Shown: one piece after another, positions 1-64,000 of the stretch
Layout: each line of letters opens with the position of its first letter
How positions within the stretch are numbered: position 1 is the first letter of the stretch
Sequence record: OQ703618.1
Origin: Escherichia phage GADS24
DNA length: 64,000 nucleotides
Strand: one strand, 5' to 3'
The notes under the pieces: model-generated
Database searches by the model: none
Seen by the model: the letters and a program-made list of their open reading frames with translations, nothing else
What the model was told of the DNA's origin: nothing
Program-made: the position numbers and the translations under genes

Positions 1-14
1 CACTAGTCAAAAAC

Positions 15-302
15 TCATTCGACAGGATAAATGTCGGAAGATTCTTCAGTCTCAACAGTCCCAAGTTCGTCTTTACCATAGATACCTCTGATGTGTAGTT
101 CGCCAAAATAAATGCGGTCACCTTCTTCAAGATATTCTGCATCTACAGGCGGAATTTCAATAACAACTTCGTCACATTCTAACCACCCGTAGTGTGCATC
201 GCCAGGATGTTTTACCAATTTAGCACAATAAACTGATTTACATTTATGATGGCCACGAAGATTAGCGATTTTGGATTCTGATACGTCAAATGGATGAATC
301 AT
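15..302 (-). CDS. hypothetical protein downstream of rIIB (start taken at internal ATG, MIHPFDV...)
   Basis: Minus-strand ORF; first in-frame ATG at 302; His/Cys-rich; follows rIIB terminator. Confidence 0.4.
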   Translation of the reverse strand: MIHPFDVSESKIANLRGHHKCKSVYCAKLVKHPGDAHYGWLECDEVVIEIPPVDAEYLEEGDRIYFGELHIRGIYGKDELGTVETEESSDIYPVE

Positions 303-312
303 AATTACCCCT

Positions 313-337
313 AAAGAAAAAGGGGACCGAAGTCCCC
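313..337 (-). terminator. intrinsic terminator after rIIB
   Basis: GC stem ggggac/gtcccc with 4-nt loop (UUCG on minus) followed by T-run on minus strand. Confidence 0.6.
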
Positions 338-342
338 AATTA

Positions 343-1278
343 TTATTCTGCAAATAATTCAGTAACGTCTGAAATTACTTCATAACGACAAGTACGCATC
401 TTAGCATCGCCGTAGTCAACTGGGATGGACACAACATCACGTGGATGAACTTTAACCTTAACAACTTTATCTGAGCTAGAACCAAAGTAACGAATATATG
501 ATTTAGCACAAACATGTAGACCACGGGAACAAGTTTGTGTATCATCATCGTTAACACGAGTACGAGGCATTGAAACAACTTTACCAGGTGAGTTATCAAA
601 TGTACCACTATAGCAGTCTAAATAGTCCTTACGAACTACTTTCCACGCATAGAAATGCCCATCTTCAGTGATTTCAATATCGTTTGCAACCAAGAAGTCG
701 AATAAACGTTGTACAGCTTTTTCGCTTGGGTTTTCTAACAGGTTTTCAAGGAATGGCAGATAGAATTTAAAGTCTTCGCCTTTTTCCATAGAATCAATAA
801 TACGATTAACCAGCCCTGAACGAATCTCTATACCTTGATAAAATAAACTACCACCTTCAATAGTAACATTACCATCAACAAACTTAGTAATAGCTTTCTT
901 GACGTTAATAAGTTCGACAGCTTTACTAAGGTTTCCTGCGACCAGATTAGCTTTAATTTCTTCAAAATTTGCATGACTTGATGGAGTCGCATTGTATGCT
1001 ACGCGTCCTTCAATAATTGAAATAAATTTAGATGACGCGTTCCATACGATTTCAGGACGATGTCCGCCGATAATAGGTTCATCATTTTCTGGGACCTGTT
1101 CTTCGTCTTCAAATTCAGCTGCTTTCTCTTCAGCTTTAAAATTCTTAACAATCTTACGAAGAGTATCTGTTGAAATGTCGAAGTAATCGGCAATTTCTTT
1201 ACGGGTCCATTTGCCTGATTCGACCAGGCCGTAAGCTTCTAACTGTTCTTCTTGGGGCAAGCATTTGATATTGTACAT
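343..1278 (-). CDS. rIIB: rIIB membrane-associated protein
   Basis: 311 aa; N-terminus MYNIKC and conserved C-terminal block recognised as T4 rIIB; sits next to rIIA. Confidence 0.85.
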   Translation of the reverse strand: MYNIKCLPQEEQLEAYGLVESGKWTRKEIADYFDISTDTLRKIVKNFKAEEKAAEFEDEEQVPENDEPIIGGHRPEIVWNASSKFISIIEGRVAYNATPSSHANFEEIKANLVAGNLSKAVELINVKKAITKFVDGNVTIEGGSLFYQGIEIRSGLVNRIIDSMEKGEDFKFYLPFLENLLENPSEKAVQRLFDFLVANDIEITEDGHFYAWKVVRKDYLDCYSGTFDNSPGKVVSMPRTRVNDDDTQTCSRGLHVCAKSYIRYFGSSSDKVVKVKVHPRDVVSIPVDYGDAKMRTCRYEVISDVTELFAE

Positions 1279-1287
1279 AATGTTTCC

Positions 1288-3501
1288 TTATTTGGCCGCT
1301 TCCACGGCCTTCATGAATTTAACGATTTGAGCGACCTGTTCTTTAGAAAGAGTACCACGTCGTCCCATGTATTCTGACACAATATGATAATTGGTTTCAA
1401 ATTCAATAACCATTTTATCATCATTATCGTAAGCATTATCTTTAAGCTTATCGAAAATTTTAGCACACAGTTCTAACTTCCTGTTCAGGTCTCTGTTATT
1501 AGCACCTGCGAATCGATTCCATCCCCAACGATTATTTACTGTTGAAAGTTTTGCAAAATCTTTACTGATTTCTTTGTTCTTAGAGCTAAAATACTTACTA
1601 AGGAAGTTAAGCTCTTCATTACGAGTAATATGGTTTAGATAGGGCTGTGCTCTACGACTTGGTGATACATACTCATCATAATCTACTTTATCGATTAGCG
1701 TAATGTAGTCATTAATTGATTTTTCGAACAAGCATTCTACTTCACCAAGTTTACGAACTTTCTTAGCAATCTGTGGGCGGACCACAGTGAACTCTTTAAT
1801 ACCTGACAAATCGGCAATACGAGTCAAGAAACCAGAATCATAGTTCAACCAACCTTTATCTGCGTCAAGACATTCAGCATTAGAACGATTACGAACTATA
1901 GCATAACCTTGGATTTCATCAGCTTCACTCGCCGGAATAAAGAGATCTTCTGATACCCAAACATCGTTTTCGTTCTTAAAGAACCGATGAGCACTTGGGG
2001 ATTTAGGACGAGGCCCATTAGAACGAGTCTTGACTTCAATCCATGGCTTAACGATTTGTAAAAGCTCTGAAGTCTTGTACATGTTAATGTTGTCGCCATC
2101 AAAGATAACTTTAAGGCGTTCCAGAAGTTTCATTGCATCTTCGTCTGTAGGGTCAACGAATAGTACGCTTTTACCAAAACCGCGTGGAACTTTACCGGTT
2201 AATTTAACCTCGTCTTTAGACATTTCAATTGAATTAAGAGCTCGCATTAATGGAACACGTCCCTTAACGTCGTCAATAACAATTTCAACGTTTTTAATGT
2301 TAATGCCAATCAGACTGTTAATTGAAATAGTTGCAGATGAGCTACCACTTTCACGAATACGACGAAGACGAGGGTCTTCAATGATATCGTATACGACGCC
2401 GAGATTACACCATTCGGGTCCCATTTTAAAACGTTTGTACAACTCAGAATAAGTTAGTTGTTCTTTAGAATATTTCAGAGATTCAATATTAGTCCCAGCC
2501 TTTTCCATGTATTTGCGAGCGGTATAGCCAAGAGAATCAATTTCACGGAACACATGACGCGGGTATTTACAATCAATCCATTTCTTAGAATCTTCAGCGA
2601 ACAATTTAGCATCGATTTCTGCAACGCGTTTATGGATATTTGCTACTGTACGTTTATCAAATGACAATGCTTCACGAGACGGGGCTACATCTAGTTCACC
2701 CATAGGGAATTTAATATAAGCTGTAGTGCATCGCGTCATCATCCATGTTTGTTCTTTAATAACACTTCCGATTGGATACACAATACCACCATAAACAGCC
2801 ATGATATTACCACGTTCACCCCATGGAGCTTCCTTGGCCAAATATACATCATCAAATTCAGGAAAGTATTTGATATCTTTAACACCACGAACTTCTGCAA
2901 TATCACCTAGAGGACGCATAACATAAGCAATTTCGGATGCGAACTTTTCAAAATCTTCTGGGTTAACAGGCACAACTACTTCAACGCCAGTCCGGTCATC
3001 AGGTCCCATCTTATCTACGAAGGTTGGCTTAATTTGTGGACCACTGTCATCTTGGTAGATTACGTAACCACGAACTTCACCATTGTGATAAGACGTAAGG
3101 TTAAACGTATCGGTATATGCTAGTGGAGCTTTAGAGCCGAGTCCGAATCCACCAATGAAATCGTTACTCGATGTTTTAGTTGAAGCAAAATATGAGTTAT
3201 AGATTCCTGGCTCTTCGTCATTACCTCGAATGGTGAAATCACTCATACCAGGACCAAAGTCTCTAACTACAAAACGTGGGTCTAAACGACCTGGAGCCTG
3301 AACAATAAACTTATCAGTGCAACCATTAAGAATTTGTCCATCGATACAGTTTGTGATTAATTCACGTACACAAGCCAATTCTTTGTTTGTATAAAGGTCA
3401 TTAGACAAAATCTTATAAACTTTGCTATTGCCTTGAATAGTAAATGCTGTGCTCTTACCGCCTGAGCCAATAATCGTTTCTTTAGCCGTTTCAATAATCA
3501 T
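1288..3501 (-). CDS. rIIA: rIIA protein (GHKL ATPase-like)
   Basis: 737 aa; T4 rIIA-like sequence and size; upstream of rIIB. Confidence 0.9.
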   Translation of the reverse strand: MIIETAKETIIGSGGKSTAFTIQGNSKVYKILSNDLYTNKELACVRELITNCIDGQILNGCTDKFIVQAPGRLDPRFVVRDFGPGMSDFTIRGNDEEPGIYNSYFASTKTSSNDFIGGFGLGSKAPLAYTDTFNLTSYHNGEVRGYVIYQDDSGPQIKPTFVDKMGPDDRTGVEVVVPVNPEDFEKFASEIAYVMRPLGDIAEVRGVKDIKYFPEFDDVYLAKEAPWGERGNIMAVYGGIVYPIGSVIKEQTWMMTRCTTAYIKFPMGELDVAPSREALSFDKRTVANIHKRVAEIDAKLFAEDSKKWIDCKYPRHVFREIDSLGYTARKYMEKAGTNIESLKYSKEQLTYSELYKRFKMGPEWCNLGVVYDIIEDPRLRRIRESGSSSATISINSLIGINIKNVEIVIDDVKGRVPLMRALNSIEMSKDEVKLTGKVPRGFGKSVLFVDPTDEDAMKLLERLKVIFDGDNINMYKTSELLQIVKPWIEVKTRSNGPRPKSPSAHRFFKNENDVWVSEDLFIPASEADEIQGYAIVRNRSNAECLDADKGWLNYDSGFLTRIADLSGIKEFTVVRPQIAKKVRKLGEVECLFEKSINDYITLIDKVDYDEYVSPSRRAQPYLNHITRNEELNFLSKYFSSKNKEISKDFAKLSTVNNRWGWNRFAGANNRDLNRKLELCAKIFDKLKDNAYDNDDKMVIEFETNYHIVSEYMGRRGTLSKEQVAQIVKFMKAVEAAK

Positions 3502-3513
3502 ATTTTTCTCTCA

Positions 3514-3714
3514 TCACAAGTTACGTTTAAAAATTTCTGCTACTTCAAGAAGTTCTTCTTTAGTAGCTGTATCGGTTTGTATTTTATATCGAATTTCTTT
3601 AAAGCGTTCTTTAAAGGACTCTGCTGACTCGATATCAAAAAATCTTTGGATAAGCCGGAATTCCCGGAGCACCGCTTTATCAAAAAGGTCCAAGTCCACG
3701 TTATATGTTCTCAT
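3514..3714 (-). CDS. small hypothetical protein (rIIA.1 position)
   Basis: 66-aa ORF immediately upstream of rIIA, synteny with T4 rIIA.1. Confidence 0.45.
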   Translation of the reverse strand: MRTYNVDLDLFDKAVLREFRLIQRFFDIESAESFKERFKEIRYKIQTDTATKEELLEVAEIFKRNL

Positions 3715-3740
3715 AATATTCTCTTCAGTAGATTCCTAGG

Positions 3741-3789
3741 GCACTATTATTAAAGACCATATAATCTATCATCTTATGTGTAATAGTGC
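3741..3789 (-). other. inverted repeat (9-bp arms gcactatta/taatagtgc) enclosing conserved GATGATAGA motif
   Basis: Seen in sequence between glycosyltransferase stop and rIIA.1 start. Confidence 0.5.
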
Positions 3790-3806
3790 CTCAGGCGATT
3801 CAGGAT

Positions 3807-4907
3807 TTACGCTGTGAAGATTTTATCCCACATCGCAACAACTGCATCTCGGTTATACTTCTTCCATACTGCTTCAGCGCGTTTAACTCGAGCTTCGTAT
3901 GTGTCAGTGAATTCTAATACAGCTTTTGTGTAAAGCGCAACTACTTCTTTCTTAGGAGTAGAGGAATCAATTTCTACACGCACAGTATCTGGGTCGTATT
4001 CGAATGTCGCATGAGGATAATCCTTAAAAACTAACTGGATTACAGGGACACCTTTAGAGATGGCTTCAATAGAACTATTCTCTACTGTACCTGTGTCAGG
4101 ACACGTATTAATAAGTGCTTTAGCTGTTTTAAGACGTTCCATGATTTCACTGTGTGGAGCATCAATAATAACAGGATATTTAGCTGGTGGTGCCCATTTA
4201 CTAGGACAGTATCCTACACCATTTTCGCCTAGTGCTTTAATCGCTTCAAGAGCAACATCAGTACGACGCATTTTAGTGTCATAACGTTGTGCACTAATAA
4301 TCAAATCAGTTGCCGGGAGAACTTCTGGTTTTTCAGTCAAACAAATAACCGGATAATCTTCGGCTTCAAACAACGGATTTGCTCGCCAATAATCATAATC
4401 AATTTTGTCAGTCAGACCTGAAGTCATATAACAATATTTGCGTTCAAATTCACGGAAGGCTTTAGTAGGAGCATAACTCTTACCACCATTCTTATGAATT
4501 TGAATAGTCTGGTCCCAAATTTGAACAATGCCACGAGATACCGGTTCAAATGGTGTTGCCATAAAATTCTTATGAACTTTAGAGAGACCTGCGTCTTTAA
4601 TTGCCTGAACGGTTAGTTTAGTCGGTTCCATAGTAACAACAAAATCGTATTCATGTATGCCGGCTAGTTCGACAATCTTACGAGCCATAGTATAACTCAT
4701 ACCTAGACTGAATTTAGTCAGATGTCCAACAGGGTGGTGTGTAACTTTCCAGTCACCAAACGTGTCATTATCAAAGCCGATATAATCAATATCAGCACCG
4801 ATGGACACAAGATATTTCAACACATTTAAATGTACTGCTTCAAGACCACCTTGTACACGGTCAGGATTAAATGGGACTGCACGAGATGGGATAAACATAA
4901 CTTTCAT
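3807..4907 (-). CDS. GT-B fold glycosyltransferase (candidate DNA sugar transferase)
   Basis: 366 aa; C-terminal E-x-x-x-EA-x-x-KG-x-PVI motif typical of GT1/GT4 enzymes; inserted between rIIA.1 and topoisomerase. Confidence 0.6.
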   Translation of the reverse strand: MKVMFIPSRAVPFNPDRVQGGLEAVHLNVLKYLVSIGADIDYIGFDNDTFGDWKVTHHPVGHLTKFSLGMSYTMARKIVELAGIHEYDFVVTMEPTKLTVQAIKDAGLSKVHKNFMATPFEPVSRGIVQIWDQTIQIHKNGGKSYAPTKAFREFERKYCYMTSGLTDKIDYDYWRANPLFEAEDYPVICLTEKPEVLPATDLIISAQRYDTKMRRTDVALEAIKALGENGVGYCPSKWAPPAKYPVIIDAPHSEIMERLKTAKALINTCPDTGTVENSSIEAISKGVPVIQLVFKDYPHATFEYDPDTVRVEIDSSTPKKEVVALYTKAVLEFTDTYEARVKRAEAVWKKYNRDAVVAMWDKIFTA

Positions 4908-4921
4908 AATTAAGCCTTATT

Positions 4922-4951
4922 AAAATTAAAATGAAGCTCCCGAAGGAGCTT
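4922..4951 (-). terminator. intrinsic terminator after topoisomerase gene
   Basis: Stem aagctcc/ggagctt with cgaa loop, T-run on minus strand. Confidence 0.55.
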
Positions 4952-6767
4952 AGGACATCCATTCTTTACGAAGTTCTGAATCATCACCCAACAACATTTC
5001 AAAGAGTTCTTTCCAGTTTTCAGGAAGTTTAACTACGTCGTACACAGGGTTCTGAATCATTTCACGATATTCTGACTTTTCAAGGGAGCCTAATCCCTTG
5101 ATGTATCGAATACTATGCTTAGGCAGTGTATCTTTAACTTCTTCATACTCAGCTACAGTATAAAACCATTTTTGAGTTTTGCCAATTTGTGCAATAATTA
5201 CAGGCGTTTTAACAAAGCGAATACGTCCTTGTTCAAACAATTCAGGCCAATTACTAAAGAAAGCAAGCAAAGCCGGATAAATACTTCCAAGGCCGTCATG
5301 ATCGGCATCGGTCATAATTGCAATATTACGATAGTTCGTATTCTCTGCCTTTTCACCAAGAATAAGACCTGTGATAGCACAGATATCAAAGAGCTCTTTG
5401 TTCTTCATCATATCAGCATATGACATACCCCAGCTATTCATCACCTTACCACGTAATGGGAATCCACCGTGTAGTTCACGGTCACGAACATCAATGAGAT
5501 AACCAATTGCCGAATCACCTTCTGTTAAGAACAATGTCGTATCTGCATCTTTACCACATTGGTTAGCTTTAATATGCTTATGAACCTTAGCTTTAGTTGC
5601 CTTTTTAGCTGCTTTAGTTTCTGCAGCCTTTTCTGCTGCCAATTTACGAGCTAATGCTGCTTCAACAATAGGCATAATCAAGGCTTCGTTTTTAAGAAGT
5701 GCCTGAGCAATTTTCTTAGCATCTAATTGGATATGATTACGAATATCACCATACGTTGACGTTAATCGTTCTTTAGTCTGAGAATCAAAACGCATGTTGC
5801 TCATGTCTCTAATAAACATCAACATTGTGAGGCATTCTTTAACACGAGCTTTAGTGACTTCAATACCCTTATATTTCTTTTTAATACCAGGCAAAAGATG
5901 TTCGCAGATATCATCCATTACACATTCAACATGATGACCACCGTTTTTAGTATGGATGTTATTCACATAAGTTAAATGACGGAAGCCGTCTGGTGATGTT
6001 GTGAATGCTATAGAGACTTTATCATTTTCTTGAATGATGTTATCTTCGCCAAATTGTTTAGCAAATCGTTTAAAATTACCATCAACCTTTTTACCATTAA
6101 ATGTGAACTTGATATCAGGATAAACGACTGCCAATGTTTGAAGTCGGTCTAAAGTAATATCTAAATAAATTTGAGATAAATTATGCTCTTCAAACGAAGA
6201 GAAATCAGGAGTGAAGATTACTTTAGTGCCTTTACCTTTAGATTTCTTAGAAGACCATGATTTGTTTTCCATTCCGTTTGAACAGTTAACAGTGATTTCA
6301 TTTTCGCCATCCGACGTGATGCCTGTAAACAACGTGGAGAAGATATTAGTTAAACTACTCCCGACGCCGTTCATACCACCAGTCTTGCGTTCAGAGTCAT
6401 CACCAAAGTTACCACCGGCCTTTGGAATAGTCCAGGCTGCTACAGGCCCAGGAATTTGTTCACCTGTTTGGTCGGTAACTAAACCTTGAGGAATACCACG
6501 TCCGTTATCTTCCACCGAAACTTGATTATTTTTAATTTGCACATCAATTTTATTTGCAAACTTAAATGATGTACGAATAGCTTCATCAACCGAGTTGTCA
6601 ATAATCTCATCGATTAATTTAACCAGACCAGGAACATATTCAACTTGTTGATATTTACCAAACAAAAAACGCTCATGGGCTTCTTTAGCAGAAGAACCAA
6701 TATACATACCACTACGTTTCTTAATATGTTCTACATCTGACAATACCTTAATTTCATTTTTAATCAT
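4950..6767 (-). CDS. 39: DNA topoisomerase II large subunit, fused gp60+gp39 (GyrB-like ATPase)
   Basis: 605 aa; GHKL ATPase and TOPRIM motifs; single uninterrupted ORF, no gene-60 bypass. Confidence 0.85.
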   Translation of the reverse strand: MIKNEIKVLSDVEHIKKRSGMYIGSSAKEAHERFLFGKYQQVEYVPGLVKLIDEIIDNSVDEAIRTSFKFANKIDVQIKNNQVSVEDNGRGIPQGLVTDQTGEQIPGPVAAWTIPKAGGNFGDDSERKTGGMNGVGSSLTNIFSTLFTGITSDGENEITVNCSNGMENKSWSSKKSKGKGTKVIFTPDFSSFEEHNLSQIYLDITLDRLQTLAVVYPDIKFTFNGKKVDGNFKRFAKQFGEDNIIQENDKVSIAFTTSPDGFRHLTYVNNIHTKNGGHHVECVMDDICEHLLPGIKKKYKGIEVTKARVKECLTMLMFIRDMSNMRFDSQTKERLTSTYGDIRNHIQLDAKKIAQALLKNEALIMPIVEAALARKLAAEKAAETKAAKKATKAKVHKHIKANQCGKDADTTLFLTEGDSAIGYLIDVRDRELHGGFPLRGKVMNSWGMSYADMMKNKELFDICAITGLILGEKAENTNYRNIAIMTDADHDGLGSIYPALLAFFSNWPELFEQGRIRFVKTPVIIAQIGKTQKWFYTVAEYEEVKDTLPKHSIRYIKGLGSLEKSEYREMIQNPVYDVVKLPENWKELFEMLLGDDSELRKEWMS

Positions 6768-6789
6768 GTTGTCTCCTCGTTATGAAGGT

Positions 6790-6814
6790 ATTCTATCATC
6801 CGAAATCTAAAGCA
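6790..6814 (-). promoter_or_regulatory. T4-type middle promoter (MotA box TTTGCTTTA, 12-bp spacer, -10 TAGAAT)
   Basis: Minus-strand motif 23 nt upstream of topoisomerase ATG; overlaps T-run of preceding terminator. Confidence 0.5.
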
Positions 6815-6831
6815 AAAAGGGCCGAAGCCCT
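6809..6831 (-). terminator. intrinsic terminator
   Basis: Stem agggc/gccct with cgaa loop plus T-run on minus strand. Confidence 0.55.
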
Positions 6832-7106
6832 TATTTAAATTTAATTTTCTGAAGTGCATCAATTGCAGCCAAACGCCCTTGTTCACTTTTAACTGTAATG
6901 ACCACATCGCCTGATACGATCACCGAACCATCAACAAATTCTATAGAGCCTTTTTTGAAATCGACCGCTGTATCTGGTTCCGGAACTTCTTCAAAGAATT
7001 TAAATTCTGCACCATAAAGCAGAATATCACCTTGCATACTATGAATAGTTCGACCATAATCACCTACGGCTTCTACAGCAATAACAGAAACGCCGTAACC
7101 AATCAT
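6831..7106 (-). CDS. hypothetical protein; N-terminus uncertain, possibly frameshifted relative to upstream 23-codon ORF (7187..7258)
   Basis: ORF track start at 7190 is a TTG; first in-frame ATG at 7106; upstream ATG ORF in another frame. Confidence 0.35.
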   Translation of the reverse strand: MIGYGVSVIAVEAVGDYGRTIHSMQGDILLYGAEFKFFEEVPEPDTAVDFKKGSIEFVDGSVIVSGDVVITVKSEQGRLAAIDALQKIKFK

Positions 7107-7260
7107 CTCTTCCACAATAAAATCTTTGGACAATAAAGTAGTATGCAGATTAGTATTAAGACGTTTACCAGTCGTATTAAGAAGTCTCAAGAAATTATCT
7201 TCTTGTCCTTTGATAATACGATATATTTCTTACCAATTTCAAAACCTTTAAAAGCCATAA

Positions 7261-7440
7261 TTAACCCTTCTTAAGTAAGTCGTAAAAACCACCATTTACA
7301 TGTTTAGGAGCAGAAACCCGACGAGTAGACAGACGATGACATTCAGGGCAAACATCGTTTTCTCGTTCAGAGATCCTTTTAATTTTTTCATATTCATGAC
7401 CACAATCTTCAGATTGACATTTATAGTCGTATAACGGCAT
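7261..7440 (-). CDS. zinc-ribbon protein (FmdB-like CxxC...CxxC), 59 aa
   Basis: Translated by hand: MPLYDYKCQSEDCGHEYEKIKRISERENDVCPECHRL...; below ORF-track cutoff. Confidence 0.45.
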   Translation of the reverse strand: MPLYDYKCQSEDCGHEYEKIKRISERENDVCPECHRLSTRRVSAPKHVNGGFYDLLKKG

Positions 7441-7442
7441 TA

Positions 7443-7853
7443 TTATTCCTTAAAATGTGCTTTCAACATTTGATACAAAGACCATGCCTGGTCGGTATTT
7501 TCGATAGTAATCGTCATCACCGGAAATTCAGACAATTCGTCAAGTTCACCAGAATCTTGCTCTTCAGACGCTTGATACGGATTTCCAACTTCGTCAAAGA
7601 ACTCTGCTTCATTCGTAGAGAGCCAGATAAAGTTTTCATCAAGGATATCACCACCTGTTGCGTATCCAACCGCACCAGTAGATGTTAAAATTTTAGTAGG
7701 ACGTCCGAGATGGTCAACATCTAAAATTTTAAAAGGTTCCATGCCAAGACGTCGTGCATAAATCCCATTATCAGTGTGGTCTTTAATAAACTCTTCTTGG
7801 GCCCGTTTATCTATAAATTGGTACCATGAGTTAACGCGGAATTTATTAGCCAT
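7443..7853 (-). CDS. hypothetical protein
   Basis: ORF; start taken at MANKF ATG overlapping upstream stop (TAATG). Confidence 0.45.
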
Positions 7854-8080
7854 TAGTAAGTTTCCTTCCAATAAGTTGTACCATTTTCAGTGATTTCACG
7901 GAAGATGCCATAGATAGGCATTTCGTCACCGAGTTTTTCGTAAACGTAAACCACTTCGGTGTAGCATAAAAATTCAGTCCAGCTTTTTTGTACAACAACT
8001 AAATCAGGATTAAACAGAACATCTTCAAACTCATTGATGTTTGAATCAGTAGTTACGTTTTTAATGATTTGACGTTTCAT
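7853..8080 (-). CDS. hypothetical protein
   Basis: ORF; start at MKRQII downstream of early promoter cassette. Confidence 0.4.
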
Positions 8081-8108
8081 AATATTCTCCTCTTGTTTTG
8101 ATAGGTCT

Positions 8109-8137
8109 ATAGTATCATAGACCATAGTTGTTGTACA
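8109..8137 (-). promoter_or_regulatory. T4-type early promoter (-35 TGTACA, 17-bp spacer, -10 TACTAT) with small inverted repeat around -10
   Basis: Minus-strand hexamers with 17-bp spacing, followed by conserved AGACCTATCAA. Confidence 0.55.
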
Positions 8138-8662
8138 TCATTTTAGCAAAATAAAATCAACTTGTTCTGCCAATGAACGTCTGAACATTAATTGACAACT
8201 TCCGAGGATGAAATCAGGTGCTTCATAGACCGCGATGTAGTATCCTTTAGCTTTCAAGAGTTCAACATCCACCTGGTCATCAAACCATGCATAAACCGCG
8301 TCAACACTTTCAAATCCAAAATAGAACCCTTGAGCCCAATCTTCGCTCAATTCAAATGCGTGATCAATTCTATAGTATCTTAAGATATTTTGTTCAAGGA
8401 GTTTGTCTTCATTTACTGTAGGACGATTAGGGACATTATAGTTGTCGCCGTGATGGTAGAAGTTACCTGAGAGTATTCCATGCTTATCAAGGAACTCCCA
8501 TGTTTCTTCAGAGTTGTCGGTGCCCGACCAACCGTATGGCGAGCGAGGTTCTTTATTCCAAGAGGTTTCCCAAATTCTGACGGCTTTACCGTCTTCGATA
8601 GCAATTCCAGGTAATGATTCACGTTGAGTACAAAAACTACGTTCTACGCGGTAAACTAACAT
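8138..8662 (-). CDS. hypothetical protein
   Basis: 174-aa ORF with SD, own early promoter. Confidence 0.5.
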   Translation of the reverse strand: MLVYRVERSFCTQRESLPGIAIEDGKAVRIWETSWNKEPRSPYGWSGTDNSEETWEFLDKHGILSGNFYHHGDNYNVPNRPTVNEDKLLEQNILRYYRIDHAFELSEDWAQGFYFGFESVDAVYAWFDDQVDVELLKAKGYYIAVYEAPDFILGSCQLMFRRSLAEQVDFILLK

Positions 8663-8688
8663 ATTATTCTCCTCTGGTTGATATGGTT

Positions 8689-8717
8689 ATAATATCAAAA
8701 CCAGAGGAGAAGTAAAC
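8689..8717 (-). promoter_or_regulatory. T4-type early promoter (-35 GTTTAC, -10 TATTAT) flanked by inverted repeat pairing with SD
   Basis: Hexamers 17 bp apart; arms cctctggtt/aaccagagg. Confidence 0.55.
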
Positions 8718-8721
8718 AACT

Positions 8722-9141
8722 TTATGCAAAAGCAGCTGGGCTATATTTTTTAATTTGGAATTCAGGAACTACCATGAACTGTCCAGCGAAAACGATGTTA
8801 TAAAGCTTGACACCATCTTCTACCCAACGGTCGCTAATAAATCCAGCGATTTGCTTAGTTTTCCACGGCGTTCCATCAGTTGCCGCAGCAATAGTGAATT
8901 CATGGTCTTTTTCAACAGAAACTGATCTGCATAGTCCCCATTTGAACGCTTTTTCTTCTGGTTCAATGAATTGGCTTTTAACGTAGCCAATATTACCATT
9001 AGCATCACGAACTTTAACTTGGTTACGGCCAAAAACCGGATCACTCACAGAAAGAACTTCAACCAACTTCCCGGCAACTTTAGAGCGAGAAGCAACAGAT
9101 ACATATACGTAATCACCTGTAGAGAGATTTACAATATTCAT
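8722..9141 (-). CDS. hypothetical protein, tandem paralog family member A
   Basis: 139 aa; shares SRSKxAGxLVEV and GFISDxWVEDGxKLYNIVF blocks with next ORF. Confidence 0.55.
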   Translation of the reverse strand: MNIVNLSTGDYVYVSVASRSKVAGKLVEVLSVSDPVFGRNQVKVRDANGNIGYVKSQFIEPEEKAFKWGLCRSVSVEKDHEFTIAAATDGTPWKTKQIAGFISDRWVEDGVKLYNIVFAGQFMVVPEFQIKKYSPAAFA

Positions 9142-9150
9142 AATAATTCC

Positions 9151-9648
9151 TTAAGCTTTACGAGGAGACACATAGCGAGTGATTTCAGATTCTTTAACAA
9201 CTCGGAAGTCACCTAAGAATACGATATTGTATAACTTTTCACCATCTTCAACCCATTGGTCACTAATGAAGCCACACATAATATCAGTTTTGCTTGGATA
9301 TCCGTATTCGTCGATGTAATCAAATTCTTTATCGGTTATAAATTCAACGCCTTTGCAAAGGGCCCATTTAAACTGTGTAGTAGGCTCAACGATATCGTTT
9401 GAAGCAAAGTGTGCAGGTGCAACTTCTTCGCTTGAAGCAAATTGGACTCGTATATGTTTTTCCAGGAATTTAGGACTTACGTAAGCATACTGGGCATCTT
9501 GTCCGCCAAAACTAGGAATGATTCGAACTTTAACTTCTTTAATACGTCCCATGCCATTTGTGCGAAGTCCGACAACTTCAACCAGACGACCTGCGGCTTT
9601 AGACCGGGATGCAGTTGATACACGTTTAATTTCACCAATAGTAATCAT
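9151..9648 (-). CDS. hypothetical protein, tandem paralog family member B
   Basis: Start taken at MITIGEIK with SD; ORF-track 5' extension overlaps promoter. Confidence 0.55.
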   Translation of the reverse strand: MITIGEIKRVSTASRSKAAGRLVEVVGLRTNGMGRIKEVKVRIIPSFGGQDAQYAYVSPKFLEKHIRVQFASSEEVAPAHFASNDIVEPTTQFKWALCKGVEFITDKEFDYIDEYGYPSKTDIMCGFISDQWVEDGEKLYNIVFLGDFRVVKESEITRYVSPRKA

Positions 9649-9678
9649 ATTTTTTCTCTCTTTGTTTAAGTTGAATTC

Positions 9679-9707
9679 ATTATACTCCATCCATCCTTGG
9701 ATGTACA
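9679..9707 (-). promoter_or_regulatory. T4-type early promoter (-35 TGTACA, -10 TATAAT)
   Basis: Hexamers 17 bp apart; part of repeated ~40-bp cassette. Confidence 0.55.
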
Positions 9708-9710
9708 ACA

Positions 9711-10205
9711 TTAATTTAGAATATTAACTACTGCACTACGTGGAACCACACTAAAGTCACCGGCATGAACAACGTTCAGAAGTTCAACCCCATCTTCAAT
9801 CCACTGGTCAGTTACCCAGCCACTTACCGGTCCAGCGAATGGTCGACGAATTGAAACTGCTTTACACAACAAGTCTGTAGGCTCAATAGGCTTAATCAGA
9901 GTACCGTACATACAAGCGATATCCATATCAAAGTGGAGACCATCTTTAACAGGTGCTTCTTCAATCAACAGTTCAAAGTCAGTGCTTGGAATGGCGGTAG
10001 TAGAAATTGTACCGTGTGAATTTTTAATTTCTAAGAATAACCAAGGGCCTTCAGCTTGTTTGATGAAGTTAACAATAGTGAAACTATTACCTTGAGTGGC
10101 ACCTAAAATTTCACAAAACTTTTCATAAGCTCGCACTGAAGCACCGTACCAGTTGATTTGTTTTTCGTCTTTCAGGATGTAAGTAGCCGTAGTATTGATA
10201 TTCAT
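9711..10205 (-). CDS. hypothetical protein, tandem paralog family member C
   Basis: 164 aa; C-terminal WVTDQWIEDGVELLNVV block related to members A and B. Confidence 0.55.
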   Translation of the reverse strand: MNINTTATYILKDEKQINWYGASVRAYEKFCEILGATQGNSFTIVNFIKQAEGPWLFLEIKNSHGTISTTAIPSTDFELLIEEAPVKDGLHFDMDIACMYGTLIKPIEPTDLLCKAVSIRRPFAGPVSGWVTDQWIEDGVELLNVVHAGDFSVVPRSAVVNILN

Positions 10206-10220
10206 AATGTTTTTCCTGTT

Positions 10221-10270
10221 TGGTTAAGATAGAAAGATTATACTCCAACCATCCTTGGTTGTAAACTGAT
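10221..10270 (-). repeat. ~50-bp early-promoter cassette copy (near-identical to 51801..51853)
   Basis: agatagaaagattatactccaacc[a/g]tccttggttgtaaactgattt seen at both sites. Confidence 0.7.
10237..10266 (-). promoter_or_regulatory. T4-type early promoter (-35 GTTTACA, -10 TATAAT)
   Basis: Hexamers with 17/18-bp spacer inside repeat cassette. Confidence 0.55.
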
Positions 10271-10271
10271 T

Positions 10272-10949
10272 TTATCGCTGTTTTACACTTAACGGGTCAG
10301 GATTCTCAGGGACATCTTCAAGGCCAAGCGCATAACGCTGAGCATATTTTAACATCAAAATATCTTTAGCACAATCATGAATACTATCATGGGCAACGAA
10401 TCCTTTTAGCGTACCCATCGGTAATGGACACATACTTAATCCTCGTGTCAACGAGTAAGCTTCGATTGCCGTACGAATATCGCGTTGAGCCCAGAATTTA
10501 ACCGGTTCTAATTTATCGGTATCAATCTCTGGTTCAAGAACACCTTCATCACGATAGAGGTCACGAATCAAATCGACCAATATCGGGAAGTCAAAGCTCA
10601 TACCACGGCACCACATCTGTGATTTCCATTGGTCAACTTTATTAGCTCGGCAATAATCTAAAAAGATTTTAATGCCTTCAAGCGTAGTGACATCGTCTTC
10701 AGACGGAGCTAGGTTTTTACGTGCTTCTGCTGATTGTTCTTTCCACCATTTCATAGTGGATTTAGCGAAAACTCGCTTCCCTTTCTGAGAAGCTAAATTA
10801 AATTTAATTCGCTTACCTCGTTGAACAAGTTCTTCAAATGATTCAACAACTTCAGGGTCGGAATTATATGCAATAACCGCAAGGTCAATAACAGCCGCTT
10901 TTGATGTATTGCCGAATGTTTCAAAATCTATAATAACATCAGTGCTCAT
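10272..10949 (-). CDS. dexA: exonuclease A (DEDD 3'-5' exonuclease)
   Basis: 225 aa; DFETFG motif and overall similarity to T4 DexA. Confidence 0.8.
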   Translation of the reverse strand: MSTDVIIDFETFGNTSKAAVIDLAVIAYNSDPEVVESFEELVQRGKRIKFNLASQKGKRVFAKSTMKWWKEQSAEARKNLAPSEDDVTTLEGIKIFLDYCRANKVDQWKSQMWCRGMSFDFPILVDLIRDLYRDEGVLEPEIDTDKLEPVKFWAQRDIRTAIEAYSLTRGLSMCPLPMGTLKGFVAHDSIHDCAKDILMLKYAQRYALGLEDVPENPDPLSVKQR

Positions 10950-10958
10950 AATTTTCTC

Positions 10959-12272
10959 TCAAATAAAATGGACGTCAAACCGACCACGAGTTGTGCCAAC
11001 ATACAATAACTGTTTAGCTAATTCTGAATCGGCATAATGGATACACGGTGTATAAACAAAGGCCGTGTCAACAGACATACCCTGGGCCTTATGGAAGGTT
11101 GATACTGGTAGTGCCTTCACCTTAGTGAACATACGTTTAGCATCCCAGAATTCGCTCCATGGAGCTTTACCACCTTTATTCCAAAATTTGTATGTTTCTG
11201 CGGTTTTAGCCAAAAACAAATTGAATTTATAAAGCTCTTCTTCAGAAGAAATAACCTTTATATCTTCGCGGATGTATTCTTCATCATCCCCATATGTTTC
11301 TACTGTAAGATTCCAGTATCGTATCATATATTCGCCTGAAACACCCCGTGCTTTAACAAATGTAGACGTTTCTACAGCATCTCGAATACGAACGAATTGT
11401 CCGTTATTGAAAAGCATTTCAGTCATATTTTTGCCATCTAACTTATATGTCTTGGTAAACGGCTCTTGTAGAACAATGACTTCATCTTTAATAAATGGCT
11501 TTTCTGTTTCGAGAAGTTTTCGGCGAATAATTGAATTTAACTTGTCTACTGACTTATTTGTGAATGCCATCATTCGATTTTCGAAAAGGTCTTCAGGAGT
11601 TTTAACGACGTTAAAATAATTCATCATATACGATTTAAGGTCTGTATATCCGTGAACACCGTGCCCATCAACTACTTTATCGTAAATCCATTTGCCATTA
11701 CGAATATCAGTCGCAACATCAATAATTGGTGCATTGCTACGTTTAACTTCTGTAAGGTTGCATTGCACGAAGTCTTTGTGTGTGAAGAAAGGACTTAGAT
11801 ACGCAGTTGATTCGCCTGGGTCTACCGGACGAATTTGGCATCGGTCGCCGATTCCAATTACTGTACACCATTTAGGGATACTAGCTAACATTATTTTAAA
11901 CAGAGAACGGTCGCACATTGACGCTTCATCAAATAACAGCACACGGCACAAGGCTAAGTCTGGAACCTTTTTCTGTTCAAATAATACGTTTTCTTCGTAT
12001 GTAGTTGGGTTGATTTTAAGAATGCTATGAATAGTCGATGCTTCTTGACCTGCGAGTTTGCTTAGAACCTTTTTAGCAGCATGTGTAGGGGCTGCTAAAA
12101 TAATACCTGATTCTCCAGAAGAAATAAGGGCTTCAACGATGAATCTAGTAAGGGTTGTTTTACCTGTACCAGCAGGCCCATTAATAGTTACGTGATGTTT
12201 CTTTTCTTTAATAGCGTTCATAACAACGTTGAAGGCGTTTTTCTGGCCTTCAGTCAAATCATCAAATGTCAT
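10959..12272 (-). CDS. dda: Dda DNA helicase (SF1)
   Basis: 437 aa; Walker A GPAGTGKTT; T4 Dda-like. Confidence 0.85.
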   Translation of the reverse strand: MTFDDLTEGQKNAFNVVMNAIKEKKHHVTINGPAGTGKTTLTRFIVEALISSGESGIILAAPTHAAKKVLSKLAGQEASTIHSILKINPTTYEENVLFEQKKVPDLALCRVLLFDEASMCDRSLFKIMLASIPKWCTVIGIGDRCQIRPVDPGESTAYLSPFFTHKDFVQCNLTEVKRSNAPIIDVATDIRNGKWIYDKVVDGHGVHGYTDLKSYMMNYFNVVKTPEDLFENRMMAFTNKSVDKLNSIIRRKLLETEKPFIKDEVIVLQEPFTKTYKLDGKNMTEMLFNNGQFVRIRDAVETSTFVKARGVSGEYMIRYWNLTVETYGDDEEYIREDIKVISSEEELYKFNLFLAKTAETYKFWNKGGKAPWSEFWDAKRMFTKVKALPVSTFHKAQGMSVDTAFVYTPCIHYADSELAKQLLYVGTTRGRFDVHFI

Positions 12273-12580
12273 CGTAAAGTCCCTGCAATCGGAATACTAA
12301 CAATACGGCCTGTGTCCAGGATTCGTTGATACAATTTTTGCGTCTCCGCATCTAGTTTAATGTGTTTCATTTCAAGCTTATTAAACCAGAACTTACGCGG
12401 AGTTTCGACCATTCTTAGAACTCCCATTTTTAAATCTGTTTTATACTGTGTTTTCAAAGTATCGAAAACTTTATCTGCAATATCCTTTCTAAAAAATACT
12501 GCAGGACGATGCTCATCAAGTGGAACCGGGACAGTAAATCCTTCCATATCTCGATAAACTATTGCATATACATAAACCAT
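12269..12580 (-). CDS. hypothetical protein (dda.1 position)
   Basis: 103-aa ORF overlapping dda start. Confidence 0.45.
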   Translation of the reverse strand: MVYVYAIVYRDMEGFTVPVPLDEHRPAVFFRKDIADKVFDTLKTQYKTDLKMGVLRMVETPRKFWFNKLEMKHIKLDAETQKLYQRILDTGRIVSIPIAGTLR

Positions 12581-12582
12581 AA

Positions 12583-13329
12583 TTAACCTTTAATCAGTTG
12601 GAATAATGATGCGCTAAGTGGTAGGCCACGTTTCAATTTTAATTTACCAATGAAACCGATCTTTTCAAAACGTTGCAGACCTTGGATAACTTTATCATAT
12701 GTATCGAAAAGCGATTCAGCGTCAGTTAATTTAGTTTTAGTTTTCCAGTCAGAGCCTTTAAGAAGAACATTGAGTTTAGTAAGTTCATGGCCTTCTGCTT
12801 GATGTGAGCCATTAATGCGTGCTTTCAAAGCAACAATTCTAAGTTTAGATTCGTTAGATAAAGGTTGATTTTTCATCATGTTCGCCATATGCTTAACACG
12901 ATTTTCACGTTTTGCTCGGATTTTTAAAATAGTACCATAAACCTTTTTAATTTGGGCCCATTTCTTCTCGTCGAGATTAAGTTTCTCTACTTTACGGGCA
13001 GAAGGATTAGCAATACGTCTTGCAACAGCGTCACGTTTCTCAATAAGTTCTTCTAATGTTAAATCAGAACGAGCCGTGTTATATTTTTTCTTAACTGGGA
13101 TAACATTACCTTTAATGTAGCCTATATCATTATTAAAACGTTCTAAGGATAATTTCTCACCTTCAACAGAGTTATTGAAAGATTCACCTGAGTAAGCGCA
13201 GACCTTTTGATCAAGAATGTTTTTAAGGTAATTAAAGTCTAAGTTAAAATCCTTAGAGCGTCTCTTCGCAGAAGCTCTAGTGTGGTCAAGACGACGATTG
13301 ATTTTGTTAATTTTATTATTTGATAACAT
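12583..13329 (-). CDS. hypothetical basic protein (possibly degenerate HNH-like or Srd-position protein)
   Basis: 248 aa; Lys/Arg rich; CAYSGESF...IGYIKGNV resembles degenerate HNH; assignment uncertain. Confidence 0.45.
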   Translation of the reverse strand: MLSNNKINKINRRLDHTRASAKRRSKDFNLDFNYLKNILDQKVCAYSGESFNNSVEGEKLSLERFNNDIGYIKGNVIPVKKKYNTARSDLTLEELIEKRDAVARRIANPSARKVEKLNLDEKKWAQIKKVYGTILKIRAKRENRVKHMANMMKNQPLSNESKLRIVALKARINGSHQAEGHELTKLNVLLKGSDWKTKTKLTDAESLFDTYDKVIQGLQRFEKIGFIGKLKLKRGLPLSASLFQLIKG

Positions 13330-13378
13330 AATATTTTCCTCTGTCTTACGGACGTTAGGTCATTTAGCTGATAGGTCT

Positions 13379-13407
13379 ATAATATCACGCCCTCAGGTAG
13401 TGTACAC
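13379..13407 (-). promoter_or_regulatory. T4-type early promoter (-35 GTGTAC, -10 TATTAT)
   Basis: Hexamers 17 bp apart followed by AGACCTATCA. Confidence 0.5.
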
Positions 13408-13481
13408 TCTTTTTTCGTAAAATGCTTTAATTTTTTATGTGTTATAATGGTTCTGAGTTCCATCCGGTTATTCCAATCCAG

Positions 13482-14090
13482 TCAGTAACTGACAATAGAC
13501 AGATTCCAGATTGTATAACGTCCATCTTGAATAATAGAATCTACACGCAGTGTAGTCCCTATAGGGAGCATAAATTCACATTCGTCAGATATAAGTCTAG
13601 CATTAGACCGTCTTGTCGCTTCAGGGAAAGCTCCATTGAACTCGCAAGATGGTGCAGCCAGAATCATATTAAGCATATGTTCACGGAAGTTGAAAGCAAA
13701 TGGTGCATCTTTGATGCAGAACATATTAAATGTTCCATAAAAATTATATGAAGCGAAGTTACGTGCTACACCAAACACCGGACTAAAGCTCATTACTCTA
13801 TCAAATTTAATAATACTACCAACGCCTTTATCGTCGAGTGTGGCCATAGTTTTCTTAGAGATTCCACGATACATTGTCTCAGGAACTGAAGAAGACCAAT
13901 TTCTACGAACGATTGAACTTAACTCCTGTTGAATACAGTCTGGCTTGTTTTCCATACACTGCCAAAGGATGCTTTGTTCATTATCGTTGAATTGACTATC
14001 AATTTCGTACTGCAATACATCTTGATATTCGGGGTTTTGAGCACGACGAACCATTTCTTCAATTTCACACTCGTTATACGGCATAAACAT
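13482..14090 (-). CDS. ADP-ribosyltransferase, ModB-like
   Basis: 202 aa; R (YRG), S-x-S (FSP) and E-x-E (ECE) motifs; tandem with paralog; T4 modA/modB synteny. Confidence 0.55.
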   Translation of the reverse strand: MFMPYNECEIEEMVRRAQNPEYQDVLQYEIDSQFNDNEQSILWQCMENKPDCIQQELSSIVRRNWSSSVPETMYRGISKKTMATLDDKGVGSIIKFDRVMSFSPVFGVARNFASYNFYGTFNMFCIKDAPFAFNFREHMLNMILAAPSCEFNGAFPEATRRSNARLISDECEFMLPIGTTLRVDSIIQDGRYTIWNLSIVSY

Positions 14091-14118
14091 TTTGGTTTCT
14101 CCTCTGGTTGATAGGACT

Positions 14119-14147
14119 ATAGTATCATCGTCCTTGTTGTTTGTACA
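14119..14147 (-). promoter_or_regulatory. T4-type early promoter (-35 TGTACA, -10 TACTAT)
   Basis: Hexamers 17 bp apart. Confidence 0.5.
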
Positions 14148-14729
14148 CTAAAAATTCAACATTTTTAAATGAATGATTTTGTATAACCGAGATAAAGGGT
14201 CATATTCTAAGTCTTCAATTTCCACAATCTCAAATCTAGAGATACCTGAGACCATGTACTCTTGTTCAGATTCAATCATATCTAGGACGTCAACACGTGT
14301 TTCTTCCATAACATGCTTAGGGTTCTTTCCGGCAAGTACAATGTTAACCATGTTTTGGTAGTAATCAAAAACGAATGGAGCATTCCTGAGACTAAGAATA
14401 GTGTACGTCTGGTATTCCCAACTCCCGGAGAATTGACGAGCTGTACTGAAATCAGTTGTGAACGATGTTACTCGTCCAGGAGACCAATGGCATCCAACAG
14501 AAAGAAGTGAAAGACGTTCTACTTCTTCTGGAGTTACACCACGGTAGAGTTCTACTGGTACTGTAGAAGTCATATGCTTACGAACAAGATGGTCTAATTC
14601 ATAGTGGAAATCCGGGTCTTCCTTAGAATCGGTGCAAGCCCAGAGAATGTTTTGTTCTTGGCGGGTGAATTTGCTATCAATCAGATTTGTTAGGTATTCA
14701 CGTTCTTGAAGTTCAGATTGACATGTCAT
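14148..14729 (-). CDS. ADP-ribosyltransferase, ModA-like
   Basis: 193 aa; LYRG and acidic catalytic motif; paralog of 13482..14090. Confidence 0.55.
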   Translation of the reverse strand: MTCQSELQEREYLTNLIDSKFTRQEQNILWACTDSKEDPDFHYELDHLVRKHMTSTVPVELYRGVTPEEVERLSLLSVGCHWSPGRVTSFTTDFSTARQFSGSWEYQTYTILSLRNAPFVFDYYQNMVNIVLAGKNPKHVMEETRVDVLDMIESEQEYMVSGISRFEIVEIEDLEYDPLSRLYKIIHLKMLNF

Positions 14730-14756
14730 GATAGACCTCCATTTAAAGATAAGCCT

Positions 14757-14785
14757 ATCATAACACGAGAGGAGGGAATGTAAAC
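14757..14785 (-). promoter_or_regulatory. T4-type early promoter (-35 GTTTAC, -10 TATGAT)
   Basis: Hexamers 17 bp apart upstream of modA-like gene. Confidence 0.5.
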
Positions 14786-14949
14786 TACTTTTTAAGCTTT
14801 CCTACTAAAGGACCATCAGGGCCAGGTTGTTCTAACATGAATAAGGACGCTTTAAAAAGCAATGTCAACCCTTTCACCATTCGATACCATGTCTCAAAGT
14901 CTTTTTCCTTGATTTCTAGTAAGAATTTCTCTTTAAATTTCTCTTTCAT
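14785..14949 (-). CDS. small hypothetical protein (54 aa)
   Basis: ATGA start/stop overlap with upstream ORF; hand-translated. Confidence 0.3.
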   Translation of the reverse strand: MKEKFKEKFLLEIKEKDFETWYRMVKGLTLLFKASLFMLEQPGPDGPLVGKLKK

Positions 14950-15125
14950 TTCCATGGACTCCATGGTGGAGGGTCGTCATAATAAGAGGCAAGGTCTTTC
15001 AGGGCTTCAACAGGTAAACTAAAGCCGTGTCGTTGTATAATACTATCTAGTTCATCAACAAGTTCACTACGATGCACTTTAGGAGCCTCAACTTCAGGCT
15101 CGTCAAACATACTCATCAAGTCCAT
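14946..15125 (-). CDS. small acidic hypothetical protein
   Basis: ORF; start at internal ATG just after upstream stop. Confidence 0.35.
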   Translation of the reverse strand: MDLMSMFDEPEVEAPKVHRSELVDELDSIIQRHGFSLPVEALKDLASYYDDPPPWSPWK

Positions 15126-15126
15126 A

Positions 15127-15591
15127 TTATTCACCAAGATAAAAACTAGCAGGTTCAGAGAATGTTTCTAGTGCTACGCCTTTTGTCTTAAAAAATTTCC
15201 AAATAGCTCGTTGCAAATGGGTTAAATCTGCTAATGATGTAATAAAGTATTTTTTGGCAAAATACTTATGGTCTCGCTTTTCAAATAAGTCTAAACGCTT
15301 TTCAGGATTCACATAAACTGCATTTTCCGTAGATTCATAACCTAAGTCCTTTATGCCTTCTTCAAGACTAAACGGAGAATTTTTAGAATGAGTAATAGCT
15401 CCAACTCGCTCTACACGAATTTTGTAACCTTTAGGAATCTGCAATTTGCAGAATTCTTCTACGATATATTGCGGATTATTTAGACTTTTGTTAATGAGAA
15501 TAGCTATTTCTAGTGGAGTCTTATCTTCTACTGGTATATGTTTAAACGACTTGGCTTCAAGCAAATACATTTTAAATAACATAGCATCCAT
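15127..15591 (-). CDS. hypothetical protein
   Basis: 154-aa ORF. Confidence 0.5.
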   Translation of the reverse strand: MDAMLFKMYLLEAKSFKHIPVEDKTPLEIAILINKSLNNPQYIVEEFCKLQIPKGYKIRVERVGAITHSKNSPFSLEEGIKDLGYESTENAVYVNPEKRLDLFEKRDHKYFAKKYFITSLADLTHLQRAIWKFFKTKGVALETFSEPASFYLGE

Positions 15592-15797
15592 TATAATTTC
15601 CTCGATGGTTCACCCATATAAAGTTTTACAATACGTTCGCCTTCATCTTCGACGAGCTTCTCTTCGTGTTTCTGGAATTCTTTAGCCATATTCTCTTCAA
15701 GAACATCCAGCCAATCTTCTGGACCGACACCATCGTCCCAGCTTTTAAACCATTTAACTATCTTGTTCATTCGCAGCTCCCTGAGCTTGAACCACAA
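15591..15797 (-). CDS. hypothetical protein
   Basis: 68-aa ORF, start/stop overlap with neighbours. Confidence 0.4.
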   Translation of the reverse strand: MWFKLRELRMNKIVKWFKSWDDGVGPEDWLDVLEENMAKEFQKHEEKLVEDEGERIVKLYMGEPSRKL

Positions 15798-16015
15798 TCA
15801 GAATAACTTGACCCGGAATCACCAGGCCAAGACGATACGTATGAATGATTATAACTTGAAGAGCTTGAAGCGTTAACCTGTTTTGTTTTTGGACGAATAA
15901 CTTCTTCCATCATGCCGTCACCAATGTATTCCCAACTTTTTTCGTGTGTATCAGGAATAGGCATCATACCTTCGCCTGGTTTAACAGCAAACAACTTCTT
16001 CAGCATCGTAAGCAT
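15767..16015 (-). CDS. hypothetical Ser-rich protein
   Basis: ORF; internal start chosen to avoid overlap. Confidence 0.3.
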   Translation of the reverse strand: MLTMLKKLFAVKPGEGMMPIPDTHEKSWEYIGDGMMEEVIRPKTKQVNASSSSSYNHSYVSSWPGDSGSSYSDCGSSSGSCE

Positions 16016-16208
16016 TAATTGTTCCTCGAACAAAACGAACACCACCATCGTCCCAACGAATTTCGGAATTAAATTTGACGTCTTCACCATCCATCATGAA
16101 TGAGTGTACGACTACATCATCATAATATCCAAGACCATATTTCAACGAAACTTCTTGAGCAATCAAAGCACCTAATGTGTTATTAGGTTTAATCCAACGA
16201 TTTAACAT
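15981..16208 (-). CDS. hypothetical protein
   Basis: Start at MLNRW with SD aggag; promoter cassette upstream. Confidence 0.4.
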   Translation of the reverse strand: MLNRWIKPNNTLGALIAQEVSLKYGLGYYDDVVVHSFMMDGEDVKFNSEIRWDDGGVRFVRGTINAYDAEEVVCC

Positions 16209-16237
16209 ATTGTTCTCCTCTTGAGTAAGTAGGAATA

Positions 16238-16266
16238 TCTTAACACAGTTTTTAGTGGTTGTAAAC
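16238..16266 (-). promoter_or_regulatory. T4-type early promoter (-35 GTTTAC, weak -10 TAAGAT)
   Basis: Hexamers ~18 bp apart. Confidence 0.4.
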
Positions 16267-16275
16267 TGTAGAAAC

Positions 16276-16303
16276 AAAAAAAAAGGAATCCCGAAGGATT
16301 CCT
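16276..16303 (-). terminator. intrinsic terminator downstream of soc
   Basis: 8-bp stem aggaatcc, UUCG tetraloop, then run of 9 T on minus strand. Confidence 0.75.
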
Positions 16304-16311
16304 TAAATTAT

Positions 16312-16548
16312 TTAACCACTTACTGGTGTAGGGGTAAACATTGCAGCGTTCTTAGTTTTCCAAGTTGCTGCATCAGAAACTACAGTAGAATATGCTGCCT
16401 TTTCTGACGGAAAGATTTGATAATGAGAATCCGCAATCCGATGTTCGTTTGAATAAATCTCAAACGGTACAGAAACTTCCATACCTTTAACTTCTTTACC
16501 TTCACCAGCAGGATGCGTAAAGGTTTTGATGTTTACATAACCACCCAT
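16312..16548 (-). CDS. soc: small outer capsid protein Soc
   Basis: 78 aa; GYVNIKTF and HYQxFPSEKAAYSTV match T4 Soc. Confidence 0.8.
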   Translation of the reverse strand: MGGYVNIKTFTHPAGEGKEVKGMEVSVPFEIYSNEHRIADSHYQIFPSEKAAYSTVVSDAATWKTKNAAMFTPTPVSG

Positions 16549-16579
16549 AATTAACTCCTTTGTTGTTTAATTACAGGTG

Positions 16580-16587
16580 TATTTATA
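16580..16587 (-). promoter_or_regulatory. T4 late promoter TATAAATA upstream of soc
   Basis: Exact TATAAATA on minus strand ~32 nt upstream of soc ATG. Confidence 0.6.
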
Positions 16588-16593
16588 ACTTAA

Positions 16594-17115
16594 TCAGTAA
16601 CCATTATCCTGGCGTTCAAAGTTGTGTTGGTTTTTCAAGTAGTAAAGTTTAAAGATTTCTTCAGCGGAAAGACCCAGACCTTGGAACATATTCAGAACAA
16701 AGTGGAGAATATCAATCATCTCAAATTTAATTTCAAGCTGGTCTTCAGGAGACAGTTCATCGATACGACGATTTCGATATTCAGCATGTTGTGCTTTCCA
16801 TGGCTTCCATACAGAGCTAGCGGCTTTTTCACCATTGCTCATACCACCGAGTGAAGTCAGCAGTTCACGGAATTCATCATCAATATAATCTTTCTGATTA
16901 CGCAGCCAATCAACAACATCACCGGCAGTGGCCAATTCATCAGGATGTTTGTTATGTTCAGGCTTGTCATTTGCCAGACGAACCTGTAAAGATTTCTGCA
17001 TATCAAGCATTACCTGAAGTGGGTCTTTATCTTCGTGAATCAGAGCATTAAAATAAGCTTCTTCTGCTTTATCAACACCAGAAATAAGTTGTGAACATTC
17101 ATTAAAGTGCGCCAT
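16594..17115 (-). CDS. 56: dCTP pyrophosphatase gp56 (MazG-like)
   Basis: Start MAHFNECSQ; strong similarity to T4 gp56. Confidence 0.85.
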   Translation of the reverse strand: MAHFNECSQLISGVDKAEEAYFNALIHEDKDPLQVMLDMQKSLQVRLANDKPEHNKHPDELATAGDVVDWLRNQKDYIDDEFRELLTSLGGMSNGEKAASSVWKPWKAQHAEYRNRRIDELSPEDQLEIKFEMIDILHFVLNMFQGLGLSAEEIFKLYYLKNQHNFERQDNGY

Positions 17116-17203
17116 TATTTTTCCTTTCAATTCAGTATAAGAGAGTTAATTCTAACATTAATTTTATAAAGCGTAATAAATAATAGGTAACTAAGGAGAT
17201 ATT

Positions 17204-17401
17204 ATGTTTAAACTTCCGTCGTTAATCAACGCTATTAAAGGCAATAAAAAGAAAACTGCTATCGCTGCAATAGTTGTAGGTGGCATTATTTCATGGAACT
17301 TCGGGATTGCACCATTGTTAGTTGCTAATGGTATTATAGTTCCTTCTGTTCCATTGGATACTGTAGTTGATTTGGCCTTTGCTATTATAGGGCTTATTTA
17401 A
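17204..17401 (+). CDS. small hydrophobic membrane protein (only plus-strand gene)
   Basis: 65 aa; strong SD aaggag 7 nt upstream of ATG; hydrophobic segment. Confidence 0.45.
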   Translation: MFKLPSLINAIKGNKKKTAIAAIVVGGIISWNFGIAPLLVANGIIVPSVPLDTVVDLAFAIIGLI

Positions 17402-18420
17402 ATCTTTGAATAACGAGATAATCTCATTTTAGCATGCAACCCACTTGAAATATTCTGTTTCATATATTCTAAAATTTCTTGTGGTGTTGCATTTTCTTTC
17501 ATTACCATATCATTCACGTCCTTTGATCTCCACGGAGCTCGGTCCCAGAACATGACACGTTCGCCTGCATCAACTAATCGCTTCATGCGAGCTATAGTGT
17601 CCGGATGCCTAGGTTCATTATCCATTACCCATACCCGACGTTCTTTAAATGGTACCACATCTAAATCTATTGAGCCGCCTGTAATAGCGATTGCATTGGG
17701 TATGAATAAACTATCAATAGGGCCTTCCATTACCCAGACGTCTCCTTCCTTAACACGTTCAACACCATAAATTTTTGTTGCAGACTCAAACGCTTTAATA
17801 GTGATATATTTCTGAGGAGCATCTTTACGAAGTGCACGTCCTTGGAATGACTCAGCCTTCCCATCTTTATTAAAAATAGGAATCACTAAACGTGGCTCGG
17901 GAATCTCTTTCTTATACGTACCAGGTTGAATCTTGTTGACCAATTTAGGCCATTCTAATGTGAACCATAATCTGTTCCATGATTCTTTAGGAATACACCG
18001 AGACTTAACATATTTCACAATAGGATGCTCTTCAGGCAGCTTGTCCAGACGAGAACAAGACGGCAAAGAATTTATAGTCTTTTTCTCCGGTTCTGGTTTA
18101 TGTTCAGGAACCTTTTCAATCTTTGGTTCCATTCTAGCTTTTTCTTTACGAACTTCCATTAGATATTCGCGATAAAGCTCTTCATCATACTCTTTTAAGT
18201 ATCCGGAAATTGTATTATGGTATTGACAATTATAGCAATGTACATTACCAGGAGTACCGCCATAATACCATCCGCGAGCTTTCATTGCATCTGTCTGGGA
18301 GTCGCCACAAACTGGACATCGAAATGTTAATTTAAATGTGCTTGAATTATTGATTTGTCTAAAACGAGGTAGGTGAGAAAACGCACGATAAGCAAATTCA
18401 TTATCTATCCATTCAGCCAT
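17398..18420 (-). CDS. 61: DNA primase gp61
   Basis: 340 aa; zinc ribbon CPVCGD...CYNC and TOPRIM; T4 gp61-like. Confidence 0.85.
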   Translation of the reverse strand: MAEWIDNEFAYRAFSHLPRFRQINNSSTFKLTFRCPVCGDSQTDAMKARGWYYGGTPGNVHCYNCQYHNTISGYLKEYDEELYREYLMEVRKEKARMEPKIEKVPEHKPEPEKKTINSLPSCSRLDKLPEEHPIVKYVKSRCIPKESWNRLWFTLEWPKLVNKIQPGTYKKEIPEPRLVIPIFNKDGKAESFQGRALRKDAPQKYITIKAFESATKIYGVERVKEGDVWVMEGPIDSLFIPNAIAITGGSIDLDVVPFKERRVWVMDNEPRHPDTIARMKRLVDAGERVMFWDRAPWRSKDVNDMVMKENATPQEILEYMKQNISSGLHAKMRLSRYSKI

Positions 18421-18459
18421 AGTATTCTCCAGAGGCCTTAAATTAATAAGGCCATCATA

Positions 18460-18927
18460 TCACAACTTATTAATATTTACTTTAATTCGCTTTCTTTTCT
18501 TGGAAGGAATTTGTTCTGGACCTTTATTTACGACTGCACCTGTAGTTGTTCCTGATGCAATAGCTTGAGGACTACCGCCTGAATCACCAGCAACCATATC
18601 CTCAAATAAAGGGAGTTCTTTAAATATTTCTTTCTGTTGTTCTTCCGTAATGTTATAGCGTGAAGCTACAGCACTCCAGGCAGACATCATTGAGGCCATT
18701 CCATTAAGACCTGGAACAGTGCTCATCATTCGCTTCATTGAACGAACTGAAGCATGAAAAGGTGTATACGCCGCTTTCTCTTCGGGAGTAGAAGGACGTT
18801 TAAGAACACTTCCACGTTCATCGATGATTTTGGCTTCGTATGCTTTCCATTCGGTAAAAGGTTTTTGCATTAGTCGAATAAACTTATATGCGTAAACAGA
18901 ATCTATTGCAGTGTTAATAATACCCAT
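18460..18927 (-). CDS. hypothetical protein (61.1 position)
   Basis: Start at MGIINT with SD aggagg. Confidence 0.5.
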   Translation of the reverse strand: MGIINTAIDSVYAYKFIRLMQKPFTEWKAYEAKIIDERGSVLKRPSTPEEKAAYTPFHASVRSMKRMMSTVPGLNGMASMMSAWSAVASRYNITEEQQKEIFKELPLFEDMVAGDSGGSPQAIASGTTTGAVVNKGPEQIPSKKRKRIKVNINKL

Positions 18928-18946
18928 AGGTACCTCCTGAGTATAT

Positions 18947-19144
18947 TTAATCAATTACAAAGATTGCTTTGTCACCATTTATATCTGTGACTTCATATGT
19001 AGTGCCTTCATACTGTGGAATATTCCAAATTACACCATCATTAGCTTTTACGCTAATATGGCATTGGTGTTTTGAAACAACTTCATAATCTTCAAAACTT
19101 GTAAAAACACTAATTTTAGAACCAGTGCAAATTGCAGTAGTCAT
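18947..19144 (-). CDS. hypothetical protein
   Basis: 65-aa ORF. Confidence 0.4.
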   Translation of the reverse strand: MTTAICTGSKISVFTSFEDYEVVSKHQCHISVKANDGVIWNIPQYEGTTYEVTDINGDKAIFVID

Positions 19145-19145
19145 T

Positions 19146-19805
19146 TTAACCTCGATTCATAAATGCATTAAATATTTGGTCATCAACAGAAATTTCTAAT
19201 TCGACTTCAATTGTTTCAGCCTTTTCTTCAGGTGGTAATTCGTATCCACACACTACAATTTTTTCATCGATACCAAAATATACAGAAGCAATACGATTAA
19301 TGTTACTTTCAGTTAAGTCTAAATCAACATCAACATCTTTTTGACATACACTTAAAGGATAACTAATACGGGTTATTTTATTATCTTTAACAAAGAGTCC
19401 GCCAACATACTCTGTACTACGTTTGAAGTTTACACGTTTCCGAATTGAAAGATATGATACATCTTTACCGTGAGCTCGGCTCATAGGACATAATGAATAG
19501 CTAGAATAAGAGATGTCAAATCCTACACCTTCAATATGAGCCAACGCGTCATGATTAAACCAATTATAATCATATGCCAAATCCATTATATTGTAATATG
19601 TGAAAGGCATCGGATTAACATCATACGTTGTACCTTTAAAATCTGCCCAGGCGACGATTTCGTTATCTTTAACAATTACAAAAATTACACCAATATGATA
19701 TCCGTTATTATTTTCGTTAGGCGTTATATTATAACATTGTGCATTAGGAAATTTACCATATTTAAATGGCGCATTTTTGTGCATATAATAAATCATATTA
19801 TTCAC
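19146..19805 (-). CDS. hypothetical protein
   Basis: 219-aa ORF. Confidence 0.5.
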   Translation of the reverse strand: MNNMIYYMHKNAPFKYGKFPNAQCYNITPNENNNGYHIGVIFVIVKDNEIVAWADFKGTTYDVNPMPFTYYNIMDLAYDYNWFNHDALAHIEGVGFDISYSSYSLCPMSRAHGKDVSYLSIRKRVNFKRSTEYVGGLFVKDNKITRISYPLSVCQKDVDVDLDLTESNINRIASVYFGIDEKIVVCGYELPPEEKAETIEVELEISVDDQIFNAFMNRG

Positions 19806-20091
19806 CTGTGATTTCGGTTACGATATCTTTGTTATCGAAATTAGGGTCACAATACAAAACATAATTGTACTGCATGATACCGCCAGACTTAAGTTGTTCA
19901 ACAACTTTATTAACCATATTAGGACGGTCTCTTTTAGTGATGTTCATGATATCAGAGAAGATTTGTTGTTCAACATCTTCTTGATTTGCAGTCATTGACC
20001 ACTCACAGAGGTCTTTATCATAACCTGCCGTAACTGGAGCTGGTGCACATGATACTGCAAGTAAGATTGCTGCCAATGATAACTTTTTCAT
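19798..20091 (-). CDS. secreted protein with signal peptide (Spackle-like position and size)
   Basis: 97 aa; N-terminal signal peptide; SD aaggag; T4 sp synteny only. Confidence 0.45.
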   Translation of the reverse strand: MKKLSLAAILLAVSCAPAPVTAGYDKDLCEWSMTANQEDVEQQIFSDIMNITKRDRPNMVNKVVEQLKSGGIMQYNYVLYCDPNFDNKDIVTEITGE

Positions 20092-20120
20092 TTTAACTCC
20101 TTAGTTGATTTGATAGGACT

Positions 20121-20150
20121 ACTATACTATAGTCCATCTATAATGTAAAC
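20121..20150 (-). promoter_or_regulatory. T4-type early promoter (-35 GTTTAC, -10 TATAGT) with inverted repeat
   Basis: Hexamers ~18 bp apart; stem ggacta/tagtcc. Confidence 0.5.
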
Positions 20151-20154
20151 AAGT

Positions 20155-20403
20155 TTATTCTTTTTCGCGAATAATAATTACTTGTTGAGGCTGCTGAGCA
20201 GATTTCTTTTCGGCAACGATAGACCAAATTAAAGTTCCAATCCAACCAACCATCGTCCAGTTAAAGAGTAAAGATACAAAGAAGATTGCTGTTGTGCTTT
20301 TTGTGCCACGAATAAGTGCGATTACCCAAGGCAACATGTAAATGATGATTGAACCAATACCTGCGATTAAAACCGCTACTGAACTAGCTACGAATAATTC
20401 CAT
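20155..20403 (-). CDS. small integral membrane protein
   Basis: 82 aa, two hydrophobic helices. Confidence 0.45.
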   Translation of the reverse strand: MELFVASSVAVLIAGIGSIIIYMLPWVIALIRGTKSTTAIFFVSLLFNWTMVGWIGTLIWSIVAEKKSAQQPQQVIIIREKE

Positions 20404-20464
20404 GTTAATTTCCTCTTGATTTGTTATGTTTATAATATCTTATTTTAACTTTGGTGTAAACCAA

Positions 20465-20833
20465 TTAGTTAAATTTGTTTAAACGTTCAATACACTGGAC
20501 GTAGTTATTTGCGATTTGTTTCTGGGTAGGCTCTTTACCAGTTGTTTCAACATAGCGAATGAATGCGATTTCAGTAGCCTGTAGACAATGTTCTTTAACG
20601 CGTTGTTCTTTTGACATAGCTACAGTATCAGAATCACGATAACGTTGAGCATGTGCATCAGCTTGAATCATTCGATTACCTACAGTAACCGGGTCTTCCA
20701 CTTCAACTTTAGGTTGGTCATACTGTTTAACATTTGGATTGTAAATCAGTTGGCCAACGTTATTAGGGATAAAGCCATGGGCACCACATCCGGTTAATCC
20801 AAATACCATTGCTAAAGCGATTAATTTTTTCAT
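20465..20833 (-). CDS. putative lipoprotein
   Basis: Signal peptide ending in lipobox LTGC. Confidence 0.5.
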   Translation of the reverse strand: MKKLIALAMVFGLTGCGAHGFIPNNVGQLIYNPNVKQYDQPKVEVEDPVTVGNRMIQADAHAQRYRDSDTVAMSKEQRVKEHCLQATEIAFIRYVETTGKEPTQKQIANNYVQCIERLNKFN

Positions 20834-20861
20834 TTCAATTTCCTCTGTGGTTGATAGAAAG

Positions 20862-20890
20862 ATAGTAACACAGTATGCGATGCTTGTAAA
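20862..20890 (-). promoter_or_regulatory. T4-type early promoter (-35 TTTACA, -10 TACTAT)
   Basis: Hexamers 17 bp apart. Confidence 0.5.
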
Positions 20891-20893
20891 CAG

Positions 20894-21106
20894 CTATTTT
20901 AAACTTTTGCGAAATTTGCGTTTTTCTTGACGAATCTGTCGTTTAGTCGGACGTACAGCAAATTTAACGAAGTCCACTTTGCCATGTGGAAACTTTTCAG
21001 ATGCTTCACAGTCCATCATTAGTTCCCATCCTTCCAGAATAAGAGCTTTCCATTGTGTAGTTGATGCAAATTCGTATGTTGATGGTTTAAACACAGTTGA
21101 ATACAT
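20894..21106 (-). CDS. small protein with basic RPTKRQ C-terminal tail (family member)
   Basis: C-terminal VRPTKRQIRQEKRK shared with 48609..48788 and 49213..49383. Confidence 0.4.
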   Translation of the reverse strand: MYSTVFKPSTYEFASTTQWKALILEGWELMMDCEASEKFPHGKVDFVKFAVRPTKRQIRQEKRKFRKSLK

Positions 21107-21107
21107 A

Positions 21108-21299
21108 TTATCCTCTGAAATCAGCTTCAAAAACTTTCTCGTCATTAACAAATGCTTTAACTAATGCTTTGTTCACTTCAGCAAGTTGTACCGTAACCCA
21201 CTCGATTTCTTCGCGATCACCTGATAACATGATATCTTTAGTGAACATCTCACCACTTTTAAACCAACCAATAAAAGTAACTTTAGTTAATTTGCTCAT
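21108..21299 (-). CDS. dmd: Dmd antitoxin (discriminator of mRNA degradation)
   Basis: ~63 aa; GWFK...MFTK...AEVNKALVKAF recognised from T4 Dmd. Confidence 0.65.
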   Translation of the reverse strand: MSKLTKVTFIGWFKSGEMFTKDIMLSGDREEIEWVTVQLAEVNKALVKAFVNDEKVFEADFRG

Positions 21300-21613
21300 A
21301 TTTCCTCGCAAAATGCCCATTCAGCGTGATAAACTGTAGCACCTTTAGTATTATTCATTTGAACTACGTCTACCGGAGAAATTACTCGATAGAGACGTGG
21401 TTCACCTCCATAAGAGCGTGCTGCTCGTCCTGCATAAATCTTTGCTAAACCAATATCTTCAGTAAAGAATACACGATCCAGGTTTTTCTTACGTCCAGTT
21501 TCAGACAGAACTCCTGTTTCCTCAGGAGGACAAAGCATGTTTTCGATGTTAGCTGAACTACTTGAACCGTGATAAAAAATCTTAAATTCTGCTTTACAAT
21601 CGATGGTTTTCAT
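21296..21613 (-). CDS. hypothetical protein
   Basis: 105-aa ORF, own early promoter. Confidence 0.45.
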   Translation of the reverse strand: MKTIDCKAEFKIFYHGSSSSANIENMLCPPEETGVLSETGRKKNLDRVFFTEDIGLAKIYAGRAARSYGGEPRLYRVISPVDVVQMNNTKGATVYHAEWAFCEEI

Positions 21614-21639
21614 TTTGTTCTCCAGTAGTTGATAAGTCT

Positions 21640-21668
21640 ATAATAACACAACTACTGGAGAAGTAAAC
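21640..21668 (-). promoter_or_regulatory. T4-type early promoter (-35 GTTTAC, -10 TATTAT) flanked by 10-bp inverted repeat ccagtagttg/caactactgg
   Basis: Hexamers 17 bp apart; arm pairs with SD region. Confidence 0.55.
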
Positions 21669-22043
21669 TTAAAAACGTAATTTAGATACATCTACGTTGA
21701 TTTCGCTTTGGTTTGCGTCGTATGCAATTAAACGAACCGCTTTAGATGGGTCATTCAATGCATAGAAATGATGGAACATTGCTCGAACGATATCACCATT
21801 TACGAGTTCTACCTGGATAGGAGAACCTTTTTCGAGTTGGAAATGTTCATAAGCTTTGATGGTTCGCAGATAATCAAGTTTTTGATTTCCGGCTCCAACA
21901 ATTTGTACGATACGTTTGCCCATGTTTTCCATACGAGATACAATAGTTTTAGGAGCAAGAATAACGTAGGTTGCCAGTGGAGAAACTACTTCAACAGTTG
22001 TGTTTTCGGTGATTGCAGTAAAAATTGCTTGAGACATATTCAT
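21669..22043 (-). CDS. hypothetical protein
   Basis: 124-aa ORF. Confidence 0.45.
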   Translation of the reverse strand: MNMSQAIFTAITENTTVEVVSPLATYVILAPKTIVSRMENMGKRIVQIVGAGNQKLDYLRTIKAYEHFQLEKGSPIQVELVNGDIVRAMFHHFYALNDPSKAVRLIAYDANQSEINVDVSKLRF

Positions 22044-22072
22044 AATGTTTTCCTCTTGGTTGGTGTAAGTAC

Positions 22073-22102
22073 ATCATATCATGCCTAGAGGAAGATGTAA
22101 AC
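22073..22102 (-). promoter_or_regulatory. T4-type early promoter (-35 GTTTAC, -10 TATGAT)
   Basis: Hexamers 18 bp apart. Confidence 0.5.
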
Positions 22103-22109
22103 CCCGAAA

Positions 22110-22130
22110 GGAGACCGAAGTCTCCTTTTT
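22110..22130. terminator. GC hairpin (ggagac/gtctcc, cgaa loop) with T-run on plus strand
   Basis: Directly after gp41 stop; T-run lies on plus side, so may terminate antisense or act bidirectionally. Confidence 0.4.
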
Positions 22131-22131
22131 A

Positions 22132-23574
22132 TTAAAATTTTAACTCATTGGCTAAGCTATCTAGGTCAGCACGTGTTGTTTTGGCTTTACCTACGCGTTC
22201 CGTACGATTCACCTCTGCCTGACGCATCTGAGCACCTGCGTTTTCATTTACTGTGTTAGGTGTGTTCATGCCTTCTTGCTCAATCTCAATCCATTTCTGG
22301 TTGCCTTTACGTACACCCATCAGGAATTTATTCCACTTATTCTTATCACCGTATCGTGATTTGATTTGTTTGATAAGTTGTTGTTCAGCTTGTGCAAGTT
22401 CTTCTGTTTCAATTACGGCCAACATGAAATCTGCCGTTGCTGGTAAACCTGCTGATTCTGCAATATCACTCATGTTCATATCCGAAGCATCCCATGCTGC
22501 ACGTCCTACTTGAGCTGCAGTCCATAGAACTGTTTCAGATTCTACTGCTAATGCACGAAGTTCTTCTGCGATAGCTTTAACTAATGTGTAGCTATTTTCA
22601 GTGTAAACTCTGATACGACAAGACCCACAAATACCTAAGTAATCAACCATGATTACAGATGGCACAAAGTTCTTCTTGAGTTTCAATTCATTAAGCAATG
22701 CACGGAATGTATTAGCATTAGCTCCACCAGTAGGATACTGTTTAACTACTAAACGTCCTAATGTTGTTTTTGAACGCCATTTTTCCATCTTAGCTTTATA
22801 TTCAGCATAAGATACGTTACCATCATCGATATCATCGAGTGATACGTCAAGCATGTTTGCATCTATACGCTTAGCGCAAACTTCTTCGGCCATTTCCATG
22901 GAAATATAAAGAACATTATGACCTGTTTGAAGATAATCTGCAGCAAGTGAACAAAGGCCTAAAGATTTACCGACGTTAACACCAGCCATTAAAACGTTTA
23001 GTGTACCTGTTTCTGCACCGCCTTTGGTGATTTTATTCAAAATGTTTAATTTGAACGGGACCTTACGTGCTTTATTTAGATAAGAAAGCCAGCGTGCTTC
23101 GTAGTCTTCCATCCAATCATGTCCAACATAACTATCGAACGAAATTGAAAGTGCTTGACGCATAATATCAGGAATAGCTCCTACGTCAGGCATTTTCTTG
23201 TTACGTTGTTCTGGAGGTAGTTCAGCATTAGACTGAATCTCAATGATTTTGGACGTAGCATTATACATCGCTTTTTGCTGGACGTATTTCTCAGTTTCTT
23301 TAACCAGCCATTCGTGGTCTTCAGGAGTATCAGCCAATTTTTCAATTAGGTCTGAAGTTCCTTTATATTCTGCTTCAGTTAAAGAACTGTTATCTAAAGC
23401 CACCTTTAACGCATTGATAGATGGCATTGCATTATATTCGTTAACGTGGCTCTTTATAATTTTAAAGACGTTTTTTGCCGGTCCACGCTCAAAGTAATCA
23501 GAATCCATATAAGGCCAGACCTTAGAAAAATAAGCCTGGTCATATACTAGATGAGACAAAATAATTTCTACCAC
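22132..23574 (-). CDS. 41: replicative DNA helicase gp41 (DnaB-like)
   Basis: 480 aa; Walker A GVNVGKS; T4 gp41-like. Confidence 0.9.
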   Translation of the reverse strand: MVEIILSHLVYDQAYFSKVWPYMDSDYFERGPAKNVFKIIKSHVNEYNAMPSINALKVALDNSSLTEAEYKGTSDLIEKLADTPEDHEWLVKETEKYVQQKAMYNATSKIIEIQSNAELPPEQRNKKMPDVGAIPDIMRQALSISFDSYVGHDWMEDYEARWLSYLNKARKVPFKLNILNKITKGGAETGTLNVLMAGVNVGKSLGLCSLAADYLQTGHNVLYISMEMAEEVCAKRIDANMLDVSLDDIDDGNVSYAEYKAKMEKWRSKTTLGRLVVKQYPTGGANANTFRALLNELKLKKNFVPSVIMVDYLGICGSCRIRVYTENSYTLVKAIAEELRALAVESETVLWTAAQVGRAAWDASDMNMSDIAESAGLPATADFMLAVIETEELAQAEQQLIKQIKSRYGDKNKWNKFLMGVRKGNQKWIEIEQEGMNTPNTVNENAGAQMRQAEVNRTERVGKAKTTRADLDSLANELKF

Positions 23575-23583
23575 GATAACTCC

Positions 23584-23925
23584 TTAAAAGAATTTAAATT
23601 TTTTCTTGGTCCGTTCATTAAAAGCTTGTTGTACTTGCATTGTAACACATTTTTCAACATGTGGTGCAAGTTCTGCTTTTCTGTCCTGGTCAAGAACTGC
23701 AAAGTCCATTACGATTTTACCATCAACCCAGTCTAGTTTTGTAATATAGACTATATGATGAGAACCATCTTCAAGCGTAATCAGAATCTCTTGAATGACA
23801 TTTTCCATTGCTGAACGGACGATTTTAAGAGATTCATTAAACACTCGTTCTTTGCGAATGTCTTCCCCTTCCGAAGAAGGGGATTCATCAACGATTTCTA
23901 GATTTAAATCATCGAGATTATTCAT
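23584..23925 (-). CDS. hypothetical protein at gp40 position
   Basis: Between gp41 and uvsX; synteny only. Confidence 0.45.
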   Translation of the reverse strand: MNNLDDLNLEIVDESPSSEGEDIRKERVFNESLKIVRSAMENVIQEILITLEDGSHHIVYITKLDWVDGKIVMDFAVLDQDRKAELAPHVEKCVTMQVQQAFNERTKKKFKFF

Positions 23926-25090
23926 CGAAATCTTCCATTTCGTCAAGGTCGTTTTCTATATCTGCTGCAGAAGGAGCATCAGAAGTTTTAACCGGAACTT
24001 TAGTTGTTGCTTTGCAATTAATAAGGTCATTAACAGCGTCATCAACTTCTTTAATAGAAGAGATAGCACCTAGTTTATATTTAGTTTCAATTGCATCTCG
24101 GAAAGGTTTGTGTTTAAACAATGGTCCCCAGAATTCTACACAATCAGTAGCTTTAGCACGCCATGATTTTTCTTCACGAATCATTTCACCTGTTTCTTCG
24201 TCAAGGAATTCACGAGCATACCAACCAGCTTTAGGCTTAACCACAAAACCGATTTCAGTTGCCATTTCTAACAAGCCGCTGAATGGGTCAATACCGCCAT
24301 CAAAATTAACCGTGATTGGGAAAGTAGATTTCTCTTTAACTGTACGAGATTTTTCTGCTTTCAACGTGAAGTCATAACCGGTCAATTCTGTACCTTCTTT
24401 AACCTGACGTTTAGAGATAAAGAATACAGTGTTAGCAGAGTAAAGAATACCTGTACCACCACCCATAATCTCTTTAGGATATAGACCGCCGATTTCCATT
24501 GCTGTATGGTTGATTGCAACACACGGAATATCTTTAATAGTCAGATAAGGAGTCACAATGCGGAACAGAGATTTAAGTGCCTTAGCACGAGACATATCAC
24601 CTACAACTTTCTCGTTCAACGCATCTTCGGTTTCTTTCTTAGATGCAGTATTACCGATTGAATCGATAAAGATAATAACTTTATCGCCGCGTTCAATCGC
24701 GTCAAGCTGATTAGTCATATCAACTTTAAGTTGTTCTACAGATTGAATCGGAGTATGAACTACACGGTCCAAATCAACACCCATTGAACGGAAGTAAGAT
24801 TCTGAAGCACCGAATTCTGAGTCATAAAACAAACAGATTGCATCTTTATATTTCTTCATATATGCTGCAACCATGGTCAGTCCAAACAACGTTTTAAAGT
24901 GTTTAGAAGGAGCAGCAAAAATAGTTAAGCCTGATTGCAACCCAGCATTCAGTGCACCACCTAATGCAATATTCAACATCGGAATACGAGTAGGGACTTC
25001 ATCACGATTATTAAACAGCTTAGACTTAGTCAAGTCTGCAGTCATTTTAGAAGTAGAAGCTTTAATCAGACGAGATTTTAAATCAGACAT
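23918..25090 (-). CDS. uvsX: UvsX recombinase (RecA-like)
   Basis: 390 aa; RecA-fold P-loop; T4 UvsX-like. Confidence 0.9.
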   Translation of the reverse strand: MSDLKSRLIKASTSKMTADLTKSKLFNNRDEVPTRIPMLNIALGGALNAGLQSGLTIFAAPSKHFKTLFGLTMVAAYMKKYKDAICLFYDSEFGASESYFRSMGVDLDRVVHTPIQSVEQLKVDMTNQLDAIERGDKVIIFIDSIGNTASKKETEDALNEKVVGDMSRAKALKSLFRIVTPYLTIKDIPCVAINHTAMEIGGLYPKEIMGGGTGILYSANTVFFISKRQVKEGTELTGYDFTLKAEKSRTVKEKSTFPITVNFDGGIDPFSGLLEMATEIGFVVKPKAGWYAREFLDEETGEMIREEKSWRAKATDCVEFWGPLFKHKPFRDAIETKYKLGAISSIKEVDDAVNDLINCKATTKVPVKTSDAPSAADIENDLDEMEDFDE

Positions 25091-25182
25091 TGTATTTTTC
25101 CATAGGCATCATTATATTTTACTCATGTTTAAAAGATAAGACGATTATATACTAAGGGTTATACAGCGTTTAAAACTTTAAA

Positions 25183-25200
25183 CAGGCTCTTAACGAGCCC
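25183..25200 (-). terminator. weak hairpin terminator after kinase gene
   Basis: Stem ggctc/gagcc followed by T-rich tract on minus. Confidence 0.3.
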
Positions 25201-25738
25201 ATTTGATAATTTCTGTAATCAAATTATTACGTTCGCTTGCATTAAATCCTATAACTTTGTTAGCACCATCATGATTAAGTAATTGATATGTTTGGATTTT
25301 GTTATGAATTGCAAACTCTTCAAAATGTGAAATGACTGTATTAAAACCGAATGAAGACAAAGTAATAAGGTCGTCTTCAAAACTTTCAGTCATTTCGTTA
25401 CGTGTTAAAATAATTGTGAACACATCATGGTTTTGGCAAAGACGAACATAATCCTGTTCATAAACATCAAGAACCGAGTCCGCATCTTGTCGAATACGTC
25501 CATAAACCCAGTTACTAATATATCCACGGTCTAACAGATAAATCTTAGTAGGGTCTAAATAATTCAACATCGTTTCGAAACAGCCAACTTCATTTCGAGA
25601 CTTAACATCAAAACGTCCATCAACTGTTCGTTTAGGGAAATCAATTTTTACATATCTTTCACTAATTTCCATTATGTCATTAATGAAAGTTGTTTTACCA
25701 GCATTATCCGGGCCATCTACTAAAATAATTTTAGCCAT
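25190..25738 (-). CDS. P-loop nucleoside/nucleotide kinase-like protein
   Basis: 182 aa; Walker A GPDNAGKTT; LLDRGY lid-like motif. Confidence 0.55.
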   Translation of the reverse strand: MAKIILVDGPDNAGKTTFINDIMEISERYVKIDFPKRTVDGRFDVKSRNEVGCFETMLNYLDPTKIYLLDRGYISNWVYGRIRQDADSVLDVYEQDYVRLCQNHDVFTIILTRNEMTESFEDDLITLSSFGFNTVISHFEEFAIHNKIQTYQLLNHDGANKVIGFNASERNNLITEIIKWAR

Positions 25739-25739
25739 T

Positions 25740-26639
25740 TTATTCCTCGATTACGACATCTTCGTATTTAGGTATATTATACGGTGAAGAAATTAAAGCA
25801 TTAAAGTAGATGAACTCGCCAAGACCTGGATGGAATACTTCTTCAGGATTTTCGAAATATTGAATCTTCGGCCGTCCTTTAAGAATTTGATAGTACTCAG
25901 TTTTAGTTGGTTTAAAAATTCGAATCAGCGCTTCTTCAGGATACTTATTTCTATCGAAGCTATTATTTGGATCGGTTACATAAAGCGGTTGACCTAATTG
26001 AATTGCACATTCAACCACTTGTTCAAAACGATAGCACGGGTCACTAATTCGAAATGGATGAAAAATACCATCTAGATGAATAGGAGCCAAATCACCTACA
26101 AAACGCTGCATGATGGAAGGACGTATAACTTTCTGGGTTACGATAATCTTATTACCATCTGCACCAGCGTTAACCAGCACTTCCTTTTGACGTTCATTCA
26201 ACACAGTAGTTTGAAGTGAACGATTAACCGACAACATGTCGGTTTTTAAGAATTCGTCAATATAAAAACGTGGTTTATTAGGGTCTGCAGTGATATTGAA
26301 ATTGAATTCTACATCAAAAGCTCCGTCATATCCAGTGATATCTGTTATTAGAAAATCACAATCATAATAAGCAATTAATGAATCAACCACAAATTCATTT
26401 TCAGACCAGAAATATTTACGAGTGTTATACGCGTTATCTTTATACCATAACGGAACAAACTTAAATTCTGGGAAAAGACGTTCACATTCTTTAATATCAG
26501 ATGCATTACGTGGATATGTAATAACATCACCCGGATTAGCACGGTGCAAATGAAGTTGGAAGTTGCCATCCTTAAGGATAGCATACTCTCCAGTTTCATA
26601 AGACCGCATACTCAAGATAGGTACGCGGAAAATAGCCAT
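25740..26639 (-). CDS. putative glycosyltransferase (GT-B-like) at the T4 beta-gt locus
   Basis: 299 aa; C-terminal FEQVVECAIQLGQPLYVTD resembles GT-B donor-binding motif; position uvsX-42. Confidence 0.45.
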   Translation of the reverse strand: MAIFRVPILSMRSYETGEYAILKDGNFQLHLHRANPGDVITYPRNASDIKECERLFPEFKFVPLWYKDNAYNTRKYFWSENEFVVDSLIAYYDCDFLITDITGYDGAFDVEFNFNITADPNKPRFYIDEFLKTDMLSVNRSLQTTVLNERQKEVLVNAGADGNKIIVTQKVIRPSIMQRFVGDLAPIHLDGIFHPFRISDPCYRFEQVVECAIQLGQPLYVTDPNNSFDRNKYPEEALIRIFKPTKTEYYQILKGRPKIQYFENPEEVFHPGLGEFIYFNALISSPYNIPKYEDVVIEE

Positions 26640-27355
26640 TAGTCAAGGAATCCTTTAACATAATCAAAATCACGTTCAAACACATGGGCACTTACCATGG
26701 TATGAGTATAATCACCAACTTCTACACCACATTCGTTAGCGATATAATGAAGTAATTTTCCTTGGAGATAAAAATCCAACTGCATAACAACAGCACAGTT
26801 CTGAGAACGCATATGGCAGTGGGTATAAAGCTTACCATCACGAATATAATAAGTCACTGAGTCAGTACATGGATATTCAAGCGTTTCGTCCGAATCAAGC
26901 AAAGCCTGATCAGAACTTTCTAGAATTTGGAACACAACTCTTCGAGAGTTAGGTTTCTCTTTAAGTTCTTTGAGAAGAGCTGGTAACTGGGCCGCAATTC
27001 GTGGACCATAGAAAGTGTTGAAGTTTGCAGGCAAAGCATCTGATTTCGGTTTAGAAATAAATTTAGCAACGTTAGGATATGCCTTAAATGCTTCTTCTGC
27101 ATCAGTTCCGCCAGAAATCATAAATTTCCAGAAATCTTCGGCATATTCATAAGAGATGCGGTTAATACGTGGGTCGGTCATTTTGAATGATGATGGAGTG
27201 TCAACAACTACTGTCATAGACCCAATTTCATTACAACGTCCAATACGAGAATCAGTTACGAATTCCGGGTTTTCTAAAATCTCACGATTGACTGCTTTAA
27301 ATGCGGATTGAAAATCTGCGGCTTTAATATATTTCATTGTGTTATGTTTTCCCAT
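26639..27355 (-). CDS. 42: dCMP hydroxymethylase gp42 (thymidylate synthase fold)
   Basis: 238 aa; NSRR...YPCTDSV...HMRSQN motifs parallel T4 gp42. Confidence 0.8.
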   Translation of the reverse strand: MGKHNTMKYIKAADFQSAFKAVNREILENPEFVTDSRIGRCNEIGSMTVVVDTPSSFKMTDPRINRISYEYAEDFWKFMISGGTDAEEAFKAYPNVAKFISKPKSDALPANFNTFYGPRIAAQLPALLKELKEKPNSRRVVFQILESSDQALLDSDETLEYPCTDSVTYYIRDGKLYTHCHMRSQNCAVVMQLDFYLQGKLLHYIANECGVEVGDYTHTMVSAHVFERDFDYVKGFLD

Positions 27356-27396
27356 GTTTACCTCAATACAGTTATTATATACTCAATTCATAAAGC

Positions 27397-27636
27397 TTAT
27401 TTGAATTTCTTAGCGATGTTGATATAACGTAGAGCTTCGGCATCGATACTTCTAAGGACACTATGAAGGAATGCGTCGGCATAGTATTCTAGTTGAACAG
27501 GTTCTTTAATCGCTTTAGCCGCTTTAGTTTCAAACAGGCCCATAAGGGCCTTTTTAAGAATTTGTTCGTTGCTGGTAATTTTAATAGTCAAAATCTCTTC
27601 ATTAAGTTGGTGGTTAAAAGTTTTTCTAGAAATCAT
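27397..27636 (-). CDS. hypothetical protein
   Basis: 79-aa ORF. Confidence 0.4.
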   Translation of the reverse strand: MISRKTFNHQLNEEILTIKITSNEQILKKALMGLFETKAAKAIKEPVQLEYYADAFLHSVLRSIDAEALRYINIAKKFK

Positions 27637-28793
27637 TCCGGGTACCTCAAAGCGTCGTCAGAGTTAGTTATATCAATAATAGATATAGAATTTTCTGATA
27701 ACCCATTTTTAGATAACTGACGTTTATAATATCTTTCACAATATGTACACGTCGTCCCGCAGATTTCATTAGCACAATCGAAATCTGGATGTCTGAACCA
27801 CCTTTTTTCTAAAAAGCCGTCTAACAAAGAGGTTTCAATATTTACCGTATGTGAAAACTCGGTCTCATTTTCAAGAGTGAAAATGGTCTCTAAAGGCTTC
27901 CACAGTTCTAACAAATTACCTTCAAACTTTTCAGAAGCGTATGCTTCAAGAACTTTCAAAATGTAGTCTGTGCTACCTGTACGTCCTGAAACTTTGAATT
28001 GAGTGATACCAATATCATTATAAAGTTTCAAATCTTGTGGACGAACAAAACGAGTTCTCAACCAGTTAAATGGGTCTGTATCACGAGCTTTAATACAGTG
28101 CTGCATAGGATATCCATTTAAGGATTTAGCATCATCAGCTGTAACATCAGTACTATGGAAAATATAGCAAGAGTCACGATAGCTACAATGTGTTGTATAC
28201 CCTTTACCAGCATTAGAACAGAACTCATTTACAAGAACTTCAAATATTATATTGTTCTTATTGCAAAACTCTGCTGCACGCTTCAGGAAAGAAACTGAAC
28301 GGTTCTTATGAATTCCACAGCAGACCTTTTTGATATTATACTGGTCATGTAAGTATTTGATTTGAGTTACAGCATCGACATGTAAAATTGTTGAAACTTC
28401 AATCTCAATGTCTTTATTGACTTCACGAACAATTTCCATAACAACAGGGTTAGCGATAGTAATACGCCATACGCCTATTGACCAAAGATACTGAACATAA
28501 TCCTGAATAGCTTTCTTCTTCCACTCAACTAGTTCTCTTTTTGAACCGGGATTTATCGTGTTGAGTGTATAGTTAAAGCAAATACCTAATTCGTTACAAC
28601 GTTTAACGTAATCTTCTAACATCTTTTTGTCAACGTCAGGAAGCCTAAAATCAGGTCTGGCTGCTACAAAAGCCATTTCTCTTGTAGAGCCGTATACTTC
28701 GTTTATCAAGCTATTAGGATAAGTTTTATTGAGCTCTACGATTTTATCAAGAAGAGCTAAATCAAAATTCGTTCCGATTTTAAAAGTATTCAT
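27633..28793 (-). CDS. Cys-rich hypothetical enzyme in modification cluster
   Basis: ~386 aa from ATG preceded by A9 tract; multiple Cys clusters (CCGIH, CANEICGTTCTYCE). Confidence 0.5.
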   Translation of the reverse strand: MNTFKIGTNFDLALLDKIVELNKTYPNSLINEVYGSTREMAFVAARPDFRLPDVDKKMLEDYVKRCNELGICFNYTLNTINPGSKRELVEWKKKAIQDYVQYLWSIGVWRITIANPVVMEIVREVNKDIEIEVSTILHVDAVTQIKYLHDQYNIKKVCCGIHKNRSVSFLKRAAEFCNKNNIIFEVLVNEFCSNAGKGYTTHCSYRDSCYIFHSTDVTADDAKSLNGYPMQHCIKARDTDPFNWLRTRFVRPQDLKLYNDIGITQFKVSGRTGSTDYILKVLEAYASEKFEGNLLELWKPLETIFTLENETEFSHTVNIETSLLDGFLEKRWFRHPDFDCANEICGTTCTYCERYYKRQLSKNGLSENSISIIDITNSDDALRYPE

Positions 28794-28852
28794 TTTTTTT
28801 TTGCATCTCACGTTAATTGACGCGATGGTTTTTGCAGGTCTTACTTAAATTA

Positions 28853-29239
28853 TTATAGATTCGGTTTATATGATTTAAATGTTTCGAATTCGCCTTTATT
28901 CATAAGAGCTTTGAATTCGTCGGGACGCATAGCTTTGTCGTCGATAATCCAATCATATACTGGTTTATGTGTTAGCAAATTATGGTACTTCAAGCCAATG
29001 TTTGCCAAGTTCTGAATAAGACTTGGGAGAATGTCAATTGCTATACGACCAGGACCTACTGACTTCATACCGCGAGCAGTGTAAAGCGTTATGGTATGCC
29101 CTGCATCATACAGGGCATTAATGGCAGACACCATTTCGACGTCTGGTTTGAAGTTCACGTAATCACGATTGTTATTCCACTCTGTTATACAATCATCGAC
29201 ATCAAAACAAAGATTAAGCATGTTTTCTACACGGTGCAT
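28853..29239 (-). CDS. HAD-like phosphatase (small)
   Basis: FDVDDC motif (DxD) near N-terminus; start overlaps upstream stop (TAATG). Confidence 0.45.
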   Translation of the reverse strand: MHRVENMLNLCFDVDDCITEWNNNRDYVNFKPDVEMVSAINALYDAGHTITLYTARGMKSVGPGRIAIDILPSLIQNLANIGLKYHNLLTHKPVYDWIIDDKAMRPDEFKALMNKGEFETFKSYKPNL

Positions 29240-30924
29240 TAGATTCGTTCCCATTGATGAGTGATATCGCCACCGATTGGACGATAGGAAACACCAGTTT
29301 CTTTATCAGTTAGTACCCATTTACCAGGATTTTTTGTAATCAGAGTAGCCGTTACAGGTTCTGCCATGTCATAACTAATAGAGCCGTCCTGAAGTACACG
29401 GCCCATGTTACGTAATTGCTTAGTCAGAAGTTCCATACCTTTATAATATGCGGCTACCGCTTTAAGTGGATTATTCTTGAAATAACCACCTAATGCAATC
29501 CAGATAATTGCTACAGCCAAATGATGATACTCGTTAAATGAACTCATCTTTCCATATTTGTAAACTAATGGATTGATGTTAATAGTCACATTACAAGTTG
29601 TTTCATCAATAGTAAACTGTCCCCAGGTCGGATTAGCGTTGAATTCATCATAACCTGAAACAGCATAAAGCACTTTAGCTTCATCGTACAATTTTGGCCC
29701 GTAAATCTTGGTTTCGCCAAAATATCCACGAGGGTCGATAAACTTGACTTCGCCGTTATCAGTAATCATAGTATTACTGAAGTTCGGGTCACCGTGAATA
29801 ACAGAGTACTGTCCCTGAGAACGGTTATGATAACGAATAAGGTGTTCTAAAGCTTGTTTCAGCATTGGCTTCAGACGCCCAATCTTAGTGTAGTTCACAT
29901 GTGTGATTTTACCAAATGAATCAATCAATGGTTGAATACTTTCACAACGATCAATAACTTTCGTATAGAATTCTTTAGTGAAATCACGACGAACAGTTTC
30001 AGGACTTACAAAATAAGTGTCTGTGCTGAATTTCAGTGCATCTAAAATTGCATCAACAATTTGTGGACGAGCAAGACTCGATTTAGATTTAATATATTCA
30101 AATGCCGGCTTACCTTTAATGCGTTCCATTTCAAAGTTATTTTCATTAACAGAAACTAACTGAGGAACTGAATCTGATTTCACTTTAAGATACCATGAAA
30201 TCTCATCTTTCTGAAGAGCTCGTCCCTGTTCGGTTAATGCGAATTTAGTTACAGTTTCTTCACCAATTTCAACTGCATTAAAACTACGATTAAGTTCACG
30301 AACTTCATGAGCTTTTTCAAGTTTAGGCATATCACCTAAATCAATTAGATTCATAAGCTCTGATTTATTGAATGCGCCGCTGTAAAGGAATTCTACGAAA
30401 TCACGTCCTTTGCAGTATTCATGAATTTCCTCATCAGTAGAACCCATATAGAATTCCCAGTCTTTGAATTGATAAATTCCTACAACATTACCACCTGTTG
30501 AACCTACGTTAGTGATATTTTCACCGTCGAAATTATATCGACATTCGTCACCCTTAACATAGATTGCGTTAACATTCCAAGACCATGAACCAAAATCAGG
30601 AATAATATCACACCAGTTAACAATTACATTATGGCCGTCTAAATCTTTGTGTAATTTAGCAAGAGCATAAGCGGAACCATATGCTTCATCAACTGTACGA
30701 ATAGTCACATTGAACCCTTCTTGCTCACAATAAGCTCGAACAGTTTCAGCAAATTTTGAATGAACTACTACAATAATTTCATCTGCGCCAAGGTCAGAAT
30801 AAATTGTATACAAATTGCTCAGAATAGTGTCTTGTTTATAGTTAACAAGCACCTTAGGAATATGATGCGTTATTGGATACAAACGAGTTGCCAGTCCAGC
30901 ACCAAGAATAACAGCTTTTTTCAT
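29239..30924 (-). CDS. bifunctional sugar-1-phosphate nucleotidyltransferase / APH-like sugar kinase
   Basis: N-term GAGLATRLYPITHHIPKVL (G-x-G-T-R NTase); C-term HGDPNFSN and IDPRG (Brenner kinase motifs). Confidence 0.7.
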   Translation of the reverse strand: MKKAVILGAGLATRLYPITHHIPKVLVNYKQDTILSNLYTIYSDLGADEIIVVVHSKFAETVRAYCEQEGFNVTIRTVDEAYGSAYALAKLHKDLDGHNVIVNWCDIIPDFGSWSWNVNAIYVKGDECRYNFDGENITNVGSTGGNVVGIYQFKDWEFYMGSTDEEIHEYCKGRDFVEFLYSGAFNKSELMNLIDLGDMPKLEKAHEVRELNRSFNAVEIGEETVTKFALTEQGRALQKDEISWYLKVKSDSVPQLVSVNENNFEMERIKGKPAFEYIKSKSSLARPQIVDAILDALKFSTDTYFVSPETVRRDFTKEFYTKVIDRCESIQPLIDSFGKITHVNYTKIGRLKPMLKQALEHLIRYHNRSQGQYSVIHGDPNFSNTMITDNGEVKFIDPRGYFGETKIYGPKLYDEAKVLYAVSGYDEFNANPTWGQFTIDETTCNVTININPLVYKYGKMSSFNEYHHLAVAIIWIALGGYFKNNPLKAVAAYYKGMELLTKQLRNMGRVLQDGSISYDMAEPVTATLITKNPGKWVLTDKETGVSYRPIGGDITHQWERI

Positions 30925-30952
30925 GTTGTGGTCCTCATTGGTAAGTAGGAGT

Positions 30953-30977
30953 ATTGTACACTATTCTAGTTAAAGCA
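30953..30977 (-). promoter_or_regulatory. T4-type middle promoter (MotA box TGCTTTA, 12-bp spacer, -10 TACAAT)
   Basis: Minus-strand motif ~30 nt upstream of NTase-kinase ATG. Confidence 0.45.
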
Positions 30978-31099
30978 TTCATACTTTGCTTGTAGTCCAA
31001 TCATAATCCATCCAATTACAAGTGTTGGAATCATTACTGGAGCCGTTAAGCTCCAGTAGATAGTCATGACAAGCATCAATAGTAAAAGTCCTATTGTTA
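30956..31099 (-). CDS. small hydrophobic protein (47 aa)
   Basis: Hand-translated MKAITIGLLLLMLVMTIYW...; overlaps middle promoter. Confidence 0.25.
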
Positions 31100-31105
31100 T
31101 TGCTT

Positions 31106-31741
31106 TCATTGTTCGCCTCGTAACATGGCACCTAGTGCACCACCAGGGTGGAACTTAAGGAAGTCATTAGAGGTAAATCCACGTTCAGACGAAAGGTTGA
31201 TAGCGAACGTATCGATAAGCGCTAACAACAATGTAGTAGACATTGTCGGAGCTAAAGAGTTCTCGTCAACTTCTACCGCGATGCCTGTACAGAAAGAGTA
31301 ATCAAAAAGGGCTTCATTTTCTTGCGGAATGTCAGGGTTACAATGTAACAGAATCTGTTTAACCTGAGGACGAATCATACGAAGATGTTTAGCAACACCT
31401 ATCATTTCTTCGGTTTTACCAGAACGACTAATATGAATCAACACATCATTAGGCGCAATGAATCCTGCATCACCGTGAGAATAATGCCCAGTGTTCAAGT
31501 ACATACTCGGGATACCGAGTGAAGCAAATGTCTCAGAAGCTTTAGTTGCAATATTAGCATTCTTACCAACACCTGTAATAATTACTCGGCTTTCATAATT
31601 ACTAAGTCCTGGGCGTCGAAGAGTTTCTAGAATAGCATTATAACGAGCAGGGTTTTGACTAATTACTTTGGCCATAGTAGCCAAAGAAGAAGCTTGTTTT
31701 ACGATTGCGTCAATAGCGATAGTAATAGGAGTAGTTTTCAT
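31106..31741 (-). CDS. SIS-domain sugar phosphate isomerase (KdsD/GutQ-type arabinose-5-phosphate isomerase-like, no CBS domains)
   Basis: 211 aa; GVGKNANIATKASETFASLGIPS...HGD...ISRSGKTEE matches SIS signature. Confidence 0.7.
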   Translation of the reverse strand: MKTTPITIAIDAIVKQASSLATMAKVISQNPARYNAILETLRRPGLSNYESRVIITGVGKNANIATKASETFASLGIPSMYLNTGHYSHGDAGFIAPNDVLIHISRSGKTEEMIGVAKHLRMIRPQVKQILLHCNPDIPQENEALFDYSFCTGIAVEVDENSLAPTMSTTLLLALIDTFAINLSSERGFTSNDFLKFHPGGALGAMLRGEQ

Positions 31742-31781
31742 ATTTCTCTCATTTAATTAGTTTACCGTCCATGGTATTATA

Positions 31782-34493
31782 TCAAAAATCGAACATATCG
31801 AACAGAGATGCTTTCTTCTCGTAATCGAGTTTCGCCGCTGATGTGAATCCTTCAAGTGGTTTAATAAATGTCTTCTCAAGGAGAACAGTGTAGTCCATCC
31901 AATGAAGTACGTCGTCTTTAATTAAATCTGTGATTTCAGTACCAGAAGGCCATGCGATACATTTATCACCGAATGGGTTTCCTTCACGTAAAGGCAGAAC
32001 ATATACTTTTTCACCTTCTACAACTTGCGGTGCATCGATATTACCTTTGATAGCTCTGTTATATGTCAGAATTCCACGAATATGGAACGGACATTTAGGA
32101 CCAGGGAATCCACCAACGTCATATTTAGCAATGTTATTCGCAGAAGATACCGACGCGATGCTAATATAATTCAATTGACGGAATTCTTTTTCAAACTCTT
32201 TAAAATATTCTTGTAATGATTCTTCACCTTCTTGAAGCATACGGCGAATACATTCTTTAAGAGCTTTCTGTACTGCTTTAGGGGTCGAAGATTTCTGAGT
32301 CTCTAGACCCATGATTTTGAGTTTAGGCTCAGCGTAACGAGTACCTTCCATATCCCACACGTTTAATGCATAACGTTTCTTACCAGTCCAGAATCCACCA
32401 ATACCTTTAGAACCGAGTGGAGGACCAGCGATAGCTTCTCGGTCCATGAACATTAAGTGTTGTTTATTGTTCATGTATTCACACATTTCACGGAAACCTC
32501 TATCAATAGCTGGTTCCATACGTTCACGTGCAAACTTATCTAAGAAGTCTACCCAATGGTTGGTATCACGGAATTTAGATTCACCAACCTTATCAATAAT
32601 TTTATCAGCAGATACGTAAATAGAGTCTGTATCACCATAAAGAACGAAAGCTTCACCTTCTGTGCCACAAACTTCATTCAGATATTCATTAACTTTACGT
32701 TCAATCCACTGTAAAGCCATTTGCCCGAATGTTGTGATTGCAGTAGCATTACGCAAATCATAATAACGGAACCAAACGTTGCCAAGTGCACCATAAAGTG
32801 AGTTGATAAGCAATTTACGGTTAATTTGGGCAGTCATACCTGCAACTTCAGTACGTTGAGCTCTAAACAACATTTCATTAAGAGATTTAGCAGACAACTT
32901 TTTAATCTTTTCTTTAATCTCATCACTGAAGTCGAAACGATAATCAACATCTAACGGTTCGTCAACAGAAAGATTAGGATTATGCAATGCCTCTTTAATT
33001 ATTTCACCGTTACGTTGAGCCGCAAGCATATAACCTTTATGTTCTTTACGTTGATTAAAGACTTTAGTGATTTCAGTTGGAACAACACCGTCACGGTCTT
33101 TATAATACATCATGCCGTTAGGAGAACAACTGTACACATCAGAAGGTCGTTCAGCAACAGCGTTAATATAATCATGCAATGGAGCTACTTTAAACGTTCC
33201 TGCTATTGTTTCTGGGCTAATATTCACTTGGCGAATAATACTTGGATACAGAGATGTGAGGTCGAAGCTCATCACATATTTGTATCGATTTGGAATAGGT
33301 TCCTTAACAAAAGCGCCAGGATAAGGTTGAACCGGATGAGAACGACCTTGTGGAATCACCTTGTTCTGCTCTTTAAGGCTATTAAAAATAATAGCATCCC
33401 ATGTTTTAATAGGGCTAAACACAGATTGAATCTGTATCTTAGCATAATAACCCATGTCCAAGCTCAAGTTAATGAACTGACGTTTACCATCAATTTGCAA
33501 TACACGATACACGTCGATAATGTTATAAGAAATATATCGTTGGTGATTGCTTTCACGAAGCTTAGAAATAGGGCCGTCATATTTCAGTTTACCAACGTTC
33601 AATTCAAATTCTGAAATGTAATCCAGAGAATACGACGGTTGATTAGTAAAAGAGAATTTTTTGTAAAGGTCAATGTAATCAAGAACAGAGATACCGAACA
33701 ATGTAATGATTTCACGAGAACCATACATGTTTTCGATAACTTTAACACGTGTTTTACGATGCGGTGATAAACGTTTCGCAGTAGATTCGCCAAAAATATT
33801 CTTGATTCGGTTATACACATATGGAATATCAAATGACTCAACGTTCCATCCAGTCAAAATGACAGGAGTTTTCTGTTGCCAGAAGTTGAGATATTCCATC
33901 AACAATTCTTTTTCATTATCGAACGGCATATAAACGATTTTGTCGATAATTTCGGATGGAACTTCATCACCACCTTGTTCTTGAAGCTTAGCAGCAATTT
34001 CGATAGACCATTCTTCCACATTACCATATGGAGAATTCAAAAGGTCAAATACGTAGAACCTGTCGTCAATTGAGTCATAATGGGTGATAGCATCAATTGG
34101 ATGTTTTGCTTGTGACGGCTCAGGGAACCCGTCTGGAGATGTTACTTCGATGTCGAAGTTAGCCACACGAATTTTTGTATGGTCGTATTTGATTTCATAG
34201 TTATAAGTGTCAGACAAATACGCCAATTTGAAATCGTCCATGCCAAGTGCTTCAAGTCCGATATCTTCCATGCGTTTAATCCATTGGGAGGCATCACGCA
34301 TATTGGCGAACAACTTACGAGTACACGGCTTACCGTAGATATCGAAATATTTCGTAGCCTGACTTTCCGGACAATGAGCAAACAGTGATGGTTTATATTC
34401 TACTTCACGAGTACGTTCACGGCCATTAGAATCGATGTAACGTTCAAAAATTGAATCACCAATCTGTTCAACCGTTAAGTAAAATTCTTTCAT
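31782..34493 (-). CDS. 43: DNA polymerase gp43 (family B, RB69-type, 903 aa)
   Basis: Exo motifs FDIEV, YGDTDS polymerase motif; recognised as RB69-like gp43. Confidence 0.95.
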   Translation of the reverse strand: MKEFYLTVEQIGDSIFERYIDSNGRERTREVEYKPSLFAHCPESQATKYFDIYGKPCTRKLFANMRDASQWIKRMEDIGLEALGMDDFKLAYLSDTYNYEIKYDHTKIRVANFDIEVTSPDGFPEPSQAKHPIDAITHYDSIDDRFYVFDLLNSPYGNVEEWSIEIAAKLQEQGGDEVPSEIIDKIVYMPFDNEKELLMEYLNFWQQKTPVILTGWNVESFDIPYVYNRIKNIFGESTAKRLSPHRKTRVKVIENMYGSREIITLFGISVLDYIDLYKKFSFTNQPSYSLDYISEFELNVGKLKYDGPISKLRESNHQRYISYNIIDVYRVLQIDGKRQFINLSLDMGYYAKIQIQSVFSPIKTWDAIIFNSLKEQNKVIPQGRSHPVQPYPGAFVKEPIPNRYKYVMSFDLTSLYPSIIRQVNISPETIAGTFKVAPLHDYINAVAERPSDVYSCSPNGMMYYKDRDGVVPTEITKVFNQRKEHKGYMLAAQRNGEIIKEALHNPNLSVDEPLDVDYRFDFSDEIKEKIKKLSAKSLNEMLFRAQRTEVAGMTAQINRKLLINSLYGALGNVWFRYYDLRNATAITTFGQMALQWIERKVNEYLNEVCGTEGEAFVLYGDTDSIYVSADKIIDKVGESKFRDTNHWVDFLDKFARERMEPAIDRGFREMCEYMNNKQHLMFMDREAIAGPPLGSKGIGGFWTGKKRYALNVWDMEGTRYAEPKLKIMGLETQKSSTPKAVQKALKECIRRMLQEGEESLQEYFKEFEKEFRQLNYISIASVSSANNIAKYDVGGFPGPKCPFHIRGILTYNRAIKGNIDAPQVVEGEKVYVLPLREGNPFGDKCIAWPSGTEITDLIKDDVLHWMDYTVLLEKTFIKPLEGFTSAAKLDYEKKASLFDMFDF

Positions 34494-34562
34494 TTAATTT
34501 CCTTTAGACGAGTTATTGTCTTTTGTTTGTTGATGAACTTATTATACTCCAAATGGGACCGA
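34494..34562 (-). promoter_or_regulatory. gp43 5' leader: putative translational operator (AATAACTCG...AAGGAA) and upstream GC hairpin
   Basis: Leader resembles T4 gene 43 operator; hairpin atgggac/gtcccat with cgaa loop at 34545..34562. Confidence 0.4.
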
Positions 34563-34574
34563 AGTCCCATTGCT

Positions 34575-34943
34575 TTAATTACCAATTGTATATTTTGCTT
34601 TCAAAGTCCAGTCATCTTTCTGTTTAAAAGAGATAACACGGAAGTTATTAGTCAGGCCAAACAGATCTTCACGAGCAGAGTCTTCAATAACAATCAATCC
34701 CCAGTCTTCAAGCAACTGAGCAATCGAATCACGTCGCTGATAGTCTTCACCATCAATATCAACCTGACGTCCGTCCATACGCAGCATTTCTTTAAAGTGG
34801 ACGATATAGTACTTACCTTGCTTTTGGAGGATATGACAAGACTGGTAAAGGACTTTATCCTTGTTATTAGCGATGCCCATACGGGTCAAAGTCTCTTTGA
34901 CTTTCAGAAAATCTTCAGGGTTCTTCAATTTAATTTCAATCAT
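34575..34943 (-). CDS. regA: translational repressor RegA
   Basis: Near-identical blocks to T4 RegA (KVKETLTRMGIANNKDKVLYQSCHIL). Confidence 0.85.
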   Translation of the reverse strand: MIEIKLKNPEDFLKVKETLTRMGIANNKDKVLYQSCHILQKQGKYYIVHFKEMLRMDGRQVDIDGEDYQRRDSIAQLLEDWGLIVIEDSAREDLFGLTNNFRVISFKQKDDWTLKAKYTIGN

Positions 34944-34945
34944 TT

Positions 34946-35509
34946 TTACCATTCCAATGCTAATTTTTTAAATTGTTTTTGTTCTTTCACATTTTTTGTA
35001 ACTTCTTTGAGAAACTCATCAGTGACCATGGCCTTCAGTTCTTTAAGGACTATTGGCAACTTGTTATTTTTTTCAAGGAGCCGCTTATACTCAGTAGCAT
35101 CATTCATGTTGATTGTGTAACGTTTCATCAACAGTTTGATAACTAGTAACTCTGAAGTGTCTTCGACTAGTTTAGCCCATTTAGAGAATCGACGACCATG
35201 CGGAATTGCCGCCATCATATAGTTGAAGTGCGCTTCATCACTTAATTCAGAACCGACTAAGTTCATCATGTAAACAGCTGGCATACATTCTGGGAACTGG
35301 GATAATGAGTTCTCAACCATAAATTTTGAGTAGTCGACCTGAGCAATTGACATAGGTTTCTTTTCATTAATAGCATTAATGATTTTAAAGAATTCATTCT
35401 CAGGTTTTTCTTTAAACATATCAGCACATTTTTGAATCGCATCAGCGTCATTAGACTTCCATGCAATTTGGTGCTCGTTAAGCCGGACGTCATCATCGAA
35501 TAAGTTCAT
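34946..35509 (-). CDS. 62: clamp loader small subunit gp62
   Basis: 187 aa; T4 gp62-like. Confidence 0.85.
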
Positions 35510-35510
35510 A

Positions 35511-36473
35511 TTATTTCCAAGTCAGTTCGCAGGTCAGTTGAAGAAGCATATACATAACATGTAATTCAATATTACTTGCTAATCCATGAAACTTATTGTT
35601 TTCGCCTGCAATTTCATAAAGCGAAATAATACTTTTACCAGGTGCAACTTGGTCATAACATTCTGAAACTAATTTATCGATGAACCACGAATAATCTGCG
35701 GCATATTTTGGAGCTAATGCACGAAGCTGTTTGATATCTTTGTTCTTCATTGCTTCGATAACATCAGAGACTGTGCCACGGTCATTAGTTACGATAGACA
35801 AAATACCCGCATCAAGAACACCTTTAGACGAGTACTGGTCTAATTGACCAATTGTGCGACGAAAGTCTGGGAAGTTCTTTTTAACCAGAGCTGCAACAAC
35901 TTTCATATCAGCGATTTCGATATTTTCATTCTTACAGATTTCAACCATACGATGAATCATTTTCTTCATCATCGAGATTTTATCTTCTTCGGTTGGACGT
36001 CCGAATTCGATAACTCGACAACGACTACGTAACGGTTCAATAATTCCATCGATGTTGTTAGCAGTAATAACAATAGAGCAGTTACTAGAGAATTCTTCCA
36101 TAAACGTACGAAGGTGACGTTGTGATTCGGCGAGGCCACTACGGTCAAATTCATCAATAACAATAACTTTAGGCTTACCTTCCATTGAGACTGAACGAGC
36201 GAATGCGGTTAACGGACCCCGCACAAAATCAATCTTACAATCAGAACCGTTGACGAACATCATTTCGGCGTTGATATCATTACATAATGCTTTTGCTACG
36301 GTTGTTTTACCTGTACCAGGAGAAGGAGAGTGCAAAATAATATGAGGAAGTTTTCCTTTAGATACTAAAGACTTGAATGTTTCATGGTCATACGCAGGCA
36401 GAATACATTCGTCAATGGAAGAAGGACGATATTTCTGTTCTAGAATGTGTTCTTTGGAATTGATAGTAATCAT
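35511..36473 (-). CDS. 44: clamp loader large subunit gp44 (AAA+)
   Basis: 320 aa; Walker [11 protein letters not shown]. Confidence 0.9.
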
Positions 36474-36497
36474 GTAATTTTCCTCATTATCATTAAA

Positions 36498-36515
36498 CTG
36501 GAGGATTTCTCCTCC
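36498..36515 (-). other. 7-bp stem tetraloop hairpin between gp45 and gp44
   Basis: tggagga/tcctcca hairpin ~25 nt upstream of gp44 ATG. Confidence 0.35.
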
Positions 36516-36548
36516 ATAATCGTATCACAATAAACGTAAAGCTTTGAC

Positions 36549-37235
36549 TTAGAAGTCGTGAGTAGAATCGGCTTCCATCGCAATAACATAACTTACTTGA
36601 GAGCTTTCAAACTTGGCTGCAACTTTATCACCAGCTCCCCACAACATTACTTTATAGTTACCTGGCTGGATTTTCATATTAGCCATATTGATTACGAAGT
36701 TAAAGTTGTTAGAACCATCATAATCGGTAAGAGTCAAAGAATACTTAGGACGAGTTAGTCCAGAATCTTCAACTTTATTATAGCCATTGATAACAATTTT
36801 ACCATCTTTATTTGTAATAGCAATTGTATCAATCTGAAGACCACGTGAAACTCGAAGCAATTGTTGAAGGTCTTCAGCTTTAATTTCAGTAATCACAGAA
36901 GCCACTGGGAATTGAATTGGCTTATTAGGAAAAACAATGGTGCTCTTGTCAGCGGCAGGCCAATAAACTGTGGAACGTGTATCTGCAATTTTAATATTGC
37001 CATCAGTGTGCATTGAAATTTCAGCATCATCAGACACTAGACTCAAAATGCTTAAGAAGCTATTCAAATCATAAAGTGCTACGTCAAAATCAATTTCATC
37101 AGAGATATTTGCTTCCGCATAAGTGGTGCCATTAACTGCACGAGTCATAATAAATTTACCTTGACTCAGCAGAATGCCAGAGTTAATAGAGGCAAAGTTT
37201 TTCAGAATAGCGATAGTATCTTTAGACAGTTTCAT
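36549..37235 (-). CDS. 45: sliding clamp gp45
   Basis: Start MKLSKDT; high similarity to T4 gp45. Confidence 0.9.
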   Translation of the reverse strand: MKLSKDTIAILKNFASINSGILLSQGKFIMTRAVNGTTYAEANISDEIDFDVALYDLNSFLSILSLVSDDAEISMHTDGNIKIADTRSTVYWPAADKSTIVFPNKPIQFPVASVITEIKAEDLQQLLRVSRGLQIDTIAITNKDGKIVINGYNKVEDSGLTRPKYSLTLTDYDGSNNFNFVINMANMKIQPGNYKVMLWGAGDKVAAKFESSQVSYVIAMEADSTHDF

Positions 37236-37277
37236 TTTATTTCCTTTCAAGACAATTCAAAGTTTATAACAAATTTA

Positions 37278-37694
37278 TTATGCAGCAACCATCTGCTTTT
37301 TAATAGCTTCAGGCAGTGATTCAATATATTCTGGAATTTTAGAAGCAACAATTTCGCCAGCTGCAATTAGTTGTTCGTCGGCATCAACACAGTAGAGATC
37401 TTCCAGACGCTCAGAACCATCTTTATCAAGAACGATTTTTCCGCCGGCTTCAATAGAATCTTTATAGTGCTTACGCATCAGATGAATCCACATATCAGAT
37501 ACATCGTTATCAATAAAACCATAAATCATAAAACGAGTTTCTTGTGGCAAAGATTGGAGTTTTTTAGCACTTGCGTCATCACAATGCAGGACCCATGCTT
37601 TACGAACACGATTATGGTTATGTGGGTTAGCGTCAGTACGGATAGAAGTAACTTTCAGATCAGCAGCAGTGAAACCTTTAGCAGTAGTAAACAT
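37278..37694 (-). CDS. hypothetical protein at rpbA position
   Basis: 138 aa; synteny with T4 rpbA. Confidence 0.45.
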   Translation of the reverse strand: MFTTAKGFTAADLKVTSIRTDANPHNHNRVRKAWVLHCDDASAKKLQSLPQETRFMIYGFIDNDVSDMWIHLMRKHYKDSIEAGGKIVLDKDGSERLEDLYCVDADEQLIAAGEIVASKIPEYIESLPEAIKKQMVAA

Positions 37695-37706
37695 ATTATT
37701 TCTCTC

Positions 37707-37907
37707 TTATTCGTAGAAGTCGGTAACTGTCCATGCGGAATTGCGATTAGACATTATTTTATTATACTCATCTTTAAAAGCAGATTTGAGCATTTGTTCA
37801 GTAACAATATGTTCTTCACCTGAAAACGTATTGGTCAAAACATATTTTTTAATTTCAGGGACAACGAGAAGATGTTGACCGGTTGAATACTCCATGTTGT
37901 TCTCCAT
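37707..37907 (-). CDS. hypothetical protein
   Basis: 66-aa ORF. Confidence 0.4.
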   Translation of the reverse strand: MENNMEYSTGQHLLVVPEIKKYVLTNTFSGEEHIVTEQMLKSAFKDEYNKIMSNRNSAWTVTDFYE

Positions 37908-37949
37908 TTAATTTGATGTGGTCATTATAACCACATCGTGTTAAAGCGT

Positions 37950-39638
37950 TTATGAAACAGTCATTACCGTAAATCGTCCAACTTTGCTCATCTGAAGATG
38001 TTGTCCATAACGTTGAGGGTCATGGTCTCGATGAGAGATAATGAACACGTTAGTATTTTGTAAACTTCCAAGAATGGTATCTATAGCCTTAACAGCCTCA
38101 GAATCAACAGCACCATCAAAAACCTCATCAAGAATCAGAGTGTTGATTTTAACACCAGAGACCTTTTCAGCAATATCTCGCCATGTAAACAACAACGCGA
38201 TATCGATACGTGCTTTTTCACCTTGACTAAATGAAGCATAACTAAAATCTTCACGACCACGTGATTTTATAGATTCATTGAATTCTTCGTCAATAGAAAA
38301 CACGTAATCAGCTTCCATAATTTTAAGATAATGATTAATCTGTTTGTTGAACAGAGGCACATATTTTTTAATGATAGCACCTTTAATACCAGAATCTTTT
38401 AACATATCTGTGATAATACCACGATGGTATTTTTCAAGAACGATATCTGATTTTGTTTTAATGATTTTATCAAGTTCTTTTTGAAGCAAAGCTATCTCAT
38501 CGGCATGGTCGATAAATTCAGCCGAGGCTTGTTCTATTGCAGCTTTAACTTTCTTAGCTTTATCAATAGTGGCAATCATTGCTTGTTTCTTGGTACGAAT
38601 ATCAGATGCAAGGTCCTGTTTAGTCTTAACATTAGCTCTATATTCGTCCACTAGGACACTCAGATTATCTCTGTGACATGTAAGTTGCTCGAATGAGTGA
38701 TTACATTCGTGAAGCTTATCGGTAATCTTAGAGACAATAGGATCACCCTGGTGCAACTGTGATGCACAAGTAGGACATGTGCCACCATCATGATACATCT
38801 TAATAACTTTGTTATATGAGTCGATTTTAGATTTAATCAAGAATGCTTCTTGTCCGATCTTGTTGAATGCCTCAGTAGGGTCTTCGTCAAGAACGATATT
38901 AAGTAGACGCTCGTTAGCTTCTTCAATTTCTGCTTTTAATGAACGAGCTTCTTTGGCTAGGTCGTCATACATATTCTGTAGACGCGCTACATTATCACCA
39001 GATAATTTCTTTTGACGTTCGATATTCTCGTTATAAATCTTAATTTGTTGGATAACACCATCTTTCTTGGCATCGAGAACTTGTCCCTGGGAATTAAGTT
39101 CTCGAACTTGAGACTTATTGATTTTATCCATTTCAGCGAGTGTGCCGACTTCTAAAAGGTCTTCGACAAGTTTTCTACGAGCAGGGGTGCTAAGAGCCAT
39201 GAAAGGGGTATACCCTGCCGTCCCAAGCACAACGATTTGTTTAAAAGACGCGTATGACATTCCGATGCTACGTTCAAATTCTTCTTGGAAGTCACGACTG
39301 CTGGCAGATTCATCAAGACGAACACCGTCAACGGAGATTTCGAAAATATTGGGTTTTTGGCCGCGTTTAATGAAGTATTTTTTATCATCGAATTCCATCC
39401 AAAGCTCAACTAAGAGCTCTTTCTTGTTCGTGCTATTAATGATTTGCCCTTTCTTAACATCACGAAATGGTTTACCGAAAAGTCCGAAAGTAATGGCTTC
39501 TAACATCGTAGATTTACCACCGCCATTTTTACCAGTGATTAATGTCTTTTGGACTTTATCTAATTGGATATCAATAGGATTCCCGCCTACCGACATGATA
39601 TTTTGATAACGAACACGATTTAATTTAAATGATTTCAT
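37950..39638 (-). CDS. 46: recombination endonuclease subunit gp46 (Rad50/SbcC-like ATPase)
   Basis: 562 aa; Walker A GKNGGGKST; coiled coil with CxxC hook. Confidence 0.85.
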   Translation of the reverse strand: MKSFKLNRVRYQNIMSVGGNPIDIQLDKVQKTLITGKNGGGKSTMLEAITFGLFGKPFRDVKKGQIINSTNKKELLVELWMEFDDKKYFIKRGQKPNIFEISVDGVRLDESASSRDFQEEFERSIGMSYASFKQIVVLGTAGYTPFMALSTPARRKLVEDLLEVGTLAEMDKINKSQVRELNSQGQVLDAKKDGVIQQIKIYNENIERQKKLSGDNVARLQNMYDDLAKEARSLKAEIEEANERLLNIVLDEDPTEAFNKIGQEAFLIKSKIDSYNKVIKMYHDGGTCPTCASQLHQGDPIVSKITDKLHECNHSFEQLTCHRDNLSVLVDEYRANVKTKQDLASDIRTKKQAMIATIDKAKKVKAAIEQASAEFIDHADEIALLQKELDKIIKTKSDIVLEKYHRGIITDMLKDSGIKGAIIKKYVPLFNKQINHYLKIMEADYVFSIDEEFNESIKSRGREDFSYASFSQGEKARIDIALLFTWRDIAEKVSGVKINTLILDEVFDGAVDSEAVKAIDTILGSLQNTNVFIISHRDHDPQRYGQHLQMSKVGRFTVMTVS

Positions 39639-39889
39639 ATGTATTCTCTTCGAATGAAGTCCTCTACATATTTTAACATGTCATCTCTATCAGCAAAATA
39701 TTCATCTAGTTCTGCGTACATAACAACACCCGGTGCGTACTCACAGGTAACATACATTGTTCCAAAGAAACGAGGAGTTGATTCCTCGTAATTCTCAGTC
39801 CATTCAACAATACCAATATAACCGTCGCCAATACTAAATTCATGGCGATGGATTTCATAGTTAGTCTTCGTCATTATACGCATCCTCAA
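39635..39889 (-). CDS. hypothetical protein
   Basis: 84-aa ORF. Confidence 0.45.
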   Translation of the reverse strand: MRMRIMTKTNYEIHRHEFSIGDGYIGIVEWTENYEESTPRFFGTMYVTCEYAPGVVMYAELDEYFADRDDMLKYVEDFIRREYI

Positions 39890-40118
39890 TACACGCTTCA
39901 GCCATTTTAAGAATAGAGCCAGGAGTATCGTTGTCCATTATATTAAAGCTAAATTCAATAGCCCAGTCAGTGCAGACATGAACTGCTTTAACTTCATTGC
40001 CTTCAACGCGTAATGGCTCAATCCAATACTTGATAGTGTTCTCGAATCCATCATCATCTTTAACGTCCATTTCAACTTCAAGCCTGAGTCCAGCATTGTT
40101 AAATTCATCTAAAGTCAT
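39861..40118 (-). CDS. hypothetical protein
   Basis: 85-aa ORF. Confidence 0.45.
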   Translation of the reverse strand: MTLDEFNNAGLRLEVEMDVKDDDGFENTIKYWIEPLRVEGNEVKAVHVCTDWAIEFSFNIMDNDTPGSILKMAEACIEDAYNDED

Positions 40119-41134
40119 TGTGTTGCCTCAACATAAAGTTCGTTGGAATATTTGACCAGCGCTTCTCTGTCTTCATCTGAGATATCTGGAATCGCGTCAA
40201 TATATTCTTTAATGATATCTTGAAGTGATTTAATCTCGATTTCCTGGTCGTCATCAGATTCAACACTGTTATCAACTTTAGAAACCATACGAAGAGAGTG
40301 AACTACTTTTTCAAGTTCAGATTCAAACTTAGTCAACTCTGAATCAATTTCTGATACTATAACACGTACGGCTAGATTAGTATAATCAGAATAATTGATT
40401 TTGCCTTTAAACGGATAAGTGATTCGTCGGTGCCATGTTGTTTCATTAGGAATAAATTCCATACGTTCAACATCAGTGTCAAATACCCAGAATCCTCGAG
40501 GGTCGTTCTCATCACCTGCAGTAAGGGTCCATGGTGTCCCAATATATTTGACGTTAGCAGCTTCAGAGATTGTGTGGAAGTGGCCAGAACAGACTTGTTT
40601 ATAGGTCTTTAAGAAATCAGGTTCAAGCCCATGAGACTTCATTCCTTTATAGAAATAAAAGCCATTCAGTTCCCAGTGCCCAACACAATACTCTGCGGAA
40701 GAAGTCTTGATGTGCTCTAAGATTTCACCTGTATTTTCTTCACACATCCATGGAACGATATCAATCAGACATCCATCAAAATCTACAGTAGTTGGATGCT
40801 CATAAATAGTAAAGTTTTCAAATTGAGTTAACAATTCAGAAACAGTGTTAGGTGTTATTGTATTCTTAAACGCCATGTCATGGTTTCCTACCGTGACATG
40901 AACGTGAATGCCTGCTTTAGAAATCATATCAACGATTTCACGATTGAATTCCATCGTACGATGTGTTATTGCTTTACGGACGTCAAACCAATCACCGCAC
41001 TGAATCCAAGTTTTAATCCCATGTTTCTTAGAGTATTCAATTGCTTGACGAATACCATCACGTTGAATGTCTTGAACCCATGGGTCGTCTTGTTTGACTC
41101 CGATATGGAAGTCGCCTAAGTACAAAATTTTCAT
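40115..41134 (-). CDS. 47: recombination endonuclease subunit gp47 (Mre11/SbcD-like)
   Basis: 339 aa; phosphoesterase motifs GDFH, GNHD. Confidence 0.85.
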   Translation of the reverse strand: MKILYLGDFHIGVKQDDPWVQDIQRDGIRQAIEYSKKHGIKTWIQCGDWFDVRKAITHRTMEFNREIVDMISKAGIHVHVTVGNHDMAFKNTITPNTVSELLTQFENFTIYEHPTTVDFDGCLIDIVPWMCEENTGEILEHIKTSSAEYCVGHWELNGFYFYKGMKSHGLEPDFLKTYKQVCSGHFHTISEAANVKYIGTPWTLTAGDENDPRGFWVFDTDVERMEFIPNETTWHRRITYPFKGKINYSDYTNLAVRVIVSEIDSELTKFESELEKVVHSLRMVSKVDNSVESDDDQEIEIKSLQDIIKEYIDAIPDISDEDREALVKYSNELYVEATQ

Positions 41135-41157
41135 ATTATTTCCTCATTAGTTAATTC

Positions 41158-41181
41158 ATTCTATCATCCGTTTATAAAGCA
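41158..41181 (-). promoter_or_regulatory. T4-type middle promoter (MotA box TTTGCTTTA, 11-bp spacer, -10 TAGAAT)
   Basis: Same GATGATAGAAT-containing architecture as 6790..6814; 24 nt upstream of gp47 ATG. Confidence 0.5.
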
Positions 41182-41206
41182 AAAAAGGAACTCCGAAGAG
41201 TTCCTA
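41175..41206 (-). terminator. intrinsic terminator
   Basis: Stem aggaactc/gagttcct, cgaa loop, T-run on minus. Confidence 0.55.
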
Positions 41207-41377
41207 TCCACATAGTACACCGTACAGAGGCTCATTTGAACTTTTAAATCGAATGGGCTTGTATGTAATAGTTCCTTCGGCTTTAGCTTTATCATAAGAC
41301 TCTTTAAAACGTCTCATTCTTTCTGCTTTGCCTTTACGGATTTTATCGAAATTTTCAGAAGTCGGGATGTTCGTCAT
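41204..41377 (-). CDS. small hypothetical protein (57 aa)
   Basis: Hand-translated; occupies T4 alpha-gt slot between 47 and 55. Confidence 0.3.
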   Translation of the reverse strand: MTNIPTSENFDKIRKGKAERMRRFKESYDKAKAEGTITYKPIRFKSSNEPLYGVLCG

Positions 41378-41416
41378 GCATAAGCACCTCTCAGAAAATA
41401 CCTAAATCGATTTCTC

Positions 41417-41638
41417 TCATCGTTTCCACCATTTCTTAACTTGAAATGAATCAACCCACACGAGTTGTTTTGGGTCTGCCTTTACAATAGGCGGACAAAT
41501 TTCTGTAATAGAACCGTCGTGATATTCCTTTTCAGAGATTTTAACACAAAGAGGACCTCCCAATTTAAGGGTGAACCCTGCATTCAGCTTCAGACGTTTA
41601 AACTTTGTTTGAACTAGCGCCATTAATGATGTCCTCAA
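41417..41638 (-). CDS. hypothetical protein
   Basis: 73-aa ORF. Confidence 0.4.
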   Translation of the reverse strand: MRTSLMALVQTKFKRLKLNAGFTLKLGGPLCVKISEKEYHDGSITEICPPIVKADPKQLVWVDSFQVKKWWKR

Positions 41639-41921
41639 TAGCCTGACGAGTAGTAATCCACTGGATTTTAATTAACTTGTCATTGTATGGTTGTCGTAGA
41701 ATATCCCGAGATTTCTTAATAGCATATTCGTAAGCTTCGAAGTTATTTTGAATTGCTGCTTCTTGAGCATGAGCATAAAGACGGTTTAGTTCAAAACGAT
41801 TCTTTTTAAGAATCTTTTCGGATTTTTTACGTGCTTCAGCTTCATTTTTCTTTTGGATTTCTTGTAGCATTTTAGCTACTGCATCTTCTGCTTCTTTATT
41901 TTCAATAATCTCGGTAGTCAT
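41598..41921 (-). CDS. hypothetical protein
   Basis: 107-aa ORF. Confidence 0.45.
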   Translation of the reverse strand: MTTEIIENKEAEDAVAKMLQEIQKKNEAEARKKSEKILKKNRFELNRLYAHAQEAAIQNNFEAYEYAIKKSRDILRQPYNDKLIKIQWITTRQAIEDIINGASSNKV

Positions 41922-41922
41922 A

Positions 41923-42132
41923 TTATCTCATTAAATTAAAATAAAAACGTCCATCCTCTTCAATACAGAACTCGTACTCAACCGGAGTCCCATTTATTGA
42001 AAATGACACGTCATGTGGGTTCAAAGGGTCGATGTCAAAATTAATTTTAAATTCACGACCCAACAGTTTTACCAAATAAGGGATTGCTTCGTCAAAAGGT
42101 TCTTCTAAGTAGTTAGAGATGTCAATTGTCAT
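41923..42132 (-). CDS. hypothetical protein
   Basis: Internal start chosen; 5' extension overlaps gp55. Confidence 0.35.
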
Positions 42133-42679
42133 CCTCATATAAAAAATCCAAACTAGGCGAATCGCTAACAACTTCCTTCTTTTCAGCCCCAGGAGCTTTA
42201 TAAGCGGATTCTTCATAATGCGTCATTTTATCGTAGATGTCTTGAATAAACGTTTCATCTACCAACGCTACCATATCATCGTCATGACTGTCGTAGACAT
42301 TATGAACGAAGTAACTATATTTCTTTGCAACTTCCTTACGTTCTTTTTTGATACGTTGGACAAAAGCATTAAAACAAGCTCGAGTTATGTATGCATGTGG
42401 GTTATTGTACTTAGTTTCGTCGAAATTATGAAGTCCCTTAATAGAGGCTTCAATCCCATCTGCAATCATCTCTTGCTTCCAAGACTGGGTATATCCTGAA
42501 AAGTTGAAACGTTTGGACAGGCCTTCGGCGATAAGCATAATTGCTAAACCGATGGTATCATTCTGACGAATAATTTTGTTTGGGTCTTTATTATTTAAGA
42601 GCTCCTTTTTCCACTCGATTATAGCGGCGAGAAGCTCTTTATTATTCACATAGTTATTTTTAGGTTTTTGTTCAGTCAT
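42122..42679 (-). CDS. 55: late sigma factor gp55
   Basis: 185 aa; T4 gp55-like. Confidence 0.85.
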
Positions 42680-42751
42680 AAGTACCTCTTAGCTCAATTC
42701 ATAGGTCTATTATATCATAATATTTAGAGACCTATCTTAAAGCACGAGATA

Positions 42752-43021
42752 TTATCGGAGCAAACAATAAGCCTGAAATACTTTTTCCATTAAACGTTTG
42801 AACTCATGGATATCGATATAAAGCTCAGTAAGTCCGGCATTATAAAGAAAATCTAAAAAGTTCTCATGTGTTTCGTTATAGTCGCCTTCGTTTAATTTAG
42901 ATACATGAGTTTCCCAAAAACCAACACCTTTAACGAATGGAAAATACGTGACTTTCATGTATTCGTCAACATAAAATTCGCCCAGCTTTTCTTCAGTTAT
43001 ACTGATTCGAGTTAATTTCAT
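42752..43021 (-). CDS. hypothetical protein
   Basis: 89-aa ORF. Confidence 0.45.
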   Translation of the reverse strand: MKLTRISITEEKLGEFYVDEYMKVTYFPFVKGVGFWETHVSKLNEGDYNETHENFLDFLYNAGLTELYIDIHEFKRLMEKVFQAYCLLR

Positions 43022-43245
43022 TCTAGTTCCTTTGCTGCTTCAAGAGCAGCATCCAGCGAATCAAATTGGTCAACGAAATCAATATTCAATGCATCGTCAA
43101 CCGTAGCATATAACCACCATTGTTTGAATTCATATTCTAGGATAAATCCAGGCCCTTCAATCTGAGGAAGACCTAGACTATTTGTACCAACTTCGTAACC
43201 AGCTAGACGCAAGTCATTAATCAAAGTTTCTGTTAATACGCTCAT
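43018..43245 (-). CDS. hypothetical acidic protein
   Basis: 75-aa ORF. Confidence 0.45.
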   Translation of the reverse strand: MSVLTETLINDLRLAGYEVGTNSLGLPQIEGPGFILEYEFKQWWLYATVDDALNIDFVDQFDSLDAALEAAKELE

Positions 43246-43574
43246 TTTACCGCCTTAACAATTTTCAGATCAACGAATTTTTTCTTACGTTGATTTTTCA
43301 TACGACGGATAGTCTTTTCAGAGATTTCATGTTTCTGATAAGCTTTAGATTCAACACCAAATGCAGCAACGTCAAATTCAGAAAGAATATATTGTACTAG
43401 AATTTCACGAATAGAATTACGTCCAATTTTCTGGTCGTGTTTTTGCATGATTTCATAAAGACGGAATTCCCACGCATCAAGAACTTGAGGAGTAACAATA
43501 TTGCCGGATTCCAGAAGAGCAACAACTTTATCGAAAGCGAAAGAATTAACTACGTTTTTGATTTTAGTAGACAT
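43242..43574 (-). CDS. hypothetical protein
   Basis: Start at MSTKIKN with SD. Confidence 0.45.
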   Translation of the reverse strand: MSTKIKNVVNSFAFDKVVALLESGNIVTPQVLDAWEFRLYEIMQKHDQKIGRNSIREILVQYILSEFDVAAFGVESKAYQKHEISEKTIRRMKNQRKKKFVDLKIVKAVK

Positions 43575-43611
43575 ATTATTTTCCTCGGTTATTTTATTAT
43601 CCAATGAGAGC

Positions 43612-43640
43612 ATTATACTCCGCTCTCAAGAGTTTGTACA
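43612..43640 (-). promoter_or_regulatory. T4-type early promoter (-35 TGTACA, -10 TATAAT) with stem gagagc/gctctc around -10
   Basis: Hexamers 17 bp apart. Confidence 0.55.
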
Positions 43641-43880
43641 CTATTTTTTAAGCATGAAAAGTAAGTAATTTGTATCACGTGGAGTAATATCAACACCCAT
43701 ATCAAAGATGCCTTTATAGATTGGGTATTTGTTTTCGGTTGTATCGAAGCTGAAACTATTTCCATCACAACTAACAGTAATAGCATCTGTTAAAATGTCA
43801 TACTCAATCCTAACAATTGAATCCCCAATTTTAACGTCGAGGTGTTTTTTGAATTTGATAAAATCTAACTCTTGGGCCAT
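43641..43880 (-). CDS. hypothetical protein
   Basis: 79-aa ORF. Confidence 0.45.
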   Translation of the reverse strand: MAQELDFIKFKKHLDVKIGDSIVRIEYDILTDAITVSCDGNSFSFDTTENKYPIYKGIFDMGVDITPRDTNYLLFMLKK

Positions 43881-43911
43881 GATATTTTCCTCATTTTAAG
43901 ACGATAGGAAG

Positions 43912-43940
43912 ATAATAACATGTCTTCCTATCGTTGTACA
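43912..43940 (-). promoter_or_regulatory. T4-type early promoter (-35 TGTACA, -10 TATTAT) enclosed by 10-bp inverted repeat gataggaaga/tcttcctatc
   Basis: Hexamers 17 bp apart. Confidence 0.55.
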
Positions 43941-43943
43941 TTA

Positions 43944-44144
43944 TTAACCGAACTTTTTAGCGCCTTTCCAGCCTTCATACATAGCTGCACAAGTCAGTAG
44001 TACAGCGTGCTGACATTCTTTGTATTTGTAAATCCAGAACCAGCGTAAGAAGTCTTCGTCCTCAACGCCGTTGAGTTTCATATTGGCAAAGAATTCGGCA
44101 CGTTCTTCACGAAGTTGCCATGACACAATATTTTCAGGATTCAT
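43944..44144 (-). CDS. hypothetical protein
   Basis: ORF, ATGA overlap with upstream gene. Confidence 0.4.
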   Translation of the reverse strand: MNPENIVSWQLREERAEFFANMKLNGVEDEDFLRWFWIYKYKECQHAVLLTCAAMYEGWKGAKKFG

Positions 44145-44275
44145 TTTGTGTTCCACGCCCCATTTTCATCGATGAACTTAATCCAGTCATTTACAGACCA
44201 TTTAGTTGTATCACCCTTTGGATTAACATTTAAAGTATATAATCCCTGCTTAAAAAGCATTCGTTTGATATTCAT
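44141..44275 (-). CDS. small hypothetical protein
   Basis: Internal start with SD chosen. Confidence 0.3.
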   Translation of the reverse strand: MNIKRMLFKQGLYTLNVNPKGDTTKWSVNDWIKFIDENGAWNTK

Positions 44276-44282
44276 AATTTCC

Positions 44283-44576
44283 TCAACTGTAACGATAACA
44301 TTCGTTAGCTTTACGTTTGGCTTCAGTATGAGAAGTATTATAATCATAATCTTCTTTACTGTAAACATCTTTTTTCAACTTACGAACTTCTTTGCGAAGT
44401 TGTCGATTCATTTCGTTCTTAACTTCAGAGTCAACGCCTTTCATACGTTTCCATTTATCTGAGCGGAAAATGTTTTCAACCATGTCTTTGTGGCTAACAC
44501 CGTCAGGAGCTTTACGTTTACCAAAATAGTCGTAATCACGAACTTTCAAATCTTTACGACGATACGTTTTACCCAT
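44283..44576 (-). CDS. hypothetical basic protein
   Basis: Start MGKTYRRK with SD gagg. Confidence 0.4.
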   Translation of the reverse strand: MGKTYRRKDLKVRDYDYFGKRKAPDGVSHKDMVENIFRSDKWKRMKGVDSEVKNEMNRQLRKEVRKLKKDVYSKEDYDYNTSHTEAKRKANECYRYS

Positions 44577-44583
44577 AAGTACC

Positions 44584-44832
44584 TCAGAGGTTGATTGATA
44601 CAATGCGTTTGATAAAATTCACTTCACTTACTGAAAGGTCTTTAAGACCGATTGATTCTAAACGCTGAGTAAGAGTCAACATTGGGATATAGTCCCATTG
44701 TGTTTTAGACGTTTGATAAGTACGGACGCCATTAGCAATTTCAACGTTCAAATCGGAAATGGTAATGAATATCGTACGTTCGTTGTTTACATTAAGAGTT
44801 AAAACAACTTTCTTTGAATCTAAACTAATCAT
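44584..44832 (-). CDS. hypothetical protein
   Basis: 82-aa ORF. Confidence 0.4.
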   Translation of the reverse strand: MISLDSKKVVLTLNVNNERTIFITISDLNVEIANGVRTYQTSKTQWDYIPMLTLTQRLESIGLKDLSVSEVNFIKRIVSINL

Positions 44833-45011
44833 GGCTTAATTTCCTTCGCAATTGAACAGAAGATACCACGGTCACAAAGCATTTCACCAATTTCTGGATA
44901 TTTGATCGAACGGTACCAAACATCCAGGCTTGAAACTCTGGTTATCTGTACTGCATTACCGTTGACAGAATAGTACTGGTCGACCTTAATTTCTTTATCT
45001 TCAATTGTCAT
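44829..45011 (-). CDS. small hypothetical protein
   Basis: Start downstream of early promoter. Confidence 0.35.
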   Translation of the reverse strand: MTIEDKEIKVDQYYSVNGNAVQITRVSSLDVWYRSIKYPEIGEMLCDRGIFCSIAKEIKP

Positions 45012-45039
45012 TTTATTTTCCTCTATAGTAGATGGTTTA

Positions 45040-45068
45040 ATCTTAACACATCTATTGAGGATGTAAAC
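45040..45068 (-). promoter_or_regulatory. T4-type early promoter (-35 GTTTAC, -10 TAAGAT)
   Basis: Hexamers 17 bp apart. Confidence 0.45.
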
Positions 45069-45176
45069 TGTTTTATGAAAATATTTTCGATTTGAGAGGG
45101 GCACAAGGAGATAGTGAAGTGAAGATTCCAATGGATTATATTAGAAATGAGATAAAGAAGACCAGGCGGCACCTGG

Positions 45177-45485
45177 TCAATCTTCTATGATATCAGAGTC
45201 ATATCCTAATGAAATCAAGGACTTTTTAAACTCTGCAATATTCTTTTGTTTCTTATCATTTAAAAATATGACAGGATAACGAATATTAAGTGAAGTGAAT
45301 CCTGCACGTTTAGCAAGAGATACGATTAAAGGACGGTCGTATTCAATCTTACCATTATTAGTGAGGACTTTATAAAATGTATAAGGAGCATTGAGCTCCT
45401 TTAAAAGTTTTGTAACAGTATAACATCCCGGACAACGTCCTACTTCTTCAGGGATGCCATAGATTTCAATCTTGTTGTGTTCCAC
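45177..45485 (-). CDS. glutaredoxin/thioredoxin-like protein (CPGC), NrdH-like
   Basis: 102 aa with CPGC redox motif next to nrdG/nrdD. Confidence 0.5.
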   Translation of the reverse strand: MEHNKIEIYGIPEEVGRCPGCYTVTKLLKELNAPYTFYKVLTNNGKIEYDRPLIVSLAKRAGFTSLNIRYPVIFLNDKKQKNIAEFKKSLISLGYDSDIIED

Positions 45486-45487
45486 AA

Positions 45488-45700
45488 TTATTCCTTGCCA
45501 AGAACAGAATTCAGTTTATTAGTAATTTTGTCCAAACGTTCATTGAATTCGTTGGAGGATAAACCCTTTTCCGGAGAAATTAAACTAATCACGAAAAATA
45601 CAACAGTAAAAGGAATAAGAAAAATAGCTCCAACTGCCATAAACAAAAAGAACGTTACAGTTGTAAAAAAATCAGCTAAACCTTTACGAAATTTATACAT
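45488..45700 (-). CDS. small membrane protein
   Basis: Hydrophobic helix; start MYKFRKG. Confidence 0.4.
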   Translation of the reverse strand: MYKFRKGLADFFTTVTFFLFMAVGAIFLIPFTVVFFVISLISPEKGLSSNEFNERLDKITNKLNSVLGKE

Positions 45701-45814
45701 ATTTACCCTTAATTGATTAACCAAGCATTGATAAACACTAAACTATATTGTGAATAAAATTCTGGACCAAAATGAAAAATCATATCATTTATAGTATCTA
45801 TAATGTAATTCAAT

Positions 45815-46285
45815 TTAATCATGTTTCCACACCCCATCGGTATTTGACCAAAGTCGCTGATTATCTGATCCTCGCCACAGTTTTTTGGTCGGAAGATTTT
45901 TCTCATACTTCCCATCAATAATAACATCAACATATTTAAGCATTTCTAGTTGTTTAATATCTTCAAATTTATATCCTGTCCACAACCAAATGCTTTTATT
46001 GGGATAAAGATTTTTTACTGTTTGAACAATGCAATGAATAACATCTCGGTTATCAGGATAGAGAGGGTCTCCTCCAGTTATAGTCAATCCTTCTATATAA
46101 TCATTATTCAAACATTCAATTAATTGTTCCAGTGTTTCACCAGTGAATGGAACGCCATTTCTAGCGTTCCATGTTGATTTATTATAACACCCTTCGCATT
46201 TATGCAAACAACCTGTAACGAAAAGAACGACCCTGCATCCAGGGCCATTCACAAAATCGCAAGGATAAAATCTATCATAATTCAT
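45815..46285 (-). CDS. nrdG: anaerobic RNR activating protein NrdG (radical SAM)
   Basis: 156 aa; CLHKCEGC cluster. Confidence 0.85.
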   Translation of the reverse strand: MNYDRFYPCDFVNGPGCRVVLFVTGCLHKCEGCYNKSTWNARNGVPFTGETLEQLIECLNNDYIEGLTITGGDPLYPDNRDVIHCIVQTVKNLYPNKSIWLWTGYKFEDIKQLEMLKYVDVIIDGKYEKNLPTKKLWRGSDNQRLWSNTDGVWKHD

Positions 46286-48099
46286 TGGTGTTTAACCCTA
46301 TGCATGATTTCTTTATTTTTGCCTAGATTAAATCCGCGTTCGTTCGGATTTCCCAAATAACCACAAGTTCTTCTTATTGTGTTCATCTTTTTAGGATCAG
46401 TTTCTCCACAAATAGAACAAACAAATCCATTTTCGGTAGGAGTCATTTCATGGGTACTTCCACACGTAAAACATTTATCTACTGGCATATTAACACCAAA
46501 ATAATCTAAATGTTGCGCAGCATAATCCCAGACAGCCTCAAGACCTTTTAAGTTATTTTTCATATCAGGAAGTTCAACATAAGAAATGTGACCGCCTGTC
46601 GCAATGAAATGATATGGTGCTTCGCGAGAAATCTTTTCAAACGGAGTGATATTTTCTTCTACTGAAACATGGAAACTATTAGTGTACCAGCCTTTATCAG
46701 TAACATCTTTTACACTTCCATATTTTTTGGTATCAAGTTTACAGAAGCGATAACAAAGGTTTTCAGCAGGAGTAGAATACAAGCTAAAAGCAAAACCGGT
46801 TCTTTCGGTCCACTGCTTAAGACGAGCATTCATTTTAGTTAAAATTTCTTGCCCAATATCACGTCCGACAAGAATATTCAATTCGTGAATTCCAATGTAT
46901 CCCAAAGACACTGAACTTCTGCCGTTTTTAAATAACTCAATTATATCGTCATCAGGTTTAAGACGAACCCCGAATGCACCTTCTTGGTAAAGAATAGGAG
47001 CAACAGTTGCTTTAACACCCTTTAAAGAACTAATTCTACACATCAAGGCTTCAAAACATAAATCCATTCGTTCATTAAATAGCTCAACAAATTTCTGTTC
47101 ATTGAACTGTGTTCCAATATAAGAATCTAGTGCAATACGAGGAAGATTCAGTGTTACAACACCAAGATTATTACGTCCATCAAGAATTTCATTACCAGTC
47201 GAATCTTTCCATACGCCCAAGAAACTACGGCAACCCATTGGAGAAACAGGAATAGATGAACCAGTGATAGCTTTATTGTTCTTAGCTGAAATAATATCAG
47301 GATACATTCTTTTGCTTGCACACTCTAGAGCAAGCTGCTTAATATCATAGTTCGGGTCGTCTTTATAAAGATTGACACCTTCTTCAACGAACATAACAAG
47401 TTTAGGGAAAATAGGAGTTATTCCATCACGACCAAGGCCTTTAATGCGGTTTTTAAGAATTGCCTTCTGAATAATTCGTTCAGTCCAGTCAGTTCCAGTA
47501 CCAAATGTAATTGTTACAAAAGGCGTTTGTCCGTTTGAACTAAAGAGAGTATTTACTTCATATTCATAAGCTTGGAATGCATCGTATACGTCTTTTTCTG
47601 TTTTAGATTGGGCATAATTCAACGCATCAGCGATTTGCCATTTTTCTGCATCCTCAATATGTTTTGCATAGGTGCGTTTAACATAAGGAGAAAGTACTTT
47701 ATCTACATTAGCAAAAGTCGTTCCGCCGTACTGATGTGAAGCAACCTGTGCGGTAATTTGTGCCATAATTGCAGTAGCAACACCAATCGATTTAGGCGTT
47801 TCAATTTGAGCATTGCCGAGCTTAAATCCGTTTTCAAGCATCCCCTTTAAATCGACTAAACAACAATTAGTAAACGGAAGAGCAGGGGAATAATCAATAT
47901 CATGGAAATGAATAATTCCGCTTTCATGCGCTTTCATAATAAAAGACGGGACCATATTTTTGGCAATGTGCTTAGACACAATACCAGCCATAAGGTCCCG
48001 TTGAGTTGGAAAAACACGAGAATCTTTATTAGCATTCTCGTTCAAAAGATCTTTATTAGTTTTATGAATTAATCCTTCAATTTCTTTTTCAATTTTCAT
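46282..48099 (-). CDS. nrdD: anaerobic ribonucleoside-triphosphate reductase NrdD
   Basis: 605 aa, uninterrupted; glycyl radical motif RRTCGY; C-terminal Zn ribbon. Confidence 0.9.
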   Translation of the reverse strand: MKIEKEIEGLIHKTNKDLLNENANKDSRVFPTQRDLMAGIVSKHIAKNMVPSFIMKAHESGIIHFHDIDYSPALPFTNCCLVDLKGMLENGFKLGNAQIETPKSIGVATAIMAQITAQVASHQYGGTTFANVDKVLSPYVKRTYAKHIEDAEKWQIADALNYAQSKTEKDVYDAFQAYEYEVNTLFSSNGQTPFVTITFGTGTDWTERIIQKAILKNRIKGLGRDGITPIFPKLVMFVEEGVNLYKDDPNYDIKQLALECASKRMYPDIISAKNNKAITGSSIPVSPMGCRSFLGVWKDSTGNEILDGRNNLGVVTLNLPRIALDSYIGTQFNEQKFVELFNERMDLCFEALMCRISSLKGVKATVAPILYQEGAFGVRLKPDDDIIELFKNGRSSVSLGYIGIHELNILVGRDIGQEILTKMNARLKQWTERTGFAFSLYSTPAENLCYRFCKLDTKKYGSVKDVTDKGWYTNSFHVSVEENITPFEKISREAPYHFIATGGHISYVELPDMKNNLKGLEAVWDYAAQHLDYFGVNMPVDKCFTCGSTHEMTPTENGFVCSICGETDPKKMNTIRRTCGYLGNPNERGFNLGKNKEIMHRVKHQ

Positions 48100-48569
48100 T
48101 TTAAACTCTTTCTAAGCTGCTTTTTGAATGAAGCTATTAATTGTGTTTTGGTATCAGATTCATTATATTCAAATCCTCTTTGAAGCATCTCAGCCACCAT
48201 TTCCTCTTTACCTAGTCTTGAGAACTCTTTAGTTTTGTCTGGAACAAAATTAGGATGGATATTATTATCAGAATAATCTTGTTTCAAATAAGCGAGAAGA
48301 GCTTCAAGCCATTCGAGGTAGTCGACATCACGGCCTTTAAGACCAGAACGGTTGAACTTATGCTTCATTTGGCCTTCTGCTGCGTTGCACAGATTACAGA
48401 GTAACCCACGAACTCTACCTGCTTTTGGCCCGTTTAATTCGTGGTCGTGGTCAAGATGGTTACCTTGAACATCAGGGTCTAATTCACGGTGGCAAATAGG
48501 ACACTTACCATTCTGTGCATCATAAAATTTTTGTTTTTCTTCTTTATATTTTGCGCCTGATAATAACAT
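48096..48569 (-). CDS. 49: endonuclease VII (gp49) Holliday junction resolvase
   Basis: 157 aa; near-identical blocks to T4 endo VII. Confidence 0.9.
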   Translation of the reverse strand: MLLSGAKYKEEKQKFYDAQNGKCPICHRELDPDVQGNHLDHDHELNGPKAGRVRGLLCNLCNAAEGQMKHKFNRSGLKGRDVDYLEWLEALLAYLKQDYSDNNIHPNFVPDKTKEFSRLGKEEMVAEMLQRGFEYNESDTKTQLIASFKKQLRKSLK

Positions 48570-48598
48570 GTTAAACCCTTACCTTAAATAGATAAGGG

Positions 48599-48606
48599 TA
48601 TTTATA
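48599..48606 (-). promoter_or_regulatory. T4 late promoter TATAAATA upstream of gp49
   Basis: Exact TATAAATA on minus strand 30 nt upstream of gp49 ATG. Confidence 0.55.
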
Positions 48607-48608
48607 AT

Positions 48609-48788
48609 TTAGTAAACGTTATAAAAGTCTCGATGAAAACGTTTATATTGACGAATCATTTTCTTAGTAGGACGTGTTACTGAAATAATTGAAGTAGTCA
48701 TAGTCGGATTGTTTGGAGCGCCAGTCATAACAAATTTCCAGGATTTTTGTCCATTTTTTCTTTCACCATAAAATAATTCAGTTTTCAT
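48609..48788 (-). CDS. small protein with basic RPTKK C-terminal tail (family member)
   Basis: 59 aa hand-translated; paralog of 49213..49383. Confidence 0.4.
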   Translation of the reverse strand: MKTELFYGERKNGQKSWKFVMTGAPNNPTMTTSIISVTRPTKKMIRQYKRFHRDFYNVY

Positions 48789-48797
48789 AATAAACCT

Positions 48798-49211
48798 TTA
48801 ACTTAAACGTCTTTCTAAATATTCAATGTATTCCGCTGCGGCTTGCATCAGATTACCTTCATAACCATCATTATTTTCTTGGGCGGCTAATTTAGCTAAA
48901 GCATAAGAAATACGTTCACCTTCGAATTCGCCAAGTCCACCATCACAAACTACTTGGTCAATTTCTTCGAGTTCATCTATTGAATGGGATTCCCAGAAGC
49001 ACCAAAGAGAAGTATCACGGTCATAGATGCAAAGTTTCTCACCTGTGTTCAACATCACTTCGATAATGCCATGGTCACCATAACCATCTTCGGTAGTAGT
49101 ACCAATTACCTTGATGATCGTATCTTTCTTTAATTCAGGAAACTTGTCTTGTAGTTCTTCGTCTTCTTTAACAATCTTGAACCATTTACCGCGAGTTTCA
49201 GAAATATTCAT
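48798..49211 (-). CDS. hypothetical acidic protein
   Basis: Start at MNISETRG. Confidence 0.45.
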   Translation of the reverse strand: MNISETRGKWFKIVKEDEELQDKFPELKKDTIIKVIGTTTEDGYGDHGIIEVMLNTGEKLCIYDRDTSLWCFWESHSIDELEEIDQVVCDGGLGEFEGERISYALAKLAAQENNDGYEGNLMQAAAEYIEYLERRLS

Positions 49212-49212
49212 A

Positions 49213-49383
49213 TCAATATCCTCTATAAAAGTTACGATGAGAACGTTTAGCTTTGCGAAGCTGACGTTTAGTAGGACGAACTGTAAATGGTTGTCCAGAG
49301 AAAAAATTCGGATCGGTTTTAATAAGCAAATACCAATCATGCTCGCCATTTTTTAATAAACGGTACAATAATTTAACTTGCAT
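49213..49383 (-). CDS. small protein with basic RPTKRQ C-terminal tail (family member)
   Basis: Shares LxxKNGxxxW and VRPTKRQ with 48609..48788. Confidence 0.4.
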   Translation of the reverse strand: MQVKLLYRLLKNGEHDWYLLIKTDPNFFSGQPFTVRPTKRQLRKAKRSHRNFYRGY

Positions 49384-49511
49384 AATAATCTCTTCCCATT
49401 TCCATATCAATTAATTCATTTATTGAAGGTTCATCATAACATGGTTCTTCGTCGTTGTAAACCGTTTCGACGTCTGGCTCGACAGTCTCCCATCGAGCAG
49501 AATACCACGGT

Positions 49512-49868
49512 TTAACCCCGGAGTTTATTGAGCTCTTCATAATCAATCCAGGATTCTAGCCCTGATGGCAGGTCACATTCAATGTTCCACAGAAGCTCTT
49601 CAATGGCTTGCAGGCGATTATATTCTTCAATGGTAATGGTAACCATTGGTGCAACCGGTTCTGCCTTTTTAACCATCATATCGTTCATCAGGACGTAAAG
49701 GTCATCACGAACGACAGTGTCGTTCCAACCCCATGATTTGGCTTCGTAAGCTAATGATGAAGGGAGCACATTTAAAACTTCAATAATAGTTGGAGCATCA
49801 GGACCAAGTTCATTGGCACAAACTTCGTATACATCTTGGAAATCTTTAAGATTTAATGAATATGTCAT
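49512..49868 (-). CDS. hypothetical protein
   Basis: 118-aa ORF. Confidence 0.45.
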   Translation of the reverse strand: MTYSLNLKDFQDVYEVCANELGPDAPTIIEVLNVLPSSLAYEAKSWGWNDTVVRDDLYVLMNDMMVKKAEPVAPMVTITIEEYNRLQAIEELLWNIECDLPSGLESWIDYEELNKLRG

Positions 49869-50128
49869 TTAAAATATTCTCGTAGTTGGTCAAATCCACC
49901 AATGTGACTTCCATCAGGAGCAAACACTTGAGGCATAGTCAATCCGACTTGTGATTCACGTCCAAGCTTAGCCAGAAGCTCAGCAATTTTTTCTTCATCG
50001 AATATACCTTTTTCTGGCATAACATTAATGAATTCGAATGGCTGTTTCTTAACAGTCAGCAATCGTTTCGCATTATCGCAATAAATGCATTTATGAATAG
50101 TAGAGTCATACCCGTACACTTTAAACAT
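49865..50128 (-). CDS. nrdC: thioredoxin/glutaredoxin NrdC
   Basis: Start MFKVYGY; CIYC motif; T4 NrdC-like. Confidence 0.8.
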   Translation of the reverse strand: MFKVYGYDSTIHKCIYCDNAKRLLTVKKQPFEFINVMPEKGIFDEEKIAELLAKLGRESQVGLTMPQVFAPDGSHIGGFDQLREYFK

Positions 50129-50534
50129 TATTTTTCCTTTCATCAATTAAATATGCAACGCCAAATACAATACATGTAATAAAACCTGTGATACAGATAG
50201 AAACCAATAACACTGTACCAAAGAACCAAATCAGGTTATCTTTAGTAGTTTGTTTGATATCCATCTCACGAATTTCTATAGCTATCGTATCACCTTTATT
50301 CAGAAGCGTATAAAACGACGGTGATACACGCCTGTCAAAAACTCGTCCTTGCTCATCTTTATAGACGGCAATAAATTCTAATTTAGAATATTTTCCTGTA
50401 GATTGACCTGAAATTAATTCCACTACCTCCACAGGAATTACTTTAGTTTCCATGTAAGTATTCTGGCTGTTCCAAATGAACGGAACGATGGCAAAAACTA
50501 AAGCTGCGATAAAACAACGAAGGCTATATCTCAT
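50121..50534 (-). CDS. membrane protein
   Basis: 137 aa with N- and C-terminal hydrophobic helices. Confidence 0.45.
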   Translation of the reverse strand: MRYSLRCFIAALVFAIVPFIWNSQNTYMETKVIPVEVVELISGQSTGKYSKLEFIAVYKDEQGRVFDRRVSPSFYTLLNKGDTIAIEIREMDIKQTTKDNLIWFFGTVLLVSICITGFITCIVFGVAYLIDERKNNV

Positions 50535-50809
50535 TATAATGTTCTCTCAAATTTGTGGAAGCATTTACGGCATTTCAATTTCAAGTTATCAGTAGTCCAG
50601 TTAACAAGTTGGACTTGGATAGTTCCACATTCTGGGCATGGATGTTTTGCTGCCGATTTGGCAGCATTTTCACGCCGTTCAACCATTTTCATGATTTCGT
50701 TCCATGCCGGAGGAACGAACTCTTCTTCACCGTGGATTTTATCTCGCTGAACAAATTCAATCTTTGAACTATCGTCAATAAACTTAACCAAGCTATGATT
50801 AGTGCTCAT
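50534..50809 (-). CDS. zinc-ribbon protein
   Basis: CPECG...CRKC; SD agagga. Confidence 0.45.
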   Translation of the reverse strand: MSTNHSLVKFIDDSSKIEFVQRDKIHGEEEFVPPAWNEIMKMVERRENAAKSAAKHPCPECGTIQVQLVNWTTDNLKLKCRKCFHKFERTL

Positions 50810-50838
50810 ATCAATATCCTCTAAAAGACGTAGTTTCA

Positions 50839-51789
50839 TTATAAAACCTCAATGGCATTTCGTAAACCGTCCGCTTTCGCATTCAGAGCTTTTAACGATT
50901 TAGTTTGTTCTGCAATCTGGGCTTCGACTTCTTTCAGACGAGATTTGAGGTATTCGCGTTCTTCTCTTAAATTATCAACTTTTTCTGCTTTAGGTTCTTT
51001 AATAGACTTAGGTTTATACGTATTAGGGTTCTTCAGCTTAATTTGAATACGAGAACTGAATAACATTGAACCGTTATCTTCGGTTTCGCTGAACATTTCA
51101 ACAACATCCATAGTCTGTAGTATCATACGAAGTTTATAAGACAATGAACGAACGGTTTTGTTATGCTTATTAATTTCTTCAGCTTTCATGGTACCGAGAT
51201 TACGTGAGTAGTAATAAGGAACCTGGATATCAATTGATAATGATGCGTTACCATTACCGGTTGGTTTGAATACTGCAGTAACCCAATCTTTAACATGAAC
51301 TTTATTTGTACGACCATCACCGCCCGTGAATAATTTACGAGAATGTTTAAAAAGCATATTCACTTGGTTATTGAATTCACAAGCAAATTTATCAGCAAAT
51401 TTAGTTTCAGGAATGGTAGATAACCAATCAGCCAAATGAGTCTTTTTAACATCATTAACAATAGTGAATTCAACCAAATCAGTTTTAGATGTCACAGATT
51501 TAATAAAGCTTGGCTTCATAAAGTTTTTAATGTTATCACGAGCCACAGTAGAAGATAATAAACGAGAACGTTTGAACCATTGAAGCAGTGTCCCTAATGA
51601 ATGAGAATACGCATTCTGAGTATCTTTACAGATATGATTTTCTTGACCTGTGTATGTACCAAAATCTCGAAGAATACCACTTACTACATCTCGGTGTGGA
51701 ACATCAAATCCTAATGAACCGGAAGCACGTTGGGCATGAACGTTAGCGATAAGACCTGCAAAATAATCAATGTAATGTGAACGTGTCAT
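50839..51789 (-). CDS. hypothetical protein with C-terminal coiled coil
   Basis: 316 aa, own early promoter. Confidence 0.5.
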   Translation of the reverse strand: MTRSHYIDYFAGLIANVHAQRASGSLGFDVPHRDVVSGILRDFGTYTGQENHICKDTQNAYSHSLGTLLQWFKRSRLLSSTVARDNIKNFMKPSFIKSVTSKTDLVEFTIVNDVKKTHLADWLSTIPETKFADKFACEFNNQVNMLFKHSRKLFTGGDGRTNKVHVKDWVTAVFKPTGNGNASLSIDIQVPYYYSRNLGTMKAEEINKHNKTVRSLSYKLRMILQTMDVVEMFSETEDNGSMLFSSRIQIKLKNPNTYKPKSIKEPKAEKVDNLREEREYLKSRLKEVEAQIAEQTKSLKALNAKADGLRNAIEVL

Positions 51790-51800
51790 AATATTTTCCT

Positions 51801-51853
51801 CTCGTTAAGATAGAAAGATTATACTCCAACCGTCCTTGGTTGTAAACTGATTT
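51801..51853 (-). repeat. ~50-bp early-promoter cassette copy (near-identical to 10221..10270)
   Basis: Direct nucleotide comparison of both copies. Confidence 0.7.
51818..51847 (-). promoter_or_regulatory. T4-type early promoter (-35 TTTACA, -10 TATAAT)
   Basis: Hexamers 17 bp apart. Confidence 0.55.
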
Positions 51854-52787
51854 ATGGTTTTAATGCATTCATTGCGTTAAAAAGTTTAGAGTACTGCAAC
51901 TGGAGCTTGGTAACTACTTGTTGAGCATCACGAAGCTTAGCTTGTGCTTTATCAAGTTCAACAGACAGTTGGTCCATAGTGCCCTTGATTTGATTATAAT
52001 AGTAATCTTCGGCAGGAAGAAGACCATTAGATATTTCCAGTTTAGTCGACGGTGAAGTGTATATAGATGGAGCAGTAGAATATGCACCTAGAACTTCAGC
52101 ATTGCCAATTGGGGTTGCAGTAATTGACGCTTCGAACGTCGCATTTTCCTTTTTAAGATTTTGATAGTATTCAGAGTCTTTGTGCCACCATGGCGCAGGA
52201 ACCTTTTTACCAATAGATACACGAGCCTGGATAGCGATATGGCCCTTATTCTTGATAGGGTTGATAATATTAAGCTCGCGAGAATAAATTGCTTTAATCT
52301 GGTGGATATTATCACCTAACACTTCCAACGCTTGGTGGAATACACGAGCAACGTTATCATTCTTAGGTTTATACGTAAGAGTGAATTCGTTCTCACTGAT
52401 AACCATAATTTCCAACTTATCGTAAGTATATTTCAAATGTTTCATGTTAATTGCTTGAGGACGAATACGAGAAGCAATGGCCATCAGATTGTTAAGGTTA
52501 TTCCGGAACTGCTTAGCGAAATATTGTCCTTCACCACCAATACAAAAATTACGAAGTTTCTGTTTAGCTAATAAACGGCTGAACTCACCATTTTTAATGA
52601 ACTCTTTAACGGGTGTGTTAGTAACGCATTCAAATTGAGTAAACTTACGAGAAGTAATCCCATAATATGAACAGACTTCCTCAATCTCTTCAGGAGTCTT
52701 TACAGGCATACGGATAGGATTAGGTCCTGGAGTATATGCGTTCGAGGTAAATTCTTTGATAAGTTCTCTACGTGTAATAAAAGCCAT
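51852..52787 (-). CDS. hypothetical protein with C-terminal coiled coil
   Basis: 311 aa. Confidence 0.5.
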   Translation of the reverse strand: MAFITRRELIKEFTSNAYTPGPNPIRMPVKTPEEIEEVCSYYGITSRKFTQFECVTNTPVKEFIKNGEFSRLLAKQKLRNFCIGGEGQYFAKQFRNNLNNLMAIASRIRPQAINMKHLKYTYDKLEIMVISENEFTLTYKPKNDNVARVFHQALEVLGDNIHQIKAIYSRELNIINPIKNKGHIAIQARVSIGKKVPAPWWHKDSEYYQNLKKENATFEASITATPIGNAEVLGAYSTAPSIYTSPSTKLEISNGLLPAEDYYYNQIKGTMDQLSVELDKAQAKLRDAQQVVTKLQLQYSKLFNAMNALKP

Positions 52788-52813
52788 TTTATATTCCTCG
52801 TGTTGAAAAATTT

Positions 52814-52842
52814 ATTATACTCCAACCGTCCTTGGTTGTACA
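52814..52842 (-). promoter_or_regulatory. T4-type early promoter (-35 TGTACA, -10 TATAAT), cassette variant
   Basis: Hexamers 17 bp apart; shares tatactccaaccgtccttggttgta with other copies. Confidence 0.55.
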
Positions 52843-53838
52843 TCATTCCTTAAGAAGTTTTACTACTTGAATAAGATTAGCTCGTTCTGTTTTATTTTTA
52901 CCGTTTAAGCCTGCTAATCGTGAGATTTCATCGTCAGTCTGTTGAATAGTTACATTAAGTTCGTTAATCAAAGCTTCAAAGTATTTGATTTGCTCAGCAT
53001 GTTTTGATTCAAATTTCTGAACCGGAATAACGTCTTGGTTCAGTTCATCAATAAGGTCTTTAAGAGCATCTTCTTGGTTGATATCATATTCAACTTCTTT
53101 TATTTCTTCAACGAGCTCGTCTTTATATCTAACGTCTTTTAGTCCTGGAGCTGGTCCTGAAATCTCTTCTTTAAGAGTACAAACATATACATTACGGTAT
53201 CTAATGCCGTCTCGCTTGATATCAACTTCGTCAATAAATCCACAATGTTTAAGTCCAGAGCCGATTATGTCAAAATATCCTTGACGTTGTCCTTCAAACG
53301 TTACACGAACTACTAAGACAGTTTTGCCACCAACCTTTTGAAGCTCACATTTATAAAAGTCTGTTGAACCTGAATAACGCGGATGAGTTTTAAAGTTCAT
53401 CTGACGATCTAGGCCCATTTGTAAGCGTGCTGATACGGCCATAAAACGTGTTTGGTTCTCGTTAAGATGAGCAACAATCCGTTTCAAAGGCATTTTACCC
53501 TGTTCACGACCGAACAAATCAGTACGTCCTAGATTACGCAGAATGTTGTTAGAGTTAATCATCGACAGAACGTTAAGTTTATTCAGCGCGCTGAAGATTC
53601 CATCGGCCATTGATTTTCCGTAACCTTTACACGCTTTAATAAGCGCTCGCGGGAGATTAGTATAGATTTCAGACGGCATATGAAAATCAAATTTACTAGT
53701 CAGTAATTGATGAACTTGGATAGCAATTTGCTCATAATTAAGTGCTCTGCGATCGTTATGGTCTTTAAACCACACTTTAATCTGTGAAGCACATAAACCG
53801 TTAATTTCATGTTTTACCGCATCAGATGTAATGCTCAT
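52843..53838 (-). CDS. hypothetical protein with C-terminal coiled coil
   Basis: 331 aa. Confidence 0.5.
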   Translation of the reverse strand: MSITSDAVKHEINGLCASQIKVWFKDHNDRRALNYEQIAIQVHQLLTSKFDFHMPSEIYTNLPRALIKACKGYGKSMADGIFSALNKLNVLSMINSNNILRNLGRTDLFGREQGKMPLKRIVAHLNENQTRFMAVSARLQMGLDRQMNFKTHPRYSGSTDFYKCELQKVGGKTVLVVRVTFEGQRQGYFDIIGSGLKHCGFIDEVDIKRDGIRYRNVYVCTLKEEISGPAPGLKDVRYKDELVEEIKEVEYDINQEDALKDLIDELNQDVIPVQKFESKHAEQIKYFEALINELNVTIQQTDDEISRLAGLNGKNKTERANLIQVVKLLKE

Positions 53839-53900
53839 AACTATTTCCTCAGATTGAATTGGAACTCAGAACCATTATAACCCGTCCTTGGGTAAAGCGT

Positions 53901-54428
53901 TTATGCGTGAACCGTCTTTAAACGTTCTTCAAATTTCCGAAGAGTACTAATACGTTCTGCTTTCTGTTTTGTATAGTTTGCAATACGTTCTGAAGTGAGA
54001 GCGTATCGTTCGTTTACTGTTTCTTTCATGAAGTCAGGGATTTCACGAGAAGCTTTAATTTCATCAAACTTATCGAGTACTGCCTGGTCTTCAGCGATTA
54101 AATTTTCGTACATCTCGATATCTTTCTTGATAAACTCGATATCTTCCTGGGTTACTTTGGATAAACGAGATGCTTTATCCTTTTTGTACTGCTCGTTAGT
54201 TTCACGAGACCAGAATAATGTACGTTTTTTGTTAGTATTTTTGTAGACTTCCACAATTCCAACTGAATCGATGATAGCAATCCAATTCCAGCGAGATTTG
54301 AAAATCTGACCTCCGTCCACGGTAATCTCATTACCATAAGCAACGTCATTAAAGAACTTGCTTTGTGCTTCAGATTTAAATTTACCGTCGTTATAATTTA
54401 CCAGGTTGAAAATATCTTTAGCGTTCAT
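53901..54428 (-). CDS. hypothetical protein
   Basis: 175-aa ORF. Confidence 0.5.
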   Translation of the reverse strand: MNAKDIFNLVNYNDGKFKSEAQSKFFNDVAYGNEITVDGGQIFKSRWNWIAIIDSVGIVEVYKNTNKKRTLFWSRETNEQYKKDKASRLSKVTQEDIEFIKKDIEMYENLIAEDQAVLDKFDEIKASREIPDFMKETVNERYALTSERIANYTKQKAERISTLRKFEERLKTVHA

Positions 54429-54455
54429 GTTTTACCTCCAGTAGTTGATAGGTCT

Positions 54456-54484
54456 ATAATAACATAACCATAGACCTTGTAAAC
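54456..54484 (-). promoter_or_regulatory. T4-type early promoter (-35 GTTTAC, -10 TATTAT)
   Basis: Hexamers 17 bp apart. Confidence 0.55.
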
Positions 54485-54486
54485 AA

Positions 54487-54774
54487 CTAAAAGAAACTTT
54501 TTTCGGTATTTTTTCCACTGAACCAAACCGACTTCGGGACTTTCTGTAATTTTTCGGATTTAAGTTTCTCTTCCTGTTCTTTCTTATATGCATCCTTGTC
54601 GTACTGGAACAACTCTAGGGCATTCTTTTGTAGACGGTCTAAGGTAATTAAGGCTTTAGTTTTTCCTTTCAAGGAAGAGTCCTGGCGAACCTCCTCGCTA
54701 TATTGCATTGTAGAACTAACCATACGATGAGCATACAGTTCGACTGCGGCTTTAATTTTTTGCATAAAATCCAT
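54487..54774 (-). CDS. hypothetical protein
   Basis: 95-aa ORF. Confidence 0.4.
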   Translation of the reverse strand: MDFMQKIKAAVELYAHRMVSSTMQYSEEVRQDSSLKGKTKALITLDRLQKNALELFQYDKDAYKKEQEEKLKSEKLQKVPKSVWFSGKNTEKSFF

Positions 54775-54912
54775 AACATATCCTCTTTGATTTGTACATC
54801 ATTATTTTTAAATATTTCTATGCCCTCAGTAGGTTCCTGGTGTCCTTCTTTGAGGTAAGCCATATGATTATTCATCTTTATGGCTTTTGTTACCTCAGAA
54901 CTTCCTATAAGC

Positions 54913-55914
54913 TTATTTCAGTAAAGTTACTTCAGAGATTTCCTCCCAACCATCTTTATCAGTTGAAATAAAATCTGCTACATAAAGAGCCGTACGTAAT
55001 GATACGTTGCGAAGACGAGATACGTTAGCCTTCATCCAGGACAATGCTTTATACGTTTCTGCATCTGTCAGACCACGTTTCTGCATCATGTCAGTAGATA
55101 ATATTACATCTTCAACTCGAACCATAATCTCTTCATTAGAGTGTACTCCAAGGTCAAGATACACTGAACGAGATACTAAAGCTTGAAGGTGTGGGGCAAG
55201 CTTCGAACCGCGTTCTAACTCTTTATCGATATCAACGTTTGTAATGAAAACGATAGTACCTTCAAACTCAAATTCTTTATCAATACCCTTATCATCGAGA
55301 TAAGATGACGCAGTGCTCCAACAAACTTTGCGTTTATCTCCGGTATCTAATGCTGCTTTAAGAAGGTTCAAGATGTCCATATCTGAGAATACGTCAACGT
55401 CGTCGATTAAGAGAACGCTATCTGCATCACGGTTGAGCCAAAGTTGTTCGTAAAGGCCTATACCAGAGATTTTACCATTAATGCTTTTGTATTTGATGAA
55501 ACCATTATCATTAGCATTATTAAGTGCTTTATCCAGAGAATACGTCTTACCAATACCAGCTGCACCTGAAATAATGAGTGAACGAATTTTGCCATCGATA
55601 ATGCCATTCGTCATCATGTTCATTACTTTAAAGCGTTTGTTGATACGAGTTTTCATATCTTCAGTGCTTTCAACAACTGCAACTGGTGATGTCTCAACTC
55701 CTTCCATTACGATGTCTGATTTGAAGACCCATACTCCACGTTCAGAACCATCAATCATAACGAAAATTTTACCATCACCTAAGTGGGAACATTCAGGATT
55801 AAGCTTTGCCGGGAACCAGGTCTTTGTGGCAACATAAGAACCAGAGATTTCGTTATTACGATAGATACCTTTTTTGATTTGAACGTTGAACATTTTATTC
55901 TCCAATTTACTCAT
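54913..55914 (-). CDS. P-loop ATPase (AAA-like)
   Basis: 333 aa; Walker A GAAGIGKT and Walker B LLIDDVD. Confidence 0.55.
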   Translation of the reverse strand: MSKLENKMFNVQIKKGIYRNNEISGSYVATKTWFPAKLNPECSHLGDGKIFVMIDGSERGVWVFKSDIVMEGVETSPVAVVESTEDMKTRINKRFKVMNMMTNGIIDGKIRSLIISGAAGIGKTYSLDKALNNANDNGFIKYKSINGKISGIGLYEQLWLNRDADSVLLIDDVDVFSDMDILNLLKAALDTGDKRKVCWSTASSYLDDKGIDKEFEFEGTIVFITNVDIDKELERGSKLAPHLQALVSRSVYLDLGVHSNEEIMVRVEDVILSTDMMQKRGLTDAETYKALSWMKANVSRLRNVSLRTALYVADFISTDKDGWEEISEVTLLK

Positions 55915-55931
55915 TTCGTTTCGATAGGTCT

Positions 55932-55960
55932 ATAATAACATGTTTAAAGCAAAAGTAAAC
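55932..55960 (-). promoter_or_regulatory. T4-type early promoter (-35 GTTTAC, -10 TATTAT)
   Basis: Hexamers 17 bp apart. Confidence 0.55.
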
Positions 55961-55962
55961 AA

Positions 55963-56181
55963 TTATTTGCGACGAGATTTTTTGGTAAGAGGTTGAAAGA
56001 ACACTGCTTTACCGGCTGGGGTTAAGGTGACTCGTAATGCGTTACCGATTCCTAAGGATGCTTTAACTAGACCTTTAGCTTTCAGTTCACCGAATGCTTG
56101 ACGTTGGTCTGCATCACGAGTGTTAACCATAAGACCTTTATCACCTGCTTCACGAATCATTTCTAACATTTTGGTTTTCAT
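55963..56181 (-). CDS. hypothetical protein
   Basis: Start MKTKMLEM. Confidence 0.4.
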   Translation of the reverse strand: MKTKMLEMIREAGDKGLMVNTRDADQRQAFGELKAKGLVKASLGIGNALRVTLTPAGKAVFFQPLTKKSRRK

Positions 56182-56209
56182 TTTGTTCTCCTCTTGTTTT
56201 GATAGGTCT

Positions 56210-56238
56210 ATAATAACATATCCTAAAAGCATGTACAC
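56210..56238 (-). promoter_or_regulatory. T4-type early promoter (-35 GTGTAC, -10 TATTAT)
   Basis: Hexamers 17 bp apart. Confidence 0.55.
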
Positions 56239-56261
56239 TACTTTTTAAAAATATTTTAACC

Positions 56262-56284
56262 CCCTAAAGGGACCCGAAGGTCCC
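56262..56284 (-). terminator. GC hairpin, weak terminator
   Basis: Stem gggacc/ggtccc, UUCG loop on minus, short T-run. Confidence 0.35.
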
Positions 56285-56289
56285 CATAT

Positions 56290-56571
56290 TTACTTATCGC
56301 ACTTAGCAACATAATTAGGCATATCACAGAATACGGAGCGAGTAACTACTCGACCCTTTGACCATGCTTCAGTTGCTTGTCCAGCCGTGCTATTAATATA
56401 GCTTGATTTAATGTTCTCAATACCCTGAGAATGTGATGCATTTACAGAACCATTAGAAGGCCCAGAAGACTGGTTACCACCAGCTCCTGCACTACCGCCA
56501 GCAGAACCCGTGGTAGCACCAACAGAGAATGCCATCATTACTGCGAATAAACCAATTACTAATTTTTTCAT
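56290..56571 (-). CDS. secreted Gly/Ser-rich protein with signal peptide
   Basis: 93 aa; signal peptide; late promoter upstream. Confidence 0.45.
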   Translation of the reverse strand: MKKLVIGLFAVMMAFSVGATTGSAGGSAGAGGNQSSGPSNGSVNASHSQGIENIKSSYINSTAGQATEAWSKGRVVTRSVFCDMPNYVAKCDK

Positions 56572-56602
56572 ATTTACCTCAAGTTAAGGGTTATTTATCT
56601 AC

Positions 56603-57592
56603 TTATTTATAGTAAGAATTATGATTTTCGAGATAGACTTGTTCAAGGAAGTCATCCCAGAAACTCATATCTACTTTTTGTTGCATACCGTTCTTGGCAG
56701 CTTGTTCTGACGCATGTTCAACTTGGTCAACGATATCTTCTAGGAATTCTTGTACAGTTTTAAACGTATGTTTACCAAGCTTAACATCAAGAATAAATGG
56801 AGCATCCTGAAGTGGGTAAACCAGGTCGCCTGTTTTGTAAATTTCTAATAATTGAAGTCCACCACGACATGCATGACTCAATGCTTTCCAGTCAATACCT
56901 TCGTTAGCTTCTGCCTTACGAGCACGTTCGCCATAGTTCTCTTCTAGTTTAACAAGGATGGCATTGAACTCTTTATTGGTTAACGTGTCTTGGAATTTAC
57001 GGTCCAACAGATTATAGAATGTTTGCTTACCTGTTTTCTCGTTTTCGGTTTCAACCCATGAAGCAAATTCACCTACAGGCAGAACATTCTTCATATGTGA
57101 TAAACGAATTACTGCCCCATTATCAAAGTATTGTCCCCATTCATTAGAACGTTTAAGGGCTTGTCGAAGAACAGCCAATCGAGAACCCTTGACGCCATAT
57201 TTAGAAGCTTGCTTACGGACATACCCTAAATAAGATTTCATGTTAGTGGTATAGAAACGAGACCTGTTATCTTGAATATGCTTCCATACATCAGGCAAAT
57301 CAGATTTAACTACTAGACTTTGTGGAGTGTGAAGCATATCTAATGCGACGGTTTCACCATCTGCAGCTAGTTTAAAGAAATATTTGAGACTATACAACTC
57401 ATGGTCCACGTCGTCTTTTGTGTTCTTAGAAGACGTGTTATTCGTGTTCTTGCTCATATGTTCTTTAACGTTACCGGTCAAGATATCACGAGCATGAGGG
57501 ACATAAATTTCTTTAAAATCGACGTCAGATTCAGGAGTAGACGTTCCATAAAGGTGACTACCAAAGTAGCCTTTCATAATTGTTTTCATCAT
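56603..57592 (-). CDS. nucleotidyltransferase-domain protein (MNT/pol-beta superfamily)
   Basis: 329 aa; N-terminal GSHLYGTSTPESDVD (GS-x9-D-x-D) motif. Confidence 0.55.
   Translation of the reverse strand: MMKTIMKGYFGSHLYGTSTPESDVDFKEIYVPHARDILTGNVKEHMSKNTNNTSSKNTKDDVDHELYSLKYFFKLAADGETVALDMLHTPQSLVVKSDLPDVWKHIQDNRSRFYTTNMKSYLGYVRKQASKYGVKGSRLAVLRQALKRSNEWGQYFDNGAVIRLSHMKNVLPVGEFASWVETENEKTGKQTFYNLLDRKFQDTLTNKEFNAILVKLEENYGERARKAEANEGIDWKALSHACRGGLQLLEIYKTGDLVYPLQDAPFILDVKLGKHTFKTVQEFLEDIVDQVEHASEQAAKNGMQQKVDMSFWDDFLEQVYLENHNSYYK
56604..56611 (-). promoter_or_regulatory. T4 late promoter TATAAATA
   Basis: Exact TATAAATA on minus ~32 nt upstream of 56571 ATG. Confidence 0.5.
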
Positions 57593-58062
57593 TTAGCCTT
57601 ATATTCAAGAGTAGGACAGACTTTTTCTTTACGAGCTTTAAGGTATTCACCTATTAATGATTTCTTACGTTCAATAGGCTCTAGTCCATTTTTAATTCGT
57701 TCTTGGTTTTGTGCAATGAGCTCAATTTCTTTATAATATTTTCTGTCGTTATATTTGTCTAACAACCAAGACGGGCCAATTACCAACCCGGTAGCAATAA
57801 AAGCCATGACTGCTACCATTAAAATGCCTACGCCAATTGAGGCCGGAACTAATGCCCATAGACTGCTAAAAACAAAGAATCTAGTTAAAAATTCCTGGCC
57901 AATGATTACGACTGCTGCTAAAATAGCAAATCCAATAATTGAAACAGCCAATACTGGGATTAACGTTTTCCAAAAATAAGCACACAACGTTTTCGGACGA
58001 TTCCATGTACTATTGAACATGGCATAAATTTTAAAGTGCCAAGAGTTTTCATTGATAATCAT
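57589..58062 (-). CDS. integral membrane protein
   Basis: 157 aa, several hydrophobic helices. Confidence 0.45.
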   Translation of the reverse strand: MIINENSWHFKIYAMFNSTWNRPKTLCAYFWKTLIPVLAVSIIGFAILAAVVIIGQEFLTRFFVFSSLWALVPASIGVGILMVAVMAFIATGLVIGPSWLLDKYNDRKYYKEIELIAQNQERIKNGLEPIERKKSLIGEYLKARKEKVCPTLEYKAK

Positions 58063-58071
58063 AATAATTCC

Positions 58072-58602
58072 TTATTTCAAAGTCGGGATAATAGAATCAA
58101 GATAAGCTTTAAGAGCAACTGCTTCATTTTTGTCTAATGTAATGATATGTTGACGAAGGTCGTCAATTTGGCGAATAACTACGACATCACCGTCTTCATA
58201 AGAAGGATTAACTCCCAGGACTGTTGTATAATCAGGGCGGTCCTGATTTGTAATAAAAGCATTACGGCATTTAGCCCATTGAAGTTTGGCCTTTTTGGCT
58301 GTTTCAGATTCCATGAATTCTTTCACTTTAGCGACGAATGTTTTCCAATTATTAATAGAAAAACATTCGTCTTCAGTTTCGATATTAACCCCACTATAAA
58401 GTCCGTGATAAAAACGAACTTGAAGGTCTTCATTAATGTTAATTACAGATGCATGGCCGGGTGGATTGAGTTTCAAAATCTTGTCCAGTTCCATAGGAAG
58501 AATAGTAGCAGCATCATCTTCTTGTGTCAGAACATACACATAACCACGTTTTTCGATACATAAATCACCAAACAACTCGGTCGTTTCAATTACAGTTTTC
58601 AT
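58072..58602 (-). CDS. hypothetical protein
   Basis: Start at MKTVIETT. Confidence 0.45.
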   Translation of the reverse strand: MKTVIETTELFGDLCIEKRGYVYVLTQEDDAATILPMELDKILKLNPPGHASVININEDLQVRFYHGLYSGVNIETEDECFSINNWKTFVAKVKEFMESETAKKAKLQWAKCRNAFITNQDRPDYTTVLGVNPSYEDGDVVVIRQIDDLRQHIITLDKNEAVALKAYLDSIIPTLK

Positions 58603-58918
58603 ATTATTCACCAATTAAAGTTTCGACAAAATTCACCAAAGCATTCTGGCAAGCATCAACCTGATTTTCATAAAAGTCCACGTTATCATTTACCGCATGA
58701 TAAGCTACATCATTCAAATCTGAATCGGCTTCACGTAAGTCATGGATAAGGTCCATCAATTTATTAGCTTGTTCACGGGTCATTTTACCATACTCGTTTC
58801 AATAAGATTCACTATGCCGTTTACCATGTTATAAGTAAACATCGGATAATTGTATTGTACTACAACATAAGCGATAAGCAAAAGTTTCATTTTGTTCTCC
58901 ATTTGTTTTGGTAGGATT

Positions 58919-58948
58919 ACTATATCATAGTCCTACCAAGACGTAAAC
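58919..58948 (-). promoter_or_regulatory. T4-type early promoter (-35 GTTTAC, -10 TATAGT) with inverted repeat ggtaggactat
   Basis: Hexamers ~18 bp apart. Confidence 0.5.
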
Positions 58949-59181
58949 TACCGATTGTGTTTTAAATGTTGATAAAGCTCTTCAACTTGTTTAGGGTCCA
59001 AAACAATTAAGTCATTTTCTTGGCGAAGATAAATCCATCCCTTATCCCCAGGGCCATTTTTACAAAACATCACCACCGTATCATCATCTTCAGCGCTTTC
59101 AGGTAAAAGTTCAAGTACACCGTCTTCAGATTTTCCAGTATAATCGTAAAGCATAATATCCTCACATAATCTCGTTAACAT
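58948..59181 (-). CDS. hypothetical protein
   Basis: 77-aa ORF. Confidence 0.4.
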   Translation of the reverse strand: MLTRLCEDIMLYDYTGKSEDGVLELLPESAEDDDTVVMFCKNGPGDKGWIYLRQENDLIVLDPKQVEELYQHLKHNR

Positions 59182-59341
59182 ACATTTGCAATTCGGTGTG
59201 GGCTTCAGCCATCTTTTTCATAGCTCTGTTAATGTCGATGTCTCCATCTTCGCAACCATGAGCATTTTCCCAATCAGACACCGCATTAGCGTACTCTTCA
59301 ATCAAAAACATCAACTTAGAAATCTTTTCTTTACGTGTCAT
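59162..59341 (-). CDS. hypothetical protein
   Basis: Start MTRKEK with SD aggaga. Confidence 0.35.
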   Translation of the reverse strand: MTRKEKISKLMFLIEEYANAVSDWENAHGCEDGDIDINRAMKKMAEAHTELQMYVNEIM

Positions 59342-59368
59342 AACGTTCTCCTCTAGTAAGTAAAGACT

Positions 59369-59397
59369 ACTATAACACAACCTGAGGAGAAGTAAAC
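59369..59397 (-). promoter_or_regulatory. T4-type early promoter (-35 GTTTAC, -10 TATAGT)
   Basis: Hexamers 17 bp apart. Confidence 0.55.
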
Positions 59398-59407
59398 TGC
59401 TAAATGC

Positions 59408-59436
59408 AAAAAAGCCCCAACCGTAAGGAAGGGGCT
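59408..59436 (-). terminator. intrinsic terminator
   Basis: Stem gcccc/ggggc with T6 on minus strand. Confidence 0.55.
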
Positions 59437-59442
59437 AGTAAA

Positions 59443-59745
59443 TTAGATAGATGTAGGCTCTAATTTTATTTTCATGAACTCGGCAAATTGTCTGGCAGTT
59501 TTTATGCCTTGTTCATGACATTCAAATGCATCGTCACAGGGGCTATTTTTGTAATGCTTTGCCATATACTTATAGAATTTTTCAGAATTCTCGACATTTT
59601 GAATTTCAAACAAAGTATATACGTTTTTAATCCCTGATTCCATAAAGTTATCAAAATATGGGTCTGTGTACGCAGTACCAACGTTAGGAGTTGTTGCTGC
59701 AAAAAACCCCAGCATCGCCATGACAGCTATCGCTCTTAAGGCCAT
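59443..59745 (-). CDS. secreted protein with signal peptide
   Basis: 100 aa; signal peptide. Confidence 0.45.
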   Translation of the reverse strand: MALRAIAVMAMLGFFAATTPNVGTAYTDPYFDNFMESGIKNVYTLFEIQNVENSEKFYKYMAKHYKNSPCDDAFECHEQGIKTARQFAEFMKIKLEPTSI

Positions 59746-59757
59746 ATAGGCCTCCTG

Positions 59758-59970
59758 TTAATTTTGGCCAGTATTTATTTTTCGCCTTTGGACGGCCTTA
59801 ACATCTGTGAGGTATTTTTCCAGCTTGCGCTTGCGTGTATAATCAGCTTTAGAACCAGTTTGACGGATATCCTCGTTTAAATGAGAAATAGAATGTCCTA
59901 ATTCTCTTCGGATTTCATCCAATTGGGTTACAGTAAGATTACGAAGTTGTCTTTCGTTTAATTGCTGCAT
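59758..59970 (-). CDS. hypothetical protein
   Basis: 70-aa ORF; late promoter upstream. Confidence 0.4.
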
Positions 59971-59994
59971 ATATACCTCTTGGTTAGATATTAG

Positions 59995-60002
59995 TATTTA
60001 TA
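59995..60002 (-). promoter_or_regulatory. T4 late promoter TATAAATA
   Basis: Exact TATAAATA on minus 25 nt upstream of 59970 ATG. Confidence 0.45.
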
Positions 60003-60579
60003 ACAACCCTGTCAAATCATTCCAATGCTTCCGGCATAATGACACATATCTATCGGTATCACCAATTTCAATTTGACTGCCATCCGTAATTGGAAGTCCG
60101 TCTTCCGTGACTCTAGCTACCATTGTGGCCTTTTTACCACAATGACAGACACCTTTAAGTTCAACAAGCTTATCGGCAATAGCCATTAATGCTTGAGAAC
60201 CTTCAAATAGATTACCTTTAAAATCTGTTCGTAGTCCATATGCCATTACTGGCACATTGTATACGTCAACAATACGACTAAGTTGATACACCTTTTCAGT
60301 AGTTAAGAACTGAGCTTCGTCAACAAATACACAATGAATATCCTTTTGTGCTGCAGCCCATTTATAGAATTCAAAGATATCCATGTCTTTTGTAATTATA
60401 TTGGCGTCCTGACGAATACCAATACGAGAGACTATTTCACCTTTTGAATCGCGAGTATCAATAGCCGGTTTAAGAACTAATACACCCATGCCACGTTCTT
60501 TATAGTTATGTGCGGCAGTAAGTAATGAAGCAGACTTACCAGCGTTCATAGCGGCATATGTAAAAATTAAACTAGCCAT
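59998..60579 (-). CDS. tk: thymidine kinase
   Basis: Start MASLIFTYAAMNAGKS; T4 Tk-like. Confidence 0.9.
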   Translation of the reverse strand: MASLIFTYAAMNAGKSASLLTAAHNYKERGMGVLVLKPAIDTRDSKGEIVSRIGIRQDANIITKDMDIFEFYKWAAAQKDIHCVFVDEAQFLTTEKVYQLSRIVDVYNVPVMAYGLRTDFKGNLFEGSQALMAIADKLVELKGVCHCGKKATMVARVTEDGLPITDGSQIEIGDTDRYVSLCRKHWNDLTGLL

Positions 60580-60588
60580 AAGAGTCCC

Positions 60589-60771
60589 TTATAGTGAATT
60601 CACGTAGTCAATGAGTTCTTGTTCTTTCCTGTCAAATGATTCCATCAATGCTTGATATTCTTCATCTGTTAAAGGAGCATATTCATCGTACGCATTGGTG
60701 GCTGCTTGCTCATCCAATAGGTCATGAATAAGTTCAAACAGTTTAGCTTTCTCTTCTTTAGTTAATTTCAT
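60589..60771 (-). CDS. hypothetical acidic protein
   Basis: 60-aa ORF. Confidence 0.4.
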   Translation of the reverse strand: MKLTKEEKAKLFELIHDLLDEQAATNAYDEYAPLTDEEYQALMESFDRKEQELIDYVNSL

Positions 60772-60995
60772 TTAGGTTCACCTTCTTTAACGAAATCTGG
60801 GTAAGGGTAAAATCCTGAGTAAAACCCTTCACCTTTATGATTGCTACAACCTTTGTTCGAACAGTAACACCAATAATCAAAATCACAAGCCATTTCGTCA
60901 TTGCATAAAGCAAAAACTACAGGCCATTCGCATTTTTCGCATTTAGCACCTGTAAGAATTTTTGTTTGACTCATAGCCATGTCACCTTTAAGCAA
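60768..60995 (-). CDS. Cys-rich small protein (putative zinc binding)
   Basis: CEKCE...CNDEMACD...CYCSNKGC. Confidence 0.4.
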   Translation of the reverse strand: MLKGDMAMSQTKILTGAKCEKCEWPVVFALCNDEMACDFDYWCYCSNKGCSNHKGEGFYSGFYPYPDFVKEGEPK

Positions 60996-61198
60996 TATTC
61001 TTCTACATGTTGTTTACGGCCTTTCTTATCAATAAAGGTATATTCAACGAATGTTCCGATGTAGTCTTTATCTACATCATGTGGACTATTAATTGGGCAT
61101 TTGGTACGACAAATGCGTTCCCATTGACGAATAATTACTGCCTTATTCTTTGGGTCATATGGATGTGGATAATGTATATTCATAATAACGGTTCCCAA
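60971..61198 (-). CDS. hypothetical protein
   Basis: 75-aa ORF. Confidence 0.4.
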   Translation of the reverse strand: MGTVIMNIHYPHPYDPKNKAVIIRQWERICRTKCPINSPHDVDKDYIGTFVEYTFIDKKGRKQHVEEYCLKVTWL

Positions 61199-61677
61199 TC
61201 AACAATCACAATTTCTAGTTTAGTGGAATACGTATCTAAAATCTCTTCGATGACATCCCAGTTTCCACCACCAATACCTGCACCAATTCTTGGCATATAA
61301 ATTACAGGCTTTGTTATCTTATTCTTTCCGAATTCATTTAATTCTATTATACAATTCATTAAAGCAGAGTACTCAAAATTAGGTCCCGGCTCAAACTGCG
61401 TATAAAGATTAAAGCAATAAGCTTTATGGGTCTTAAAATATTTTTCATAAACCGAATAAGTCCCGAGTTTAGACTCGTCTCCGAATTCGGTTTGAAGTTT
61501 ATCAGCTTCCAGAATTTTTGGATAAGCCTTTGCTAATTGTCCTGCCACACCGGCGCCCATTGTATGAAAACAATTACACCCATGAGCGATATTATTACCT
61601 TTAGAAAACAGGGCGACAATATCGCCCTTGATATAGTTTTTAATCACTTGCTGCAAGTCCTCTATTATAAGAGTCAA
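61180..61677 (-). CDS. macro domain protein (ADP-ribose binding/hydrolase-like)
   Basis: 165 aa; GCNCFHTMGAGVAGQL and GIGGG macro signatures. Confidence 0.6.
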   Translation of the reverse strand: MTLIIEDLQQVIKNYIKGDIVALFSKGNNIAHGCNCFHTMGAGVAGQLAKAYPKILEADKLQTEFGDESKLGTYSVYEKYFKTHKAYCFNLYTQFEPGPNFEYSALMNCIIELNEFGKNKITKPVIYMPRIGAGIGGGNWDVIEEILDTYSTKLEIVIVDWEPLL

Positions 61678-61987
61678 CTAGACGGTCCACCATAGAATTG
61701 CATGCTGCCTTATCTTTAGGTTCCGCCACCGAGCATTCTAATATTTGCCATTTTTTATAGTATCTTTTAATTAAGGTAGACGCCTTGAACCTACTAGACG
61801 CCCCATCTTTTTCTCCGTCTTTATACGCATATAACAATTTTTGTGAAAAATCTACTTTACACTCTTGACTTTGACCACAATAATCAGACGCCGTTCTGTT
61901 TGTATACTCCGTTATATCAGTATATGTAGTATTAGCAAGAGCGTTAAATGAAACCAAGCCAACTATTAAAGCCAACATTTTGGTCAT
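61640..61987 (-). CDS. secreted protein with signal peptide
   Basis: 115 aa. Confidence 0.45.
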   Translation of the reverse strand: MTKMLALIVGLVSFNALANTTYTDITEYTNRTASDYCGQSQECKVDFSQKLLYAYKDGEKDGASSRFKASTLIKRYYKKWQILECSVAEPKDKAACNSMVDRLVDSYNRGLAASD

Positions 61988-62526
61988 TCTTTTATTTCCA
62001 GTAGTTTATTTGATTTAAGGTAATTGGCCTTTTCTAGGACTTCAGAAGCATATTTACTTCCAGCACTTGTCTTCCATCCCGCGTTATATGAGGATATAGC
62101 TTTTCTTATATCCCCATTATGTATATTTAACCAATAAGAAAATTCGATATAAGCCCATCTGGCTGAATTAGACCGCTTAGATAGCATTTTCTTAATTTGG
62201 GCATCAGTCATATTATAACCAAGCTGGTTAATTCTTGCCCTCATTGTTGGTAGATAATTTTGGAACATTCCATACGCATGGTGACCTTTCTTATCTTTAA
62301 GATTAATACCGGCAGATGATTCCTGCCATAGTATTGCGGCCATTATGTATCCAAGTCCTTTCTTATGCATATTTTCATGCGTTTTAAATTTTCCGTCCTT
62401 AGAAAACTGTTCCCCGAACTGATAAGCATAATTCAAGTTATCGAGTTGGACATTACTAAAAGTATGCTCGGAGCTATGTGCTGATAACGAAAGAGCAAAT
62501 AGACCAGCGAGTAGTGCTTTTCTCAT
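61984..62526 (-). CDS. secreted lytic transglycosylase-like protein (SLT domain)
   Basis: Signal peptide; catalytic-region motif WQESS...GMFQ. Confidence 0.5.
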   Translation of the reverse strand: MRKALLAGLFALSLSAHSSEHTFSNVQLDNLNYAYQFGEQFSKDGKFKTHENMHKKGLGYIMAAILWQESSAGINLKDKKGHHAYGMFQNYLPTMRARINQLGYNMTDAQIKKMLSKRSNSARWAYIEFSYWLNIHNGDIRKAISSYNAGWKTSAGSKYASEVLEKANYLKSNKLLEIKE

Positions 62527-62534
62527 GTTTACCT

Positions 62535-62993
62535 CTAGATTTTAATCACTGCTTTAGAAGCTTTTCCTGGTAGTCGTTTACTGTTAATAATAGCCATTCT
62601 GCATTGAAGAGTCTTCATTTTGAATGCTGGATTTTCGCGACAAACTGTAAGTCCTAACCAAAGATTTCCGTCAGTTATTTCTAAACGGCCTGGGCGATAT
62701 TCGACACCTTCGACAAAATCTTCATCAACATCTGGACGTGCCGGCATTGATAAAAATTCTGCAACTTCTTTAACATGATTTTTTACTTTACGAAATAATT
62801 CAAAAACGTAATTCTCGTCTATTTCTCTCTGGATGGCACGATCTAAGAGATGTTGAGAATACTTGATATGAAAGCCTGGTAGTCCAAGAGACTTTGCAGC
62901 ATCTTTTATACCGGCATTTATTTTGCGGAACTCCGTTTCAAAGATTCGACGGAGTTTATTACGGCGGATAAAAACGTCTGAATTGATAGTCAT
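62535..62993 (-). CDS. regB: RegB site-specific endoribonuclease
   Basis: 152 aa; long identical blocks to T4 RegB. Confidence 0.85.
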   Translation of the reverse strand: MTINSDVFIRRNKLRRIFETEFRKINAGIKDAAKSLGLPGFHIKYSQHLLDRAIQREIDENYVFELFRKVKNHVKEVAEFLSMPARPDVDEDFVEGVEYRPGRLEITDGNLWLGLTVCRENPAFKMKTLQCRMAIINSKRLPGKASKAVIKI

Positions 62994-63021
62994 TTTGATT
63001 TCTCCTCTAGTTGACAGGTCT

Positions 63022-63050
63022 ATAGTAACACAACTAGAGGAGAAGTAAAC
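63022..63050 (-). promoter_or_regulatory. T4-type early promoter (-35 GTTTAC, -10 TACTAT) flanked by 11-bp inverted repeat tcctctagttg/caactagagga
   Basis: Hexamers 17 bp apart; downstream arm carries regB SD. Confidence 0.6.
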
Positions 63051-63349
63051 TACTCTTTGAAAGGAATTAACTTTTTAACTGCTTTAGATACTTCGTCACG
63101 AACCTGGTGGAAGTTCTTGAGCTGTTCAAGGCGTTGTTCGTAATACGCAATCTCATCTTCTTCAAGACAATCATCAGCGTCTTCTTTCAGATATGCCTTG
63201 TACTCATTAAAGAGGGCCCATAGGCGATTCTCAAAGTCATCAAGGCTTTGAATTTTCTTGTGCTTCGGAACAAGGCCAAAAGGATTGCTTTCAGTTATGC
63301 GTCGAGATGCTTCATAATGAGTTCCAAAGCCTGATAGGATTTGAGCCAT
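63050..63349 (-). CDS. hypothetical protein
   Basis: Start MAQILSG; TAATG overlap with upstream gene. Confidence 0.45.
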
Positions 63350-63594
63350 TAGTATTTTTCCTCTGGTTGAAATACCGCACGACAAGCCCACATACTAGCT
63401 TCCTTTAGGCGTTCTTTAGCACAGTTCAATTGGGACAAAGCCGTCAGAGCTTCAGGAGTATTTGCTGATAATGCTTCTTCTGCCAGGGCGTCTAGAATAA
63501 GTCCTAAACGAACTTCAGCATCTTTAATAGCGTTCACTTTACCGATTTTATCATCGGTATGCGGCTTGTAGCCTTTAATATCTTCAATCGTCAT
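63349..63594 (-). CDS. hypothetical protein
   Basis: Internal start MTIEDIKG chosen. Confidence 0.4.
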
Positions 63595-63808
63595 AAGGAA
63601 TTTCCTCATCTGTGGCAAGGTCATATTCGACCAATTGGATAGGCTCATTAATACCGTATCCACGTACAGTGATATCAGTTGTCGGATAGTTTCCAGTAAT
63701 ATCACCCATTCTAAATGCTTCAATGAATGATTGCTCGCCTGAGCAACTAAACCAGGCGGCAAAACATTTTAAAACATCTTCAGACCCTTCTATAATCAAT
63801 TTAGCCAT
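63584..63808 (-). CDS. hypothetical acidic protein
   Basis: 74-aa ORF. Confidence 0.4.
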   Translation of the reverse strand: MAKLIIEGSEDVLKCFAAWFSCSGEQSFIEAFRMGDITGNYPTTDITVRGYGINEPIQLVEYDLATDEEIPYDD

Positions 63809-64000
63809 TATAGACTCTCGGTAAAGGTACGAGCGATAACGTCGCGCTGCTGTTCCGGAGTCAGAGAGTTAAAGCGAACTGCATAACCGGATACACGGAT
63901 GGTCAGCTGCGGATATTTTTCCGGATGCTTAACTGCATCTTCCAGAGTTTCACGACGCAGAACGTTAACGTTCAGGTGTTGACCACCTTCAATTTTAACT
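63808..64000 (-). CDS. autonomous glycyl radical cofactor (GrcA/YfiD-like), C-terminal part; 5' end beyond window
   Basis: Hand translation ends ...[34 protein letters not shown]; RVSGYA glycyl-radical motif; GC-rich E. coli-like codons. Confidence 0.6.

Follow-up and report, generated by a model that had tools for sequence, protein, structure and literature searches.

A GT-B glycosyltransferase between rIIA.1 and the topoisomerase gene of an RB69-like phage, probably the second transferase of cytosine arabinosylation

The interval between rIIA.1 and gene 39

A stretch of 64,000 nucleotides from Escherichia phage GADS24 (record OQ703618.1), hereafter the window, was analysed. It belongs to a Mosigvirus, that is, an RB69-like phage: over the first 12 kb it shares 96-98% identity with the Mosigvirus genomes NHEP10, APCEc01 and Bas46/ChristianSchoenbein, which are relatives of RB69. 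An earlier note, made from the letters alone, had described an open reading frame of 366 codons between rIIA.1 and the topoisomerase gene, at a position where T4 has no glycosyltransferase, and had recognised a C-terminal EA...G.PVI signature in its product. All three observations were borne out (Table 1): the frame begins with ATG, T4 has only 54 bp from rIIA.1 to gene 60, and the signature reads IEAISKGVPVI (residues 280-290), of which E281, A282, G286, P288 and V289 are invariant in an alignment of nine family sequences. No second copy of this 366-residue transferase was detected in the window by tblastn.

Table 1. Features of the locus and of the arabinosylation cluster in the window
Feature	Position	Strand	Basis
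rIIA	1288..3501	(-)	
rIIA.1	3514..3714	(-)	
Imperfect hairpin, 61 nt, between the transferase stop and the rIIA.1 start	3735..3795	(-)	Inverted-repeat search and RNA fold
Gene of the 366-residue GT-B glycosyltransferase, ATG start	3807..4907	(-)	ORF list; matches to PDB, RB69 and Bas46; fold
Shine-Dalgarno AAGG of the transferase gene	4915..4918	(-)	7 nt 5' of the ATG; read from the sequence
UUCG-loop hairpin, 7-bp stem at 4934..4951, with U-rich tail	4924..4951	(-)	Terminator scan
Fused gp39/60 topoisomerase subunit, 605 aa	4950..6767	(-)	
Kinase-sized ORF	25190..25738		
GT1, 299-aa glycosyltransferase, RB69 gp46:47 homologue; proposed first, base-proximal α-arabinosyltransferase	25740..26639	(-)	ORF list; PMC13326640
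Thymidylate-synthase homologue, 5-hydroxy-dCMP synthase; makes the acceptor base	26639..27355	(-)	Pfam PF00303; PDB match
U32-like protein	27633..28811		
133-aa protein at the position of RB69 gp51/HY126 AfhF	28853..29254	(-)	Position and size only; no Pfam match
561-aa nucleotidyltransferase and kinase-like protein, RB69 ORF53_52c/HY126 AfhE-like	29239..30924	(-)	Pfam NTP_transferase; weak kinase-family matches
SIS-domain protein, putative arabinose-5-phosphate isomerase, RB69 gp55-like	31106..31741	(-)	Pfam SIS; assignment PMC13326640

Hairpins flank the gene on both sides. The upstream one has a UUCG loop on a stem at 4951..4934 of the minus strand, followed by CATTTTAATT; it begins inside the stop codon of gene 39, 16 nt 5' of the transferase start. 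Taken alone its fold is energetically unexceptional (z = -0.76), and the 3.9-kb region around it contains seven terminator-like sites where 2.5 are expected. Together with its U-rich tail it is a putative terminator-like or mRNA-stabilising element, and expression of the transferase gene must depend on read-through of this hairpin or on promoters within gene 39. In phage JS10 the stop codon of gene 39 is also directly followed by a hairpin, of different sequence, and because of this analogous element the UUCG hairpin is better assigned to the 3' end of gene 39 than to the border of a cassette. That it might be such a border was rejected, the JS10 hairpin having other cargo downstream. The second hairpin, with arms at 3735-3749 and 3781-3795, folds as RNA at -24.2 kcal/mol (z = -4.8; none of 200 shuffled sequences folded equally well). 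It recurs at 95-99% identity in 154 records, all of them Mosigviruses. Since a U tail is lacking, it is not a canonical intrinsic terminator. A scan of positions 3400..5300 against Rfam assigned neither hairpin to a known RNA family.

When the window is compared with T4 and JS10, the match breaks off at about 3684-3723, in rIIA.1 near its start, and is taken up again at 4950-4956, where gene 39 has its 3' end. This indicates that the transferase gene and both intergenic regions are specific to Mosigviruses. Remnants of the gene were not found by tblastn in the corresponding slot of T4 and JS10; in the latter phage, which has GT1 and lacks the 366-residue transferase, the slot measures 588 bp and holds two unrelated, unannotated small open reading frames and a GC hairpin. 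The family has a third location in a T4-like metagenomic contig, where the gene of a homologue adjoins those of DNA ligase and dsbA. The slot between rIIA.1 and gene 39 varies in content among T4-like phages, and the transferase family moves. The proposal that the gene is an inserted module bracketed by a terminator and an inverted repeat can thus be retained in part: both structures exist and the slot is variable, but the upstream hairpin is better read as the end of gene 39, the downstream one is not a canonical terminator, and the composition of the gene is normal, with no mark of recent horizontal acquisition either in GC content (39.6% versus 37.2% for the window) or in GC3 (0.27 versus 0.29). 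Moreover, the gene is carried by about 155 Mosigvirus-type records at an identity of at least 95%, nearly the same number as the 153 with GT1 at this threshold.

Identity and fold of the 366-residue protein

A sequence search of the PDB returned entries 9IQZ and 9IR0, to which the protein is identical in 362 of 366 positions. They are named "phage HY126 glycosyltransferase", represent the apo form and the complex with UDP and are listed in the Foldseek table as released in July 2025; the depositors' name for the 9IQZ chain is [quoted passage not shown]. ORF003c (gp3) of RB69 is 98.9% identical, and bas46_0103, at the same position in Bas46, is annotated as "putative hmC-arabinosyltransferase". 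The RB69, HY126 and Bas46 proteins thus match that of the window at 98-99% identity over the full and equal length, lie between rIIA.1 and gene 39 and occur together with an arabinosylation cluster; among the Mosigvirus-type records identity ranges from 95 to 100%. Only four substitutions separate the protein from the HY126 enzyme (Y160H, G164A, T191N and S315F), all at positions that vary within the family, and they are not expected to cause a functional difference. Literature of 2018 to 2026 already covers this gene together with its structure and proposed role, and the window adds one more near-identical copy.

General family models hardly recognise the protein. Pfam (E ≤ 10) and NCBIfam gave no matches for it, and a scan of nine family members against both gave a single weak GT4-conflict match (E 0.0028); PHROG 8302, labelled "unknown function", matches it with an E value of 4e-222. 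The family is small, with 11 representatives among 1.84 billion clustered proteins in a full HMMER scan and 10 matches in a word-indexed search of 5.8 billion proteins.

The fold is that of the GT-B superfamily, with two Rossmann-like β/α/β domains and a C-terminal nucleotide-sugar site, and the GT-B assignment made from the letters alone is confirmed by the identity to the HY126 structures. A first AlphaFold2 model, calculated from a five-sequence alignment, reached a pLDDT of 61 and a TM score of 0.52 to the true structure and was replaced by a model based on nine sequences. In the structure search it came closest to sucrose-phosphate synthase, BshA, PimA/PimB', WaaB/WaaG and PglH-type enzymes, at 10-14% identity. 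Neither of the Pfam models Glycos_transf_1 and Glyco_trans_4 matches the protein, and its membership in GT4 is one of fold level only. All aligned family members share residues G20-G21, R208, R214 and E281; we take them to correspond to the glycine loop (G20-G21), the diphosphate-binding (R208/R214) and the ribose-binding (E281) positions of GT4 enzymes. The glutamates are spaced E276-x4-E281 as compared to the canonical E-x7-E. This spacing, the low identity and the DNA-borne acceptor proposed here set the protein apart from retaining bacterial GT4 enzymes such as sucrose-phosphate synthase (6KIH), BshA, PimA and WaaG. It shares neither sequence homology nor the hydroxymethylcytosine (hmC) acceptor with T4 α-GT (GT72, PDB 1XV5/1Y6F) and β-GT (GT63), which are functional analogues and act on DNA.

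The nearest structural relatives act on acceptors other than DNA, and one metagenomic homologue is labelled "glycosyltransferase involved in cell wall biosynthesis". A lipid or polysaccharide of the host envelope, or a protein, could on these grounds be the acceptor of the phage enzyme, and clear homology to a cell-wall or lipid glycosyltransferase had been named beforehand as an outcome that would speak against a role in DNA modification. Such likeness was indeed found, but at the fold level only and at 10-14% identity, and at this level it is no argument against a DNA substrate. A non-DNA acceptor is extremely improbable for several further reasons. The scan of 1.84 billion clustered proteins gave no more than 11 representatives, and every member that can be placed (211 phage records and one metagenomic contig; a second contig is uninformative) belongs to a T4-like phage. 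The phage genera concerned also carry GT1 of the 5-hydroxycytosine (5hoC) pathway, the structure of the orthologue was solved in complex with UDP, presumably in the course of work on cytosine arabinofuranosylation, and the disaccharide on RB69 DNA needs a second transferase.

Pathway genes and distribution of the transferase family

Arabinose in the DNA of RB69 was described by Thomas et al. 2018, who nominated ORF003c as the transferase that puts it on the base (PMC6024577). The modified cytosine was later determined by MS/MS and NMR as β-D-Araf-(1-3)-α-D-Araf-5-hydroxy-dC (Lee et al. 2026, PMC13326640), and in RB69 as well as in phage NP the D-arabinofuranose is ether-linked to 5-hydroxycytosine (PMC13326640, PMC13390438). 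The base is made as a mononucleotide by a thymidylate-synthase homologue, and RB69p003 is listed in Table 1 of the same paper as "beta-arabinosyltransferase 2", with gp46:47 as "arabinosyltransferase 1" (PMC13326640). The earlier note had suggested that the 366-residue protein and the product of 25740..26639 attach the sugar to hmC, possibly as two successive sugars. A DNA-sugar pathway with two successive sugars is in agreement with the published chemistry (PMC13326640, PMC13390438), but the acceptor is 5-hydroxycytosine and the sugar D-arabinofuranose.

The window holds the whole arabinosylation cluster at 25190..31741, so that the 5-hydroxy-dCMP synthase, GT1 and the genes for synthesis of UDP-arabinofuranose (UDP-Araf) occur in one genome. 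The thymidylate-synthase homologue is virtually identical to the solved HY126 enzyme (9IQC/9IR2), which it matches over its full length with an E value of 1.8e-162. Its motif HMRSQNCAVVMQLDF corresponds to the exchanges D169N and N177D in an ungapped alignment to E. coli ThyA; this assignment rests on anchoring the alignment at the catalytic Cys and at Arg166/Ser167, as the gapped BLASTP alignment was shifted by two residues. The numbering of the ThyA sequence agrees with the residues given in PMC13326640. Entries 9IQC and 9IR2 share an accession series with the HY126 glycosyltransferase structures, and PMC13326640 cites He et al. 2026 for the crystal structure of the flavin-bound HY126 hydroxylase; presumably 9IQZ, 9IR0, 9IQC and 9IR2 all stem from that study. 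For the remaining genes, RB69 gp51/HY126 AfhF is an Araf-1,5-bisphosphate 5-phosphatase (PMC13326640), and the AfhE-like protein makes the donor UDP-arabinofuranose according to the passage of PMC13326640 that cites He et al. 2026. GT1 of the window has no Pfam, NCBIfam or PDB sequence match. Between GT1 and the family of the 366-residue transferase hhalign gave a probability of 0.1%, with no detectable similarity of sequence or profile, and by this measure the two are not recent paralogues.

Homologues of GT1 were found by tblastn in 348 phage records, nearly always adjoining the thymidylate-synthase homologue, from phages of Escherichia (Mosigvirus, Dhakavirus), Klebsiella, Serratia, Enterobacter, Proteus, Yersinia and Acinetobacter. 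The family of the 366-residue transferase is present in 211 records, about 155 of the Mosigvirus type with one copy and about 56 of the Acinetobacter type with two copies; tblastn revealed it in none of the other GT1-bearing genera, and it is confined to phage groups that also carry GT1. In terms of chemistry, RB69 DNA contains mono- plus di-arabinose and DLP3 DNA three arabinoses (PMC13326640), the Mosigvirus NP of the Durham collection has mono- and di-arabinosyl dC in a ratio of 1:4 (PMC13390438), LC53 of Prodigiosinella/Serratia has a single arabinose and Bas46 and Bas47 have two. The three Mosigvirus members analysed to date have di-arabinosyl DNA. The number of sugars thus tracks the number of family copies, 0, 1 and 2 copies going along with 1, 2 and 3 arabinoses, a correlation that comes from a handful of chemically characterised phages and in which the genotype of LC53, whose own record was not located, is taken from Serratia-host records with GT1 only. 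This pattern of distribution and copy number fits the 366-residue protein as the second transferase.

In the Acinetobacter phage Maestro the two copies lie in tandem within the cluster and immediately follow GT1 and the kinase. Their products, Maestro_077 and Maestro_078, share 56% identity, and each is 41-43% identical to the 366-residue protein over the full length. By position they correspond to arabinosyltransferases 2 and 3 of DLP3 (gp76 and gp77), and the proteins of RB69, HY126 and DLP3 and that of the window are homologous members of one family with a common GG loop and the motifs QR.D...R and TGTVE..S.EAIS.G.PV. The DLP3 enzymes are encoded by tandem paralogues beside GT1; in vitro neither works without the other, and their product is tri-arabinosylated. 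The window, in contrast, has a single gene at a distance of about 21 kb from the cluster, and the product that goes with it is di-arabinosylated. Note that the 366-residue protein is the outgroup to both Acinetobacter paralogues, which runs against the role of a second transferase, as it leaves a one-to-one orthology with gp77 unproven.

Proposed role in cytosine arabinosylation

The 366-residue protein is an RB69-type phage glycosyltransferase of soluble GT-B (GT4-like) architecture, and with good probability it serves as the second arabinosyltransferase in the Mosigvirus pathway of cytosine arabinosylation. In the mechanism proposed here, dC would be replaced by 5-hydroxy-dC, made as a mononucleotide by the thymidylate-synthase homologue, and GT1 would place the first α-D-arabinofuranose on the 5-oxygen of the base. 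The 366-residue transferase would then add a second arabinofuranose in β-(1-3) linkage from UDP-arabinofuranose to the first sugar on the DNA, most likely acting on this arabinose and not on the base. The resulting di-arabinosyl-5-hydroxycytosine would be the form in which most of the modified cytosine occurs in virion DNA of the RB69 type, and the longer sugar chain alters the range of host nucleases and defence systems to which this DNA is open. That the enzyme makes the second and not the first transfer, that it works on polymerised DNA and that it forms this linkage we infer from the pathway genes, the phyletic pattern, the published chemistry and the enzymes of DLP3, to which the activity tests of PMC13326640 were confined. 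In these assays gp76 and gp77 together added a third arabinose to RB69 DNA from UDP-Araf; individually they were inactive, and on DNA with 5hoC only they were inactive as well (PMC13326640).

The assignment of the two transferases could also be reversed, with the 366-residue protein as the first, base-proximal arabinosyltransferase and GT1 responsible for the second sugar or for sugar-nucleotide synthesis. This is the original proposal of Thomas et al. 2018 for RB69 ORF003c, which as such stands against a role as second transferase (PMC6024577). It gains from the inactivity of DLP3 gp79, the GT1 of that phage, on 5hoC DNA in vitro (PMC13326640) and from Thanatos TH1_063, which has the activity of a UDP-xylose pyrophosphorylase and not of a transferase (PMC12838424), this protein being GT1-like by size and synteny only. 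However, many arabinosylating phages do without the family of the 366-residue protein, as seen from 348 records with GT1 against 211 with the family. The DNA of LC53 is mono-arabinosylated, and the Serratia-host records, among which that of LC53 itself was not identified, match GT1 only. It follows that the first sugar cannot depend on this family. The parallel between copy number and sugar number points in the same direction, and the family homologues of DLP3 extend DNA that is already arabinosylated. We therefore regard a reversed order as clearly unlikely.

A further possibility is that the 366-residue transferase needs a partner such as GT1, in a complex or through coupling of their reactions, or that it works on an intermediate at the nucleotide level before replication. 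Mosigviruses have a single copy of the family and hence no paralogue as a partner, the homologous DLP3 enzymes acted on virion DNA, and the α- and β-glucosyltransferases of T4 are established to act on DNA as well; all this makes the possibility a very unlikely one. What speaks for it is the dependence of gp76 and gp77 on each other and the statement of the authors that a pre-replicative first arabinosylation cannot be told from a post-replicative one (PMC13326640).

How many arabinoses a cytosine carries matters for attack on the phage by restriction enzymes, type IV systems, glycosylases and CRISPR effectors, and Mosigviruses are common candidates for phage therapy. Bas46 without the arabinosyltransferase Aat becomes sensitive to a plasmid-borne defence system, as reported in a passage of PMC13216743 that cites Mahler et al. 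2025 and leaves unstated which of the two Bas46 glycosyltransferase genes is Aat.

The stereochemistry of the second transfer deserves separate comment. Both GT1 and the 366-residue transferase resemble retaining enzymes of the GT4 type, the former according to Table 1 of PMC13326640 and the latter in our structure search. The two linkages on RB69 DNA are of opposite anomeric configuration, the first α and the second β (PMC13326640). Unless the two enzymes use different donors, the stereochemical outcome of one of them must depart from that of its structural relatives. For the 366-residue transferase this is an observation against the assigned role, since its closest structural relatives are retaining and a retaining GT4 enzyme with an α-linked donor would not yield the predicted β product; if the donor is UDP-α-D-Araf, the enzyme would have to invert. 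We have considered, as a rather unlikely reading, that the β-Araf linkage is formed on a retaining-GT4-like scaffold while the equally GT4-like GT1 makes the α linkage, presumably with the same UDP-Araf as donor, so that one of the two transferases inverts or uses a different donor anomer, and that the gene is a portable chain-extension cassette in the arms race between phages and host defence. If this were true, inversion by an enzyme with a GT4-like, supposedly "retaining" fold would be a mechanistic oddity for the classification of glycosyltransferases, and the variable slot between rIIA.1 and gene 39 together with the third, metagenomic location would be the marks of such a cassette.

Stereochemistry and activity of the two glycosyltransferases

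The proposed second (beta) DNA arabinosyltransferase (366 aa, 3807..4907) and the proposed first, base-proximal alpha-arabinosyltransferase GT1 (299 aa, 25740..26639, (-)) both have retaining GT4-type enzymes as their nearest structural relatives. In the DNA of RB69, however, the first arabinose is linked in alpha and the second in beta configuration, so that one or both of these transferases would have to follow an unexpected stereochemical course.

The GT1 family has been taken as the first arabinosyltransferase (PMC13326640), in conflict with the UDP-xylose pyrophosphorylase activity reported for TH1_063 of phage Thanatos (PMC12838424). TH1_063 is a 300-aa GT-fold protein that adjoins a thymidylate-synthase homologue, and it is GT1-like by size and synteny.

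Genomic surroundings of the 366-aa glycosyltransferase

A homologue of the 366-aa protein on a T4-like JGI metagenome contig (Table) adjoins a DNA ligase gene and a phage DsbA gene, which puts the family at a third position in phage genomes. In Dhakavirus JS10 (NC_012741.1) the counterpart slot between gene 39 and rIIA.1 (2437..3024) is without annotation. It harbours two small ORFs and a hairpin, and the cargo of this slot therefore differs between genera.

Table. Features of the GADS24 window and of related genomes
Feature	Sequence	Position	Strand	Remarks
Member of the 366-aa glycosyltransferase family	Ga0489998_000752	3040..4224		34% identical
Hairpin, 61 nt	Window	3735..3795	(-)	Between glycosyltransferase stop and rIIA.1 start
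Topoisomerase large subunit	Window	4950..6767	(-)	One 605-aa protein
U32-peptidase-like ORF	Window	27633..28811	(-)	Inside arabinosylation cluster
Small ORF, about 54 aa	JS10	2437..3024 slot		Start MRKYWVT...
Small ORF, about 100 aa	JS10	2437..3024 slot		Start MIMQDNS...
GC-rich terminator-like hairpin	JS10	2437..3024 slot		AAGGGCCGCAAGGCCCTTTT

The hairpin of the window has a folding energy of -24.2 kcal/mol (z = -4.8), lacks a U tail and gave no match in Rfam. A total of 154 Mosigvirus records carry it, with a conservation of 95-99%; elsewhere it is absent. The topoisomerase subunit corresponds to a fusion of gp39 and gp60 of T4, and both the mobA/60.1 insertion and the gene 60 bypass element are missing from its gene.

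Arabinosylation cluster

The U32-peptidase-like ORF, whose putative role in the pathway is listed as 'sugar or heterocycle reductase' (PMC13326640), is flanked by the thymidylate-synthase homologue and a phosphatase-sized ORF; it has no equivalent in the cluster of Acinetobacter phage Maestro. For the thymidylate-synthase homologue (26639..27355, (-)), the published signature D169N/N177D is obtained only from an ungapped alignment to E. coli ThyA that is anchored on the catalytic Cys and Arg166/Ser167. BLASTP against the same enzyme places the RSQN...D motif (residues 179-196) with a shift of two residues.

Follow-up and report, generated by a model that had tools for sequence, protein, structure and literature searches.

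Two of the identified middle promoters of phage T4, P39 (start at 5349) and P47 (start at 36576; Hinton, 2010, Table 1, PMC2988021), lie directly ahead of gene 39 and of genes 47.1/47. T4 middle genes are also expressed through extension of early transcripts (Hinton, 2010, PMC2988021). For RB69, a middle promoter and a TransTerm terminator were predicted at each of two junctions: Pm:5538 (5498-5538) with a terminator at 5535-5546, designated '60plus39<--RB69ORF005c', and Pm:40046 (40007-40046) with a terminator at 40044-40061, designated '47<--a-gt.2'; both terminators were given a score of 100 (Nolan et al., 2006, PMC1524935). A composite class consisting of a stem-loop and a Mot-box promoter was named PmSL for Vibrio phage nt-1 (Comeau, 2014, PMC4122927).

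The DNA analysed here, a 64,000-nt stretch of Escherichia phage GADS24 (the window), is by its sequence a segment of a Mosigvirus (RB69-like) genome. A 2-kb query around the first of two sites described below (site 1) matched numerous Mosigvirus genomes of the RB69 group, from Escherichia and Shigella phages, at 98% identity. The window carries its early and middle genes on the minus strand, where the order rIIB, rIIA, rIIA.1, ORF003c, gp39 (fused 39+60), ORF005c, goF, cef is shared with RB69 and PhAPEC2. By Pfam, the gene that follows site 1 encodes a GyrB-type topoisomerase subunit and the gene that follows the second site (site 2) a calcineurin-like (Mre11/SbcD-type) phosphoesterase, gp47.

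A preliminary description of this DNA had claimed that a terminator hairpin is followed by a MotA box, a spacer containing GATGA and the hexamer TAGAAT at 6790-6831 and at 41158-41206. All of these elements can be read from the sequence, at 6790-6832 and 41158-41205, and the coordinates first given were correct to within one base (the site 1 hairpin starts at 6832). On the minus strand, site 1 runs TAA (ORF005c stop) / AAGGGC-TTCG-GCCCTT / TTTGCTTTA / GATTTCGGATGA / TAGAAT / ACCTTCATAACGAGGAGACAAC / ATG (gp39), and site 2 runs TAG (a-gt.2 stop) / AGGAACTC-TTCG-GAGTTCCT / TTTTTGCTTTA / TAAACGGATGA / TAGAAT / GAATTAACTAATGAGGAAATAAT / ATG (gp47). Stem-loop, promoter, Shine-Dalgarno sequence (SD) and start codon are all packed into intergenic regions of 63 nt (site 1) and 69 nt (site 2); the leader between TAGAAT and ATG is 16 nt long at site 1, where it contains GAGGAG, and contains GAGGA at site 2. 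At both sites the T-run does double duty, giving the terminator its U-tract and flanking the MotA box with A/T-rich (W-rich) sequence on the 5' side, and this shared use explains why the two signals abut. The sites had also been called nearly superimposable. This holds for the layout and for the promoter half, with TTTTTGCTTTA and the identical 13-mer CGGATGATAGAAT common to both (the 13-mer occurs exactly twice in the window, at sites 1 and 2 only), but not for the stems, which differ in sequence and have the TTCG loop alone in common.

Table 1. Positions of the sequence features discussed in the text, in window coordinates.
Feature	Position	Strand	Remarks
Site 1, stop codon TAA of early gene ORF005c (RB69 orthologue, 6831..7190)	6831..6833	-	includes the first two hairpin bases
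Site 1, hairpin AAGGGC-UUCG-GCCCUU, C(UUCG)G tetraloop, 6-bp stem	6817..6832	-	-8.8 kcal/mol; called terminator-like by scan
Site 1, T-run (6814-6818) running into MotA box TTTTGCTTTA (6808-6817)	6808..6818	-	read from sequence
Site 1, 12-bp spacer GATTTCGGATGA	6796..6807	-	last three bases TGA = TGn extended -10
Site 1, sigma-70 -10 hexamer TAGAAT	6790..6795	-	predicted start ~6783, at the 7-nt distance seen at T4 P39
Site 1, GGATGATAGAA, exact match to GGA(G/U)RAYARAA (RegB/S1 consensus)	6791..6801	-	only on RNA reading through the hairpin
Site 2, stop codon TAG of a-gt.2 orthologue (41204..41377, DUF5486)	41204..41206	-	overlaps the hairpin start
Site 2, hairpin AGGAACUC-UUCG-GAGUUCCU, 8-bp stem	41186..41205	-	-11.2 kcal/mol; called terminator-like by scan
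Site 2, T-run (41181-41186) merging with MotA box TTTTGCTTTA (41175-41184)	41175..41186	-	
Site 2, 11-bp spacer TAAACGGATGA ending in TGn element	41164..41174	-	
Site 2, -10 hexamer TAGAAT	41158..41163	-	predicted start ~41151
Site 2, the other exact GGATGATAGAA, likewise matching the RegB/S1 consensus	41159..41169	-	
gp39 (fused 39+60), DNA topoisomerase II large subunit	4950..6767	-	SD GAGGAG (6773-6778) ahead
gp47, recombination endonuclease subunit (Mre11/SbcD-like)	40115..41134	-	SD GAGGA (41141-41145) ahead
Inverted repeat, 10-bp arms (3740-3749, 3781-3790), 31-nt loop	3740..3790	-	between ORF003c and rIIA.1
regB	62535..62993		PF10715, E = 9e-69

At both sites the box TTTTGCTTTA agrees with the MotA consensus (a/t)(a/t)(a/t)TGCTT(t/c)A at 10 of 10 positions. 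The distance from the box to TAGAAT had been put at 11-12 bp; it is 12 bp at site 1 and 11 bp at site 2, which fits the 12 +/- 1 bp to TAnnnT. Occurrence of this arrangement is not random: on the minus strand, the pattern WWWTGCTTYA-N11-13-TANNNT was found three times in the window against 0.19 expected, an enrichment of about 16-fold, and none of 200 dinucleotide-preserving shuffles reached three. A sigma-70 -35/-10 scan found no promoter at either site (at the 16-18 bp spacing of a -35 hexamer, the best hexamers chosen by eye match TTGACA at two of six positions), and a reading of the sites as plain -35/-10 promoters was dropped for this reason.

TG-A-TAGAAT forms an extended -10 (TGn) element. 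Promoters with a TGn can be partly independent of MotA. The element is present in about half of the T4 middle promoters (Hinton, 2010, PMC2988021). Among the eleven middle promoters that we placed in the window from the RB69 list, TGn stands, by our own count, ahead of five of the seven non-TATAAT hexamers (TAGAAT, TAAAAT, TAAATT) but of none of the four TATAAT hexamers (Fisher p ~0.05), and the rIIB-side promoter also carries GATGA-TAAAAT. Most of the conserved GATGATAGAAT is thus a TGn that compensates for a weaker hexamer. Alternatively to a MotA-type reading, the two sites might be nothing other than extended -10 sigma-70 promoters that work without MotA, the TGCTTTA box being incidental; promoters of the TGn/-10 kind, T4 PrIIB2 among them, are immune to AsiA (Hinton, 2010, PMC2988021). 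We consider this very improbable, given a 10/10 consensus box at the exact spacing at both sites, its retention across genera at both positions, the listing of the T4 orthologues as MotA-dependent middle promoters, and the little MotA-independent activity of middle promoters on DNA with glucosylated hydroxymethylcytosine (Hinton, 2010, PMC2988021).

A U-rich tract directly follows each stem, UUUUUGCUUUA at site 1 and UUUUUUGCUUUA at site 2. Since these tracts are interrupted (as in UUUUUGCUUUA), termination may be partial. The window holds nine UUCG hairpins, all on the transcribed minus strand, and several are followed by early-type rather than middle promoters (16283-16304, 22107-22128, 56268-56285). 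When we combined the three RB69 supplement tables, 9 of the 14 terminators predicted in the part equivalent to the window had, by our own count, a predicted promoter within ~80 nt after them (six early, three middle), so a terminator followed by a promoter is normal punctuation of this region. In an Rfam scan that covered the whole window, none of the sites matched a known RNA family.

C(UUCG)G hairpins are reportedly exceptionally stable and recurrent in the intercistronic regions of T4; both window hairpins, with their C-UUCG-G loops, are ordinary members of this group, from which we found no difference. Such stability would suit hairpins that act mainly as 3'-end stabilisers or processing barriers of the upstream early mRNAs and not as efficient terminators. 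The short U-tracts at the orthologous T4 sites point the same way, as do a similar window hairpin at 34552-34571 that has no U-tract at all and the extension of early transcripts into T4 middle genes, which implies that terminators of this kind leak. In this phage, however, five or six consecutive U follow the hairpins, and TransTerm gave its score of 100 at both RB69 sites. We regard a mainly stabilising role as unlikely, and the two roles are not mutually exclusive.

A parallel to these composites comes from T4, where the sequence ahead of gene 39 reads ...TAAAAGGCCTTCGGGCCTTTAGCTTTATGATTACCGGAGTATAAT... and that ahead of 47.1/47 reads ...TAAAGGGCTTCGGCCCTTTAGCTTTATACGGAGTTTGATATAAT.... The P39 region consists of AAGGCCTTCGGGCCTT-TAGCTTTA-12 bp-TATAAT and the P47 region of AAGGGCTTCGGCCCTT-TAGCTTTA-12 bp-TATAAT, and by our coordinate arithmetic the T4 starts at 5349 and 36576 fall 7 nt after the aligned TATAAT. 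(A literature search found no usable genome-wide map of T4 start sites or terminators.) Both the positions directly ahead of gene 39 and 47.1/47 and the order of stop codon, CUUCGG hairpin, box, 12 bp and -10 hexamer are those of the window. Aligned in this way, site 1 is the positional orthologue of P39 and site 2 that of P47, both of them mapped middle promoters of T4. The proposal that a terminator is fused to a MotA-type middle promoter ahead of gp39 and gp47 is thus supported by the Pfam assignments, by the T4 layout and starts, and by the RB69 predictions. Very probably, then, the sites are the Mosigvirus orthologues of T4 P39 and P47, each fused to an intrinsic terminator that closes the upstream early unit.

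Within Mosigvirus, 137 phage records match the intergenic region of site 1 at no less than 99% identity, and 94 records match that of site 2 equally well. In more distant relatives we took as the composite a hairpin with a T-run that leads into a TGCT(T/A)T box, and a -10 hexamer 11-12 bp further on. Composites of this form lie ahead of gp47/47.1 in Tequatro-, Mosig-, Dhaka-, Gapriver-, Winkler- and Kagamiyamavirus and in a Klebsiella phage (JS98, Dhakavirus; VR26, Gaprivervirus; CHI14, Winklervirus; EcS1, Kagamiyamavirus; Klebsiella phage Mexia), and ahead of gp39 in five genera (relatives read: JS98, CHI14 and EcS1). At orthologous sites, eight phages carry at least five different stems, all fully paired: GGCC/GGCC, GGGC/GCCC, GGAACTC/GAGTTCC, GGAGC/GCTCC, GGAAGC/GCTTCC and GGGCC/GGCCC. 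Compensatory changes keep the pairing complete while the stem sequences vary, a pattern indicative of selection on RNA structure. In STP4-a, both positions have a box but no hairpin, and in Proteus phage Pm5461 we found nothing ahead of gp47. An IMG/VR scan with gp47 returned only 16 loci, mostly from phages without a MotA-type box; these distant relatives have a hairpin and an early-type promoter, or no signal, at the gp47 position.

The preliminary description had added a third copy of the conserved sequence to this set. The 9-mer GATGATAGA does occur at 3765-3773 on the minus strand, within the inverted repeat at 3740-3790, whose fold has a z-score of -5.6; its membership of the set did not hold up. 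No MotA box lies 11-13 bp upstream of it, no T-run or U-tract follows the stem, and the RB69 promoter lists give no predicted early or middle promoter there. The site occurs only in Mosigvirus (in 154 records, with no less than 93% identity throughout), and even there RB69 has an A-C mismatch in the stem and PhAPEC2 an altered 9-mer. With the promoter copies set aside, one extra GATGATAGA is about what chance would give (0.61 expected). For want of a MotA box and a U-tract, and with its restriction to Mosigvirus, this copy was dropped as a member of the promoter/terminator set, to which it looks unrelated.

If the terminator-promoter reading of sites 1 and 2 is correct, host RNA polymerase starting at upstream early promoters would, early in infection, transcribe the small early genes that precede each site (cef, goF, ORF006 and ORF005c in the case of site 1, gene 55 through a-gt.2 in that of site 2). 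The nearest early promoters predicted in RB69 are Pe:6863 (site 1) and Pe:42515 (site 2; RB69 supplements, Nolan et al., 2006, PMC1524935). The polymerase would then meet the stable C(UUCG)G hairpin and its five or six U, and most complexes would be expected to terminate. Once AsiA and MotA have accumulated, sigma appropriation would take place at the box and the TGn/-10 element (mechanism as in Hinton, 2010, PMC2988021), with MotA on the TTTTGCTTTA box, centred near -30, and sigma regions 2 and 3 on TG-A-TAGAAT. Transcription would restart ~7 nt downstream of TAGAAT and yield short-leader mRNAs for gp39 and gp47. RB69 encodes asiA (159866-160138) and motA (162001-162633), and an RB69 motA orthologue as well as extra conservation at -13 to -16 of its middle promoters have been described (Nolan et al., 2006, PMC1524935). 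The window contains neither gene, and we presume that this phage has them from relatives such as RB69. We infer the efficiency of termination and the dependence on MotA in this phage, and their coupling (termination, then MotA-dependent re-initiation) would hold by analogy with T4.

RNA that reads through the hairpins may meet a further signal. RegB cuts GGAG/U between the genes of early transcripts, and the strong RegB/S1 consensus is GG*AGRAYARAA (Uzan and Miller, 2010, PMC3014915). The 11-mer GGATGATAGAA shared by the two sites matches this consensus, with U at position 4. The 13-mer CGGATGATAGAAT could thus be TGn and -10 hexamer on the DNA and a RegB/S1 site (GG*AUGAUAGAA) on the read-through RNA: leaked early RNA would be cut between the hairpin and the ribosome-binding site of gp39 or gp47, while MotA-initiated RNA would start downstream and escape. 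Such dual coding would complement the terminator-promoter explanation, not replace it, and we advance it tentatively, as the less probable outcome. Several observations speak for it. RegB is encoded in the window. GGAKRAYARAA occurs there eight times against 1.14 expected, a count that none of 100 shuffles reached, and seven of the eight are on the minus strand, five of them in early-gene leaders and two at sites 1 and 2. In the read-through RNA, GGATGATAGAA is predicted to be mostly unpaired (mean P(unpaired) 0.60 and 0.69). At P47, JS98 and VR26 have GGATGATAAAA, an exact match to the consensus, and CHI14 matches at 10 of 11 positions. Among 17 mapped T4 middle promoters, out of roughly 60, GGA[GT] is found in the spacer of three of the four that are linked to a hairpin (P39, P43 and P47) and in none of the 13 others (Fisher p ~0.006), and synthesis of T4 gp43 has been reported as stimulated by RegB processing.

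These matches have to be read with caution, however. Eight of the 11 matching positions are already fixed by TG-A-TA(G/A)AA, so that only the GGA at -18 to -16 is additional to the promoter. Position 4 of the match is U where the consensus has G, T4 P47 (GGAGTTTGATA) fits the consensus poorly, and many intergenic GGAG/U sites escape cutting (Uzan and Miller, 2010, PMC3014915). The idea is also post hoc and the counts are small; moreover, the three hairpin-linked promoters are orthologous between the phages and therefore not independent. As for the conserved CGGA, a fixed contact with polymerase was considered and dropped, since its offset to the -10 hexamer shifts, from -18 in the window to -16 and -21 in T4. 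If the RegB overlap is true, it would be a compact case of a single sequence with two readings, promoter in the DNA and nuclease target in the RNA. It would also offer a reason, open to testing, for the persistence at some middle promoters of the weaker TAGAAT or TAAAAT with GGATGA in front.

The composites may also persist in part because their short homology marks boundaries where gene modules can be gained, lost or exchanged with the regulation of their neighbours undisturbed, the linker role described for PeSL and PmSL (Arbiol, 2010, PMC2839356; Comeau, 2014, PMC4122927). The T4 promoter PmobB (start at 38682) belongs to a hairpin-box composite directly after a-gt.2, and P47 follows a-gt, which gives the order a-gt.2, (hairpin+PmobB), mobB, a-gt, (hairpin+P47), 47.1, with a module between two composites. 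In the window, as in JS98 and VR26, a single composite separates a-gt.2 from 47(.1). The left half of this single composite (the a-gt.2 end, the stem type and TTGCTTTATA) aligns with T4 PmobB, whose stem is the same as that of JS98, and its right half (CGGA..TGATA.AATGA) aligns with T4 P47. A hybrid composite of this kind fits, in this one case, the remnant expected if mobB/a-gt was inserted or deleted by exchange between two composites. The gene ahead of the P39 hairpin varies too (39.1 in T4, JS98 and CHI14, ORF005c in Mosigvirus), and both VR26 and Klebsiella phage Mexia carry inserted homing-endonuclease genes at the P39 junction, although these are few cases. Both window sites flank essential core genes and not hyperplastic regions, however, and the shared homology is only ~20-30 bp. 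Similarity between P39 and P47 is marginally higher within genomes than across them (0.73 vs 0.68), but the five genomes are related and non-independent; 4 of 120 permutations reached the observed sum, and we do not rely on concerted evolution of the two promoters on so weak a difference. On balance, we find a linker role possible but doubtful. Equally speculative is the broader proposal that the 13-mer is conserved beyond its promoter role, in which case the change from early read-through to MotA-driven expression of gp39 and gp47 would be under a three-level switch (termination, cutting of leaked RNA, re-initiation beyond the cut), with the composites doubling as recombination module boundaries.

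The T4 maps, the RB69 predictions and the named PmSL class together make our finding a rediscovery of two known elements, each already represented as T4 P39/P47, in the 2006 predictions for RB69 and by the PmSL class. What we add is modest: the match of GGATGATAGAA to the RegB/S1 consensus and the T4 mobB/a-gt module lying between two composites. The locations are of use for annotation and phage engineering and leave general understanding unchanged; the RegB overlap is the only part that a specialist might want to test.

Set against its relatives, the window differs from T4 in several details. T4 has the box variant TTTAGCTTTA where the window has the consensus TGCTTTA, and the consensus hexamer TATAAT, at P39 without a TGn, where the window has the weaker TAGAAT with one. 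The U-run is longer in the window, the T4 tract being only UUUAGCUUUA, and the upstream genes are 39.1 and a-gt in T4 but ORF005c and a-gt.2 in the window. A further hairpin-linked middle promoter, with GGAG in its spacer, lies in the T4 regA-43 region (P43, start at 29933), and its orthologue is found in the window at 34541-34571. There, unlike at P39 and P47, where the box comes after the hairpin, the hairpin itself covers -30 (GCTTCG in T4, ACTTCG in the window), with no U-tract after it. RB69, the type phage of the genus, has the same two elements as the window, and site 1 is identical base for base; its promoters and terminators were published in separate lists, and we found no remark in that paper that the two signals are fused, that they share a 13-mer between sites or that the RegB consensus is matched (Nolan et al., 2006, PMC1524935). 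Like PeSLs and PmSLs, the window composites place a stem-loop terminator directly ahead of a promoter, an SD and an ATG in a short intergenic region, and with PmSLs they share a TGCTT Mot box and a -10 hexamer. Whereas the PmSLs of nt-1 lie mostly in hyperplastic regions, those of the window precede conserved core replication and recombination genes. In this layout, the terminator that would close an early unit is joined to the MotA-dependent promoter that would open a replication/recombination unit, a T4-style punctuation of prereplicative transcription that is conserved base for base in Mosigviruses.

We compared the T4 locus (L003 14655-14775 and 12550-12670) with window positions 41125-41245. 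T4 has two hairpin-MotA box composites, PmobB and P47, one on either side of the mobB/a-gt module, while the window, JS98 and VR26 have a single composite there, its left half resembling PmobB and its right half P47. This mixed resemblance suggests, from sequence comparison, that the mobB/a-gt difference arose as an indel via exchange between composites. At gp39, the homing-endonuclease insertions in VR26 and Mexia lie exactly at the junction with 39.1, the position of the P39 composite in other genera; Mexia retains the hairpin, with a promoter of the early type (GTTTAC-17-TATAAT) after it.

Coordinates of the features described (in the window unless a phage is named)
Feature	Position	Strand	Location or detail
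Homing-endonuclease gene insertions	VR26 (L032) 1815-2580; Mexia (L031) 2461-3153		39.1/gp39 junction
PrIIB-like promoter	about 1412-1440	minus	ATAATGCTTAC-11-TAAAAT
PrIIA-like promoter	3581-3606	minus	CGCTTTA-13-TAAAAT; inside rIIA.1
Inverted repeat	3740-3790		10-bp arms, 31-nt loop; between ORF003c and rIIA.1
Identical 20-mer, two copies	13443-13462; 53860-53879	plus; minus	TATAATGGTTCTGAGTTCCA
Hairpin and putative middle promoter	25144-25199	minus	upstream of uvsX (23918..25090)
Third hairpin-linked middle promoter	34541-34571	minus	between regA (34575..34952) and gene 43 (31782..34493)
RegB endoribonuclease gene	62535-62993	minus	PF10715

In the rII region, the PrIIA-like promoter is likely the orthologue of T4 PrIIA, and the PrIIB-like one, in which GATGA again precedes the -10, is likely that of a T4 PrIIB promoter. 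The nearby inverted repeat folds strongly (z = -5.6), is restricted to Mosigvirus, and contains a possible extended -10 (TG-A-TAGATT) without MotA box or U-tract.

The window encodes RegB, and exact matches to GGA(G/T)RAYARAA are found in five early-gene leaders (21613, 43592, 55893, 56181 and 58890), in four of which the motif doubles as a Shine-Dalgarno sequence (GGAGAAYAAAATG).

The repeated 20-mer, of which no identical pair is expected by chance, takes in the -10 together with the first transcribed bases at each of two promoter-like sites with MotA boxes. Its plus-strand copy is antisense to early genes and has an RB69 counterpart, the predicted promoter Pm:12081(+). The core pattern TGCTTYA-N11-13-TANNNT is in excess on the plus strand too, with seven occurrences against 1.0 expected, and codon or composition effects may contribute to this; despite this enrichment, few middle promoters are predicted on that strand.

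Upstream of uvsX, the preceding ORF has its stop overlapped by the hairpin GGCTC-GTTAA-GAGCC, and TATAAT with a degenerate MotA box (AAACGCTGTA) follows about 35 nt past the hairpin. The RB69 counterpart of this site is Pm:24034 with terminator 24042-24056 (predictions of Nolan et al., 2006).

Between regA and gene 43, the hairpin AATGGGAC-TTCG-GTCCCATT contains the -30 position and is followed, with no U-tract, by TGGAG and then TATAAT, a geometry unlike that of the other two hairpin-linked middle promoters. The T4 orthologue of this promoter is P43 (start 29933): where the hairpin covers -30, T4 has GCTTCG and the window ACTTCG, and in both GGAG directly adjoins the -10.

Follow-up and report, generated by a model that had tools for sequence, protein, structure and literature searches.

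Early-promoter cassettes with inverted repeats in an RB69-like coliphage, a subset of which may bury the Shine-Dalgarno sequence in read-through RNA

The 64,000-nucleotide stretch of Escherichia phage GADS24 analysed here (the window) belongs to an RB69-like (Mosigvirus) T4-type coliphage, having 95-99% identity to RB69 and related Mosigvirus phages. On its minus strand, from ~8.1 to 63.05 kb, it has 27 promoter cassettes of ~60-100 bp with a stereotyped layout (Table 1). Of these 25 are intergenic, in agreement with a first-pass annotation that had claimed at least 20 promoter-like intergenic sites on this strand. The genes located 3' of the cassettes are T4 early genes, namely regB, motB, motB.1, motB.2, cef, srd, modA/B, imm, sp and those of the nrdC.x and 55.x series. 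The cassettes cluster in two variable regions, with none present at 22.1-43.6 kb (P ~1.6e-5, uniform model).

The promoters themselves are already known, as 26 early promoters matching the window cassettes have been predicted in syntenic stretches of RB69 (Nolan et al., 2006). Thirteen of these (42-62 kb) each map onto a window site via alignment offsets, and the remaining 13 (6.8-21 kb) agree with window sites in number, order and spacing. The candidate at the nrdC.3/nrdC.2 junction is absent from the RB69 list and is held with lower confidence. The cassettes exist and correspond to RB69/T4 early promoters, and their earlier designation as early promoters is upheld; they are of the sigma-70-dependent type and belong to an RB69-like T-even phage.

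The −35 element is GTTTAC at 19 sites and (G/A/T)TGTAC at eight, and is followed by a spacer of 17 or 18 nt, counted from the −35 hexamer, and a −10 element of the form TAnnnT (TATTAT, TATAAT, TACTAT, TATAGT, TATGAT, TAAGAT). The 25 nt 5' of the −35 have an A+T content of 71%, against 63% window-wide. The distance from −10 to ATG is 26-31 nt for the majority of the 25 intergenic cassettes, and the consensus alone places the probable start site at the A of CTATC, in a C-rich discriminator, which would give a leader of ~21 nt. The sequence AGACCTATCAA, described earlier as shared by at least 20 sites, is present (≤1 mismatch) in only nine of the 27 cassettes. It has 12 such matches, all on the minus strand (1.3 expected), two of which (32047, 40598) lie within genes 43 and 47 without a promoter, while the match at 42698 lies 5' of gene 55 without a −35. 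A GGAG Shine-Dalgarno (SD) sequence is found in 13/27 cassette genes versus 5/61 other genes (p=5e-5), and the RegB/S1 cleavage motif GGAGRAYARAA (≤1 mismatch; consensus from PMC3014915) in 6/27 versus 0/61 (p=5e-4). Identity between paralogous cassettes reaches 83% over 58 nt, compared with 27% for random pairs.

The inverted repeats of the cassettes are real and each is specific to its own cassette. Duplexes between spacer and downstream sequence have an energy of −11.2 kcal/mol for own pairs versus −8.2 kcal/mol for non-own pairs in the window, and 0/20000 permutations reach the observed value in the window, T4 and JS98 alike. In 1.46 Mb of DNA from T4-like phages, which yielded 350 unique cassettes, the 99th percentile of the null is exceeded by 18% of cassettes and the 95th by 30%. 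In the window, about one third of the cassettes bear real stem-loops. Stems were grouped by position, with the 3' arm containing the SD (class a), the stem enclosing the −10 and leaving the SD free (class b), or a small hairpin lying within the spacer (class c). All stems in the window are perfect Watson-Crick pairs, and some seven of the 27 cassettes have no noteworthy stem. Of the well-supported stems, half surround the −10 alone, with the SD free. The motB stem differs from that of motB.1 (10242) by a change on both arms. Class a has five clear or moderate members (63027, 59374, 22078, 21645, 8694) and two weak ones (45045, 14762), with stems of 7-14 bp. Three are individually strong (fold z −4.9, −6.6, −7.3) at about −22 to −24 kcal/mol, the weaker ones have −10 to −13.5 kcal/mol, and those at 59374 and 22078 are individually not significant (z ~−1.3). 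The "many" SD-containing arms of the first-pass annotation are just these five plus two weak cassettes of 27. Its examples at 63003..63041 and 21622..21660 are indeed perfect repeats of 14 bp, in which the 5' arm falls within the spacer and the 3' arm covers the SD, as described. The repeat at 43903..43930 is likewise perfect (12 bp), but the SD at 43892 lies outside its 3' arm, which stops at 43901. The observation of repeated cassettes is in this way partly confirmed.

Table 1. Promoter cassettes of the window, with stem class, fold (kcal/mol; z) and predicted fraction of SD unpaired in read-through and local RNA.
Cassette before	Position	Strand	Class	Arms and other features	Fold	SD unpaired	RB69 counterpart
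regB	62991..63050	−	a	63044-63031 / 63013-63000, perfect 14 bp, GAGGAG within 3' arm; −35 63050-63045; −10 63027-63022; ATG 62993	−21.6; z −4.9	0.00 / 0.42	Pe:61376
mobD.2a-like ORF	59339..59397	−	a, weak	TTCTCCTC 59391-59384 / GAGGAGAA 59353-59346, 8 bp	z −1.4	0.03 / 0.61	Pe:58138
mobD.2	58888..58948	−	b	58942-58931 / 58916-58905, −10 enclosed; SD 58900 outside stem	−15.7; z −3.55		Pe:57689
ORF 55963-56181	56179..56238	−	no −10-bridging stem	SD region GGAGAACAAAA, exact RegB consensus match			Pe:55296
nrdC.10	55891..55960	−	no stem	longer leader	z +0.86		Pe:55018
nrdC.8	54426..54484	−	b	AGGTCTAT 54477-54470 / ATAGACCT 54457-54450	−13.6; z −1.9		
nrdC.5-like	52785..52843	−	c	in-spacer hairpin (C)AACC..GGTT(G), loop AAGGA			
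nrdC.3	51787..51847	−	c	83% identity to 10242 cassette	z −1.3		
nrdC.3/nrdC.2 junction (candidate)	50807..50867	−	no stem				
promoter-like site within ORF end	49381..49462	−	no stem				Pe:48639
55.6	45009..45068	−	a, imperfect stem	TCCTCAATAG/CTATAGAGGA + TAGATG/CATCTA	−12; z −2.7	0.18 / 0.64	
promoter-like site within 55.4 region	44273..44366	−	no stem				Pe:43242
ORF 43641-43880	43878..43941	−	b	43934-43923 / 43912-43901, 12 bp; −10 in loop; SD 43892 free	−18.6; z −3.9		
55.2	43572..43641	−	b	TGAGAGC 43628-43622 / GCTCTCA 43611-43605	z −2.3		
ORF 21669-22043	22041..22102	−	a, weak	TTCCTCT/AGAGGAA, 7 bp	z −1.3		
ORF 21296-21613	21611..21668	−	a	21662-21649 / 21631-21618, perfect 14 bp	−21.7; z −6.6	0.01 / 0.67	
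imm.1	20831..20891	−	no significant stem				
imm	20401..20461	−	no structure		minimum free energy 0		
sp	20089..20150	−	b, weak	GGACTA/TAGTCC			
mrh.2	16206..16304	−	no bridging stem	−35 16266-16261			
modA/B-like	14727..14785	−	a, weak	CCTCC/GGAGG		0.05 / 0.28	
modB-like	14088..14148	−	b, weak	AGGAC/GTCCT			
srd	13327..13407	−	no bridging stem	long leader, ATG 49 nt past −10			
motB.1 (10242)	10203..10266	−	c	CAACCA-agga-TGGTTG			
motB	9646..9708	−	c	CATCCA-agga-TGGATG			
motB.2	8660..8717	−	a	8711-8699 / 8679-8667, 13 bp	−23.9; z −7.3	0.00 / 0.34	
cef	8078..8138	−	b, weak	GGTCTAT 8123-8117 / ATAGACC 8110-8104	z −1.3		

Separate hairpins are found 5' of four cassettes. These are a canonical terminator hairpin with T7 (16304-16283) directly 5' of the mrh.2 −35, a terminator-like hairpin AGCCCC/GGGGCT with T5 just 5' of the mobD.2a-like cassette (59374), GGGACC/GGTCCC 5' of the cassette before ORF 55963-56181, and AAAGGAGAC/GTCTCCTTT 5' of that before ORF 21669-22043 (22078). 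At 59374 and 22078 the upstream hairpin may already stop read-through.

Folding of class a predicts that the SD is unpaired at 0.00-0.03 in read-through RNA and at 0.34-0.67 in promoter-proximal RNA; the same method recovered the known hairpin switch of gene 49. Over all 25 intergenic cassettes, SD accessibility is 0.35 in read-through versus 0.51 in local RNA (p=0.017). Read-through accessibility in these 25 is no lower than in 56 genes that lack a cassette (0.35 vs 0.43, p=0.26). SD occlusion does not extend to the cassettes in general and would be confined to 5-7 of the 27; the earlier proposal of occlusion only in read-through RNA holds as a prediction for a subset but not across the 25. 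The first-pass interpretation as a whole is partly supported.

The complementarity, besides being specific to each cassette, is maintained on the sense RNA strand. At regB the stem is kept while its sequences differ (CTCTAGTTG/CAACTAGAG, CTCTTGACTG/CAGTTAAGAG, CTCTTTATG/CATAAAGAG, CTGTAAG/CTTACAG). In an alignment of eight regB sequences, all drawn from cassettes whose stems had been recognized beforehand, 7/15 pairs are changed on both sides, with 0/500 shuffles as high, and slid pairing registers collapse. Distant phages bear unrelated class-a stems, for example L119 (CTCCGTGAGTTTGGT/ACCAAACTCACGGAG). Within stems, G·U outnumbers A·C by 25 to 10 (p=0.0009 against a null G·U fraction of 0.43; p=0.017 against 0.5), a bias indicative of selection at the level of the sense RNA. 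An earlier, smaller set with duplicates merged by hand gave 16 to 7 (p=0.011 and p=0.09 respectively). Inheritance of class-a stems is not stable: nrdC.8 has a class-b cassette in the window and a class-a one in T4 and JS98-type phages, and the 14-bp stem before ORF 21296-21613 is lost in most of 50 orthologous loci. Mismatched stems also occur among natural variants (L010, L011).

Composite promoter and stem-loop cassettes have been named PeSLs (Arbiol et al., 2010; Comeau et al., 2014), their stem-loops being regarded as terminators or attenuators and recombination sites and lying between −35 and −10, over either, 5' of the −35 or just before the start site. The window cassettes fit the PeSL type in make-up and genomic placement, as had been claimed, but the stem-loop is never placed over the SD in the PeSL papers, nor is SD occlusion reported there.

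The explanation that we favour, and consider moderately probable, is that these are early-promoter cassettes in which the class-a spacer doubles as an anti-SD arm. The position of the 5' arm, in every case 5' of the inferred start site, means that the stem would form only in read-through RNA. In class a (5-7 cassettes, regB included), transcripts from the cassette's own promoter would have a free SD and be translatable and cleavable by RegB, which cuts the SD of its own gene (PMC3014915). In read-through transcripts the SD would be buried in the stem, leaving the cistron silent and shielded from RegB. We infer read-through itself and the effects on translation and on RegB cleavage. In classes b and c, whose stems lie around or ahead of the −10 and leave the SD open, another action on read-through RNA is envisaged, such as attenuation or a barrier protecting the 3' end of the upstream message.

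The published PeSL reading would have all stem-loops attenuate or terminate upstream transcription, with the SD overlap incidental, and the cassettes serve mainly as homologous recombination sites shuffling the flanked genes; we think it unlikely. Stems placed as in classes b and c, over the −10 or in the −35/−10 interval, make up the commonest PeSL subclasses of phi1/RB49, and one RB49 stem-loop equalled the rrnB T1 terminator in its reduction of lacZ expression (PMC2839356). Yet no U-tract follows any −10-bridging stem (T ≤4 in the 8 nt past each), a minus-strand terminator scan (7.5-22.5 kb) flags none of them, and in class a the SD itself forms the 3' arm, whose covariation with the spacer is not something that a terminator role requires. 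Recombination would suit the clustering in two variable regions with a cassette-free stretch between, and the ORFs 55963-56181 (a homologue of RB69 ORF102c), 43641-43880 and 21669-22043, which lack a T4 homologue and are each flanked by two cassettes. It would also suit a replacement relative to RB69 beginning at 63054, four bases 5' of the regB −35, the complete divergence of L009 and L010 5' of the −35, and the chimeric cassette L027. Against this, synteny with T4 breaks at 16/21 cassette junctions versus 57/90 (p=0.32, no significant enrichment), and only 2/5 window/RB69 breakpoints touch a cassette. A role in RNA stability, in which b and c stems block 3'-to-5' exonucleases and guard the upstream cistron once RegB or RNase E has cut the intercistronic region, while class-a stems shield GGAG from RegB, seems to us quite unlikely. 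It draws on the enrichment of GGAG and the RegB/S1 motif, the protection of GGAG from RegB by RNA structure (PMC3014915), the class-b stems ending 10-20 nt 5' of a free GGAG, and the G·U over A·C excess as an RNA-level constraint on classes a and b together. Nevertheless, several GGAG-SD cassettes are without any stem (56215, 55937, 16242), and this account overlaps the anti-SD explanation of class a and does not exclude it.

Translational coupling, in which the ribosome ending the upstream gene would melt the stem and free the SD, so that downstream translation is tied to upstream translation and not blocked, is given little credence. The upstream stop is at or adjoins the −35 in the three strongest class-a cassettes: the TAG of vs.3 overlaps GTTTAC at regB, a TAA abuts the −35 at 21668, and another lies 4 nt 5' of the motB.2 −35 (8717). 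A ribosome with a stop codon in its A site unwinds ~7 nt past that codon. The 5' arm begins 6-10 nt past the stop, so no more than 1-2 base pairs of 13-14 would open; moreover, an upstream stop abuts cassettes of every class, and its closeness is thus no special mark of class a. It is equally improbable that the repeats have no function and are by-products of templated quasi-palindrome correction, hairpin-mediated recombination or the common descent of paralogous cassettes. Perfect Watson-Crick stems throughout the window are what templated correction would yield, three class-a cassettes (63027, 21645, 8694) are paralogous to one another at 74-81% identity, and stems are gained and lost between orthologues. 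A DNA-level process would not be expected to give a strand-specific G·U excess, however, and distant phages repeat the same position with unrelated arm sequences, while the preference for own over non-own pairing reaches significance in three genomes.

With the class-a spacer as anti-SD arm, SD occlusion tied to an early promoter looks like a form of the known T4 e/soc/49 hairpin switch that has not been described before. As the SD would be buried in read-through RNA, expression of a class-a gene would be limited to a brief pulse driven by its own early promoter.

The minus strand of the GADS24 window carries nearly all of its genes, in the order of the T4 early region: rIIA, 39, goF, cef, motB, dexA, dda, srd, modA/B, soc, 56, 61, sp, imm, dmd, 41, uvsX, 43, regA, 62, 44, 45, 46, 47, 55, nrdG, nrdD, 49, the nrdC.x series, tk, vs and regB. 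Over 60-64 kb, several RB69-related Escherichia phages match the window at 98-99% identity, and the identity to RB69 itself (genus Mosigvirus) is 95-99% over 41-64 kb. A -10-anchored scan with a GTTTAC or NTGTAC -35, followed by hand curation, gave 27 promoter sites on the minus strand, 25 of them intergenic and two within ORF ends, which bears out the first-pass annotation in its count of at least 20 intergenic sites. The resulting cassettes (early promoter, leader, Shine-Dalgarno sequence [SD] and ATG) are named here by the start position of the -10, that of regB being 63027. They sit 5′ of orthologs of T4 early genes in the sense orientation, and the orthologous T4 genes are preceded by the same cassettes.

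For RB69, 58 early promoters have been predicted (Nolan et al., 2006, Additional File 3, PMC1524935), and 26 of these, in syntenic stretches, correspond to sites in the window. All 13 predictions at 42-62 kb of RB69 fall on window cassettes by the offsets of the window-to-RB69 alignment, while the 13 at 6.8-21 kb agree in number, order and spacing with the 13 window sites at 8.1-22.1 kb; site 50843 is the sole window cassette beyond these predictions. The early promoters of RB69 and T4 have in common a GTTTAC -35, a TAnnnT -10 and an A-rich region at about -42 (Nolan et al., 2006, PMC1524935; Hinton, 2010, PMC2988021). The cassettes can be assigned with high confidence as sigma-70 early promoters joined to a short leader, and the promoters themselves are already known. 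No hairpin, stem-loop, palindrome or inverted repeat is mentioned by Nolan et al. (2006, PMC1524935), whereas stems are present here; the T4 RefSeq record is without promoter features, and literature searches found neither T4 start-site maps nor an earlier account of hairpins around early promoters.

The cassettes have a spacer of 17-18 nt and a -10 of the form TAnnnT, with 26-31 nt from the -10 to the ATG in most of the 25 intergenic cases, and the 25 nt 5′ of the -35 are 71% A+T and 39% A (63% A+T for the window). The strict pattern GTTTAC-N16-18-TAYWATAG has four matches against 0.01 expected. The motif AGACCTATCAA, reported on first reading to follow the -10, is found 12 times at up to one mismatch (1.3 expected) and on the minus strand only, but its full form is present in just nine of the 27 cassettes, the conserved core being a C-rich discriminator followed by (C/T)TATC. 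Its AGACCT or ACC part corresponds to the preference of RB69 early promoters for C at -3 to -1 (Nolan et al., 2006, PMC1524935). The matches at 40598 and 32047, inside the coding sequences of genes 47 and 43 and without a promoter, were set aside as chance. A generic sigma-70 scan showed no overall enrichment (57 found, 50 expected); it is the T4-type consensus to which the promoter signal is specific. When aligned on the -10, cassette pairs share a mean identity of 47% (maximum 83%), compared with 27% for random 58-mers. The cassettes cluster at 8.1-22.1 kb and again at 43.6-63.0 kb, with none in the 21.5-kb replication core, and ORFs without a T4 homolog are flanked by them.

As defined by Arbiol et al. 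(2010, PMC2839356) and Comeau et al. (2014, PMC4122927), PeSL cassettes consist of an early promoter, a stem-loop, an SD and an ATG and are repeated in hyperplastic regions; these authors interpreted the stem-loop as a terminator or attenuator and regarded the cassette as a site of recombination. The PeSL label given in the first-pass annotation fits the window cassettes, which likewise combine an A/T-rich stretch upstream of a sigma-70-like promoter with a stem-loop, an SD and an ATG, have the promoter form TTTACW-N17-TAYWAT of the PST/T4 PeSLs, and are intergenic, repeated and clustered in variable regions beside small ORFs of unknown function. The window stems that cover the -10 or lie in the interval from -35 to -10 match PeSL subclasses already described. 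The likeness is nevertheless incomplete, as no published subclass has the SD in its 3′ arm: this arrangement is absent from the five stem positions of the 2010 paper and present in the window. In addition, the stem-loops of PST/T4 PeSLs are drawn just 5′ of the promoter, and about a quarter of the window cassettes have no stem, unlike the PeSL definition. The PeSL papers covered no RB69-type phages.

Apparent signs of exchange at the cassettes are present but few. The segment 63054-63344, a vs.3 homolog 5′ of regB, is a replacement relative to RB69, where ORF117c occupies this position, and one breakpoint precedes the regB -35 by four bases. An insertion at 56292-56605, absent from RB69 and containing ORF 56290-56571 (93 aa), has its downstream edge abutting the upstream region of cassette 56215. 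Among loci of other T4-like phages, L009 and L010 have the regB cassette in common with unrelated sequence 5′ of the -35 (100 nt upstream of regB), the L010 cassette having two mismatches in the 5′ arm, while in L027, upstream of the ortholog of ORF 21296-21613, the 3′ arm CAACTACTGGAGAA is kept and a terminator replaces the -35 and spacer; both cases look like recombination inside the cassette. No significant association of cassette junctions with breaks in T4 synteny was found (Fisher p = 0.32), in a comparison with crude gene calls and too large a divergence. It is also worth mentioning a 410-bp stretch at 60779-61190 which is absent from RB69 and contains ORF 60971-61183. The product of this ORF has 100% protein identity to T4 tk.3 and its neighbors are 47-85% identical to T4, which suggests a recent exchange with a T4-like phage.

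The inverted repeats were compared with chance by pairing the -35-plus-spacer of each cassette with the -10-to-ATG stretch of every cassette and taking the best RNA duplex, a control of own against non-own pairs in which the contribution of the shared consensus cancels. Own and non-own duplexes averaged -11.2 and -8.2 kcal/mol in the window, -12.5 and -8.2 in T4, and -10.6 and -7.8 in JS98, and the observed own-pair mean was reached in none of 20000 permutations in each of the three. Across 350 unique cassettes from 1.46 Mb of T4-like phage DNA, 18% exceed the 99th and 30% the 95th percentile of the non-own null, and hence roughly a quarter to a third of cassettes have cassette-specific complementarity. 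By anatomy, about 16-20 of the 27 window cassettes have a stem in or next to the promoter; seven or eight are individually significant (z <= -1.9), the whole set is significant, and seven cassettes are without a stem. Rfam covariance models at gathering thresholds gave no matches in the whole window.

Three classes of stem were distinguished (table). In class a the spacer holds the 5′ arm and the SD is inside the 3′ arm. In class b the 5′ arm is again in the spacer and the 3′ arm directly follows the -10, so that the -10 forms the loop and the SD is free; the inverted repeat at 43903..43930, offered on first reading as an example containing the SD, belongs here instead. Class c comprises small hairpins, none individually significant (z -0.6 to -1.3), whose stems vary on both sides among cassettes and phages (AACCA/TGGTT, ATCCA/TGGAT and, in T4, CCACA/TGTGG). 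The T4 examples (L017/L018) lie 5′ of nrdC.4 and rIIA.1. Class c was retained as an anatomical class only, on the ground that the AAGGA loop is conserved while both sides of the stem vary. The loop resembles an SD and occupies the same spacer position throughout.

Stems and related features of the GADS24 window
Feature	Position	Strand	Details
Class a, strong	63027 (regB)	minus	14 bp, -21.6 kcal/mol, z -4.9
Class a, strong	21645	minus	14 bp, z -6.6
Class a, strong	8694	minus	13 bp, z -7.3
Class a, moderate	45045	minus	z -2.7
Class a, weak	59374	minus	
Class a, weak	22078	minus	
Class a, weak	14762	minus	
Class b, well supported	58924	minus	z -3.6
Class b, well supported	43917	minus	z -3.9
Class b, well supported	43617	minus	z -2.3
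Class b, well supported	54461	minus	z -1.9
Class b, weak	8114	minus	
Class b, weak	20126	minus	
Class b, weak	14124	minus	
Class c	52819	minus	5-6 bp hairpin, AAGGA loop, wholly within spacer; 52821-52837
Class c	51823	minus	as 52819; 51825-51842
Class c	10242	minus	as 52819; 10244-10261
Class c	9684	minus	as 52819; 9686-9703
Terminator hairpin	16283-16304		AAGGAATCC-ttcg-GGATTCCTT, symmetric, T7 run on minus strand, flagged on both strands
Gene 49 switch	48569-48640	minus	late promoter TATAAATA, then hairpin ACCCTTA...TAAGGGT
RegB/S1-type SD	56215		GGAGAACAAAA
RegB/S1-type SD	58924		GGAGAACAAAA
RegB/S1-type SD	21645		GGAGAACAAAA
RegB/S1-type SD	55937		GGAGAATAAAA

For each cassette, the RNA read through from a promoter further upstream (beginning 45 nt before the -35 and ending 36 nt beyond the ATG) and the local RNA (starting at the seventh nucleotide after the -10) were folded. 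Four cassettes have an SD hexamer predicted to be essentially fully paired, and this in the read-through RNA only: regB (unpaired 0.00 read-through, 0.42 local), 59374 (0.03, 0.61), 21645 (0.01, 0.67) and 8694 (0.00, 0.34). Intermediate accessibility was obtained for 14762, 16242 and 45045; a value of 0.05 or less in the long transcript is confined to 63027, 59374, 21645, 8694 and 14762. For the 25 cassettes together, accessibility shifts modestly (0.35 read-through, 0.51 local, p = 0.017), and read-through accessibility is not lower in these than in 56 genes without a cassette (0.35 vs 0.43, p = 0.26). Gene 49, a positive control within the control set, has TATAAATA beside its 5′ arm and an SD unpaired at 0.00. 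Occlusion of the SD in read-through RNA, which the first-pass annotation had proposed for many of the sites, is thus predicted for a minority of cassettes and is not a property of the whole set.

Hairpins that sequester the ribosome-binding site are known for T4 e, soc, 49 and I-TevI and for Aeh1 mobE (Uzan and Miller, 2010, PMC3014915). These have a common logic, with the promoter inside or beside the 5′ arm, and are like class a in that the long transcript buries the SD while the promoter-proximal transcript, without the 5′ arm, is translated. They differ in that late (gp55, TATAAATA) or middle promoters delay expression there, whereas class a has a sigma-70 early promoter with the anti-SD arm in its spacer, and the outcome would be early confinement instead of late release. 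The hairpin at 48569-48640 is the known T4 gene 49 switch. Within the window, TATAAATA is found only at gene 49 and rI.1; the region upstream of the latter (59970-60045) has its SD mostly paired in the long-transcript fold (0.09) and may be another late-promoter hairpin switch. Upstream of gene 55 (42698-42745) there is an inverted repeat ATAGGTCT/AGACCTAT around TATAAT-AGACCTATGAA, with no recognizable -35 and no well-spaced MotA box, and pairing of the SD of gene 55 is predicted (0.01).

The region upstream of regB was compared over 16 loci with 40-98% protein identity. Most loci with a recognizable early promoter have kept the spacer-SD stem, its sequence outside the SD varying with compensation: the arms are CTCTAGTTG/CAACTAGAG in the window and close relatives, CTCTTGACTG/CAGTTAAGAG with two G·U pairs in the T4 type, CTCTTTATG/CATAAAGAG in L009 and CTGTAAG/CTTACAG in L012 and L015, while L013 and L014 have a class b stem instead. 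Unrelated class a stems occur in distant phages, such as CTCCGTGAGTTTGGT/ACCAAACTCACGGAG in L119. Covariation was assessed in eight in-register class a cassettes (alignment A2; a 12-sequence MAFFT alignment, A1, was set aside with four sequences out of register). Seven of the 15 pairs change on both sides, none of 500 shuffles reached the observed covariation, and sliding the register lowered pairing from 89% to 40-59%; since these cassettes were picked as stem-bearing, the test is an illustration of the pattern and not a proof of it.

In well-supported stems read on the sense strand, G·U pairs outnumber A·C pairs by 25 to 10 after clustering (p = 0.0009 against the null G·U fraction of 0.43 from non-own helices, p = 0.017 against 0.5); a smaller set compiled before, in which duplicate events had been merged manually, gave 16 to 7 (p = 0.011 and 0.09). 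Such an asymmetry would be expected under selection on the sense RNA and not under a DNA-level process. This count replaced a comparison of sense and antisense duplex energies, which was suggestive (21 vs 13, p = 0.067). Over longer times the stems are labile. The nrdC.8 cassette is class b in the window and class a in T4 and JS98-type phages, and the 14-bp stem of 21645 is absent in most of 50 orthologs, many of which have an ordinary terminator just 5′ of the -35. IMG/VR orthologs of motB.2 and ORF 43641-43880 were near-identical copies only and uninformative.

A connection with the RegB nuclease is apparent in the SDs themselves. GGAG serves as SD in 13 of the 27 cassette genes and five of the 61 other genes of the window (p = 5e-5), and the RegB/S1 consensus GGAGRAYARAA, cleaved as GG*AGRAYARAA in early T4 mRNAs, is present at up to one mismatch in six of 27 and none of 61, respectively (p = 5e-4). 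The cassette of regB itself is the strongest class a cassette both in the window and in T4, and we infer that the stem protects the SD from RegB.

By geometry, a 5′ arm in the spacer lies ahead of any start located 6-8 nt past the -10, and as the 5′ arm of each stem would precede this putative start site, the stem would exist only in read-through RNA. Class a would then be a switch set by the choice of promoter. Local transcripts, with the SD free, would be translated and later inactivated by RegB; in read-through transcripts the SD would be buried, leaving the cistron untranslated and shielded from RegB, and the gene would be expressed only for as long as the cassette's own, short-lived early promoter is active. 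For a minority of cassettes this occlusion model is well supported by predicted structure, covariation and strand asymmetry.

The reading of the stems as canonical intrinsic terminators was considered and rejected. A generic terminator scan gave 13 hits against 9.3 expected and flagged no -10-bridging stem in the 7.5-22.5 kb stretch; no U-tract follows these stems, and as no stem has one, none is a canonical intrinsic terminator. A separate hairpin just 5′ of the -35 does occur in four cassettes, followed by a T-run in 59374 and 16242 and without one in 22078 and 56215, the clearest of these being a canonical terminator (16304-16283) between soc and mrh.2. In classes b and c, where the SD could not be occluded, attenuation of read-through or protection of the 3′ end of the upstream message may be the role. 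A weaker rival for class a is translational coupling, in which the ribosome ending the upstream gene opens the stem. The stop codon of that gene does abut the -35 in the three strongest class a cases, but the 5′ arm starts 6-10 nt after the stop, and a terminating ribosome's reach past its stop codon would fall short of most of the arm.

The observation as a whole is partly confirmed and the interpretation first placed on it partly supported. A broader reading, which we put forward tentatively and hold to be somewhat improbable, is that a sizeable minority of early promoters in T-even-type phages are doubly coded, the spacer being also an RNA-selected anti-SD (or stem) arm, and that each such cassette is self-insulating, its gene translated and exposed to RegB on own-promoter RNA only and the read-through RNA silent and RegB-resistant. 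No description of SD occlusion at early promoters was found in the accessible literature, which did not include older T4 work (Liebig and Rüger, 1989; Miller et al., 2003), and a prior description may exist.

Should the stems have no such effect, the finding would be a correct re-identification of known early promoters. If the class a switch works, the cassette would offer engineers a natural and compact template for an insulated promoter-plus-ribosome-binding-site part, and PeSL stem-loops would gain a role beyond termination and recombination. Promoter choice would decide the translatability of a cistron for early as well as late genes, which would help to explain how T4-type phages limit proteins such as the RegB nuclease to a short burst despite the long polycistronic early transcripts that cross their genes. 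Double coding, if true, would explain why spacers are conserved within a cassette and different between cassettes, and would give these phages a general means of restricting early genes that are toxic or sensitive to dose, regB among them, to a pulse of expression within the first minutes of infection.
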